Positions 1 to 64,000 of a stretch of 64,000 bases of DNA are shown piece after piece. The stretch is from Leucoraja ocellata. Lineage: Eukaryota. Position numbers and translations under genes: made by a program. Where the stretch lies: assembly GCA_036785375.1 (NCBI GenBank), contig JAWMAR010000801.1:434001-498000 (forward strand). The letters are read 5' to 3'. The notes under the pieces are model-generated. The model saw nothing but the letters and a program-made list of their open reading frames with translations, had not been told where the DNA came from and ran no database searches. The stretch's first letter is position 1. Every line of letters begins with the position of its first letter.

Positions 1-107
1 GAGTTTGTATTCTATCCTGACCTCGGGTGCTGTCTAGGCTGGGATTGCACGTTCTCCCTTTCACTGCCTGTGATCCCCCCAAGTTTTTAACAGAGGATGA
101 TACTGAC

Positions 108-146
108 CTGATGTAGTGGTGGTCCCAGATGTTGATGGAGTTATTT
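108..146 (-). CDS. Exon type D, 39 nt (EITPSTSGTTTTS)
   Basis: Acceptor ttttattt(c/t)actag|AAATAACT, donor CATCAG|gtcagt. Other intact copies start at + coordinates 10177, 20141, 25994, 38917, 44064, 51954, 57195. The copy at 63127 has lost its donor. Confidence 0.8.
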
Positions 147-3100
147 CTAGTAAAATAAAAAAATGTTATGTTCCACCGAGACAAACAAGAGGAATTGTTA
201 TGCAGTTTAGAATCCTTCAACAAGAATTTATCAACTGCTACCTTTTAATAAAACATGTTACACTTGATATTTCCTTCATCGTAGAAAAACGTAGGAGGAC
301 ATAGTATGCTGCTAAATTTATTTATCTGTCAATTAGCATATTAATATTTCCCTGCCATCTCGAACAATCACGACACATCGATTGTGGATATCCCTGCGTA
401 TCGAAACACGTCTTCCATACACTGTATGGTCTTCTTTACGCCATTATTACTAGCAGTATAGTTTCACGATTCATGCCCATAATGTGAGCGAAGATCAAAG
501 AATGGAGCCACAGTGCTGATGTTAGAAATGTTGCCCCATTGTCTAAAGATTAGCCAATGTTTACTAAAAGTGGTTTGACTCACCTGTTGTGGAACTGGTG
601 GTGGACTCAGTTGAGCCAGTTGTCAAAGATGTTGTTGGTGTTGTTCCTGGAGAGCAAATAGAAAAGAAATTACAGATTGAATTGCAAGAGTCAGCAATCA
701 ATTTCAGTAGGAGTCTGCACATTTTCCTGAGACTGGGATGAATGTTATCAATGTTCATTGCTCATGCCTAAGCAAAGGACATTTAGAAATGAACCAAATT
801 TTGCTTCATCATTTATCAAATGGAACGAAATCATGAAAAGACATTGTGATTTCTTGAAGAAAGTTCTGAACTCCTTCGTTGATCCATTTTGGAAAATCAT
901 GGAGCAGAAACAAAATTGTTTAATAACGTTTTCATGACCAAAAACTCCCAGAATAGTGGAAGAGGGGAAGGGAAGAAACTTTTCTACCAAAGTGAAAATC
1001 CTTGTCAATCAGCAGCTGAATATTTCAGGGCCATCACAAACAATTTCAATTTCTTAATGTACCAACTTCAGATTTTGTGGAAGCTCAGCAAGTATTCTAA
1101 GAACTACTGATCAGAAATTTAGAACATAAGGAGCGGTAAAGTGCCACAGCTGGGGCAACTCCTACCTCACAGCACCAGAGACTTCAGATTGATTTGTTCC
1201 GTGGGTGTTGTGTCCATGGAGATTACATGTACTTGCTGTTATGTGTGCCTTTCCTACAAGTGTCTGAAATATATTGTCACTAACCTGATGTAGTACTGGT
1301 AGTGGTCTCAGTTGTTGATGTAGTTGTTGGTGTTTCTAGTGAAAGAAAAGAATGCAATATTCAACCAAGACAGCAAGGTGGAATTGGTATACAGCTAACT
1401 ATTGATAGTCAGGAAACAATCAGCAGGAATTCATATGCTGGCACACTTAATTAAAATGTTTATCAGATGGCATTTTGATTCTTCATTGAATAAAATGGCA
1501 GGGCAAAATATACTTTTGATCAATCAGCGGCTGAATATTTCTGTGCCATCACAAATAATCCCGTTCTCTCTATACACCAGTTGCAGATTTCCTGGAAGAT
1601 CAACCGTTTTCCAATGACCGCAATGTCTACTTAATACCATAATTTTGAATAGTATGCAATGCGTGTACTATTGGTAAGCATGTCTGTTTATATGTCCCAT
1701 TGATACATGATCCTCAACTTGCGTAAAATGTGTTCATTCGAATCATAGTTTTGTTTTTTTGCTACGGAATGTCCGAAGAAATTGAGAAGCAGAAAACACC
1801 AACTTATATCCTCCACAAATCCGAACTATTTTGAAATTGTGCAATAATGTGGTCAAATTGTTATGAGCCAAACATTGACATCTTAACATGTATATTTGCA
1901 CAATTTATGCCAATAATGTAAGCAAATATGCAAGAAGTAAGTCACAAAGCTGATGTTAGCAATGTTGGCTCATTGTCTTTGATTTGCCAATGTTTATTGA
2001 AAGTGGGTTACACAAAAAAGCTGGAGAAACTCAGCGGGTGCAGCAGCATCTATGGAGTGAAGGAGATAGGCAACGTTTCGGGCCGAAACCCTATTAAAGA
2101 AAGTGGTTTGACTCACCTGTTGTGGAACTGGAGGTGGACTCAGTTGTACCAGTTGTCAAAGATGTTGTTGGTGTTGTTCCTGGAGAGCAAATAGAAAAGC
2201 ATTTACAAATTAAATTGCAAGAGTCACCAATCAATTTCAGTACGACACTAGACATTTTGCTGAGACCGGGCTGAATTTTAACAATGTTCATTGCTCATGC
2301 CTAAGCAAAGGACATTTAGAAATGAACCAAATTTTGCTTCATCATTTATCAAATGGAACGAAATCATGAAAAGACATTGTGATTTCTTGGAGAAAGCTCT
2401 GATCTCCTTCGTTGATCCATTTTGGAAAATCATGGAGCAGAAACAAAATTGTTTAATAACGTTTTCATGACCAAAAACTCCCAGAATAGTGGAAGAGGGG
2501 AAGGGAAGAAACTTTTCTACCAAAGTGAAAATCCTTGTCAATCAGCAGCTGAATATTTCAGGGCCATCACAAACAATTTCAATTTCTTAATGTACCAACT
2601 TCAGATTTTGTGGAAGCTCAGCAGGTATTCTAAGAACTACTGATCAGAAATTTAGAACATAAGGAGCGGTAAAGTGCCACAGCTGGTGCAACTCCTACCT
2701 CACAGCACCAGAGACTTCAGATTGATTTGTTCCGTGGGTATTGTGTGCATGGAGATTACATGTACTCCCTGTTATGTGTGCCTTTCCTACAAGTGTCTGA
2801 AATATATTGTCACTAACCTGATGTAGTACTGGTAGTGTTCTCAGTTGTTGATGTAGTTGTTGGTGTTACTACTGAAAGAAAATAATGCAATATTCAACCA
2901 AGACAGACAAGAGGTATTGATATACAGCTAACTGCTGGTAGTCAGGAAACCATCAGCAGGAATTCATATGCTAGCACCTTTATTAATATGTTTAACAGAG
3001 AGCATTTTTTTCCTTCGTAGAAAAATTGGCCGGGCATAATATACTTTTGATCAATCAGCTGCTGAATATTTCTGTGCCATAACAAATAAACCTGTTCTCT

Positions 3101-6100
3101 CTACACACCATTTGCGGATTTCCTGGTAGATCCACCGTCTACCAAAGACCGCAAGGTCTACTTAATAACATAATTTCTAATAGTATGGAATGTGTGCACT
3201 ATGGGTAAGCATGTCTGTTCATATGTCCCATTGATACATGATCCTCAACTTGCGTAAAATGTGTTCATTATAATCATGGTTTTGATTTTTGCTACGGAAT
3301 GCCCAAAGAAAATGAGAAGCAGAAAACACCAACTCATTTCCTTCACAAATCCGGACTATATTGAAATTGTGTCATAATTTGGTCAAATTGTTATGAGCAA
3401 ACATTGACATCTTAACATGTATATTTGCACAATTTATGCCAATAATGTAAGCAAATATGCAAGAACTAAGTCACAAAGCTGATGTTAGCAATGTTGGCTC
3501 ATTGTCTTTGATTTGCCAATGTTTATTGAAAGTGGTTTGACTCACCTGTTGTGGAACTGGAGGTGGATTCAGTTGTACCAGTTGTCAAAGATGTTGTTGG
3601 TGTTGTTCCTGGAGAGTAAATAGAAAAACATTTACAAATTGAATTGCAAAAGTCACCAAATCAATTTCAATACGACACTGCCCATTTTCCTGAGATTGGG
3701 CTGAATTTTAACAATGTTCATTGCTTGTGCCAAAGACAAAGACATTTAGAAGCAAATTTTGCTTCGTCATTTATCAATTGGACCGAAATTATGAAAAGAC
3801 ATTGTGATTTTTCAAGGAAAGTTCTAAACTCCTTCGTTGATCAATTTTGGAAAAATCAATGAGCAGAAACAAAACTGTTTCACAGCGTTGCCATGACCTA
3901 AGCCTCCCGGAATAGTGGAAGAGGTGAAGGGAAGAGACCTATTCTATAAAAGTAAAAATTCTTATCCATGTCCACTGAAAGGTGCCAGTCTCAATGCTCT
4001 TTTTTAAAATTATTGCAGGCAATCAGCACCAAAAGGCCTCCTTAATTCAGTAGTTGAATCTACATTTTTGTGGTGAGAATCTACATTTTTGGAATAAAGC
4101 AATGATCAAATGTTCCTGAAGAGGGTGCTATATAGAGCTTCACAAAACAAAGCACAGAGTCCTAAAGGAAAAGCTAACAAGATTGATAGACGATGTTACT
4201 AACCTGATGTAGTGCTGGTGGTGATCTCAGTTGTAGGTGTCGTTTCTAGTGAAAGAAAAGAATGCTGTATTCAAGTGGACAGACAAGAGGAATTTGTACA
4301 CAGTTCTTGAGCCATCAACAGGAATTAATGAGCTGGCACATTTTATGAAAACGTTTTACAAGTTGTCATTTTCTTCATCAGTATATAAAGCATGCGGCCA
4401 TACTATACGGCTGCATTACTATTTCCTTGTCAATCAGCAGCTGAATATTTCAGGGCCATCACAAATAATCCTGTTCTCTCTATACACCAGTTACAGATTT
4501 CCTGGAAGATCAACCGTTTTCCAATGACCGCAAGGTCTACTTAATACCATTATTTCTAATACCGTTATTCGTTGATCCATTTTTGAAAAATCTTTGAGCT
4601 GAAACAAAACAGTTTAACAGCGTTGCAATGACCAAAAACTCCCGGAATAGTGGAAGAGGCGAAGGGAAGAGACCTTATCTATAAAAGTGAAACTCCTTAT
4701 CTATGTCTACTGAAAGGTGCCAGACTCAATGCTCTTTTTAAAATTTTTGTAGGCAATCAGCACTAAAAGGCCTCCTTAATTCGGTAGTTTAATCTATATT
4801 TTCGTGGTGAGAATCTACATTTTTGGAATAAAACAATGAACAAATATTCCTGAAGAGGGTGCTATATAGAGCTTCACTAAACAAAGCACAGAGTCCTAAA
4901 GGAAAAGCTAACAAGATTGATAGAAGTTACTAACCTGATGTAGTGCTGGTTGTGGTCTCGGTTGTTGGTGTCGTTTCTAGTGAAAGAAAATAATGTTGTA
5001 TTCAAGTGGGGCAGCCAAGAGTAAATTGTACGTAGTTATACAGCCATCAACAGGTATTCATGGGCTGGCACATTTTATTAAAACCTTTTATCAGTTGTCA
5101 TTTTCTTCATCATTGAATAAAACGGTTTAGAATCCTTCAACAAGAATTTAACAACTGGCACCTTTTAATAAAACATGTTACACTTGATATTTCCTTCATC
5201 GTAGAAAAACGTAGAAGGACATAATATGCTGCTAAATTTATTTATCTCTGTCAATTAGCATATTAATATTTCCCTGCCATCTCGAACAATCACGACACAT
5301 CGATTGCGGATATCCCTGCGTATCGAAACACGTCTTCCATACAGTGTATGGTCTTCTTTAGGCCATTATTACTAGCAGTATAGTTTCACGATTCATGCCC
5401 ATAATGTGAGCGAAGATCAAAGAATGGAGCCACAGTGCTGATGTTAGAAATGTTGCCCCATTGTCTAAAGATTAGCCAATGTTTACTAAAAGTGGTTTGA
5501 CTCACCTGTTGTGGAACTGGTGGTGGACTCAGTTGAGCCAGTTGTCAAAGATGTTGTTGGTGTTGTTCCTGGAGAGCAAAGAGAAAAAAAAATTACAGAT
5601 TGAATTGCAAGAGTCAGCAATCAATTTCAGTAGGACTCTGCACATTTCCCTGAGACTGGGATGAATGTTATCAATGTTCATTGCTCATGCCTAAGCAAAG
5701 GACATTTAGAAATGAACCAAATTTTGCTTCATCATTTATCAAATGGAACGAAATCATGAAAAGACATTGTGATTTCTTGGAGAAAGTTCTGAACTCCTTC
5801 GTTGATCCATTTTGGAAAACATGGAGCAGAAACAAAATTGTTTAATAACGTTTTCATGACCAAAAACTCCCAGAATAGTGGAAGAGGGGAAGGGAAGAAA
5901 CTTTTCTACCAAAGTGAAAATCCTTGTCAATCAGCAGCTGAATATTTCAGGGCCATCACAAACAATTTCAATTTCTTAATGTACCAACTTCAGATTTTGT
6001 GGAAGCTCAGCAAGTATTCTAAGAACTACTGATCAGAAATTTAGAACATAAGGAGCGGTAAAGTGCCACAGCTGGGGCAACTCCTACCTCACAGCACCAG

Positions 6101-9100
6101 AGACTTCAGATTGATTTGTTCCGTGGGTGTTGTGTCCATGGAGATTACATGTACTCGCTGTTATGTGTGCCTTTCCTACAAGTGTCTGAAATATATTGTC
6201 ACTAACCTGATGTAGTACTGGTAGTGGTCTCAGTTGTTGATGTAGTTGTTGGTGTTTCTAGTGAAAGAAAAGAATGCAATATTCAACCAAGACAGCAAGG
6301 TGGAATTGGTATACAGCTAACTATTGATAGTCAGGAAACAATCAGCAGGAATTCATATGCTGGCACACTTAATTAAAATGTTTATCAGATGGCATTTTGA
6401 TTCTTCATTGAATAAAATGGCAGGGCAAAATATACTTTTGATCAATCAGCGGCTGAATATTTCTGTGCCATCACAAATAATCCCGTTCTCTCTATACACC
6501 AGTTGCAGATTTCCTGGACGATCAACCGTTTTCCAATGACCGCAATGTCTACTTAATACCATAATTTTGAATAGTATGCAATGCGTGTACTATTGGTAAG
6601 CATGTCTGTTTATATGTCCCATTGATACATGATCCTCAACTTGCGTAAAATGTGTTCATTCGAATCATAGTTTTGTTTTTTTGCTACGGAATGTCCGAAG
6701 AAATTGAGAAGCAGAAAACACCAACTTATATCCTCCACAAATCCGAACTATTTTGAAATTGTGCAATAATGTGGTCAAATTGTTATGAGCCAAACATTGA
6801 CATCTTAACATGTATATTTTCACAATTTATTCCAATAATGTAAGCAAATATGCAAGAAGTAAGTCACAAAGCTGATGTTAGCAATGTTGGCTCATTGTCT
6901 TTGATTTGCCAATGTTTATTGAAAGTGGTTTGACTCACCTGTTGTGGAACTGGAGGTGGACTCAGTTGTACCAGTTGTCAAAGATGTTGTTGGTGTTGTT
7001 CCTGGAGAGCAAATAGAAAAGCATTTACAAATTAAATTGCAAGAGTCACCAATCAATTTCAGTACGACACTAGACATTTTGCTGAGACTGGGCTGAATTT
7101 TAACAATGTTCATTGCTCATGCCTAAGCAAAGGACATTTAGAAATGAACCAAATTTTGCTTCATCATTTATCAAATGGAACGAAATCATGAAAAGACATT
7201 GTGATTTCTTGGAGAAAGCTCTGAACTCCTTCGTTGATCCATTTTGGAAAATCATGGAGCAGAAACAAAATTGTTTAATAACGTTTTCATGACCAAAAAC
7301 TCCCAGAATAGTGGAAGAGGGGAAGGGAAGAAACTTTTCTACCAAAGTGAAAATCCTTGTCAATCAGCAGCTGAATATTTCATGGCCATCACAAACAATT
7401 TCAATTTCTTAATGTACCAACTTCAGATTTTGTGGAAGCTCAGCAGGTATTCTAAGAACTACTGATCAGAAATTTAGAACATAAGGAGCGGTAAAGTGCC
7501 ACAGCTGGTGCAACTCCTACCTCACAGCACCAGAGACTTCAGATTGATTTGTTCCGTGGGTATTGTGTGCATGGAGATTACATGTACTCCCTGTTATGTG
7601 TGCCTTTCCTACAAGTGTCTGAAATATATTGTCACTAACCTGATGTAGTACTGGTAGTGTTCTCAGTTGTTGATGTAGTTGTTGGTGTTACTACTGAAAG
7701 AAAATAATGCAATATTCAACCAAGACAGACAAGAGGTATTGATATACAGCTAACTGCTGGTAGTCAGGAAACCATCAGCAGGAATTCATATGCTAGCACC
7801 TTTCTTAAAATGTTTAACAGAGAGCATTTTTTTCCTTCGTAGAAAAATTGGCCGGGCAAAATATACTTTTGATCAATCAGCTGCTGAATATTTCTGTGCC
7901 ATAACAAATAAACCTGTTCTCTCTACACACCATTTGCGGATTTCCTGGTAGATCCACCGTCTACCAAAGACCGCAAGGTCTACTTAATAACATAATTTCT
8001 AATAGTATGGAATGTGTGCACTATGGGTAAGCATGTCTGTTCATATGTCCCATTGATACATGATCCTCAACTTGCGTAAAATGTGTTCATTATAATCATG
8101 GTTTTGATTTTTGCTACGGAATGCCCAAAGAAAATGAGAAGCAGAAAACACCAACTCATTTCCTTCACAAATCCGGACTATATTGAAACTGTGTCATAAT
8201 TTGGTCAAATTGTTATGAGCAAACATTGACATCTTAACATGTATATTTGCACAATTTATGCCAATAATGTAAGCAAATATGCAAGAACTAAGTCACAAAG
8301 CTGATGTTAGCAATGTTGGCTCATTGTCTTTGATTTGCCAATGTTTATTGAAAGTGGTTTGACTCACCTGTTGTGGAACTGGAGGTGGACTCAGTTGTAC
8401 CAGTTGTCAAAGATGTTGTTGGTGTTGTTCCTGGAGAGTAAATAGAAAAACATTTACAAATTGAATTGCAAAAGTCACCAATCAATTTCAATACGACACT
8501 GCACATTTTCCTGAGATTGGGCTGAATTTTAACAATGTTCATTGCTTGTGCCAAAGACAAAGACATTTAGAAGCAAATTTTGCTTCGTCATTTATCAATT
8601 GGACCGAAATTATGAAAAGACATTGTGATTTTTCAAGGAAAGTTCTAAACTCCTTCGTTGATCAATTTTGGAAAAATCAATGAGCAGAAACAAAACTGTT
8701 TCACAGCGTTGCCATGACCTAAGCCTCCCGGAATAGTGGAAGAGGTGAAGGGAAGAGACCTATTCTATAAAAGTAAAAATTCTTATCCATGTCCACTGAA
8801 AGGTGCCAGTCTCAATGCTCTTTTTTAAATTATTGCAGGCAATCAGCACCAAAAGGCCTCCTTAATTCAGTAGTTGAATCTACATTTTTGTGGTGAGAAT
8901 CTACATTTTTGGAATAAAGCAATGATCAAATGTTCCTGAAGAGGGTGCTATATAGAGCTTCACAAAACAAAGCACAGAGTCCTAAAGGAAAAGCTAACAA
9001 GATTGATAGACGATGTTACTAACCTGATGTAGTGCTGGTGGTGATCTCAGTTGTTGGTGTCGTTTCTAGTGAAAGAAAAGAATGCTGTATTCAAGTGGAC

Positions 9101-12100
9101 AGACAAGAGGAATTTGTACACAGTTCTTGAGCCATCAACAGGAATTCATGAGCTGGCACATTTTATGAAAACGTTTTACAAGTTGTCATTTTCTTCATCA
9201 GTGTATAAAGCATGCGGCCATACTATACGGCTGCATTACTATTTCCTTGTCAATCAGCAGCTGAATATTTCAGGGCCATCACAAATAATCCTGTTCTCTC
9301 TATACACCAGTTACAGATTTCCTGGAAGATCAACCGTTTTCCAATGACCGCAAGGTCTACTTAATACCATTATTTCTAATACCGTTGTTCGTTGATCCAT
9401 TTTTGAAAAATCTTTGAGCTGAAACAAAACAGTTTAACAGCGTTGCAATGACCAAAAACTCCCGGAATAGTGGAAGAGGCGAAGGGAAGAGACCTTATCT
9501 ATAAAAGTGAAACTCCTTATCTATGTCTACTGAAAGGTGCCAGACTCAATGCTCTTTTTAAAATTTTTGTAGGCAATCAGCACTAAAAGGCCTCCTTAAT
9601 TCGGTAGTTTAATCTATATTTTCGTGGTGAGAATCTACATTTTTGGAATAAAACAATGAACAAATATTCCTGAAGAGGATGCTATATAGAGCTTCACTAA
9701 ACAAAGCACAGAGTCCTAAAGGAAAAGCTAACAAGATTGATAGATGTTACTAACCTGATGTAGTGCTGGTTGTGGTCTCGGTTGTTGGTGTCGTTTCTAG
9801 TGAAAGAAAATAATGTTGTATTCAAGTGGGGCAGCCAAGAGTAAATTGTACGTAGTTATACAGCCATCAACAGGTATTCATGGGCTGGCACATTTTATTA
9901 AAACCTTTTATCAGTTGTCATTTTCTTCATCATTGAATAAAACGTTTGCTACACTATACGTCTGAATTACTTTTTCCTTGTCTTTCAGAAATTGCAGCTG
10001 ATCAGGCGTTTAGAAAGATTGAGTTGGCACAGATGTGCAGCTGGAAGAGCTGCAGCCTCATGGTGTTAGGAGTTTGTATTCTATCCTGACCTCGGGTGCT
10101 GTCTAGGCTGGGATTGCACGTTCTCCCTTTCACTGCCTGTGATCCCCCCAAGTTTTTAACAGAGGATGATACTGACCTGATGTAGTGGTGGTCCCAGATG
10201 TTGATGGAGTTATTTCTAGTGAAATAAAAAAATGTTATGTTCCACCGAGACAAACAAGAGGAATTGTTATGCAGTTTAGAATCCTTCAACAAGAATTTAT
10301 CAACTGCTACCTTTTAATAAAACATGTTACACTTGATATTTCCTTCATCGTAGAAAAACGTAGGAGGACATAGTATGCTGCTAAGTTTATTTATCTGTCA
10401 ATTAGCATATTAATATTTCCCTGCCATCTCGAACAATCACGACACATCGATTGTGGATATCCCTGCGTATCGAAACACGTCTTCCATACACTGTATGGTC
10501 TTCTTTACGCCATTATTACTAGCAGTATAGTTTCACGATTCATGCCCATAATGTGAGCGAAGATCAAAGAATGGAGCCACAGTGCTGATGTTAGAAATGT
10601 TGCCCCATTGTCTAAAGATTAGCCAATGTTTACTAAAAGTGGTTTGACTCACCTGTTGTGGAACTGGTGGTGGACTCAGTTGAGCCAGTTGTCAAAGATG
10701 TTGTTGGTGTTGTTCCTGGCGAGCAAATAGAAAAGAAATTACAGATTGTATTGCAAGAGTCAGCAATCAATTTCAGTAGGAGTCTGCACATTTTCCTGAG
10801 ACTGGGATGAATGTTATCAATGTTCATTGCTCATGCCTAAGCAAAGGACATTTAGAAATGAACCAAATTTTGCTTCATCATTTATCAAATGGAACGAAAT
10901 CATGAAAAGACATTGTGATTTCTTGAAGAAAGTTCTGAACTCCTTCGTTGATCCATTTTGGAAAATCATGGAGCAGAAACAAAATTGTTTAATAACGTTT
11001 TCATGACCAAAAACTCCCAGAATAGTGGAAGAGGGGAAGGGAAGAAACTTTTCTACCAAAGTGAAAATCCTTGTCAATCAGCAGCTGAATATTTCAGGGC
11101 CATCACAAACAATTTCAATTTCTTAATGTACCAACTTCAGATTTTGTGGAAGCTCAGCAAGTATTCTAAGAACCACTGATCAGAAATTTAGAACATAAGG
11201 AGCGGTAAAGTGCCACAGCTGGGGCAACTCCTACCTCACAGCACCAGAGACTTCAGATTGATTTGTTCCGTGGGTGTTGTGTCCATGGAGATTACATGTA
11301 CTCGCTGTTATGTGTGCCTTTCCTACAAGTGTCTGAAATATATTGTCACTAACCTGATGTAGTACTGGTAGTGGTCTCAGTTGTTGATGTAGTTGTTGGT
11401 GTTTCTAGTGAAAGAAAAGAATGCAATATTCAACCAAGACAGCAAGGTGGAATTGGTATACAGCTAACTATTGATAGCCAGGAAACAATCAGCAGGAATT
11501 CATATGCTGGCACACTTAATTAAAATGTTTATCAGATGGCATTTTGATTCTTCATTGAATAAAATGGCAGGGCAAAATATACTTTTGATCAATCAGCGGC
11601 TGAATATTTCTGTGCCATCACAAATAATCCCGTTCTCTCTATACACCAGTTGCAGATTTCCTGGAAGATCAACCGTTTTCCAATGACCGCAATGTCTACT
11701 TAATACCATAATTTTGAATAGTATGCAATGCGTGTACTATTGGTAAGCATGTCTGTTTATATGTCCCATTGATACATGATCCTCAACTTGCGTAAAATGT
11801 GTTCATTCGAATCATAGTTTTGTTTTTTTGCTACGGAATGTCCGAAGAAATTGAGAAGCAGAAAACACCAACTTATATCCTCCACAAATCCGAACTATTT
11901 TGAAATTATGCAATAATGTGGTCAAATTGTTATGAGCCAAACATTGACATCTTAACATGTATATTTGCACAATTCATGCCAATAATGTAAGCAAATATGC
12001 AAGAAGTAAGTCACAAAGCTGATGTTAGCAATGTTGGCTCATTGTCTTTGATTTGCCAATGTTTATTGAAAGTGGTTTGACTCACCTGTTGTGGAACTGG

Positions 12101-15100
12101 AGGTGGACTCAGTTGTACCAGTTGTCAAAGATGTTGTTGGTGTTGTTCCTGGAGAGCAAATAGAAAAGCATTTACAAATTAAATTGCAAGAGTCACCAAT
12201 CAATTTCAGTACGACACTAGACATTTTGCTGAGACTGGGCTGAATTTTAACAATGTTCATTGCTCATGCCTAAGCAAAGGACATTTAGAAATGAACCAAA
12301 TTTTGCTTCATCATTTATCAAATGGAACGAAATCATGAAAAGACATTGTGATTTCTTGGAGAAAGTTCTGAACTCCTTCGTTGATCCATTTTGGAAAACA
12401 TGGAGCAGAAACAAAATTGTTTAATAACGTTTTCATGACCAAAAACTCCCAGAATAGTGGAAGAGGGGAAGGGAAGAAACTTTTCTACCAAAGTGAAAAT
12501 CCTTGTCAATCAGCAGCTGAATATTTCAGGGCCATCACAAACAATTTCAATTTCTTAATGTACCAACTTCAGATTTTGTGGAAGCTCAGCAGGTATTCTA
12601 AGAACTACTGATCAGAAATTTAGAACATAAGGAGCGTTAAAGAGCCACAGCTGGTGCAACTCCTACCTCACAGCACCAGAGACTTCAGATTGATTTGTTC
12701 CGTGGGTATTGTGTGCATGGAGATTACATGTACTCCCTGTTATGTGTGCCTTTCCTACAAGTGTCTGAAATATATTGTCACTAACCTGATGTAGTACTGG
12801 TAGTGTTCTCAGTTGTTGATGTAGTTGTTGGTGTTACTACTGAAAGAAAATAATGCAATATTCAACCAAGACAGACAAGAGGTATTGATATACAGCTAAC
12901 TGCTGGTAGTCAGGAAACCATCAGCAGGAATTCATATGCTAGCACCTTTATTAAAATGTTTAACAGAGAGCATTTTTTTCCTTCGTAGAAAAATTGGCCG
13001 GGCAAAATATACTTTTGATCAATCAGCTGCTGAATATTTCTGTGCCATAACAAATAAACCTGTTCTCTCTACACACCATTTGCGGATTTCCTGGTAGATC
13101 CACCGTCTACCAAAGACCGCAAGGTCTACTTAATAACATAATTTCTAATAGTATGGAATGTGTGCACTATGGGTAAGCATGTCTGTTCATATGTCCCATT
13201 GATACATGATCCTCAACTTGCGTAAAATGTGTTCATTATAATCATGGTTTTGTTTTTTGCTACGGAATGCCCAAAGAAAATGAGAAGCAGAAAACACCAA
13301 CTCATTTCCTTTACAAATCCGGACTATATTGAAATTGTGTCATAATTTGGTCAAATTGTTATGAGCAAACATTGACATCTTAACATGTATATTTGCACAA
13401 TTTATGCCAATAATGTAAGCAAATATGCAAGAACTAAGTCACAAAGCTGATGTTAGCAATGTTGGCTCATTCTTTGATTTGCCAATGTTTATTGAAAGTG
13501 GTTTGACTCACCTGTTGTGGAACTGGAGGTGGACTCAGTTGTACCAGTTGTCAAAGATGTTGTTGGTGTTGTTCCTGGAGAGTAAATAGAAAAACATTTA
13601 CAAATTGAATTGCAAAAGTCACCAATCAATTTCAATACGACACTGCACATTTTCCTGAGATTGGGCTGAATTTTAACAATGTTCATTGCTTGTGCCAAAG
13701 ACAAAGACATTTAGAAGCAAATTTTGCTTCGTCATTTATCAATTGGACCGAAATTATGAAAAGACATTGTGATTTTTCAAGGAAAGTTCTAAACTCCTTC
13801 GTTAATCAATTTTGGAAAAATCAATGAGCAGAAACAAAACTGTTTCACAGCGTTGCCATGACCTAAGCCTCCCGGAATAGTGGAAGAGGTGAAGGGAAGA
13901 GACCTATTCTATAAAAGTAAAAATTCTTATCCATGTCCACTGAAAGGTGCCAGTCTCAATGCTCTTTTTTAAATTATTGCAGGCAATCAGCACCAAAAGG
14001 CCTCCTTAATTCAGTAGTTGAATCTACATTTTTGTGGTGAGAATCTACATTTTTGGAATAAAGCAATGATCAAATGTTCCTGAAGAGGGTGCTATATAGA
14101 GCTTCACAAAACAAAGCACAGAGTCCTAAAGGAAAAGCTAACAAGATTGATAGACGATGTTACTAACCTGATGTAGTGCTGGTGGTGATCTCAGTTGTTG
14201 GTGTCGTTTCTAGTGAAAGAAAAGAATGCTGTATTCAAGTGGACAGCCAAGAGGAATTTGTACACAGTTCTTGAGCCATCAACAGGAATTCATGAGCTGG
14301 CACATTTTATGAAAACGTTTTACAAGTTGTCATTTTCTTCATCAGTGTATAAAGCATGCGGCCATACTATACGGCTGCATTACTATTTCCTTGTCAATCA
14401 GCAGCTGAATATTTCAGGGCCATCACAAATAATCCTGTTCTCTCTATACACCAGTTACAGATTTCCTGGAAGATCAACCGTTTTCCAATGACCGCAAGGT
14501 CTACTTAATACCATTATTTCTAATACCGTTATTCGTTGATCCATTTTTGAAAAATCTTTGAGCTGAAACAAAACAGTTTAACAGCGTTGCAATGACCAAA
14601 AACTCCCGGAATAGTGGAAGAGGCGAAGGGAAGAGACCTTATCTATAAAAGTGAAACTCCTTATCTATGTCTACTGAAAGGTGCCAGACTCAATGCTCTT
14701 TTTAAAATTTTTGTAGGCAATCAGCACTAAAAGGCCTCCTTAATTCGGTAGTTTAATCTATATTTTCGTGGTGAGAATCTACATTTTTGGAATAAAACAA
14801 TGAACAAATATTCCTGAAGAGGGTGCTATATAGAGCTTCACTAAACAAAGCACAGAGTCCTAAAGGAAAAGCTAACAAGATTGATAGATGTTACTAACCT
14901 GATGTAGTGCTGGTTGTGGTCTCGGTTGTTGGTGTCGTTTCTAGTGAAAGAAAATAATGTTGTATTCAAGTGGGGCAGCCAAGATAAATTGTACGTAGTT
15001 ATACAGCCATCAACAGGTATTCATGGGCTGGCACATTTTATTAAAACCTTTTATCAGTTGTCATTTTCTTCATCATTGAATAAAACGGTTTAGAATCCTT

Positions 15101-18100
15101 CAACAAGAATTTAACAACTGGCACCTTTTAATAAAACATGTTACACTTGATATTTCCTTCATCGTAGAAAAACGTAGGAGGACATAATATGCTGCTAAAT
15201 TTATTTATCTCTGTCAATTAGCATATTAATATTTCCCTGCCATCTCGAACAATCACGACACATCGATTGCGGATATCCCTGCGTATCGAAACACGTCTTC
15301 CATACAGTGTATGGTCTTCTTTAGGCCATTATTACTAGCAGTATAGTTTCACGATTCATGCCCATAATGTGAGCGAAGATCAAAGAATGGAGCCACAGTG
15401 CTGATGTTAGAAATGTTGCCCCATTGTCTAAAGATTAGCCAATGTTTACTAAAAGTGGTTTGACTCACCTGTTGTGGAACTGGTGGTGGACTCAGTTGAG
15501 CCAGTTGTCAAAGATGTTGTTGGTGTTGTTCCTGGAGAGCAAATAGAAAAAAAAATTACAGATTGAATTGCAAGAGTCAGCAATCAATTTCAGTAGGACT
15601 CTGCACATTTCCCTGAGACTGGGATGAATGTTATCAATGTTCATTGCTCATGCCTAAGCAAAGGACATTTAGAAATGAACCAAATTTTGCTTCATCATTT
15701 ATCAAATGGAACGAAATCATGAAAAGACATTGTGATTTCTTGGAGAAAGTTCTGAACTCCTTCGTTGATCCATTTTGGAAAACATGGAGCAGAAACAAAA
15801 TTGTTTAATAACGTTTTCATGACCAAAAACTCCCAGAATAGTGGAAGAGGGGAAGGGAAGAAACTTTTCTACCAAAGTGAAAATCCTTGTCAATCAGCAG
15901 CTGAATATTTCAGGGCCATCACAAACAATTTCAATTTCTTAATGTACCAACTTCAGATTTTGTGGAAGCTCAGCAAGTATTCTAAGAACTACTGATCAGA
16001 AATTTAGAACATAAGGAGCGGTAAAGTGCCACAGCTGGGGCAACTCCTACCTCACAGCACCAGAGACTTCAGATTGATTTGTTCCGTGGGTGTTGTGTCC
16101 ATGGAGATTACATGTACTCGCTGTTATGTGTGCCTTTCCTACAAGTGTCTGAAATATATTGTCACTAACCTGATGTAGTACTGGTAGTGGTCTCAGTTGT
16201 TGATGTAGTTGTTGGTGTTTCTAGTGAAAGAAAAGAATGCAATATTCAACCAAGACAGCAAGGTGGAATTGGTATACAGCTAACTATTGATAGTCAGGAA
16301 ACAATCAGCAGGAATTCATATGCTGGCACACTTAATTAAAATGTTTATCAGATGGCATTTTGATTCTTCATTGAATAAAATGGCAGGGCAAAATATACTT
16401 TTGATCAATCAGCGGCTGAATATTTCTGTGCCATCACAAATAATCCCGTTCTCTCTATACACCAGTTGCAGATTTCCTGGAAGATCAACCGTTTTCCAAT
16501 GACCGCAATGTCTACTTAATACCATAATTTTGAATAGTATGCAATGCGTGTACTATTGGTAAGCATGTCTGTTTATATGTCCCATTGATACATGATCCTC
16601 AACTTGCGTAAAATGTGTTCATTCGAATCATAGTTTTGTTTTTTTGCTACGGAATGTCCGAAGAAATTGAGAAGCAGAAAACACCAACTTATATCCTCCA
16701 CAAATCCGAACTATTTTGAAATTGTGCAATAATGTGGTCAAATTGTTATGAGCCAAACATTGACATCTTAACATGTATATTTGCACAATTTATGCCAATA
16801 ATGTAAGCAAATATGCAAGAAGTAAGTCACAAAGCTGATGTTAGCAATGTTGGCTCATTGTCTTTGATTTGCCAATGTTTATTGAAAGTGGTTTGACTCA
16901 CCTGTTGTGGAACTGGAGGTGGACTCAGTTGTACCAGTTGTCAAAGATGTTGTTGGTGTTGTTCCTGGAGAGCAAATAGAAAAGCATTTACAAATTAAAT
17001 TGCAAGAGTCACCAATCAATTTCAGTACGACACTAGAGATTTTGCTGAGACTGGGATGAATGTTATCAATGTTCATTGCTCATGCCTAAGCAAAGGACAT
17101 TTAGAAATGAACCAAATTTTGCTTCATCATTTATCAAATGGAACGAAATCATGAAAAGACATTGTGATTTCTTGGAGAAAGCTCTGAACTCCTTCGTTGA
17201 TCCATTTTGGAAAATCATGGAGCAGAAACAAAATTGTTTAATAACGTTTTCATGACCAAAAACTCCCAGAATAGTGGAAGAGGGGAAGGGAAGAAACTTT
17301 TCTACCAAAGTGAAAATCCTTGTCAATCAGCAGCTGAATATTTCAGGGCCATCACAAACAATTTCAATTTCTTAATGTACCAACTTCAGATTTTGTGGAA
17401 GCTCAGCAGGTATTCTAAGAACTACTGATCAGAAATTTAGAACATAAGGAGCGGTAAAGTGCCACAGCTGGTGCAACTCCTACCTCACAGCACCAGAGAC
17501 TTCAGATTGATTTGTTCCGTGGGTATTGTGTGCATGGAGATTACATGTACTCCCTGTTATGTGTGCCTTTCCTACAAGTGTCTGAAATATATTGTCACTA
17601 ACCTGATGTAGTACTGGTAGTGTTCTCAGTTGTTGATGTAGTTGTTGGTGTTACTACTGAAAGAAAATAATGCAATATTCAACCAAGACAGACAAGAGGT
17701 ATTGATATACAGCTAACTGCTGGTAGTCAGGAAACCATCAGCAGGAATTCATATGCTAGCACCTTTATTAAAATGTTTAACAGAGAGCATTTTTTTCCTT
17801 CGTAGAAAAATTGGCCGGGCATAATATACTTTTGATCAATCAGCTGCTGAATATTTCTGTGCCATAACAAATAAACCTGTTCTCTCTACACACCATTTGC
17901 GGATTTCCTGGTAGATCCACCGTCTACCAAAGACCGCAAGGTCTATTTAATAACATAATTTCTAATAGTATGGAATGTGTGCACTATGGGTAAGCATGTC
18001 TGTTCATATGTCCCATTGATACATAATCCTCAACTTGCGTAAAATGTGTTCATTATAATCATGGTTTTGATTTTTGCTACGGAATGCCCAAAGAAAATGA

Positions 18101-21100
18101 GAAGCAGAAAACACCAACTCATTTCCTTTACAAATCCGGACTATATTGAAATTGTGTCATAATTTGGTCAAATTGTTATGAGCAAACATTGACATCTTAA
18201 CATGTATATTTGCACAATTTATGCCAATAATGTAAGCAAATATGCAAGAACTAAGTCACAAAGCTGATGTTAGCAACTTTGGCTCATTGTCTTTGATTTG
18301 CCAATGTTTATTGAAAGTGGTTTGACTCACCTGTTGTGGAACTGGAGGTGGACTCAGTTGTACCAGTTGTCAAAGATGTTGTTGGTGTTGTTCCTGGAGA
18401 GTAAATAGAAAAACATTTACAAATTGAATTGCAAAAGTCACCAATCAATTTCAATACGACACTGCACATTTTCCTGAGATTGGGCTGAATTTTAACAATG
18501 TTCATTGCTTGTGCCAAAGACAAAGACATTTAGAAGCAAATTTTGCTTCGTCATTTATCAATTGGACCGAAATTATGAAAAGACATTGTGATTTTTCAAG
18601 GAAAGTTCTAAACTCCTTCGTTGATCAATTTTGGAAAAATCAATGAGCAGAAACAAAACTGTTTCACAGCGTTGCCATGACCTAAGCCTCCCGGAATAGT
18701 GGAAGAGGTGAAGGGAAGAGACCTATTCTATAAAAGTAAAAATTCTTATCCATGTCCACTGAAAGGTGCCAATCTCAATGCTCTTTTTTAAAATTATTGC
18801 AGGCAATCAGCACCAAAAGGCCTCCTTAATTCAGTAGTTGAATCTACATTTTTTGTGGTGAGAATCTACATTTTTGGAATAAAGCAATGATCAAATGTTC
18901 CTGAAGAGGGTGCTATATAGAGCTTCACAAAACAAAGCACAGAGTCCTAAAGGAAAAGCTAACAAGATTGATAGATGATGTTACTAACCTGATGTAGTGC
19001 TGGTGGTGATCTCAGTTGTTGGTGTCGTTTCTAGTGAAAGAAAAGAATGCTGTATTCAAGTGGACAGCCAAGAGGAATTTGTACACAGTTCTTGAGCCAT
19101 CAACAGGAATTCATGAGCTGGCACATTTTATGAAAACGTTTTACAAGTTGTCATTTTCTTCATCAGTGTATAAAGCATGCGGCCATACTATACGGCTGCA
19201 TTACTATTTCCTTGTCAATCAGCAGCTGAATATTTCAGGGCCATCACAAATAATCCTGTTCTCTCTATACACCAGTTACAGATTTCCTGGAAGATCAACC
19301 GTTTTCCAATGACCGCAAGGTCTACTTAATACCATTATTTCTAATACCGTTATTCGTTGATCCATTTTTGAAAAATCTTTGAGCTGAAACAAAACAGTTT
19401 AACAGCGTTGCAATGACCAAAAACTCCCGGAATAGTGGAAGAGGCGAAGGGAAGAGACCTTATCTATAAAAGTGAAACTCCTTATCTATGTCTACTGAAA
19501 GGTGCCAGACTCAATGCTCTTTTTAAAATTTTTGTAGGCAATCAGCACTAAAAGGCCTCCTTAATTCGGTAGTTTAATCTATATTTTCGTGGTGAGAATC
19601 TACATTTTTGGATTAAAACAATGAACAAATATTCCTGAAGAGGGTGCTATATAGAGCTTCACTAAACAAAGCACAGAGTCCTAAAGGAAAAGCTAACAAG
19701 ATTGATAGATGTTACTAACCTGATGTAGTGCTGGTTGTGGTCTCGGTTGTTGGTGTCGTTTCTAGTGAAAGAAAATAATGTTGTATTCAAGTGGGGCAGC
19801 CAAGATAAATTGTACGTAGTTATACAGCCATCAACAGGTATTCATGGGCTGGCACATTTTATTAAAACCTTTTATCAGTTGTCATTTTCTTCATCATTGA
19901 ATAAAACGTTTGCCATACTATACGTCTGAATTACTTTTTCCTTGTCTTTCAGAAATTGCAGCTGATCAGGCGTTTAGAAAGATTGAGTTGGCACAGATGT
20001 GCAGCTGGAAGAACTGCAGCCTCATGGTGTTAGGGATTTGTATTCTATCCTGACCTCGGGTGCTGTCTAGGCTGGGATTGCACGTTCTCCCTTTCACTGC
20101 CTGTGATCCCCCCAAGTTTTTAACAGAGGATGATACTGACCTGATGTAGTGGTGGTCCCAGATGTTGATGGAGTTATTTCTAGTGAAATAAAAAAATGTT
20201 ATGTTTCACCGAGACAAACAAGAGGAATTGTTATGCAGTTTAGAATCCTTCAACAAGAATTTATCAACTGCTACCTTTTAATAAAACATGTTACACTTGA
20301 TATTTCCTTCATCGTAGAAAAACGTAGGAGGACATAGTATGCTGCTAAATTTATTTATCTGTCAATTAGCATATTAATATTTCCCTGCCATCTCGAACAA
20401 TCACGACACATCGATTGTGGATATCCCTGCGTATCGAAACACGTCTTCCATACACTGTATGGTCTTCTTTACGCCATTATTACTAGCAGTATAGTTTCAC
20501 GATTCATGCCCATAATGTGAGCGAAGATCAAAGAATGGAGCCACAGTGCTGATGTTAGAAATGTTGCCCCATTGTCTAAAGATTAGCCAATGTTTACTAA
20601 AAGTGGTTTGACTCACCTGTTGTGGAACTGGTGGTGGACTCAGTTGAGCCAGTTGTCAAAGATGTTGTTGGTGTTGTTCCTGGAGAGCAAATAGAAAAGA
20701 AATTACAGATTGAATTGCAAGAGTCAGCAATCAATTGCAGTAGGACTCTGCACATTTTCCTGAGACTGGGATGAATGTTATCAATGTTCATTGCTCATGC
20801 CTAAGCAAAGGACATTTAGAAATGAACCAAATTTTGCTTCATCATTTATCAAATGGAACGAAATCATGAAAAGACATTGTGATTTCTTAAAGAAAGTTCT
20901 GAACTCCTTCGTTGATCCATTTTGGAAAATCATGGAGCAGAAACAAAATTGTTTAATAACGTTTTCATGACCAAAAACTCCCAGAATAGTGGAAGAGGGG
21001 AAGGGAAGAAACTTTTCTACCAAAGTGAAAATCCTTGTCAATCAGCAGCTGAATATTTCAGGGCCATCACAAACAATTTCAATTTCTTAATGTACCAACT

Positions 21101-24100
21101 TCAGATTTTGTGGAAGCTCAGCAAGTATTCTAAGAACTACTGATCAGAAATTTAGAACATAAGGAGCGGTAAAGTGCCACAGCTGGGGCAACTCCTACCT
21201 CACAGCACCAGAGACTTCAGATTGATTTGTTCCGTGGGTGTTGTGTCCATGGAGATTACATGTACTCGCTGTTATGTTTGCCTTTCCTACAAGTGTCTGA
21301 AATATATTGTCACTAACCTGATGTAGTACTGGTAGTGGTCTCAGTTGTTGATGTAGTTGTTGGTGTTTCTAGTGAAAGAAAAGAATGCAATATTCAACCA
21401 AGACAGCAAGGTGGAATTGGTATACAGCTAACTATTGATAGTCAGGAAACAATCAGCAGGAATTCATATGCTAGCACACTTAATTAAAATGTTTATCAGA
21501 TGGCATTTTGATTCTTCATTGAATAAAATGGCAGGGCAAAATATACTTTTGATCAATCAGCGGCTGAATATTTCTGTGCCATCACAAATAATCCTGTTCT
21601 CTCTATACACCAGTTGCAGATTTCCTGGAAGATCAACCGTTTTCCAATGACCGCAATGTCTACTTAATACCATAATTTTGAATAGTATGCAATGTGTGTA
21701 CTATTGGTAAGCATGTCTGTTTATTTGTCCCATTGATACATGATCCTCAACTTGCGTAAAATGTGTTCATTCGAATCATAGTTTTCTTTTTTGCTACGGA
21801 ATGTCCGATGAAATTGAGAAGCAGAAAACACCAACTTATATCCTCCACAAATCCGAACTATTTTGAAATTGTGCAATAATGTGGTCAAATTGTTATGAGC
21901 CAAACATTGACATCTTAACATGTATATTTGCACAATTTATGCCAATAACGTATGCAAATATGCAAGAAGTAACTCACAAAGCTGATGTTAGCAATGTTGG
22001 CTCATTGTCTTTGATTTGCCAATGTTTATTGAAAGTGGTTTGACTCGCCTGTTGTGGAACTGGAGGTGGACTCAGTTGTACCAGTTGTCAAAGATGTTGT
22101 TGGTGTTGTTCCTGGAGAGCAAATAGAAAAGCATTTACAAATTAAATTGCAAGTCACCAATCAATTTCAGTACGACACTGCACATTTTGCTGAGACTGGG
22201 CTGAATTTTAACAATGTTCATTGCTCGTGCCTAAGCAAAGGACATTTAGAAGTTAAACAAATTTTGCTTCGTCATTTATCAATTGGACCGAAATTATGAA
22301 AAGACATTGTGATTTTTTAAAGAAAGATCTAAACTCCTTCATTGATCCATTTTGGAAAAATCGTTGATCAGAAACAAATCTGTTTCACAGCATTGCCATG
22401 ACCAAAAACTCCCGGAATAGTGGGAGTGGCGAAGGGAAGAGACTATTTCTATAAAAGTGAAAATTCTTATCCATGTCTACTGAAACATTCCAGCCTGAAT
22501 GCTCTTTTAAAAATTATAGTGGTCTTCCAGCTCCAAAGGGCCTCCTTAATTTGGCAGTAGCTTCTAAATTTACATGGTGAGAAACTACATTTTTGGAATA
22601 AAGCAATGGACAAATGTTCCTGAAGAGGGTGCTATATAGAGCTTCACTAAACAAAGCACAGAGTCCAAAAGTAAAATCTAACAAGAATGATAGATGATGT
22701 TACTAACCTGAAGTAGTGCTGGTGGTGGTCTCAGTTGTTGGTGTCGTTTCTAGTGAAAGAAAATAATGCTGTATTCAAGTGGGGCAGCCAAGAGGAATTG
22801 TTTCACAGTTATAAAGCCATCAACAGGAATTCATGAGCTGGCACATTTTATGAAAATGTTTTACTATATAGATTGGTTACTTCTTACTAATGTAAGCGAA
22901 GATAAACTGCTCAGCAAAAACAGATTGTGTCCCTCGCGCCCTCTCCAAGGAGTTCAGCGCCCAGCTCGCCTATTTCACCACCTCCACTAGGTGGGTCTCC
23001 GGTGCCGTCCCCGGCCACTTCCCCGTCACTTCACCGATGAATTGAATAAGGAGTGAGGCCGTACTATACGGCTGCATTACTATTTCCTGGTCAATCAGCA
23101 GCTGAATATTTCAGGCCATCACAAACATTTTCAATTTCTTAATGTACCAAGTTCAGATTTTGTGGAAGCTCAGCAAGTATTCCAAGAACTACTGATCAGA
23201 ACATTATAACATAAGGAGCGGTAAAGTGCCACAGCCGGTGCAACTCTTTCCTCAAAGCACCAGAGACTTCAGATTGATTTATTCCATGGGTGTTGTGTGC
23301 ATGGAGATTATATCTACCTGTTATGTGTGCCTTTCCTACAATTAACTGAAATATATTGTCATTAACCTGATGTAGTACTGGTAGTGGTCTCAGTTGTTGA
23401 TGTAGTAGTTGGTCTTCAAGGGAGATGCTAAATGCATTTCGTTGTCTCTGTACTGTACACTGACAATGAAAATTAAAATTGAATCTGAATCTGAATCTGG
23501 TGTTACTACTGAAAGAAAATAATGCAATATTCAACCAAGACAGCCAAGCGGTATTGATATACAGCTAACTGCTGGTAGTCAGGAAACCATCAGCAGGAAT
23601 TCATATGCTAGCACCTTTATTAAAATGTTTAACAGAGAGCATTTTTTTCCTTCGTAGAAAAATTGGCCGGGCAAAATATACTTTTGATCAATCAGCTGCT
23701 GAATATTTCTGTGCCATAACAAATAAACCTGTTCTCTCTACACACCATTTGCGGATTTCCTGGTAGATCCACCGTCTACCAAAGACCGCAAGGTCTACTT
23801 AATACCATAATTTCTAATAGTATGGAATGTGTGCAATATGGGTAAGCATGTCTGTTCATATGTCCCATTGATACATGATCCTCAACTTGCGTAAAATGTG
23901 TTCATTATAATCATGGTTTTGTTTTTTGCTACGGAATGCCCAAAGAAAATGAGAAGCAGAAAACACCAACTCATTTCCTTCACAAATCCGGACTATATTG
24001 AAATGGTGTCATAATTTGGTCAAATTGTTATGAGCCAAACATTGACATCTTAACATGTATATTTGCACAATTTATGTCAATAATGTATGCAAATATGCAA

Positions 24101-27100
24101 GAAGTAAGTCACAAAGCTGATGTTAGCAATGTTGGCTCATTGTCTTTGATTTGCCGATGTTTATTGAAAGTGGTTTGACTCACCTGTTGTGGAACTGGAG
24201 GTGGACTCAGTTGTACCAGTTGTCAAAGATGTTGTTGGTGTTGTTCCTGGAGAGTAAATAGAAAAACATTTACAAATTGAATTGCAAAAGTCACCAATCA
24301 ATTTCAGTACGACACTGCACATTTTCCTGAGATTGGGTTGAATTTTAACAATGTTCATTGCTCGTGCCAAAGACAAAGACATTTAGAAGCAAATTTTGCT
24401 TCGTCATTTATCAATTGGCCCGAAATTATGAAAAGACATTGTGATTTTTCAAGGAAAGTTCTAAACTCCTTCGTTGATCAATTTTGGAAAAAATCAATGA
24501 GCAGAAACAAAACTGTTTCACAGCGTTGCCATGACCTAAGCCTCCCGGAATAGTGGAAGGGGTGAAGGGAAGAGACCTATTCTATAAAAGTAAAAATCCT
24601 TATCCATGTCCACTGAAAGGTGCCAGTCTCAATGCTCTTTTTTAAATTATTACAGGCAATCAGCACCAAAAGGCCTCCTTAATTCAGTAGTTGAAACTAC
24701 ATTTTCGTGGTGAGAAACTACATTTTTGGAATAAAGCAATGATCAAATGTTCCTGAAGAGGGTGCTATATAGAGCTTCACAAAACAAAGCACAGAGTCCT
24801 AAAGGAAAAGCTAACAAGATTGATAGATGATGTTACTAACCTGATGTAGTGCTGGTGGTGATCTCAGTTGTTGGTGTCGTTTCTAGTGAAAGAAAAGAAT
24901 GCTGTATTCAAGTGGACAGCCAAGAGGAATTTGTACACAGTTCTTGAGCCATCAACAGGAATTCATGAGCTGGCACATTTTATGAAAATGTTTTACAAGT
25001 TGTAATTTTCTTCATCAGTGTATAAAGCATGCGGCCATACTATACGGCTGCATTACTATTTCCTTGTCAATCAGCAGCTGAATATTTCAGGGCCATCACA
25101 AATAATCCTGTTCTCTCTATACACCAGTTACAGATTTCCTGGAAGATCAACCGTTTTCCAATGACCGCAAGGTCTACTTAATACCATTATTTCTAATACC
25201 GTTATTCGTTGATCCATTTTTGAAAAATCTTTGAGCTGAAACAAAACAGTTTAACAGCGTTGCAATGACCAAAAACTCCCGGAATAGTGGAAGAGGCGAA
25301 GGGGAGAGACCTTATCTATAAAAGTGAAAATCCTTATCTATGTCTACTGAAATGTGCTAGACTCAATGCTCTTTTTAAAATTTTTGCAGGCAATCAGCAC
25401 TAAAAGGCCTCCTTAATTCGGTAGTTTAATCTATATTTTCGTGGTGAGAATCTACATTTTTGGAATAAACCAATGAACAAATATTCCTGAAGAGGGTGCT
25501 ATATAGAGCTTCACTAAACAAAGCACAGAGTCCTAAAGGAAAAGCTAACAAGATTGATAGATGTTACTAACCTGATGTAGTGCTGGTTGTGGTCTCAGTT
25601 GTTGGTGTCGTTTCTAGTGAAAGAAAATAATGTTGTATTCAAGTGGGGCAGCCAAGAGTAAATTGTACGCAGTTATACAGCCATCAACAGGTATTCATGG
25701 GCTGGCACATTTTATTAAAACCTTTTATCAGTTGTCATTTTCTTCATCATTGAATAAAACGTTTGCCATACTATACGTCTGAATTACTTTTTCCTTGTCT
25801 TTCAGAAATTGCAGCTGATCAGGCGTTTAGAAAGATTGAGTTGGCACAGATGTGCAGCTGGAAGAACTGCAGCCTCATGGTGTTAGGGATTTGTATTCTA
25901 TCCTGACCTCGGGTGCTGTCTAGGCTGGGATTGCACGTTCTCCCTTTCACTGCCTGTGATCCCCCCAAGTTTTTAACAGAGGATGATACTGACCTGATGT
26001 AGTGGTGGTCCCAGATGTTGATGGAGTTATTTCTAGTGAAATAAAAAAATGTTATGTTCCACCGAGACAAACAAGAGGAATTGTTATGCAGTTTAGAATC
26101 CTTCAACAAGAATTTATCAACTGCTACCTTTTAATAAAACATGTTACACTTGATATTTCCTTCATCGTAGAAAAACGTAGGAGGACATAATATGCTGCTA
26201 AATTTATTTATCTGTCAATTAGCATATTAATATTTCCCTGCCATCTCGAACAATCACGACACATCGATTGTGGATATCCCTGCGTATCGAAACACGTCTT
26301 CCATACACTGTATGGTCTTCTTTACGCCATTATTACTAGCAGTATAGTTTCACGATTCATGCCCATAATGTGAGCGAAGATCAAAGAATGGAGCCACAGT
26401 GCTGATGTTAGAAATGTTGCCCCATTGTCTAAAGATTAGCCAATGTTTACTAAAAGTGGTTTGACTCACCTGTTGTGGAACTGGTGGTGGACTCAGTTGA
26501 GCCAGTTGTCAAAGATGTTGTTGGTGTTGTTCCTGGAGAGCAAATAGAAAAGAAATTACAGATTGAATTGCAAGAGTCAGCAATCAATTTCAGTAGGAGT
26601 CTGCACATTTTCCTGAGACTGGGATGAATGTTATCAATGTTCATTGCTCATGCCTAAGCAAAGGACATTTAGAAATGAACCAAATTTTGCTTCATCATTT
26701 ATCAAATGGAACGAAATCATGAAAAGACATTGTGATTTCTTGAAGAAAGTTCTGAACTCCTTCGTTGATCCATTTTGGAAAATCATGGAGCAGAAACAAA
26801 ATTGTTTAATAACGTTTTCATGACCAAAAACTCCCAGAATAGTGGAAGAGGGGAAGGGAAGAAACTTTTCTACCAAAGTGAAAATCCTTGTCAATCAGCA
26901 GCTGAATATTTCAGGGCCATCACAAACAATTTCAATTTCTTAATGTACCAACTTCAGATTTTGTGGAAGCTCAGCAAGTATTCTAAGAACTACTGATCAG
27001 AAATTTAGAACATAAGGAGCGGTAAAGTGCCACAGCTGGGGCAACTCCTACCTCACAGCACCAGAGACTTCAGATTGATTTGTTCCGTGGGTGTTGTGTC

Positions 27101-30100
27101 CATGGAGATTACATGTACTCGCTGTTATGTGTGCCTTTCCTACAAGTGTCTGAAATATATTGTCACTAACCTGATGTAGTACTGGTAGTGGTCTCAGTTG
27201 TTGATGTAGTTGTTGGTGTTTCTAGTGAAAGAAAAGAATGCAATATTCAACCAAGACAGCAAGGTGGAATTGGTATACAGCTAACTATTGATAGTCAGGA
27301 AACAATCAGCAGGAATTCATATGCTGGCACACTTAATTAAAATGTTTATCAGATGGCATTTTGATTCTTCATTGAGTAAAATGGCAGGGCAAAATATACT
27401 TTTGATCAATCAGCGGCTGAATATTTCTGTGCCATCACAAATAATCCCGTTCTCTCTATACACCAGTTGCAGATTTCCTGGAAGATCAACCGTTTTCCAA
27501 TGACCGCAATGTCTACTTAATACCATAATTTTGAATAGTATGCAATGCGTGTACTATTGGTAAGCATGTCTGTTTATATGTCCCATTGATACATGATCCT
27601 CAACTTGCGTAAAATGTGTTCATTCGAATCATAGTTTTGTTTTTTTGCTACGGAATGTCCGAAGAAATTGAGAAGCAGAAAACACCAACTTATATCCTCC
27701 ACAAATCCGAACTATTTTGAAATTGTGCAATAATGTGGTCAAATTGTTATGAGCCAAACATTGACATCTTAACATGTATATTTGCACAATTTATGCCAAT
27801 AATGTAAGCAAATATGCAAGAAGTAAGTCACAAAGCTGATGTTAGCAATGTTGTCTCATTGTCTTTGATTTGCCAATGTTTATTGAAAGTGGGTTACACA
27901 AAAAAGCTGGAGAAACTCAGCGGGTGCAGCAGCATCTATGGAGCGAAGGAGATAGGCAACGTTTCGGGCCGAAACCCTATTAAAGAAAGTGGTTTGACTC
28001 ACCTGTTGTGGAACTGGAGGTGGACTCAGTTGTACCAGTTGTCAAAGATGTTGTTGGTGTTGTTCCTGGAGAGCAAATGGAAAAGCATTTACAAATTAAA
28101 TTGCAAGAGTCACCAATCAATTTCAGTACGACACTAGACATTTTGCTGAGACTGGGATGAATGTTATCAATGTTCATTGCTCATGCCTAAGCAAAGGACA
28201 TTTGGAAATGAACCAAATTTTGCTTCATCATTTATCAAATGGAACGAAATCATGAAAAGACATTGTGATTTCTTGGAGAAAGCTCTGAACTCCTTCGTTG
28301 ATCCATTTTGGAAAATCATGGAGCAGAAACAAAATTGTTTAATAACGTTTTCATGACCAAAAACTCCCAGAATAGTGGAAGAGGGGAAGGGAAGAAACTT
28401 TTCTACCAAAGTGAAAATCCTTGTCAATCAGCAGCTGAATATTTCAGGGCCATCACAAACAATTTCAATTTCTTAATGTACCAACTTCAGATTTTGTGGA
28501 AGCTCAGCAGGTATTCTAAGAACTACTGATCAGAAATTTAGAACATAAGGAGCGGTAAAGTGCCACAGCTGGTGCAACTCCTACCTCACAGCACCAGAGA
28601 CTTCAGATTGATTTGTTCCGTGGGTGTTGTGTGCATGGAGATTACATGTACTCCCTGTTATGTGTGCCTTTCCTACAATTATCTGAAATATATTGTCACT
28701 AACCTGATGTAGTACTGGTAGTGGTCTCAGTTGTTGATGTAGTTGTTGGTGTTACTACTGAAAGAAAATAATGCAATATTCAACCAAGACAGACAAGAGG
28801 TATTGATATACAGCTAACTGCTGGTAGTCAGGAAACCATCAGCAGGAATTCATATGCTAGCACCTTTATTAAAATGTTTAACAGAGAGCATTTTTTTCCT
28901 TCGTAGAAAAATTGGCCGGGCAAAATATACTTTTGATCAATCAGCTGCTGAATATTTCTGTGCCATAACAAATAAACCTTTTCTCTCTACACACCATTTG
29001 CGGATTTCCTGGTAGATCCACCGTCTACCAAAGACCGCAAGGTCTACTTAATAACATAATTTCTAATAGTATGGAATGTGTGCACTATGGGTAAGCATGT
29101 CTGTTTATATGTCCCATTGATACATGATCCTCAACTTGCGTAAAATGTGTTCATTATAATCATGGTTTTGTTTTTTGCTACGGAATGCCCAAAGAAAATG
29201 AGAAGCAGAAAACACCAACTCATTTCCTTTACAAATCCGGACTATATTGAAATTGTGTCATAATTTGGTCAAATTGTTATGAGCAAACATTGACATCTTA
29301 ACATGTATATTTGCACAATTTATGCCAATAATGTAAGCAAATATGCAAGAACTAAGTCACAAAGCTGATGTTAGCAATGTTGGCTCATTCTTTGATTTGC
29401 CAATGTTTATTGAAAGTGGTTTGACTCACCTGTTGTGGAACTGGAGGTGGACTCAGTTGTACCAGTTGTCAAAGATGTTGTTGGTGTTGTTCCTGGAGAG
29501 TAAATAGAAAAACATTTACAAATTGAATTGCAAAAGTCACCAATCAATTTCAATACGACACTGCACATTTTCCTGAGATTGGGCTGAATTTTAACAATGT
29601 TCATTGCTTGTGCCAAAGACAAAGACATTTAGAAGCAAATTTTGCTTCGTCATTTATCAATTGGACCGAAATTATGAAAAGACATTGTGATTTTTCAAGG
29701 AAAGTTCTAAACTCCTTCGTTGATCAATTTTGGAAAAATCAATGAGCAGAAACAAAACTGTTTCACAGCGTTGCCATGACCTAAGCCTCCCGGAATAGTG
29801 GAAGAGGTGAAGGGAAGAGACCTATTCTATAAAAGTAAAAATTCTTATCCATGTCCACTGAAAGGTGCCAGTCTCAATGCTCTTTTTTAAATTATTGCAG
29901 GCAATCAGCACCAAAAGGCCTCCTTAATTCAGTAGTTGAATCTACATTTTTGTGGTGAGAATCTACATTTTTGGAATAAAGCAATGATCAAATGTTCCTG
30001 AAGAGGGTGCTATATAGAGCTTCACAAAACAAAGCACAGAGTCCTAAAGGAAAAGCTAACAAGATTGATAGACGATGTTACTAACCTGATGTAGTGCTGG

Positions 30101-33100
30101 TGGTGATCTCAGTTGTTGGTGTCGTTTCTAGTGAAAGAAAAGAATGCTGTATTCAAGTGGACAGACAAGAGGAATTTGTACACAGTTCTTGAGCCATCAA
30201 CAGGAATTCATGAGCTGGCACATTTTATGAAAACGTTTTACAAGTTGTCATTTTCTTCATCAGTGTATAAAGCATGCGGCCATACTATACGGCTGCATTA
30301 CTATTTCCTTGTCAATCAGCAGCTGAATATTTCAGGGCCATCACAAATAATCCTGTTCTCTCTATACACCAGTTACAGATTTCCTGGAAGATCAACCGTT
30401 TTCCAATGACCGCAAGGTCTACTTAATACCATTATTTCTAAAACCGTTATTCGTTGATCCATTTTTGAAAAATCTTTGAGCTGAAACAAAACAGTTTAAC
30501 AGCGTTGCAATGACCAAAAACTCCCGGAATAGTGGAAGAGGCGAAGGGAAGAGACCTTATCTATAAAAGTGAAACTCCTTATCTATGTCTACTGAAAGGT
30601 GCCAGACTCAATGCTCTTTTTAAAATTTTTGTAGGCAATCAGCACTAAAAGGCCTCCTTAATTCGGTAGTTTAATCTATATTTTCGTGGTGAGAATCTAC
30701 ATTTTTGGAATAAAACAATGAACAAATATTCCTGAAGAGGGTGCTATATAGAGCTTCACTAAACAAAGCACAGAGTCCTAAAGGAAAAGCTAACAAGATT
30801 GATAGATGTTACTAACCTGATGTAGTGCTGGTTGTGGTCTCGGTTGTTGGTGTCGTTTCTAGTGAAAGAAAATAATGTTGTATTCAAGTGGGGCAGCCAA
30901 GAGTAAATAGTACGCAGTTATACAGCCATCAACAGGTATTCATGGGCTGGCACATTTTATTAAAACCTTTTATCAGTTGTCATTTTCTTCATCATTGAAT
31001 AAAACGGTTTAGAATCCTTCAACAAGAATTTAACAACTGGCACCTTTTAATAAAACATGTTACACTTGATATTTCCTCATCGTAGAAAAACGTAGGAGGA
31101 CATAATATGCTGCTAAATTTATTTATCTCTGTCAATTAGCATATTAATATTTCCCTGCCATCTCGAACAATCACGACACATCGATTGCGGATATCCCTGC
31201 GTATCGAAACACGTCTTCCATACAGTGTATGGTCTTCTTTACGCCATTATTACTAGCAGTACAGTTTCACGATTCATGCCCATAATGTGAGCGAAGATAA
31301 AAGAATGGAGCCACAGTGCTGATGTTAGAAATGTTGCCCCATTGTCTAAAGATTAGCCAATGTTTACTAAAAGTGGTTTGACTCACCTGTTGTGGAACTG
31401 GTGATGGACTCAGTTGAGCCAGTTGTCAAAGATGTTGTTGGTGTTGTTCCTGGAGAGCAAATAGAAAAAAAAATTACAGATTGAATTGCAAGAGTCAGCA
31501 ATCAATTTCAGTAGGACTCTGCACATTTCCCTGAGACTGGGATGAATGTTATCAATGTTCATTGCTCATGCCTAAGCAAAGGACATTTAGAAATGAACCA
31601 AATTTTGCTTCATCATTTATCAAATGGAACGAAATCATGAAAAGACATTGTGATTTCTTGGAGAAAGTTCTGAACTCCTTCGTTGATCCATTTTGGAAAA
31701 CATGGAGCAGAAACAAAATTGTATAATAACGTTTTCATGACCAAAAACTCCCAGAATAGTGGAAGAGGGGAAGGGAAGAAACTTTTCTACCAAAGTGAAA
31801 ATCCTTGTCAATCAGCAGCTGAATATTTCAGGGCCATCACAAACAATTTCAATTTCTTAATGTACCAACTTCAGATTTTGTGGAAGCTCAGCAAGTATTC
31901 TAAGAACTACTGATCAGAAATTTAGAACATAAGGAGCGGTAAAGTGCCACAGCTGGGGCAACTCCTACCTCACAGCACCAGAGACTTCAGATTGATTTGT
32001 TCCGTGGGTGTTGTGTCCATGGAGATTACATGTACTCGCTGTTATGTGTGCCTTTCCTACAAGTGTCTGAAATATATTGTCACTAACCTGATGTAGTACT
32101 GATAGTGGTCTCAGTTGTTGATGTAGTTGTTGGTGTTTCTAGTGAAAGAAAAGAATGCAATATTCAACCAAGACAGCAAGGTGGAATTGGTATACAGCTA
32201 ACTATTGATAGTCAGGAAACAATCAGCAGGAATTCATATGCTGGCACACTTAATTAAAATGTTTATCAGATGGCATTTTGATTCTTCATTGAATAAAATG
32301 GCAGGGCAAAATATACTTTTGATCAATCAGCGGCTGAATATTTCTGTGCCATCACAAATAATCCCGTTCTCTCTATACACCAGTTGCAGATTTCCTGGAA
32401 GATCAACCGTTTTCCAATGACCGCAATGTCTACTTAATACCATAATTTTGAATAGTATGCAATGCGTGTACTATTGGTAAGCATGTCTGTTTATATGTCC
32501 CATTGATACATGATCCTCAACTTGCGTAAAATGTGTTCATTCGAATCATAGTTTTGTTTTTTTGCTACGGAATGTCCGAAGAAATTGAGAAGCAGAAAAC
32601 ACCAACTTATATCCTCCACAAATCCGAACTATTTTGAAATTGTGCAATAATGTGGTCAAATTGTTATGAGCCAAACATTGACATCTTAACATGTATATTT
32701 GCACAATTTATGCCAATAATGTAAGCAAATATGCAAGAAGTAAGTCACAAAGCTGATGTTAGCAATGTTGGCTCATTGTCTTTGATTTGCCAATGTTTAT
32801 TGAAAGTGGTTTGACTCACCTGTTGTGGAACTGGAGGTGGACTCAGTTGTACCAGTTGTCAAAGATGTTGTTGGTGTTGTTCCTGGAGAGCAAATAGAAA
32901 AGCATTTACAAATTAAATTGCAAGAGTCACCAATCAATTTCAGTACGACACTAGACATTTTGCTGAGACTGGGCTGAATTTTAACAATGTTCATTGCTCA
33001 TGCCTAAGCAAAGGACATTTAGAAATGAACCAAATTTTGCTTCATCATTTATCAAATGGAACGAAATCATGAAAAGACATTGTGATTTCTTGGAGAAAGC

Positions 33101-36100
33101 TCTGAACTCCTTCGTTGATCCATTTTGGAAAATCATGGAGCAGAAACAAAATTGTTTAATAACGTTTTCATGACCAAAAACTCCCAGAATAGTGGAAGAG
33201 GGGAAGGGAAGAAACTTTTCTACCAAAGTCAAAATCCTGTTCAATCAGCAGCTGAATATTTCAGGGCCATCACAAACAATTTCAATTTCTTAATGTACCA
33301 ACTTCAGATTTTGTGGAAGCTCAGCAGGTATTCTAAGAACTACTGATCAGAAATTTAGAACATAAGGAGCGGTAAAGTGCCACAGCTGGTGCAACTCCTA
33401 CCTCACAGCACCAGAGACTTCAGATTGATTTGTTCCGTGGGTATTGTGTGCATGGAGATTACTTGTACTCCCTGTTATGTGTGCCTTTCCTACAAGTGTC
33501 TGAAATATATTGTCACTAACCTGATGTAGTACTGGTAGTGTTCTCAGTTGTTGATGTAGTTGTTGGTGTTACTACTGAAAGAAAATAATGCAATATTCAA
33601 CCAAGACAGACAAGAGGTATTGATATACAGCTAACTGCTGGTAGTCAGGAAACCATCAGCAGGAATTCATATGCTAGCACCTTTATTAATATGTTTAACA
33701 GAGAGCATTTTTTTCCTTCGTAGAAAAATTGGCCGGGCATAATATACTTTTGATCAATCAGCTGCTGAATATTTCTGTGCCATAACAAATAAACCTGTTC
33801 TCTCTACACACCATTTGCGGATTTCCTGGTAGATCCACCGTCTACCAAAGACCGCAAGGTCTACTTAATAACATAATTTCTAATAGTATGGAATGTGTGC
33901 ACTATGGGTAAGCATGTCTGTTCATGTGTCCCATTGATACATGATCCTCAACTTGCGTAAAATGTGTTCATTATAATCATGGTTTTGATTTTTGCTACGG
34001 AATGCCCAAAGAAAATGAGAAGCAGAAAACACCAACTCATTTCCTTCACAAATCCGGACTATATTGAAATTGTGTCATAATTTGGTCAAATTGTTATGAG
34101 CAAATATTGACATCTTAACATGTATATTTGCACAATTTATGCCAATAATGTAAGCAAATATGCAAGAACTAAGTCACAAAGCTGATGTTAGCAATGTTGG
34201 CTCATTGTCTTTGATTTGCCAATGTTTATTGAAAGTGGTTTGACTCACCTGTTGTGGAACTGGAGGTGGACTCAGTTGTACCAGTTGTCAAAGATGTTGT
34301 TGGTGTTGTTCCTGGAGAGCAAATAGAAAAGCATTTACAAATTAAATTGCAAGAGTCACCAATCAATTTCAGTACGACACTAGACATTTTGCTGAGACTG
34401 GGCTGAATTTTAACAATGTTCATTGCTCATGCCTAAGCAAAGGACATTTAGAAATGAACCAAATTTTGCTTCATCATTTATCAAATGGAACGAAATCATG
34501 AAAAGACATTGTGATTTCTTGGAGAAAGCTCTGAACTCCTTTGTTGATCCATTTTGGAAAATCATGGAGCAGAAACAAAATTGTTTAATAACGTTTTCAT
34601 GACCAAAAACTCCCAGAATAGTGGAAGAGGGGAAGGGAAGAAACTTTTCTACCAAAGTGAAAATCCTTGTCAATCAGCAGCTGAATATTTCAGGGCCATC
34701 ACAAACAATTTCAATTTCTTAATGTACCAACTTCAGATTTTGTGGAAGCTCAGCAGGTATTCTAAGAACTACTGATCAGAAATTTAGAACATAAGGAGCG
34801 GTAAAGTGCCACAGCTGGTGCAACTCCTACCTCACAGCACCAGAGACTTCAGATTGATTTGTTCCGTGGGTATTGTGTGCATGGAGATTACATGTACTCC
34901 CTGTTATGTGTGCCTTTCCTACAAGTGTCTGAAATATATTGTCACTAACCTGATGTAGTACTGGTAGTGTTCTCAGTTGTTGATGTAGTTGTTGGTGTTA
35001 CTACTGAAAGAAAATAATGCAATATTCAACCAAGACAGACAAGAGGTATTGATATACAGCTAACTGCTGGTAGTCAGGAAACCATCAGCAGGAATTCATA
35101 TGCTAGCACCTTTATTAATATGTTTAACAGAGAGCATTTTTTTCCTTCGTAGAAAAATTGGCCGGGCATAATATACTTTTGATCAATCAGCTGCTGAATA
35201 TTTCTGTGCCATAACAAATAAACCTGTTCTCTCTACACACCATTTGCGGATTTCCTGGTAGATCCACCGTCTACCAAAGACCGCAAGGTCTACTTAATAA
35301 CATAATTTCTAATAGTATGGAATGTGTGCACTATGGGTAAGCATGTCTGTTCATATGTCCCATTGATACATGATCCTCAACTTGCGTAAAATGTGTTCAT
35401 TATAATCATGGTTTTGATTTTTGCTACGGAATGCCCAAAGAAAATGAGAAGCAGAAAACACCAACTCATTTCCTTCACAAATCCGGACTATATTGAAATT
35501 GTGTCATAATTTGGTCAAATTGTTATGAGCAAATATTGACATCTTAACATGTATATTTGCACAATTTATGCCAATAATGTAAGCAAATATGCAAGAACTA
35601 AGTCACAAAGCTGATGTTAGCAATGTTGGCTCATTGTCTTTGATTTGCCAATGTTTATTGAAAGTGGTTTGACTCACCTGTTGTGGAACTGGAGGTGGAC
35701 TCAGTTGTACCAGTTGTCAAAGATGTTGTTGGTGTTGTTCCTGGAGAGCAAATAGAAAAGCATTTACAAATTAAATTGCAAGAGTCACCAATCACTTTCA
35801 GTACGACACTAGACATTTTGCTGAGACTGGGCTGAATTTTAACAATGTTCATTGCTCATGCCTAAGCAAAGGACATTTAGAAATGAACCAAATTTTGCTT
35901 CATCATTTATCAAATGGAACAAAATCATGAAAAGACATTGTGATTTCTTGGAGAAAGCTCTGAACTCCTTCGTTGATCCATTTTGGAAAATCATGGAGCA
36001 GAAACAAAATTGTTTAATAACGTTTTCATGACCAAAAACTCCCAGAATAGTGGAAGAGGGGAAGGGAAGAAACTTTTCTACCAAAGTGAAAATCCTTGTC

Positions 36101-39100
36101 AATCAGCAGCTGAATATTTCAGGGCCATCACAAACAATTTCAATTTCTTAATGTACCAACTTCAGATTTTGTGGAAGCTCAGCAGGTATTCTAAGAACTA
36201 CTGATCAGAAATTTAGAACATAAGGAGCGGTAAAGTGCCACAGCTGGTGCAACTCCTACCTCACAGCACCAGAGACTTCAGATTGATTTGTTCCGTGGGT
36301 ATTGTGTGCATGGAGATTACATGTACTCCCTGTTATGTGTGCCTTTCCTACAAGTGTCTGAAATATATTGTCACTAACCTGATGTAGTACTGGTAGTGTT
36401 CTCAGTTGTTGATGTAGTTGTTGGTGTTACTACTGAAAGAAAATAATGCAATATTCAACCAAGACAGACAAGAGGTATTGATATACAGCTAACTGCTGGT
36501 AGTCAGGAAACCATCAGCAGGAATTCATATGCTAGCACCTTTATTAATATGTTTAACAGAGAGCATTTTTTTCCTTCGTAGAAAAATTGGCCGGGCATAA
36601 TATACTTTTGATCAATCAGCTGCTGAATATTTCTGTGCCATAACAAATAAACCTGTTCTCTCTACACACCATTTGCGGATTTCCTGGTAGATCCACCGTC
36701 TACCAAAGACCGCAAGGTCTACTTAATAACATAATTTCTAATAGTATGGAATGTGTGCACTATGGGTAAGCATGTCTGTTCATATGTCCCATTGATACAT
36801 GATCCTCAACTTGCGTAAAATGTGTTCATTATAATCATGGTTTTGTTTTTTGCTACGGAATGCCCAAAGAAAATGAGAAGCAGAAAACACCAACTCATTT
36901 CCTTCACAAATCCGGACTATATTGAAATTGTGTCATAATTTGGTCAAATTGTTATGAGCAAATATTGACATCTTAACATGTATATTTGCACAATTTATGC
37001 CAATAATGTAAGCAAATATGCAAGAACTAAGTCACAAAGCTGATGTTAGCAATGTTGGCTCATTGTCTTTGATTTGCCAATGTTTATTGAAAGTGGTTTG
37101 ACTCACCTGTTGTGGAACTGGAGGTGGACTCAGTTGTACCAGTTGTCAAAGATGTTGTTGGTGTTGTTCCTGGAGAGTAAATAGAAAAACATTTACAAGT
37201 TGAATTGCAAAAGTCACCAATCAATTTCAATACGACACTGGACATTTTCCTGAGATTGGGCAGAATTTTAACAATGTTCATTGCTTGTGCCAAAGACAAA
37301 GACATTTAGAAGCAAATTTTGCTTCGTCATTTATCAATTGGACCGAAATTATGAAAAGACATTGTGATTTTTCAAGGAAAGTTCTAAACTCCTTCGTTGA
37401 TCAATTTTGGAAAAATCAATGAGCAGAAACAAAACTGTTTCACAGCGTTGCCATGACCTAAGCCTCCCGGAATAGTGGAAGAGGTGAAGGGAAGAGACCT
37501 ATTCCATAAAAGTAAAAAATCTTATCCATGTCCACTGAAAGGTGCCAATCTCAATGCTCTTTTTTAAAATTATTGCAGGCAATCAGCACCAAAAGGCCTC
37601 CTTAATTCAGTAGTTGAATCTACATTTTTGTGGTGAGAATCTAAATTTTTGGAATAAAGCAATGATCAAATGTTCCTGAAGAGGGTGCTATATAGAGCTT
37701 CACAAAACAAAGCACAGAGTCCTAAAGGAAAAGCTAACAAGATTGATAGACAATGTTACTAACCTGATGTAGTGCTGGTGGTGATCTCAGTTGTTGGTGT
37801 CGTTTCTAGTGAAAGAAAAGAATGCTGTATTCAAGTGGACAGACAAGAGGAATTTGTACACAGTTCTTGAGCCATCAACAGGAATTCATGAGCTGGCACA
37901 TTTTATGAAAACGTTTTACAAGTTGTCATTTTCTTCATCAGTGTATAAAGCATGCGGCCATACTATACGGCTGCATTACTATTTCCTTGTCAATCAGCAG
38001 CTGAATAGTTCAGGGCCATCACAAATAATCCTGTTCTCTCTATACACCAGTTACAGATTTCCTGGAAGATCAACCGTTTTCCAATGACCGCAAGGTCTAC
38101 TTAATACCATTATTTCTAATACCGTTGTTTGTTGATCCATTTTTGAAAAATCTTTGAGCTGAAACAAAACAGTTTAACAGCGTTGCAATGACCAAAAACT
38201 CCCGGAATAGTGGAAGAGGCGAAGGGAAGAGACCTTATCTATAAAAGTGAAACTCCTTATCTATGTCTACTGAAAGGTGCCAGACTCAATGCTCTTTTTA
38301 AAATTTTTGTAGGCAATCAGCACTAAAAGGCCTCCTTAATTCGGTAGTTTAATCTATATTTTCGTGGTGAGAATCTACATTTTTGGAATAAAACAATGAA
38401 CAAATATTCCTGAAGAGGGTGCTATATAGAGCTTCACTAAACAAAGCACAGAGTCCTAAAGGAAAAGCTAACAAGATTGATAGATGTTACTAACCTGATG
38501 TAGTGCTGGTTGTGGTCTCGGTTGTTGGTGTCGTTTCTAGTGAAAGAAAATAATGTTGTATTCAAGTGGGGCAGCCAAGAGTAAATTGTACGTAGTTATA
38601 CAGCCATCAACAGGTATTCATGGGCTGGCACATTTTATTAAAACCTTTTATCAGTTGTCATTTTCTTCATCATTGAATAAAACGTTTGCCATACTATACG
38701 TCTGAATTACTTTTTCCTTGTCTTTCAGAAATTGCAGCTGATCAGGCGTTTAGAAAGATTGAGTTGGCACAGATGTGCAGCTGGAAGAACTGCAGCCTCA
38801 TGGTGTTAGGAGTTTGTATTCTATCCTGACCTCGGGTGCTGTCTAGGCTGGGATTGCACGTTCTCCCTTTCACTGCCTGTGATCCCCCCAAGTTTTTAAC
38901 AGAGGATGATACTGACCTGATGTAGTGGTTGTCCCAGATGTTGATGGAGTTATTTCTAGTGAAATAAAAAAATGTTATGTTCCACCGAGACAAACAAGAG
39001 GAATTGTTATGCAGTTTAGAATCCTTCAACAAGAATTTATCAACTGCTACCTTTTAATAAAACATGTTACACTTGATATTTCCTTCATCGTAGAAAAACG

Positions 39101-42100
39101 TAGGAGGACATAGTATGCTGCTAAATTTATTTATCTGTCAATTAGCATATTAATATTTCCCTGCCATCTCGAACAATCACGACACATCGATTGTGGATAT
39201 CCCTGTGTATCGAAACACGTCTTCCATACACTGTATGGTCTTCTTTACGCCATTATTACTAGCAGTATAGTTGCACGATTCATGCCCATAATGTGAGCGA
39301 AGATAAAAGAATGGAGCCACAGTGCTGATGTTAGAAATGTTGCCGCATTGTCTAAAGATTAGCCAATGTTTACTAAAAGTGGTTTGACTCACCTGTTGTG
39401 GAACTGGTGGTGGACTCAGTTGAGCCAGTTGTCAAAGATGTTGTTGGTGTTGTTCCTGGAGAGCAAATAGAAAAGAAATTACAGATTGAATTGCAAGAGT
39501 CAGCAATCAATTTCAGTAGGAGTCTGCACATTTTCCTGAGACTGGGATGAATGTTATCAATGTTCATTGCTCATGCCTAAGCAAAGGACATTTAGAAATG
39601 AACCAAATTTTGCTTCATCATTTATCAAATGGAACGAAATCATGAAAAGACATTGTGATTTCTTGGAGAAAGTTCTGAACTCCTTCGTTGATCCATTTTG
39701 GAAAACATGGAGCAGAAACAAAATTGTATAATAACGTTTTCATGACCAAAAACTCCCAGAATAGTGGAAGAGGGGAAGGGAAGAAACTTTTCTACCAAAG
39801 TGAAAATCCTTGTCAATCAGCAGCTGAATATTTCAGGGCCATCACAAACAATTTCAATTTCTTAATGTACCAACTTCAGATTTTGTGGAAGCTCAGCAAG
39901 TATTCTAAGAACTACTGATCAGAAATTTAGAACATAAGGAGCGGTAAAGTGCCACAGCTGGGGCAACTCCTACCTCACAGCACCAGAGACTTCAGATTGA
40001 TTTGTTCCGTGGGTGTTGTGTCCATGGAGATTACATGTACTCGCTGTTATGTGTGCCTTTCCTACAAGTGTCTGAAATATATTGTCACTAACCTGATGTA
40101 GTACTGGTAGTGGTCTCAGTTGTTGATGTAGTTGTTGGTGTTTCTAGTGAAAGAAAAGAATGCAATATTCAACCAAGACAGCAAGGTGGAATTGGTATAC
40201 AGCTAACTATTGATAGTCAGGAAACAATCAGCAGGAATTCATATGCTGGCACACTTAATTAAAATGTTTATCAGATGGCATTTTGATTCTTCATTGAATA
40301 AAATGGCAGGGCAAAATATACTTTTGATCAATCAGCGGCTGAATATTTCTGTGCCATCACAAATAATCCCGTTCTCTCTATACACCAGTTGCAGATTTCC
40401 TGGAAGATCAACCGTTTTCCAATGACCGCAATGTCTACTTAATACCATAATTTTGAATAGTATGCAATGCGTGTACTATTGGTAAGCATGTCTGTTTATA
40501 TGTCCCATTGATACATGATCCTCAACTTGCGTAAAATGTGTTCATTCGAATCATAGTTTTGTTTTTTTGCTACGGAATGTCCGAAGAAATTGAGAAGCAG
40601 AAAACACCAACTTATATCCTCCACAAATCCGAACTATTTTGAAATTGTGCAATAATGTGGTCAAATTGTTATGAGCCAAACATTGACATCTTAACATGTA
40701 TATTTGCACAATTTATGCCAATAATGTAAGCAAATATGCAAGAAGTAAGTCACAAAGCTGATGTTAGCAATGTTGGCTCATTGTCTTTGATTTGCCAATG
40801 TTTATTGAAAGTGGTTTGACTCACCTGTTGTGGAACTGGAGGTGGACTCAGTTGTACCAGTTGTCAAAGATGTTGTTGGTGTTGTTCCTGGAGAGCAAAT
40901 AGAAAAGCATTTACAAATTAAATTGCAAGAGTCACCAATCAATTTCAGTACGACACTAGACATTTTGCTGAGACTGGGCTGAATTTTAACAATGTTCATT
41001 GCTCATGCCTAAGCAAAGGACATTTAGAAATGAACCAAATTTTGCTTCATCATTTATCAAATGGAACAAAATCATGAAAAGACATTGTGATTTCTTGGAG
41101 AAAGCTCTGAACTCCTTCGTTGATCCATTTTGGAAAATCATGGAGCAGAAACAAAATTGTTTAATAACGTTTTCATGACCAAAAACTCCCAGAATAGTGG
41201 AAGAGGGGAAGGGAAGAAACTTTTCTACCAAAGTGAAAATCCTTGTCAATCAGCAGCTGAATATTTCAGGGCCATCACAAACAATTTCAATTTCTTAATG
41301 TACCAACTTCAGATTTTGTGGAAGCTCAGCAGGTATTCTAAGAACTACTGATCAGAAATTTAGAACATAAGGAGCGGTAAAGTGCCACAGCTGGTGCAAC
41401 TCCTACCTCACAGCACCAGAGACTTCAGATTGATTTGTTCCGTGGGTATTGTGTGCATGGAGATTACATGTACTCCCTGTTATGTGTGCCTTTCCTACAA
41501 GTGTCTGAAATATATTGTCACTAACCTGATGTAGTACTGGTAGTGTTCTCAGTTGTTGATGTAGTTGTTGGTGTTACTACTGAAAGAAAATAATGCAATA
41601 TTCAACCAAGACAGACAAGAGGTATTGATATACAGCTAACTGCTGGTAGTCAGGAAACCATCAGCAGGAATTCATATGCTAGCACCTTTATTAAAATGTT
41701 TAACAGAGAGCATTTTTTTCCTTCGTAGAAAAATTGGCCGGGCATAATATACTTTTGATCAATCAGCTGCTGAATATTTCTGTGCCATAACAAATAAACC
41801 TGTTCTCTCTACACACCATTTGCGGATTTCCTGGTAGATCCACCGTCTACCAAAGACCGCAAGGTCTACTTAATAACATAATTTCTAATAGTATGGAATG
41901 TGTGCACTATGGGTAAGCATGTCTGTTCATATGTCCCATTGATACATAATCCTCAACTTGCGTAAAATGTGTTCATTATAATCATGGTTTTGATTTTTGC
42001 TACGGAATGCCCAAAGAAAATAAGAAGCAGAAAACACCAACTCATTTCCTTCACAAATCCGGACTATATTGAAATTGTGTCATAATTTGGTCAAATTGTT

Positions 42101-45100
42101 ATGAGCAAACATTGACATCTTAACATGTATATTTGCACAATTTATGCCAATAATGTAAGCAAATATGCAAGAACTAAGTCACAAAGCTGATGTTAGCAAT
42201 GTTGGCTCATTGTCTTTGATTTGCCAATGTTTATTGAAAGTGGTTTGACTCACCTGTTGTGGAACTGGAGGTGGACTCAGTTGTACCAGTTGTCAAAGAT
42301 GTTGTTGGTGTTGTTCCTGGAGAGTAAATAGAAAAACATTTACAAATTGAATTGCAAAAGTCACCAATCAATTTCAATACGACACTGCACATTTTCCTGA
42401 GATTGGGCTGAATTTTAACAATGTTCATTGCTTGTGCCAAAGACAAAGACATTTAGAAGCAAATTTTGCTTCGTCATTTATCAATTGGACCGAAATTATG
42501 AAAAGACATTGTGATTTTTCAAGGAAAGTTCTAAACTCCTTCGTTGATCAATTTTGGAAAAATCAATGAGCAGAAACAAAACTGTTTCACAGCGTTGCCA
42601 TGACCTAAGCCTCCCGGAATAGTGGAAGAGGTGAAGGGAAGAGACCTATTCTATAAAAGTAAAAATTCTTATCCATGTCCACTGAAAGGTGCCAATCTCA
42701 ATGCTCTTTTTTAAAATTATTGCAGGCAATCAGCACCAAAAGGCCTCCTAAATTCAGTAGTTGAATCTACATTTTTGTGGTGAGAATCTACATTTTTGGA
42801 ATAAAGCAATGATCAAATGTTCCTGAAGAGGGTGCTATATAGAGCTTCACAAAACAAAGCACAGAGTCCTAAAGGAAAAGCTAACAAGTTTGATAGACGA
42901 TGTTACTAACCTGATGTAGTGCTGGTGGTGATCTCAGTTGTTGGTGTCGTTTCTAGTGAAAGAAAAGAATGCTGTATTCAAGTGGACAGACAAGAGGAAT
43001 TTGTACACAGTTCTTGAGCCATCAACAGGAATTCATGAGCTGGCACATTTTATGAAAACGTTTTACAAGTTGTCATTTTCTTCATCAGTGTATAAAGCAT
43101 GCGGCCATACTATACGGCTGCATTACTATTTCCTTGTCAATCAGCAGCTGAATATTTCAGGGCCATCACAAATAATCCTGTTCTCTCTATACACCAGTTA
43201 CAGATTTCCTGGAAGATCAACCGTTTTCCAATGACCGCAAGGTCTACTTAATACCATTATTTCTAATACCGTTGTTCGTTGATCCATTTTTGAAAAATCT
43301 TTGAGCTGAAACAAAACAGTTTAACAGCGTTGCAATGACCAAAAACTCCCGGAATAGTGGAAGAGGCGAAGGGAAGAGACCTTATCTATAAAAGTGAAAC
43401 TCCTTATCTATGTCTACTGAAAGGTGCCAGACTCAATGCTCTTTTTAAAATTTTTGTAGGCAATCAGCACTAAAAGGCCTCCTTAATTCGGTAGTTTAAT
43501 CTATATTTTCGTGGTGAGAATCTACATTTTTGGAATAAAACAATGAACAAATATTCCTGAAGAGGGTGCTATATAGAGCTTCACTAAACAAAGCACAGAG
43601 TCCTAAAGGAAAAGCTAACAAGATTGATAGAAGTTACTAACCTGATGTAGTGCGGGTTGTGGTCTCGGTTGTTGGTGTCGTTTCTAGTGAAAGAAAATAA
43701 TGGTGTATTCAAGTGGGGCAGCCAAGAGTAAATTGTACGTAGTTATACAGCCATCAACAGGTATTCATGGGCTGGCACATTTTATTAAAACCTTTTATCA
43801 GTTGTCATTTTCTTCATCATTGAATAAAACGTTTGCCATACTATACGTCTGAATTACTTTTTCCTTGTCTTTCAGAAATTGCAGCTGATCAGGCGTTTAG
43901 AAAGATTGAGTTGGCACAGATGTGCAGCTGGAAGAACTGCAGCCTCATGGTGTTAGGAGTTTGTATGCTATCCTGACCTCGCGTGCTGTCTAGGCTGGGA
44001 TTGCACGTTCTCCCTTTCACTGCCTGTGATCCCCCCAAGTTTTTAACAGAGGATGATACTGACCTGATGTAGTGGTGGTCCCAGATGTTGATGGAGTTAT
44101 TTCTAGTGAAATAAAAAAATGTTATGTTCCACCGAGACAAACAAGAGGAATTGTTATGCAGTTTAGAATCCTTCAACAAGAATTTATCAACTGCTACCTT
44201 TTAATAAAACATGTTACACTTGATATTTCCTTCATCGTAGAAAAACGTAGGAGGACATAGTATGCTGCTAAATTTATTTATCTGTCAATTAGCATATTAA
44301 TATTTCCCTGCCATCTCGAACAATCACGACACATCGATTGTGGATATCCCTGCGTATCGAAACACGTCTTCCATACACAGTATGGTCTTCTTTACGCCAT
44401 TATTACGCAGTATAGTTTCACGATTCATGCCCATAATGTGAGCGAAGATCAAAGAATGGAGCCACAGTGCTGATGTTAGAAATGTTGCCCCATTGTCTAA
44501 AGATTAGCCAATGTTTACTAAAAGTGGTTTGACTCACCTGTTGTGGAACTGGTGGTGGACTCAGTTGAGCCAGTTGTCAAAGATGTTGTTGGTGTTGTTC
44601 CTGGAGAGCAAATAGAAAAGAAATTACAGATTGAATTGCAAGAGTCAGCAATCAATTTCAGTAGGAGTCTGCACATTTTCCTAAGACTGGGATGAATGTT
44701 ATCAATGTTCATTGCTCATGCCTAAGCAAAGGACATTTAGAAATGAACCAAATTTTGCTTCATCATTTATCAAATGGAACGAAATCATGAAAATAAATTG
44801 TGATTTCTTGAAGAAAGTTCTGAACTCCTTCGTTGATCCATTTTGGAAAATCATGGAGCAGAAACAAAATTGTTTAATAACGTTTTCATGACCAAAAACT
44901 CCCAGAATAGTGGAAGAGGGGAAGGGAAGAAACTTTTCTACCAAAGTGAAAATCCTTGTCAATCAGCAGCTGAATATTTCAGGGCCATCACAAACAATTT
45001 CAATTTCTTAATGTACCAACTTCAGATTTTGTGGAAGCTCAGCAAGTATTCTAAGAACTACTGATCAGAAATTTAGAACATAAGGAGCGGTAAAGTGCCA

Positions 45101-48100
45101 CAGCTGGGGCAACTCCTACCTCACAGCACCAGAGACTTCAGATTGATTTGTTCCGTGGGTGTTGTGTCCATGGAGATTACATGTACTTGCTGTTATGTGT
45201 GCCTTTCCTACAAGTGTCTGAAATATATTGTCACTAACCTGATGTAGTACTGGTAGTGGTCTCAGTTGTTGATGTAGTTGTTGGTGTTTCTAGTGAAAGA
45301 AAATAATGCAATATTCAACCAAGACAGCAAGGTGGAATTGGTATACAGCTAACTATTGATAGTCAGGAAACAATCAGCAGGAATTCATATGCTGGCACAC
45401 TTAATTAAAATGTTTATCAGATGGCATTTTGATTCTTCATTGAATAAAATGGCAGGGCAAAATATACTTTTGATCAATCAGCGGCTGAATATTTCTGTGC
45501 CATCACAAATAATCCCGTTCTCTCTATACACCAGTTGCAGATTTCCTGGAAGATCAACCGTTTTCCAATGACCGCAATGTCTACTTAATACCATAATTTT
45601 GAATAGTATGCAATGCGTGTACTATTGGTAAGCATGTCTGTTTATATGTCCCATTGATACATGATCCTCAACTTGCGTAAAATGTGTTAATTCGAATCAT
45701 AGTTTTGTTTTTTTGCTACGGAATGTCCGAAGAAATTGAGAAGCAGAAAACACCAACTTATATCCTCCACAAATCCGAACTATTTTGAAATTGTGCAATA
45801 ATGTGGTCAAATTGTTATGAGCCAAACATTGACATCTTAACATGTATATTTGCACAATTTATGCCAATAATGTAAGCAAATATGCAAGAAGTAAGTCACA
45901 AAGCTGATGTTAGCAATGTTGGCTCATTGTCTTTGATTTGCCAATGTTTATTGAAAGTGGGTTACACAAAAAAGCTGGAGAAACTCAGCGGGTGCAGCAG
46001 CATCTATGGAGCGAAGGAGATAGGCAACGTTTCGGGCCGAAACCCTATTAAAGAAAGTGGTTTGACTCACCTGTTGTGGAACTGGAGGTGGACTCAGTTG
46101 TACCAGTTGTCAAAGATGTTGTTGGTGTTGTTCCTGGAGAGCAAATAGAAAAGCATTTACAAATTAAATTGCAAGAGTCACCAATCAATTTCAGTACGAC
46201 ACTAGACATTTTGCTGAGACTGGGCTGAATTTTAACAATGTTCATTGCTCATGCCTAAGCAAAGGACATTTAGAAATGAACCAAATTTTGCTTCATCATT
46301 TATCAAATGGAACGAAATCATGAAAAGACATTGTGATTTCTTGGAGAAAGCTCTGAACTCCTTCGTTGATCCATTTTGGAAAGTCATGGAGCAGAAACAA
46401 AATTGTTTAATAACGTTTTCATGACCAAAAACTCCCAGAATAGTGGAAGAGGGGAAGGGAAGAAACTTTTCTACCAAAGTGAAAATCCTTGTCAATCAGC
46501 AGCTGAATATTTCAGGGCCATCACAAACAATTTCAATTTCTTAATGTACCAACTTCAGATTTTGTGGAAGCTCAGCAGGTATTCTAAGAACTACTGATCA
46601 GAAATTTAGAACATAAGGAGCGGTAAAGTGCCACAGCTGGTGCAACTCCTACCTCACAGCACCAGAGACTTCAGATTGATTTGTTCCGTGGGTATTGTGT
46701 GCATGGAGATTACATGTACTCCCTGTTATGTGTGCCTTTCCTACAAGTGTCTGAAATATATTGTCACTAACCTGATGTAGTACTGGTAGTGTTCTCAGTT
46801 GTTGATGTAGTTGTTGTTGTTACTACTGAAAGAAAATAATGCAATATTCAACCAAGACAGACAAGAGGTATTGATATACAGCTAACTGCTGGTAGTCAGG
46901 AAACCATCAGCAGGAATTCATATGTTAGCACCTTTCTTAAAACGTTTAACAGAGAGCATTTTTGTCCTTCGTAGAAAAATTGGCCGGGCAAAATATACTT
47001 TTGATCAATCAGCTGCTGAATATTTCTGTGCCATAACAAATAAACCTGTTCTCTCTACACACCATTTGCGGATTTCCTGGTAGATCCACCGTCTACCAAA
47101 GACCGCAAGGTCTACTTAATAACATAATTTCTAATAGTATGGAATGTGTGCACTATGGGTAAGCATGTCTGTTCATATGTCCCATTGATACATGATCCTC
47201 AACTTGCGTAAAATGTGTTCATTATAATCATGGTTTTGTTTTTTGCTACGGAATGCCCAAAGAAAATGAGAAGCAGAAAACACCAACTCATTTCCTTCAC
47301 AAATCCGGACTATATTGAAATTGTGTCATAATTTGGTCAAATTGTTATGAGCAAACATTGACATCTTAACATGTATATTTGCACAATTTATGCCAATAAT
47401 GTAAGCAAGTATGCAAGAAGTAAGTCACAAAGCTGATGTTAGCAATGTTGGCTCATTGTCTTTGATTTGCCAATGTTTATTGAAAGTGGTTTGACTCACC
47501 TGTTGTGGAACTGGAGGTGGACTCAGTTGTACCAGTTGTCAAAGATGTTGTTGGTGTTGTTCCTGGAGAGTAAATAGAAAAACATTTACAAATTGAATTG
47601 CAAAAGTCACCAATCAATTTGAATACGACACTGCACATTTTCCTGAGATTGGGCTGAATTTTAACAATGTTCATTGCTTGTGCCAAAGACAAAGACATTT
47701 AGAAGCAAATTTTGCTTCGTCATTTATCAATTGGACCGAAATTATGAAAAGACATTGTGATTTTTCAAGGAAAGTTCTAAACTCCTTCGTTGATCAATTT
47801 TGGAAAAATCAATGAGCAGAAACAAAACTGTTTCACAGCGTTGCCATGACCTAAGCCTCCCGGAATAGTGGAAGAGGTGAAGGGAAGAGACCTATTCTAT
47901 AAAAGTAAAAATTCTTATCCATGTCCACTGAAAGGTGCCAGTCTCAATGCTCTTTTTTAAAATTATTGCAGGCAATCAGCACCAAAAGGCCTCCTTAATT
48001 CAGTAGTTGAATCTACATTTTTGTGGTGAGAATCTACATTTTTGGAATAAAGCAATGATCAAATGTTCCTGAAGAGGGTGCTATATAGAGCTTCACAAAA

Positions 48101-51100
48101 CAAAGCACAGAGTCCTAAAGGAAAAGCTAACAAGATTGATAGATGTTACTAACCTGATGTAGTGCTGGTTGTGGTCTCGGTTGTTGGTGTCGTTTCTAGT
48201 GAAAGAAAATAATGTTGTATTCAAGTGGACAGACAAGAGGAATTGTACGTAGTTATACAGCCATCAACAGGTATTCATGGGCTGGCACATTTTATTAAAA
48301 CCTTTTATCAGTTGTCATTTTCTTCATCAATGAATAAAACGGTTTAGAATCCTTCAACAAGAATTTAACAACTGGCACCTTTTAATAAAACATGTTACAC
48401 TTGATATTTCCTTCATCGTAGAAAAACGTAGGAGGACATAATATGCTGCTAAATTTATTTATCTCTGTCAATTAGCATATTAATATTTCCCTGCCATCTC
48501 GAACAATCACGACACATCAATTGCGGATATCCCTGCGTATCGAAACACGTCTTCCATACACTGTATGGTCTTCTTTACGCCATTATTACTAGCAGTACAG
48601 TTTCACGATTCATGCCCATAATGTGAGCGAAGATAAAAGAATGGAGCCACAGTGCTGATGTTAGAAATGTTGCCCCATTGTCTAAAGATTAGCCAATGTT
48701 TACTAAAAGTGGTTTGACTCACCTGTTGTGGAACTGGTGGTGGACTCAGTTGAGCCAGTTGTCAAAGATGTTGTTGGTGTTGTTCCTGGAGAGCAAATTG
48801 AAAAAAAAATTACAGATTGAATTGCAAGAGTCAGCAATCAATTTCAGTAGGACTCTGCACATTTCCCTGAGACTGGGATGAATGTTATCAATGTTCATTG
48901 CTCATGCCTAAGCAAAGGACATTTAGAAATGAACCAAATTTTGCTTCATCATTTATCAAATGGAACGAAATCATGAAAAGACATTGTGATTTCTTGGAGA
49001 AAGTTCTGAACTCCTTCGTTGATCCATTTTGGAAAACATGGAGCAGAAACAAAATTGTTTAATAACGTTTTCATGACCAAAAACTCCCAGAATAGTGGAA
49101 GAGGGGAAGGGAAGAAACTTTTCTACCAAAGTGAAAATCCTTGTCAATCAGCAGCTGAATATTTCAGGGCCATCACAAACAATTTCAATTTCTTAATGTA
49201 CCAACTTCAGATTTTGTGGAAGCTCAGCAAGTATTCTAAGAACTACTGATCAGAAATTTAGAACATATGGAGCGGTAAAGTGCCACAGCTGGTGCAACTC
49301 CTACCTCACAGCACCAGAGACTTCAGATTGATTTGTTCCGTGGGTGTTGTGTGCATGGAGATTACATGTACTTGCTGTTATGTGTGCCTTTCCTACAAGT
49401 GTCTGAAATATATTGTCACTAACCTGATGTAGTACTGGTAGTGGTCTCAGTTGTTGATGTAGTTGTTGGTGTTTCTAGTGAAAGAAAATAACGCAATATT
49501 CAACCAAGACAGCCAAGAGGAATTGGTATACAGCTAAGGATTGGTAGTCAGGAAACCATCAACAGGAATTCATATGCTGGCACACTAAATTAAAATGTTT
49601 ATCAGATGGCATTTTCATTCTTCATTGAATAAATTGGCAGGGCAAAATATACTTTTGATCAATCAGCGGCTGAATATTTCTGTGCCATCACAAATAATCC
49701 TGTTCTGTCTATACACCAGTTGCAGATTTCCTGGAAGATCAACCGTTTTCCAATGACCGCAATGTCTACTTAATACCATAATTTTGAATAGTATGTAATG
49801 TGTGTACTATGGGTAAGCATGTCTGTTTATATGTCCCATTGATACATGATCCTCAACTTGCGTAAAATGTGTTCATTCGAATCATAGTTTTGTATTTTGC
49901 TACGGAATGTCCGAAGAAAATGAGAAGCAGAAAACACCAACTCATTTCCTTCACAAATCCGAACTATTTAGAAATTGTGCAATAATGTGGTCAAATTGTT
50001 ATGAGCCAAACATTGACATCTTAACATGTATATTTGCACAATTTATGCCAATAATGTAAGCAAATATGCAAGAAGTAAGTCACAAAGCTGATGTTAGCAA
50101 TGTTGGCTCATTGTCTTTGATTTGCCAATGTTTATTGAAAGTGGTTTGACTCACCTGTTGTGGAACTGGAGGTGGACTCAGTTGTACCAGTTGTCAAAGA
50201 TGTTGTTGGTGTTGTTCCTGGAGAGCAAATAGAAAAGCATTTACAAATTAAATTGCAAGAGTCACCAATCAATTTCAGTACGACACTAGACATTTTGCTG
50301 AGACTGGGCTGAATTTTAACAATGTTCATTGCTCATGCCTAAGCAAAGGACATTTAGAAATGAACCAAATTTTGCTTCATCATTTATCAAATGGAACGAA
50401 ATCATGAAAAGACATTGTGATTTCTTGGAGAAAGCTCTAAACTCCTTCGTTGATCCATTTTGGAAAATCATGGAGCAGAAACAAAATTGTTTAATAACGT
50501 TTAAATACTTTTTCCTTGTCAATCAGCAGCTGAATATTTCAGGGCCATCACTTTCAATTTCTTAATGTACCAATTTCAGATTTTGTGGAAGCTCAGCAAG
50601 TATTCTAAGAACTACTGATCAGAAATTTAGAACATAAGGAGAGGTAAAGTGCCACAGCTGGGGCAACTCCTACCTCACAGCACCAGAGACTTCAGATTGA
50701 TTTGTTCCGTGGGTGTTGTGTGCATGGAGATTACATGTACTCGCTGTTATGTGTGCCTTTCCTACAAGTGTCTGAAATATATTGTCACTAACCTGATGTA
50801 ATACTGGTAGTGGTCTCAGTTGTTGATGTAGTTGTTGGTGTTTCTAGTGAAAGAAAATAACGCAATATTCAACCAAGACAGCCAAGAGGAATTGGTATAC
50901 AGCTAAGGATTGGTAGTCAGGAAACCATCAGCAGGAATTCATATGCTGGCACACTTAATTAAAATGTTTAACAGATGGTATTTTTGTTCTTCGTAGAATA
51001 AAATGGCTGGGCAAAATATACTTTTCATTAATCAGCAACTGAATAACTCGGTGCCATCACAAATAATCCTGTTCTATCTATACACCCGTTGCGAATTTGC

Positions 51101-54100
51101 TGGAACATCAACCGTTTTCCAATGACCGCAAGGTCTACTTAATACCATTATTTCTAATATCGTTATTTGTTGATCCATTTTTGAAAAATCTTTGAGGTGA
51201 AACAAAACAGTTTAACAGCTTTGCAATGACCAAAAACTCCCGGAATAGTGGAAGAGGCGAAGGGAAGAGACCTTATCTATAAAAGTGAAAATCCTTATCT
51301 ATGTCTACTGAAATGTGCTAGACTCAACGCTCTTTTTAAAATTTATGCAGGCAATCAGCACTAAAAGGACGCCTTAATTCGGTAGTTTAATCTATATTTT
51401 CGTGGTGAGAATCTACATTTTTGGAATAAACCAATGAACAAATATTCCTGAAGAGGGTGCTATATAGAGCTTCACTAAACAAAGCACAGAGTCCTAAAGG
51501 AAAAGCTAACAAGATTGATAGATGTTACTAACCTGATGTAGTGCTGGTTGTGGTCTCGGTTGTTGGTGTCGTTTCTAGTGAAAGAAAATAATGTTGTATT
51601 CAAGTGGGGCAGCCAAGAGTAAATTGTACGTAGTTATACAGCCATCAACAGGTATTCATGGGCTGGCATATTTTATTAAAACCTTTTATCAGTTGTCATT
51701 TTCTTCATCATTGAATAAAACGTTTGCCATACTATACGTCTGAATTACTTTTTCCTTGTCTTTCAGAAATTGCAGCTGATCAGGCGTTTAGAAAGATTGA
51801 GTTGGCACAGATGTGCAGCTGGAAGAGCTGCAGCCTCATAGTGTTAGGGATTTGTATTCTATCCTGACCTCGGGTGCTGTCTAGGCTGTAATTGCACGTT
51901 CTCCCTTTCTCTGCCTGATTCCCCCCAAGTTTTTAACAGAGGATGATACTGACCTGATGTAGTGGTGGTCCCAGATGTTGATGGAGTTATTTCTAGTGAA
52001 ATAAAAAAAATGGTATGTTCCACCGAGACAAACAAGAGGAATTGTTATGCAGTTTAGAATCCTTCAACAAGAATTTATCAACTGGCACCTTTTAATAAAA
52101 CATGTTACACTTGATATTTCCTTCATCGTAGAAAAATGTAGGAGGACAAAGTGTGCTGTTAAATTTATTTATCTCTGTCAATTAGCATATTAATATTTCC
52201 CTGCCATCTCGAACAATCATGCCACATCGATTGCGGATATCCCTGCGTATCAAAACACGTCTTCCATACACTGTATGGTCTTCTTTACGCCATTATTACT
52301 AGCAGTATAGTTGCACGATTCATGCCCATAATGTGAGCGAAGATAAAAGAATGGAGCCACAGTGCTGATGTTAGAAATGTTGCCCCATTGTCTAAAGATT
52401 AGCCAATGTTTACTAAAAGTGGTTTGACTCACCTGTTGTGGAACTGGTGGTGGACTCAGTTGAGCCAGTTGTCAAAGATGTTGTTGGTGTTGTTCCTGGA
52501 GAGCAAATAGAAAAGAAATTACAGATTGAATTGCAAGAGTCAGCAATCAATTTCAGTAGGAGTCTGCACATTTTCCTGAGACTGGGATGAATGTTATCAA
52601 TGTTCATTGCTCATGCCTAAGCAAAGGACATTTAGAAATGAACCAAATTTTGCTTCATCATTTATCAAATGGAACGAAATCATGAAAAGACATTGTGATT
52701 TCTTGAAGAAAGTTCTGAACTCCTTCGTTGATCCATTTTGGAAAATCATGGAGCAGAAACAAAATTGTTTAATAACGTTTTCATGACCAAAAACTCCCAG
52801 AATAGTGGAAGAGGGGAAGGGAAGAAACTTTTCTACCAAAGTGAAAATCCTTGTCAAACAGCAGCTGAATATTTCAGGGCCATCACAAACAATTTCAATT
52901 TCTTAATGTACCAACTTCAGATTTTGTGGAAGCTCAGCAAGTATTCTAAGAACTACTGATCAGAAATTTAGAACATAAGGAGCGGTAAAGTGCCACAGCT
53001 GGGGCAACTCCTACCTCACAGCACCAGAGACTTCAGATTGATTTGTTCCGTGGGTGTTGTGTGCATGGAGATTACATGTACTCGCTGTTATGTGTGCCTT
53101 TCCTACAAGTGTCTGAAATATATTGTCACTAACCTGATGTAGTACTGGTAGTGGTCTCAGTTGTTGATGTAGTTGTTGGTGTTTCTAGTGAAAGAAAATA
53201 ATGCAATATTCAACCAAGACAGCAAGGTGGAATTGGTATACAGCTAACTATTGATAGTCAGGAAACAATCAGCAGGAATTCATATGCTGGCACACTTAAT
53301 TAAAATGTTTATCAGATGGCATTTTGATTCTTCATTGAATAAAATGGCAGGGCAAAATATACTTTTGATCAATCAGCGGCTGAATATTTCTGTGCCATCA
53401 CAAATAATCCTGTTCTCTCTATACACCAGTTGCAGATTTCCTGGAAGATCAACCGTTTTCCAATGACCGCAATGTCTACTTAATACCATAATTGTGAATA
53501 GTATGCAATGTGTGTACTATTGGTAAGCATGTCTGTTTATATGTCCCATTGATACATGATCCTCAACTTGCGTAAAATGTGTTCATTCGAATCATAGTTT
53601 TGTTTTTTGCTACGGAATGTCCGAAGAAATTGAGAAGCAGAAAACACCAACTTATAACCTCCACAAATCTGAACTATTTTGAAATTGTGCAATAATGTGG
53701 TCAAATTGTTATGAGCCAAACATTGACATCTTAACATGTATATTTGCACAATTTATGCCAATAATATAAGCAAATATGCAAGAAGTAAGTCACAAAGCTG
53801 ATGTTGTCTCATTGTCTTTGATTTGCCAATGTTTATTGAAAGTGGTTTGACTCGCCTGTTGGGGAACTGGAGGTGGACTCAGTTGTACCAGTTGTCAAAG
53901 ATGTTGTTGGTGTTGTTCCTGGAGAGCAAATAGAAAAGCATTTCAAATTAAATTGCAAGAGTCACCAATCAATTTCAGTACGACACTGCACATTTTGCTG
54001 AGACTGGGCTGAATTTTAACAATGTTCATTGCTCGTGCCTAAGCAAAGGACATTTAGAAGTTAACCAAATTTTGCTTCGTCATTTATCAATTGGACCGAA

Positions 54101-57100
54101 ATTATGAAAAGTCATTGTGATTTTTTAAAGAAAGATCTAAACTCCTTCATTGATCCATTTTGGAAAAATCGTTGATCAGAAACAAATCTGTTTCACAGCA
54201 TTGCCATGACCAAAAACTCCCGGAATAGTGGGAGTGGCGAAGGGAAGAGACTATTTCTATAAAAGTGAAAATTCTTATCCATGTCTACTGAAACGTTCCA
54301 GCCTGAATGCTCTTTTAAAAATTATAGTGGTCTTCCAGCTCCAAAGGGCCTCCTTAATTTGGCAGTAGCTTCTAAATTTACGTGGTGAGAAACTACATTT
54401 TTGGAATAAAGCAATGAACAAATGTTCCTGAAGAGGGTGCTATATAGAGCTTCACTAAACAAAGCACAGAGTCCAAAAGTAAAATCTAACAAGAATGATA
54501 GATGATGTTACTAACCTGAAGTAGTGCTGGTGGTGGTCTCAGTTGTTGATGTCGTTTCTAGTGAAAGAAAATAATGCTGTATTCAAGTGGGGCAGCCAAG
54601 AGGAATTGTTACACAGTTATAAAGCCATCAACAGGAATTCATGGGCTGGCACATTTTATGAAAATGTTTTACGATATAGATTGGTTACTTCTTACAAATG
54701 TAAGCGAAGATAAACTGCTCAGCAAAAACAGACTGTGTCCCTCGCGCCCTCTCCAAGGAGTTCAGCGCCCAGCTCGCCTATTTCACCACCTCCACTAGGT
54801 GGGTCTCCGGTGCCGTCCCCGGCCACTTCCCCGTCACTTCACTGATGAATTGAATAAGGAGTGAGGCCGTACTATACGGCTGCATTACTATTTCCTGGTC
54901 AATCAGCAGCTGAATATTTCAGGCCATCACAAACATTTTCAATTTCTTAATGTACCAAGTTCAGATTTTGTGGAAGCTCAGCAAGTATTCTAAGAACTAC
55001 TGATCAGAACATTAGAACATAAGGAGCGGTAAAGTGCCACAGCTGGTGCAACTCTTTCCTCAAAGCACCAGAGACTTCAGATTGATTTATTCCATGGGTG
55101 TTGTGTGCATGGAGATTATATGTACCTGTTATGTGTGCCTTTCCTACAATTATCTGAAATATATTGTCACTAACCTGATGTAGTACTGGTAGTGGTCTCA
55201 GTTGTTGATGTAGTTGTTGGTGTTAATACTGAATGAAAATAATGCAATATTCAACCAAGACAGACAAGAGGTATTGATATACAGCTAACTGCTGGTAGTC
55301 AGGAAACCATCAGCAGGAATTCATATGCTAGCACCTTTATTAAAATGTTTAACAGAGAGCATTTTTTTCCTTCGTAGAAAAATTGGCCGGGCAATATATA
55401 CTTTTGATCAATCAGCTGCTGAATATTTCTGTGCCATAACAAATAAACCTGTTCTCTCTACACACCATTTGCGGATTTCCTGGTAGATCCACCGTCTACC
55501 AAAGACCGCAAGGTCTACTTAATACCATAATTTCTAATAGTATGGAATGTGTGCACTATGGGTAAGCATGTCTGTTCATATGTCCCATTGATACATGATC
55601 CTCAACTTGCGTAAAATGTGTTCATTATAATCATGGTTTTGTTTTTTGCTACGGAATGCCCAAAGAAAATGAGAAGCAGAAAACACCAACTAATTTCCTT
55701 TACAAATCCGGACTATATTGAAATTGTGTCATAATTTGGTCAAATTGTTATGAGCCAAATATTGACATCTTAACATGTATATTTGCACAATTTATGCCAA
55801 TAATGTAAGCAAATATGCAAGAACTAAGTCACAAAGCTGATGTTAGCAATGTTGGCTCATTGTCTTTGATTTGCCAATGTTTATTGAAAGTGGTTTGACT
55901 CACCTGTTGTGGAACTGGAGGTGGACTCAGTTGTACCAGTTGTCAAAGATGTTGTTGGTGTTGTTCCTGGAGAGTAAATAGAAAAACATTTACAAATTGA
56001 ATTGCAAAAGTCACCAATCAATTTCAATACGACACTGCACATTTTCCTGAGATTGGGCTGAATTTTAACAATGTTCATTGCTTGTGCCAAAGACAAAGAC
56101 ATTTAGAAGCAAATTTTGCTTCGTCATTTATCAATTGGACTGAAATTATGAAAAGACATTGTGATTTTTCAAGGAAAGTTCTAAACTCCTTCGTTGATCA
56201 ATTTTGGAAAAATCAATGAGCAGAAACAAAACTGTTTCACAGCGTTGCCATGACCTAAGCCTCCCGGAATAGTGGAAGAGGTGAAGGGAAGAGACCTATT
56301 CTATAAAAGTAAAAATCCTTATCCATGTCCACTGAAAGGTGCCAGTCTCAATGCTCTTTTTTAAAATTATTGCAGGCAATCAGCACCAAAAGGCCTCCTT
56401 AATTCAGTAGTTGAATCTACATTTTTGTGGTGAGAATCTACATTTTTGGAATAAAGCAATGATCAAATGTTCCTGAAGAGGGTGCTATATAGAGCTTCAC
56501 AAATCAAAGCACAGAGTCCTAAAGGAAAAGCTAACAAGATTGATAGACGATGTTACTAACCTGATGTAGTGCTGGTGGTGATCTCAGTTGTTGGTGTCGT
56601 TTCTAGTGAAAGAAAAGAATGCTGTATTCAAGTGGACAGACAAGAGGAATTTGTACACAGTTCTTGAGCCATCAACAGAAATTCATGAGCTGGCACATTT
56701 TATGAAAACGTTTTACTAGTTGTCATTTTCTTCATCAGTGTATAAAGCATGCGGCCATACTATACGGCTGCATTACTATTTCCTTGTCAATCAGCAGCTG
56801 AATATTTCAGGGCCATCACAAATAATCCTGTTCTCTCTATACACCAGTTACAGATTTCCTGGAAGATCAACCGTTTTCCAATCATCAACAGGTATTCATG
56901 GACTGGCACATTTTATTAAAACCTTTTATCAGTTGTCATTTTCTTCATCATTGAATAAAACGTTTGCCATTCTATACGTCTGATTTACTTTTTCCTTGTC
57001 TTTCAGAAATTGCAGCTGATCAGGCGTTTAGAAAGATTGAGTTGGCACAGATGTGCAGCTGGAAGAACTGCAGCCTCATGGTGTTAGGGATTTGTATTCT

Positions 57101-60100
57101 ATCCTGACCTCGGGTGCTGTCTAGGCTGGGATTGCACGTTCTCCCTTTCACTGCCTGTGATCCCCCCAAGTTTTTAACAGAGGATGATACTGACCTGATG
57201 TAGTGGTGGTCCCAGATGTTGATGGAGTTATTTCTAGTGAAATAAAAAAATGTTATGTTCCACCGAGACAAACAAGAGGAATTGTTATGCAGTTTAGAAT
57301 CTTTCAACAAGAATTTATCAACTGCTACCTTTTAATAAAACATGTTACACTTGATATTTCCTTCATCATAGAAAAACGTAGGAGGACATAGTATGCTGCT
57401 AAATTTATTTATCTGTCAATTAGCATATTAATATTTCCCTGCCATCTCGAACAATCATGACACATCGATTGTGGATATCCCTGCGTATCGAAACACGTCT
57501 TCCATACACTGTATGGTCTTCTTTACGCCATTATTACTAGCAGTATAGTTTCACGATTCATGCCCATAATGTGAGCGAAGATCAAAGGATGGAGCCACAG
57601 TGCTGATGTTAGAAATGTTGCCCCATTGTCTAAAGATTAGCCAATGTTTACTAAAAGTGGTTTGACTCACCTGTTGTGGAACTGGTGGTGGACTCAGTTG
57701 AGCCAGTTGTCAAAGATGTTGTTGGTGTTGTTCCTGGAGAGCAAATAGAAAAGAAATTACAGATTGAATTGCAAGAGTCAGCAATCAATTTCAGTAGGAC
57801 TCTGCACATTTTCCTGAGACTGGGATGAATGTTATCAATGTTCATTGCTCATGCCTAAGCAAAGGACATTTAGAAATGAACCAAATTTTGCTTCATCATT
57901 TATCAAATGGAACTAAATCATGAAAAGACATTGTGATTTCTTGGAGAAAGTTCTGAACTCCTTCGTTGATCCATTTTGGAAAATCATGGAGCTGAAACAA
58001 AATTGTTTAATAACGTTTTCATGACCAAAAACTCCCAGAATAGTGGAAGAGGGGAAGGGAAGAAACTTTTCTACCAAAGTGAAAATCCTTGTCAATCAGC
58101 AGCTGAATATTTCAGGGCCATCACAAACAATTTCAATTTCTTAATGTACCAACTTCAGATTTTGTGGAAGCTCAGCAAGTATTCGAAGAACTACTGATCA
58201 GAAATTTAGAACATAAGGAGCGGTAAAGTGCCACAGCTGGTGCAACTCCTACCTCACAGCACCAGAGACTTCAGATTGATTTGTTCCGTGGGTATTGTGT
58301 GCATGGAGATTACATGTACTCCCTGTTATGTGTGCCTTTCCTACAAGTGTCTGAAATATATTGTCACTAACCTGATGTAGTACTGGTAGTGGTCTCAGTT
58401 GTTGATGTAGTTGTTGGTGTTTCTAGTGAAAGAAAAGAATGCAATATTCAACCAAGACAGCCAGGTGGAATTGGTATACAGCTAACTATTGGCAGTCAGG
58501 AAACAATCAGCAGGAATTCATATGCTGGCACACTTAATTAAAATGTTTATCAGATGGCATTTTGATTCTTCATTGAATGTGTTCATTCGAATCATAGTTT
58601 TGTTTTTTGCTACGGAATATCCGAAGAAATTGAGAAGCAGAAAACACCAACTTATATCCTTCACAAATCCGAACTATTTAGAAATTGTGAAATAATGTGG
58701 TCAAATTGTTAAGAGCCAAACATTGACATCTTAACATGTATATTTGCACAATTTATGCCAATAATGTAAGCAAATATGCAAGAGTAAGTCACAAAGCTGA
58801 TGTTAGCAATGTTGGCTCATTGTCTTTGATTTGCCAATGTTTATTGAAAGTGGTTTGACTCGCCTGTTGTGGAACTGGAGGTGGACTCAGTTGTACCAGT
58901 TGTCAAAGATGTTGTTGGTGTTGTTCCTGGAGAGCAAATAGAAAAGCATTTACAAATTAAATTGCAAGAGTCACCAATCAATTTCAGTACGACACTGCAC
59001 ATTTTGCTGAGACTGGGCTGAATTTTAACAATGTTCATTGCTCGTGCCTAAGCAAAGGATATTTAGAAGTTAAACAAATTTTGCTTCGTCATTTATCAAT
59101 TGGACCGAAATTATGAAAAGACATCGTGATTTTTTAAAGAAAGATCTAAACTCCTTCATTGATCCATTTTGGAAAAATCATTGATCAGAAACAAATCTGT
59201 TTCACAGCGTTGCCATGACCAAAAACTCCCGGAATAGTTGGAGAGGCGAAGGGAAGAGACTATTTCTATAAAAGTGAAAATTCTTATCCATGTCTACTGA
59301 AACGTTCCAGCCTGAATGCTCTTTTAAAAATTATAGTGGTCTTCCTGCTCCAAAGGGCCTCCTTAATTTGGCAGTAGCTTCTAAATTTACGTGGTGAGAA
59401 ACTACATTTTTGGAATAAAGCAATGAACAAATGTTCCTGAAGAGGGTGCTATATAGAGCTTCACTAAACAAAGCACAGAGTCCAAAAGTAAAATCTAACA
59501 AGAATGATAGATGATGTTACTAACCTGAAGTAGTGCTGGTGGTGGCCTCAGTTGTTGGTGTCGTTTCTAGTGAAAGAAAATAATGCTGTATTCAAGTGGG
59601 GCAGCCAAGAGGAATTGTTACACAGTTATAAAGCCATCAACAAGAATTCATGAGCTGGCACATTTTATGAAAATGTTTTACTATATAGATTGGTTACTTC
59701 TTACTAATGTAAGCGAAGATAAACTGCTCAGCAAAAACAGACTGTGTCCCTCGCGGGCTCTCCAAGGAGTTCAGCGCCCAGCTCGCCTATTTCACCACCT
59801 CCACTAGGTGGGTCTCCGGTGCCGTCACCGACCTCTTCCCCGTCACTTCACCGATGAATTGAATAAGGAGTGAGGCCATACTATACGGCTGCATTACTAT
59901 TTCCTGGTCAATCAGCAGCTGAATATTTCAGGCCATCACAAAAAATTTCAATTTCTTAATGTACCAAATTCAGATTTTGTGGAAGCTCAGCAAGTATTCT
60001 AAGAACTACTGATCAGAACATTAGAACATAAGGAGCGGTAAAGTGCCACAGCTGGTGCAACTCTTTCCTCAAAGTACCAGATAATTCAGATTGATTTATT

Positions 60101-60278
60101 CCATGGGTGTTGTGTGCATGGAGATTATATGGATGTTTATGTTACATGTTGTGTCCTGTTTATGCATTTTATGATTTTGTTAACCCATCTTTATGCTTTG
60201 TATGGAACTGATTTTTAAATTATGTAAAGCACTTTGGGGTCAATGAAAATTGACTATAAATGTGCTATATAAATAAAC

Positions 60279-60338
<60 letters not shown>

Positions 60339-63300
60339 GTACCTGTTATGTGTGCCTTTCCTACAATTATCTGAAATATATTGTCACTAACCTGATGTAG
60401 TACTGGTAGTGGTCTCAGTTGTTGATGTAGTTGTTGGTGTTACTACTGAAAGAAAATAATGCAATATTCAACCAAGACAGCCAAGCGGTATTGATATACA
60501 GCTAACTGCTGGTAGTCAGGAAACCATCAGCAGGAATTCATATGCTAGCACCTTTATTAAAATGTTTAACAGAGAGCATTTTTTTCCTTCGTAGAAAAAT
60601 TGGCCGGGCAAAATATACTTTTGATCAATCAGCTGCTGAATATTTCTGTGCCATAACAAATAAACCTGTTCTCTCTACACACCATTTGCGGATTTCCTGG
60701 TAGATCCACCGTCTACCAAAGACCGCCAGGTCTACTTAATACCATAACTTCTAATAGTATGGAATGTGTGCACTATGGGTAAGCATGTTTGTTCATATGT
60801 CCCATTGATACATGATCCTCAACTTGCGTAAAATGTGTTCATTATAATCATGGTTTTGTTTTTTGCTACGGACTGCCCAAAGAAAATGAGAAGCAGAAAA
60901 CACCAACTCATTTCCTTTACAAATCCGGACTATATTGAAATTGTGTCATAATTTGGTAAAATTTTTATGAGCCAAACATTGACATCTTAACATGTATATT
61001 TGCACAATTTATGCCAATAATGTAAGCAAATATGCATGAAGTAAGTCACAAAGCTGATGTTAGCAATGTTGGCTCATTGTCTTTGATTTGCCAATGTTTA
61101 TTGAAAGTGGTTTGACTCACCTGTTGTGGAACTGGAGGTGGACTCAGTTGTACCAGTTGTCAAAGATGTTGTTGGTGTTGTTCCTGGAGAGTAAATAGAA
61201 AAACATTTACAAATTGAATTGCAAAAGTCACCAATCAATTTCAGTACGACACTGCACATTTTCCTGAGATTGGGCTGAATTTTAACAATGTTCATTGCTC
61301 GTGCCAAAGACAAAGACATTTAGAAGCAAATTTTGCTTCGTCATTTATCAATTGGCCCGAAATTATGAAAAGACATTGTGATTTTTCAAGGAAAGTTCTA
61401 AACTCCTTCGTTGATCAATTTTGGAAAAATCAATGAGCAGAAACAAAACTGTTTCACAGCGTTGCCATGACCTAAGCCTCCCGGAATAGTGGAAGAGGTG
61501 AAGGGAAGAGACCTATTCTATAAAAGTAAAAATCCTTATCCATGTCCACTGAAAGGTGCCAGTCTCAATGCTCTTTTTTAAAATTATTGCAGGCAATCAG
61601 CACCAAAAGGCCTCCTTAATTCAGTAGTTGAATCTACATTTTCGTGCTGAGAATCTACATTTTTGGAATAAAGCAACGATCAAATGTTCCTGAAGAGCGT
61701 GCTATATAGAGCTTCACAAAACAAAGCATAGAGTCCTAAAGGAAAAGCTAACAAGATTGATAGATGATGTTACTAACCTAATGTAGTGCTGGTGGTGATC
61801 TCAGTTGTCGGTGTCGTTTCTAGTGAAAGAAAAGAATGCTGTATTCAAGTGGACAGCCAAGAGGAATTTGTACACAGTTCTTGAGCCATCAACAGGAATT
61901 CATGAGCTGCCAGATTTTATGAAAACGTTTTACAAGTTGTCATTTTCTTCATCAGTATATAAAGCATGCGGCGATACTATATGGCTGCATTACTTTTTCC
62001 TTGTCAATCACCAGCTGAATATTTCAGGGCCATCACTTTCAATTTCTTAATGTACCAACTTCAGATTTTGTGGAAGCTCAGCAAGTATTCTAAGAACTAC
62101 TGATCAGAAATTTAGAACATAAGGAGCGGTAAAGTGCCACAGCTGGTGCAACTCCTACCTCACAGCACCAGAGACTTCAGATTGATTTGTTCCGTGGGTG
62201 TTGTGTGCATGGAGATTACATGTACTCGCTGTTATGTGTGCCTTTCCTACAAGTGTCTGAAATATATTGTCACTAACCTGATGTAGTACTGGTAGTGGTC
62301 TCAGTTGTTGATGTAGTTGTTGGTGTTTCTAGTGAAAGAAAATAACGCAATATTCAACCAAGACAGCCAAGAGGAATTGGTATACAGCTAAGGATTGGTA
62401 GTCAGGAAACCATCAGCAGGAATTCATATGCTGGCACACTTAATTAAAATGTTTAACAGATGGTATTTTTGTTCTTCGTAGAATAAAATGGCTGGGCAAA
62501 ATATACTTTTGATTAATCAGCAACTGAATAATTCGGTGCCATCACAAATAATCCTGTTCTATCTATAGACCCGTTGCGAATTTCCTGGAAGATCAACCGT
62601 CTTCCAAAGACCGCAAGGTCTACTTAATACCATTATTTCTAATACCATTATTCGTTGATCCATTTTTGAAAAATCTTTGAGCTGAAACAAAACAGTTTAA
62701 CTGCGTTGCATTGACCAATGGTTGTGGTCTCAGTTGTTGGTGTCGTTTCTAGTGAAAGAAAACAATGTTGTATTCAAGTGGGGCAGCCAAGAGTAAATTG
62801 TACGTAGTTATACAGCCATCAACAGGTATTCATGGGCTGGCACATTTTATTAAAACCTTTTATCAGTTGTCATTTTCTTCATCATTGAATAAAGCGTTTG
62901 CCATGTATACATCTGAATTAGTTTTTCCTTGTCTTTCAGAAATTGCAGCTGATCAGGCGTTTAGAAAGATTGAGTTGGCACAGATGTGCAGCTGGAAGAG
63001 CTGCAGCCTCATAGTGTTAGGGATTTGTATTCTATCCTGACCTCGGGTGCTGTCTAGGCTGGGATTGCACGTTCTCCCTTTCACTGCCTGTGATCCCCCC
63101 AAGTTTTTAACATAGGATGATACTGTCTGATGTACTGGTGGTCCCAGATGTTGATGGAGTTATTTCTAGTGAAATAAAAAAAATGTTATGTTCCACCGAG
63201 ACAAACAAGAGGAATTGTTATGCAGTTTAGAATCCTTCAACAAGAATTTATCAACTGGCACCTTTTAATAAAACATGTTACACTTGATATTTCCTTCATC

Positions 63301-63668
63301 ATAGAAAAATGTAGGAGGACATAGTGTGCTGCTAAATTTATTTATCTCTGTCAATTAGCATATTAATATTTTCCTGCCAACTCGAACAATCATGCCACAT
63401 CGATTGCGGATATCCCTGCGTATCGAAACACGTCTTCCTTACACTGTATGGTCTTCTTTACGCCATTATTACTAGCAGTATAGTTGCACGATTCATGCCC
63501 ATAACGTGAGCGAAGATAAAAGAATGGAGCCACAGTGCTGATGTTAGAAATGTTGCCCCATCGTCTAAAGATTAGCCAATGTTTACTAAAAGTGGTTTGA
63601 CTCACCTGTTGTGGAACTGGTGGTGGACTCAGTTGTGCCAGTTGTCAAAGATGTTGTTGGTGTTGTTC
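108..63668 (-). CDS. Internal portion of a very large multi-exon mucin-like (Thr/Ser/Pro-rich) gene; ~98 short symmetric exons, ~1,670 aa in this window; both gene ends lie outside it
   Basis: The minus strand shows repeated Y-tract-AG / exon / GT(G,T,C)AGT blocks, all multiples of 3 and phase 1-1. One unit in transcript order reads ETTPTTETTTSTTS-ETTPTTEITTSTTS-GTTPTTSLTTGTTESTSSSTT-(V)VTPTTTSTTENTTSTTS-GTTPTTSLTTGTTESTSSSTT-ETPTTTSTTETTTSTTS-GTTPTTSLTTGSTESTTSSTT-EITPSTSGTTTTS. I saw no stop or indel in the 95 intact exons, while introns carry many indels. Confidence 0.88.
584..646 (-). CDS. Exon type A1, 63 nt (GTTPTTSLTTGSTESTTSSTT)
   Basis: Acceptor tttctatttgctctccag|GAACAAC, donor ACAACAG|gtgagt. 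The peptide is visible inside ORF 564..758(-). Other copies start at 5506, 10653, 15469, 20617, 26470, 31387, 39393, 44538, 48723, 52433, 57671, 63606. Confidence 0.88.
1285..1335 (-). CDS. Exon type B, 51 nt (ETPTTTSTTETTTSTTS)
   Basis: Acceptor ttcttttctttcactag|AAACACC, donor CATCAG|gttagt. Other copies start at 6207, 11354, 16170, 21318, 27171, 32088, 40093, 45239, 49424, 50793, 53134, 58372, 62278. Confidence 0.85.
2007..2098 (-). mobile_element. 92-bp retroelement fragment with 8-bp target-site duplication (gaaagtgg)
   Basis: Absent from most A2 modules; TSD at 1999-2006 and 2099-2106. The minus strand reads agggtttcggcccgaaacgttgcctat...gatgctgctgcacccgctgagtttctccagcttttttgtgt. Family assignment (Penelope-like terminal repeat or SINE) and strand are from recall only. 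Confidence 0.8.
2117..2179 (-). CDS. Exon type A2, 63 nt (GTTPTTSLTTGTTESTSSSTT)
   Basis: Same splice signals as A1. Other copies start at 6939, 12086, 16902, 28003, 32820, 34249, 35678, 40825, 46071, 50155. Confidence 0.88.
2818..2871 (-). CDS. Exon type B', 54 or 51 nt depending on the tandem acceptor ((V)VTPTTTSTTE[N/T]TTSTTS)
   Basis: Acceptor ttattttctttCAG-TAG-TAACACC (NAGNAG), donor CATCAG|gttagt. Other copies start at 7640, 12786, 17603, 28704, 33521, 34950, 36379, 41526, 46772, 55175, 60392. The copy at 23367 is interrupted. Confidence 0.83.
3546..3608 (-). CDS. Exon type A3, 63 nt (GTTPTTSLTTGTTESTSSSTT)
   Basis: Acceptor tttttctatttactctccag, donor gtgagt. Other copies start at 8368, 13512, 18331, 24184, 29430, 37107, 42254, 47500, 55904, 61121. 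Confidence 0.88.
4204..4245 (-). CDS. Exon type C, 42 nt (ETTPTTEITTSTTS)
   Basis: Acceptor ttcttttctttcactag|AAACGAC, donor CATCAG|gttagt. Other copies start at 9024, 14168, 18989, 24841, 30086, 37764, 42911, 56561, 61778. Confidence 0.85.
4935..4976 (-). CDS. Exon type C', 42 nt (ETTPTTETTTSTTS)
   Basis: Acceptor ttattttctttcactag, donor gttagt. Other copies start at 9755, 14899, 19720, 25572, 30817, 38495, 43642, 48154, 51533. A truncated copy lies at ~62719. Confidence 0.85.
22049..22111 (-). CDS. A-type exon with non-canonical GC donor
   Basis: The + strand reads tgactcGcctg instead of tgactcAcctg, giving CAG|gcgagt. The same occurs at 53856-53918 and 58864-58926. Confidence 0.55.
22708..22749 (-). 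CDS. Exon type C'', 42 nt (ETTPTTETTTSTTS) of the variant block
   Basis: Acceptor ctttcactag, donor CTTCAG|gttagt. Other copies at 54516-54557 (P>S) and 59525-59566 (T>A). Confidence 0.78.
22865..23040. other. ~175-bp partly GC/CpG-rich foreign segment in the variant-block intron (also ~54673-54848 and ~59682-59857)
   Basis: It replaces the short caagttgtcattttcttcatc stretch of normal C introns. Its composition is unlike the AT-rich array and I found no clear TSD. Confidence 0.6.
23367..23508 (-). pseudogene. Disrupted B' exon (pseudo-exon)
   Basis: An 85-bp insertion plus duplicated target lies inside the exon, giving a frameshift and TGA in the mucin frame. The donor has changed from gttagt to gttaat. 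Confidence 0.75.
23414..23498 (+). mobile_element. 5'-truncated non-LTR retrotransposon 3' end with (GAATCT)3 tail
   Basis: Unique 85 bp ending aattaaaatt-gaatct-gaatct-gaatct, flanked by duplicated (t)ggt. Absent from the other 12 B' copies. Confidence 0.72.
27893..27984 (-). mobile_element. Second copy of the 92-bp insertion at the homologous site
   Basis: Same sequence and gaaagtgg TSD as 2007-2098. Confidence 0.8.
32820..37106. repeat. Local triplication of the 1429-bp A2+B' segment
   Basis: A-type exons fall at 32820, 34249, 35678, 37107 and B' exons at 33521, 34950, 36379, an exact 1429-bp period. Confidence 0.92.
45961..46052 (-). mobile_element. Third copy of the 92-bp insertion at the homologous site
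   Basis: Same sequence and gaaagtgg TSD as 2007-2098. Confidence 0.8.
60132..60331 (+). mobile_element. 5'-truncated LINE/SINE 3' end (L2/CR1-group-like) with stem-loop, AATAAA and (TTA)n tail
   Basis: 200 bp between attatatg duplications (60124-60131 and 60332-60339); the empty site is seen at ~55115. Contains agcac..gtcaat-gaaa-attgac..gtgct, then tatataaataaa. Confidence 0.8.
60279..60335. repeat. (TTA)19 microsatellite, tail of the inserted element
   Basis: Direct reading. Confidence 0.95.
62716..62748 (-). pseudogene. Truncated C' exon lacking its normal donor
   Basis: A ~311-bp deletion joins intronic ...tgaccaa to exonic tggttgtggtctc.... The acceptor is intact. Confidence 0.65.
63127..63165 (-). 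pseudogene. D exon with destroyed donor
   Basis: The + strand reads tactgtctgatg versus tactgacctgatg in the 8 other D copies, so CAG|gtcagt has become CAG|acagta. Confidence 0.65.
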
Positions 63669-64000
63669 CTGGAGAGCAAATAGAAAAAAAATTACAGATT
63701 GAATTGCAAGAGTCAGCAACCAATTTCAGTAGGACTCTGCACATTTTCCTGAGACTGGGATGAATGTTATCAATGTTCATTGCTCATGCCTAAGCAAAGC
63801 ACATTTAGAAATGAACCAAATTTTGCTTCATCATTTATCAATTGGAACAAAATCATGAAAAGACATTGTGATTTTTTGAAGAAAGTTCTGAACTCCTTCG
63901 TTGATCCATTTTGGAAAATCATTGAGCAGAAACAAAATTGTTTAATAACGTTTTCATGACCAAAAACTCCCAGAATAGTGGAAGAGGGGAAGGGAAGAAA

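Follow-up and report, generated by a model that had tools for sequence, protein, structure and literature searches.

A skate MUC19-clade mucin gene with a Thr/Ser domain that splicing is predicted to assemble out of about 143 phase-1 mini-exons

The window, by which we mean the whole 64,000-nt stretch of Leucoraja ocellata DNA analysed, lies entirely within one predicted gene, gene 1, on contig C801. The parts of this gene are as follows.

C801:550758 down to 413380, minus strand: gene 1, containing the whole window (1..64000)
C801:550758-516289, minus strand: N-terminal part, signal peptide and D1-D2-D'-D3, 29 exons, ending in phase 1
C801:515060-421230, minus strand: entire PTS array, about 94 kb, 144 units
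C801:420695-413380, minus strand: C-terminal part, VWC-like segment and cystine knot, 5 exons, starting in phase 1
Window 108..63668, minus strand: central part of the PTS array, 98 of about 144 units

The gene 1 model joins 176 exons, all with an AG acceptor and a GT or GC donor, into 11,529 nt encoding 3,842 aa with zero internal stops. Pfam VWD, C8 and TIL were matched on single exons of the N-terminus, and the 29-exon N-terminal model shares 65-69% identity with three full-length shark and ray homologs; the signal peptide was called by homology only. At the other end, 534 nt separate the final PTS exon from the first C-terminal exon, and the last exon of the gene matches the cystine knot (PF00007) above cut-off. 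The equivalent of MUC2 Cys1130 seems, by eye, to be retained, and that of Cys1088 is missing, as it is in other MUC19-type matches. On the other haplotype the N- and C-terminal exons show protein identities of 99.8% and 100% with zero broken sites, and neither haplotype has a defect in any of the 34 non-repeat exons. A RefSeq model from L. erinacea, XP_055509561.1, independently joins A-B-A-D-C-A-D'-F to VWC-CK as in the gene 1 model; the RefSeq models used for comparison are themselves predictions. The initial annotation had read the window as a mucin PTS domain, and this is borne out by the minus-strand exons that flank the array, with a signal peptide at higher coordinates and with VWD and cystine-knot exons. 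Judged by these predicted exons, gene 1 is a complete gel-forming mucin gene, whose middle part is in the window and whose exon splicing is predicted. From family knowledge, its product would be secreted, densely O-glycosylated, dimerised by the cystine knot and polymerised through D3. Further mucin exons were also seen in the ORF listing of the window flanks.

A homology catalogue of the window recovered the same 98 minus-strand units, from 63668 to 108, that had been counted initially: 38 A (63 nt), 27 B (26 copies of 51 nt and one of 139 nt), 24 C (42 nt) and 9 D (39 nt). Three of the 98 are defective (one D, one C and one B). Examples of each type, followed by the altered copies, are given by window position.

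63606..63668, minus strand: A exon of the TTPTTSLTTG type, 63 nt, present in 38 copies; GTGAGT donor, with a GC donor in 3 copies
62278..62328, minus strand: B exon, 51 nt or, from the tandem acceptor, 54 nt; intact in 26 copies
61778..61819, minus strand: C exon, 42 nt; 24 copies, 1 truncated
57195..57233, minus strand: D exon, 39 nt; 9 copies, 1 without donor
63127..63165, minus strand: D copy with donor lost (homology catalogue)
62716..62748, minus strand: C copy with 3' end deleted and a weak GTCAAT donor left, 33 nt (homology catalogue)
55175..55228, minus strand: B copy with the proximal AG lost, the 54-nt form via the upstream AG being the only usable one
23367..23505, minus strand: B exon of 139 nt that carries an 88-nt insertion and, with it, a frameshift and a stop; both splice sites present

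The intact units (95 of 98) are in phase 1, with an AG acceptor, a GT or GC donor and a length that is a multiple of 3. The array is 92% intron, with introns mostly of 380-830 nt, and its higher-order unit order is irregular, e.g. CABABADC; Tandem Repeats Finder (period limit 500) reported a TTA run alone. Among the 26 B copies catalogued in the window, 11 have a CAGTAG tandem acceptor (51/54 nt). When 96 window exons were translated, the doubtful 33-nt C among them, they gave 1,678 aa with 76.3% T+S and zero Cys or aromatics, in agreement with the composition first described (about 76% T+S, neither Cys nor aromatics), and the junction codons were exclusively E, G or V, as foreseen. The claim of one Pro per exon held for 93 exons and failed for 3, and Glu was indeed the near-sole charged residue (134 E, 1 R, none else). 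That any exon could join any other was too broad a claim. It fails for the 139-nt B exon, which keeps both splice sites and shifts the frame, and a competing off-frame AG lies 19 nt upstream in 21 of 38 C exons. Over the entire array, about 143 phase-1 mini-exons, each 39-75 nt long, encode a predicted PTS domain of 2,472 aa with 76% T+S.

A phase-1 scan of the minus strand found 107 acceptor matches, with tandem acceptors counted twice. The identical scan gave 0 matches in phases 0 and 2 of the minus strand and 0 in any phase of the plus strand; in unique flank totalling 127 kb, the three phases summed to 2 matches. When the scan was made blind to frame, donor-defined segments were divisible by 3 in 141 of 160 cases in the array compared to 13 of 37 in control regions; off-frame matches inside the array belonged mostly to one intronic GC-donor pseudo-exon family. 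Exons were more conserved than their flanking introns in 12 of 12 family pairs compared (for A and the 63-nt exon of the sister gene, gene 0, 0.92 against 0.55 and 0.73). The acceptors of B, C and D scored 2-9 compared to 4.7-14 for gene 1's own exons, so that they fall in the lowest part of that range or beneath it. The codon test for selection among recent exon copies gave no signal: 473 copies carried 42 non-synonymous, 17 synonymous and 0 stop variants, against 366:169:14 possible, and the variants look neutral; in the same test, the comparison of introns with exons was confounded by subfamilies.

The family of gene 1 was examined with a D3 tree (133 columns, 39 rows of which 7 are under half filled, midpoint root). 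Gene 1, all paralogs on contig C252 and mammalian MUC19 formed one clade with support of 98/94. Skate loci on C11 fell outside it, the two tested matching MUC2/5 best; MUC2/5-like skate loci are found on C11 and C399. Exons of gene 1 scored 76-88 bits against mammalian MUC19-type proteins and 52-55 against MUC2/5AC/5B, and the gene has the C.CD.EGKYLGFC-type motif; the D-C-E-C motif with Cys1088, typical of MUC2/MUC5AC/MUC5B, is replaced in it. By tree and motif, gene 1 belongs to the MUC19 clade. MUC2, MUC5AC and MUC5B were rejected as identities, given the wrong D3 clade, the replaced motif and a PTS that is not one large exon, the human PTS of this type being a single exon (PMC9712336). The RefSeq name, trefoil integumentary mucin FIM-C.1, was also rejected: there are no trefoil domains, and Cys_knot is the sole domain in P0078. 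Mammalian MUC19 is not known to have D4 between PTS and cystine knot, and gene 1 lacks it too. Since gene 0 keeps CysD-D4, within a 19-kb segment missing from gene 1, the loss in gene 1 was probably independent; a sawfish homolog is also D3-PTS-VWC-CK without D4. MUC19 is syntenic with LRRK2 and CNTN1, and a search for LRRK2 synteny, with the cluster ends outside its scope, gave one COR-A match on a different contig from gene 1.

The two haplotypes carry 144 and 149 array units, and their orders are collinear at the edges only. The alleles thus have different numbers and orders of exons, which fits the prediction from the initial proposal that length can change by DNA recombination. At least 10 D3 loci are present on one skate haplotype. 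On one haplotype, 7 of the 10 Muc19-like loci, the deepest branch included, use phase-1 mini-exon arrays; other paralogs have unrelated arrays in the same place between D3 and VWC, and paralogs with a single-exon PTS adjoin mini-exon paralogs. The mini-exons of one paralog are matched, in the right order, by a RefSeq protein from Rhinoraja at 59-94% identity. Part of the gene 1 array also has a counterpart in the paralog gene 2.

C801:340291-309825: gene-1-type block in gene 2, 30.5 kb, similarity including introns

This block is 92-97% identical to the gene 1 array, introns included, whereas the N-termini of the two genes have a four-fold JC distance of 0.76-0.80 and unalignable introns. Its 5' edge is common to all three gene-2-type copies and its 3' edge to both haplotypes. 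The gene 2 model, which is rough, has zero stops and 5-7 junctions lacking a call per copy, and a hybrid gene copy is present in the cluster. A duplicated unique segment exists in three versions that differ pairwise by 1.26-1.44%, more than the 0.93-0.97% between haplotypes elsewhere, indicating three distinct copies. As read from these sequence comparisons, recombination has likely reshuffled mini-exons among chromosome copies, and it was likely also the means by which a gene-1 block reached the neighbouring mucin gene 2.

We consider it highly probable that the repeat core of gene 1 is a Thr/Ser domain of about 2,470 residues predicted to be spliced from these mini-exons, with alleles likely arising by unequal recombination. 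Exchange between repeated exon-plus-intron units would generate alleles with different exon number and order. Since every intact exon is phase 1 and the array is mostly intron, crossovers would nearly always be intronic and would rarely break the frame. The array could then grow, shrink, shift between paralogs and shed flanking domains with the protein unbroken; exon skipping would be tolerated, and would be needed for at least one poison exon. Counted against this reading are the RNA null result described below, the neutral-looking variants, the poison exon on both haplotypes and the weak B, C and D acceptors.

A single allele might also give many PTS lengths through regulated or stochastic exon skipping, which we regard as a real possibility somewhat short of even. 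The intact exons are all phase 1, splice-site strength is mixed (GC donors in 7 of 52 A exons and tandem acceptors in 15 of 36 B exons across the array), and a full-length gene 1 protein requires that the 139-nt B exon be skipped. Frog FIM-C.1 is reportedly polymorphic by alternative splicing (PMC7177656). However, tandem duplication of one ancestral exon explains the phase symmetry without a role for splicing, and chicken MUC2 yielded a single PTS splice variant (PMC3549977). Four of 24 listed RNA runs (X18, X22, X6 and X13; tissues unstated) were compared to the 3' end of the array and four C-terminal exons. No spliced junction was present among the joints listed for these four runs (68 joints lie outside that list), and none of the runs gave any depth in the bins that contain the four C-terminal exons. 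Read depth came mainly from interspersed repeats; in one contig run, low depth was seen solely in a bin containing an A exon.

Misassembly is possible in long repeats, and the hybrid gene and allelic differences could be artefacts of it, which we judge unlikely. C801 has a 200-N run within the gene-2 5' region, so an entire 167-kb unit could be absent there and the haplotype copy-number difference is not firm; C252 contains a 7.3-kb duplicate of 99.99% identity. Yet C252 has no N between 500 kb and 1.1 Mb, the versions of the duplicated segment stand further apart than haplotypes do, and both haplotypes have the same block edges. It is less probable still that gene 1 was recently disabled, with the poison exon included or the gene silent and the array drifting neutrally. 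The neutral-looking variants, the zero reads over the C-terminal exons, the CysD-D4 missing relative to gene 0 and the frameshifting exon, identical on the other haplotype, would fit. But the donor of this exon is weakened by a changed +5 position (GTTAAT; 5.0 compared to 7.2), no non-repeat exon is damaged on either haplotype, the gene is represented by a RefSeq model, and the sawfish homolog likewise does without D4. A satellite or segmental repeat that is non-coding, with A/C-rich motifs that only resemble exons, would suit the 92% non-exonic share of the window and is very improbable, given a signal strictly in phase 1 on one strand, an array placed exactly between the exons of D3 and VWC and matching them in phase, exons conserved above introns and unrelated arrays at the equivalent place in other paralogs.

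Gene 1 as a mini-exon mucin resembles the MUC19/submaxillary mucin/spiggin clade in D3 clade, motif type and tandem cluster. Human MUC19 also has many short exons. Its central repeat exon is reported to be uninterrupted (PMC13345508, citing Zhu et al.), whereas the skate gene 1 PTS consists entirely of mini-exons. Stickleback spiggin has tandem duplicates and chimeric genes formed through unequal crossing over (PMC4989455), and Callorhinchus is reported to have three Muc19 paralogs (PMC4948705), compared to the at least 10 D3 loci of the skate haplotype. The Xenopus precedent cited initially stands but was too narrow, as chicken Muc13, frog Otogl and schistosome SmPoMuc also have multi-exon repeats. 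In chicken Muc13, each near-identical exon encodes one PTS repeat, and the authors of that study proposed that length is set by recombination and splicing and suggested that a multi-exon PTS is ancestral (PMC1552070). Chicken Muc13 is a transmembrane SEA mucin that has a single type of repeat in at least 12 copies, whereas gene 1 is gel-forming and has about 143 exons, which fall into four main types. Xenopus Otogl (MucXS) is gel-forming with a multi-exon mucin domain (PMC5789918); it and FIM-B.1/C.1 belong to mucin lineages other than that of gene 1, and the accessible sources describe no paralog transfer for them. Schistosoma SmPoMuc is the closest mechanistic analogue of the gene 1 array. 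SmPoMuc, a family of small parasite proteins with at most about 20 repeats that is unrelated to gene 1, is not known to have a VWD domain or cystine knot. Its 27-nt exon lies in exon-plus-intron repeats of about 1 kb, with concerted evolution including introns and ectopic gene exchange (PMC2576457).

No report of elasmobranch Muc19 exon structure was found in the freely accessible literature, the scope of our search. Multi-exon PTS domains are already known, and gene 1 is a much larger, haplotype-resolved, gel-forming case; the MUC19 identity, cluster-wide architecture, block transfer, hybrid gene and CysD-D4 loss go beyond the initial annotation. We tentatively propose, at rather less than even confidence, that the phase-1 mini-exon PTS is the ancestral and dominant cartilaginous-fish Muc19 design, an exon-shuffling platform that allowed the transfer of the block into an anciently diverged paralog, a hybrid by crossover in the block and in-frame CysD-D4 loss, with splicing maybe varying length and the single-exon PTS derived. 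Because mini-exon and single-exon paralogs share one cluster, the ideas of ancestry and of splicing-set length can be tested together. XP_055509561.1 (integumentary mucin C.1-like) is the 3' end of the same gene and matches in eight PTS exons and VWC-CK, but as a fragment of 305 aa it lacks the D domains and carries a trefoil-mucin name, and the full gene is unannotated there. Automatic annotation thus shrinks gene 1 to a misnamed fragment of a gene that shows how symmetric exons let mucins swap or drop domains without a frameshift.

The window is a minus-strand repeat array throughout. Cataloguing by homology identified 38 A, 26 B, 24 C and 9 D units, the main mini-exon types of the PTS array, and an extra B unit carrying an 88-nt insertion (insertion B), which bears out the total of 98 given in the initial annotation. 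Of the 98 units, 95 have both an AG acceptor and a GT/GC donor, and their lengths are multiples of three. A phase-specific scan of the array gave 107 acceptor matches on the minus strand in phase 1 and none in the remaining five phase/strand settings. Translation of the exons yielded 76% Thr+Ser, Glu as almost the sole charged residue, no Cys or aromatic residues, and E, G or V as junction codons, all as previously claimed. The feature is real and its earlier description was accurate. A (TTA)19 microsatellite (window 60279-60336) is present in one intron copy only.

The array belongs to a gel-forming mucin gene, gene 1, on contig C801, which has a sister, gene 0, on C252, the contig of the other haplotype (about 1% divergent):

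C801, ATG at 550,758, minus strand: N-terminal part of gene 1, 29 exons upstream of the array
C801 515,060 to 421,230, minus strand: PTS array of gene 1
C801, minus strand: C-terminal part of gene 1, 5 exons downstream of the array, VWC-like segment and cystine knot (VWC-CK)
C252 about 1,128,000-1,254,700: sister gene 0

The 29 upstream exons encode the VWD assembly D1-D2-D'-D3 and, likely, a signal peptide. The end of the N-terminal part and the start of the C-terminal part both join in phase 1. The gene-1 model, which uses 142 PTS exons including one doubtful 33-nt exon and leaves out a donor-less D and insertion B, comprises 176 exons and encodes 3,842 aa without a stop. RefSeq XP_055509561.1, a 305-aa fragment, has the last eight PTS exons joined to VWC-CK, in agreement with this model. 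Part of the gene neighbouring gene 1 encodes a sequence identical to a Leucoraja erinacea protein.

Gene 1 belongs to the MUC19 clade. A D3-exon search gave 77 matches; most of the named ones were mucin-19(-like), and the named mammalian mucins among them were all MUC19. The D3 exon scored 52-55 bits against human MUC2/5AC/5B. In a D3 tree, mammalian MUC19 grouped with gene 1 and the neighbours of gene 1 (support 98/94), and the skate C11 loci fell outside; the two C11 loci tested best matched MUC2/5. Gene 1 lacks a cysteine where MUC2 has Cys1088. Since a MUC2 Cys1088Ala mutant is described as retaining dimerisation (PMC7599080), D3 linking via the Cys1130 equivalent would be plausible in gene 1.

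C252 carries ten Muc19-type D3 loci. Phase-1 mini-exon arrays were found at seven (genes 0, 1 and 2, a hybrid gene, and the loci at 346, 1821 and 2238 kb, the last three having none in phases 0 or 2) and long single PTS exons at three (gene 3, 1415 kb and 1511 kb), the array state of five distant loci being taken from 30-60 kb sampled. The mini-exons of the 2238-kb locus match a Rhinoraja protein in collinear order. Gene 0 shares 96% identity with gene 1 in its N-terminal exons and has an array of about 125 phase-1 exons in its own regular six-exon 2.84-kb repeat. It retains a 19-kb segment, cleanly absent from gene 1, that holds CysD and D4. The arrays of the two genes are only about 72% identical, and their flanking introns 89%. 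Elsewhere, a paralog at C252 2,244,000-2,277,000 has a 4.25-kb repeat unit holding CysD exons plus mini-exons, and a plus-strand mucin has its CysD-D4 exon set twice, about 18.8 kb apart (C252 404,800-414,000 and 423,600-432,000). On C40, two identical C8 exons, which we take to be otogelin-like, lie 205 kb apart (about 5.857 and 6.062 Mb).

The gene-1 array has 149 units on C252 vs 144 on C801, and the two alleles are collinear only at the array edges. Gene 2, adjacent to gene 1, shares with it only 56-58% protein identity at the N-terminus, where the four-fold JC distance is 0.76-0.80 and introns are unalignable. Gene 2 nevertheless contains a 30.5-kb block with 92-97% identity to the gene-1 array, introns included, preceding its own unrelated phase-1 mini-exon array. 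The block edges are sharp and lie within introns; the three gene-2-type copies share one 5' edge, and the 3' edge is common to both haplotypes. Because the gene-1 edge units have diverged and the array of gene 0 is homologous, we infer that transfer ran from gene 1 to gene 2. In the own array of gene 2 (C801 281,900-308,500), tandem acceptors are numerous and there are exons encoding His, Pro and Lys (HHPPP, VHHS motifs), so that, with the imported block, the PTS of gene 2 combines two chemistries. A transposon-like element adjoins the 5' edge of the block (C801 about 340,300-340,900); a quick test found no terminal inverted repeat in it. Several cysteines of the gene-1 VWD domains seem to be missing from the N-terminus of gene 2 in a rough model (C252 830,000-875,000 and its paralogous copies).

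An extra 167-kb unit on C252 is a hybrid gene, combining a gene-2 N-terminus, a gene-1-type array and a gene-1 C-terminus. The three versions of the unique part differ pairwise by 1.26-1.44%, and the extra copy is therefore probably a true one. As C801 contains a run of 200 N, the difference between the haplotypes in this unit may be only apparent. A 7.3-kb tandem duplicate of 99.99% identity (C252 716,162-730,751) is either very recent or an assembly artefact.

Exons were more conserved than adjacent introns in 12 of 12 pairs compared across exon families. Among recent exon copies, non-synonymous, synonymous and stop variants stood at 42:17:0 observed vs 366:169:14 possible, a pattern that looks neutral. 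Five length variants are in frame (A54, B48, two C36 and D45) vs one frameshifting insertion, although codon-like repeats favour three-base slips anyway. Insertion B, with a weakened donor, occurs on both haplotypes; since it frameshifts, a working gene 1 must skip it. Four RNA runs, aligned to the 3' end of the array and four C-terminal exons, placed virtually no reads on exons. Exon skipping in gene 1 may be regulated.

Parts of this design have been described before. Chicken Muc13 is reported to have each repeat in its own exon, and a splicing role and an ancestral design were already proposed for it (PMC1552070). In frog Otogl, a gel-forming mucin, the mucin domain is described as spanning several exons (PMC5789918). 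SmPoMuc is described as having exon-plus-intron repeats that evolve in concert and undergo ectopic exchange (PMC2576457), and spiggin as chimeric Muc19 duplicates (PMC4989455). The design of gene 1 is of a known kind; its scale and the visible shuffling between paralogs are unusual.
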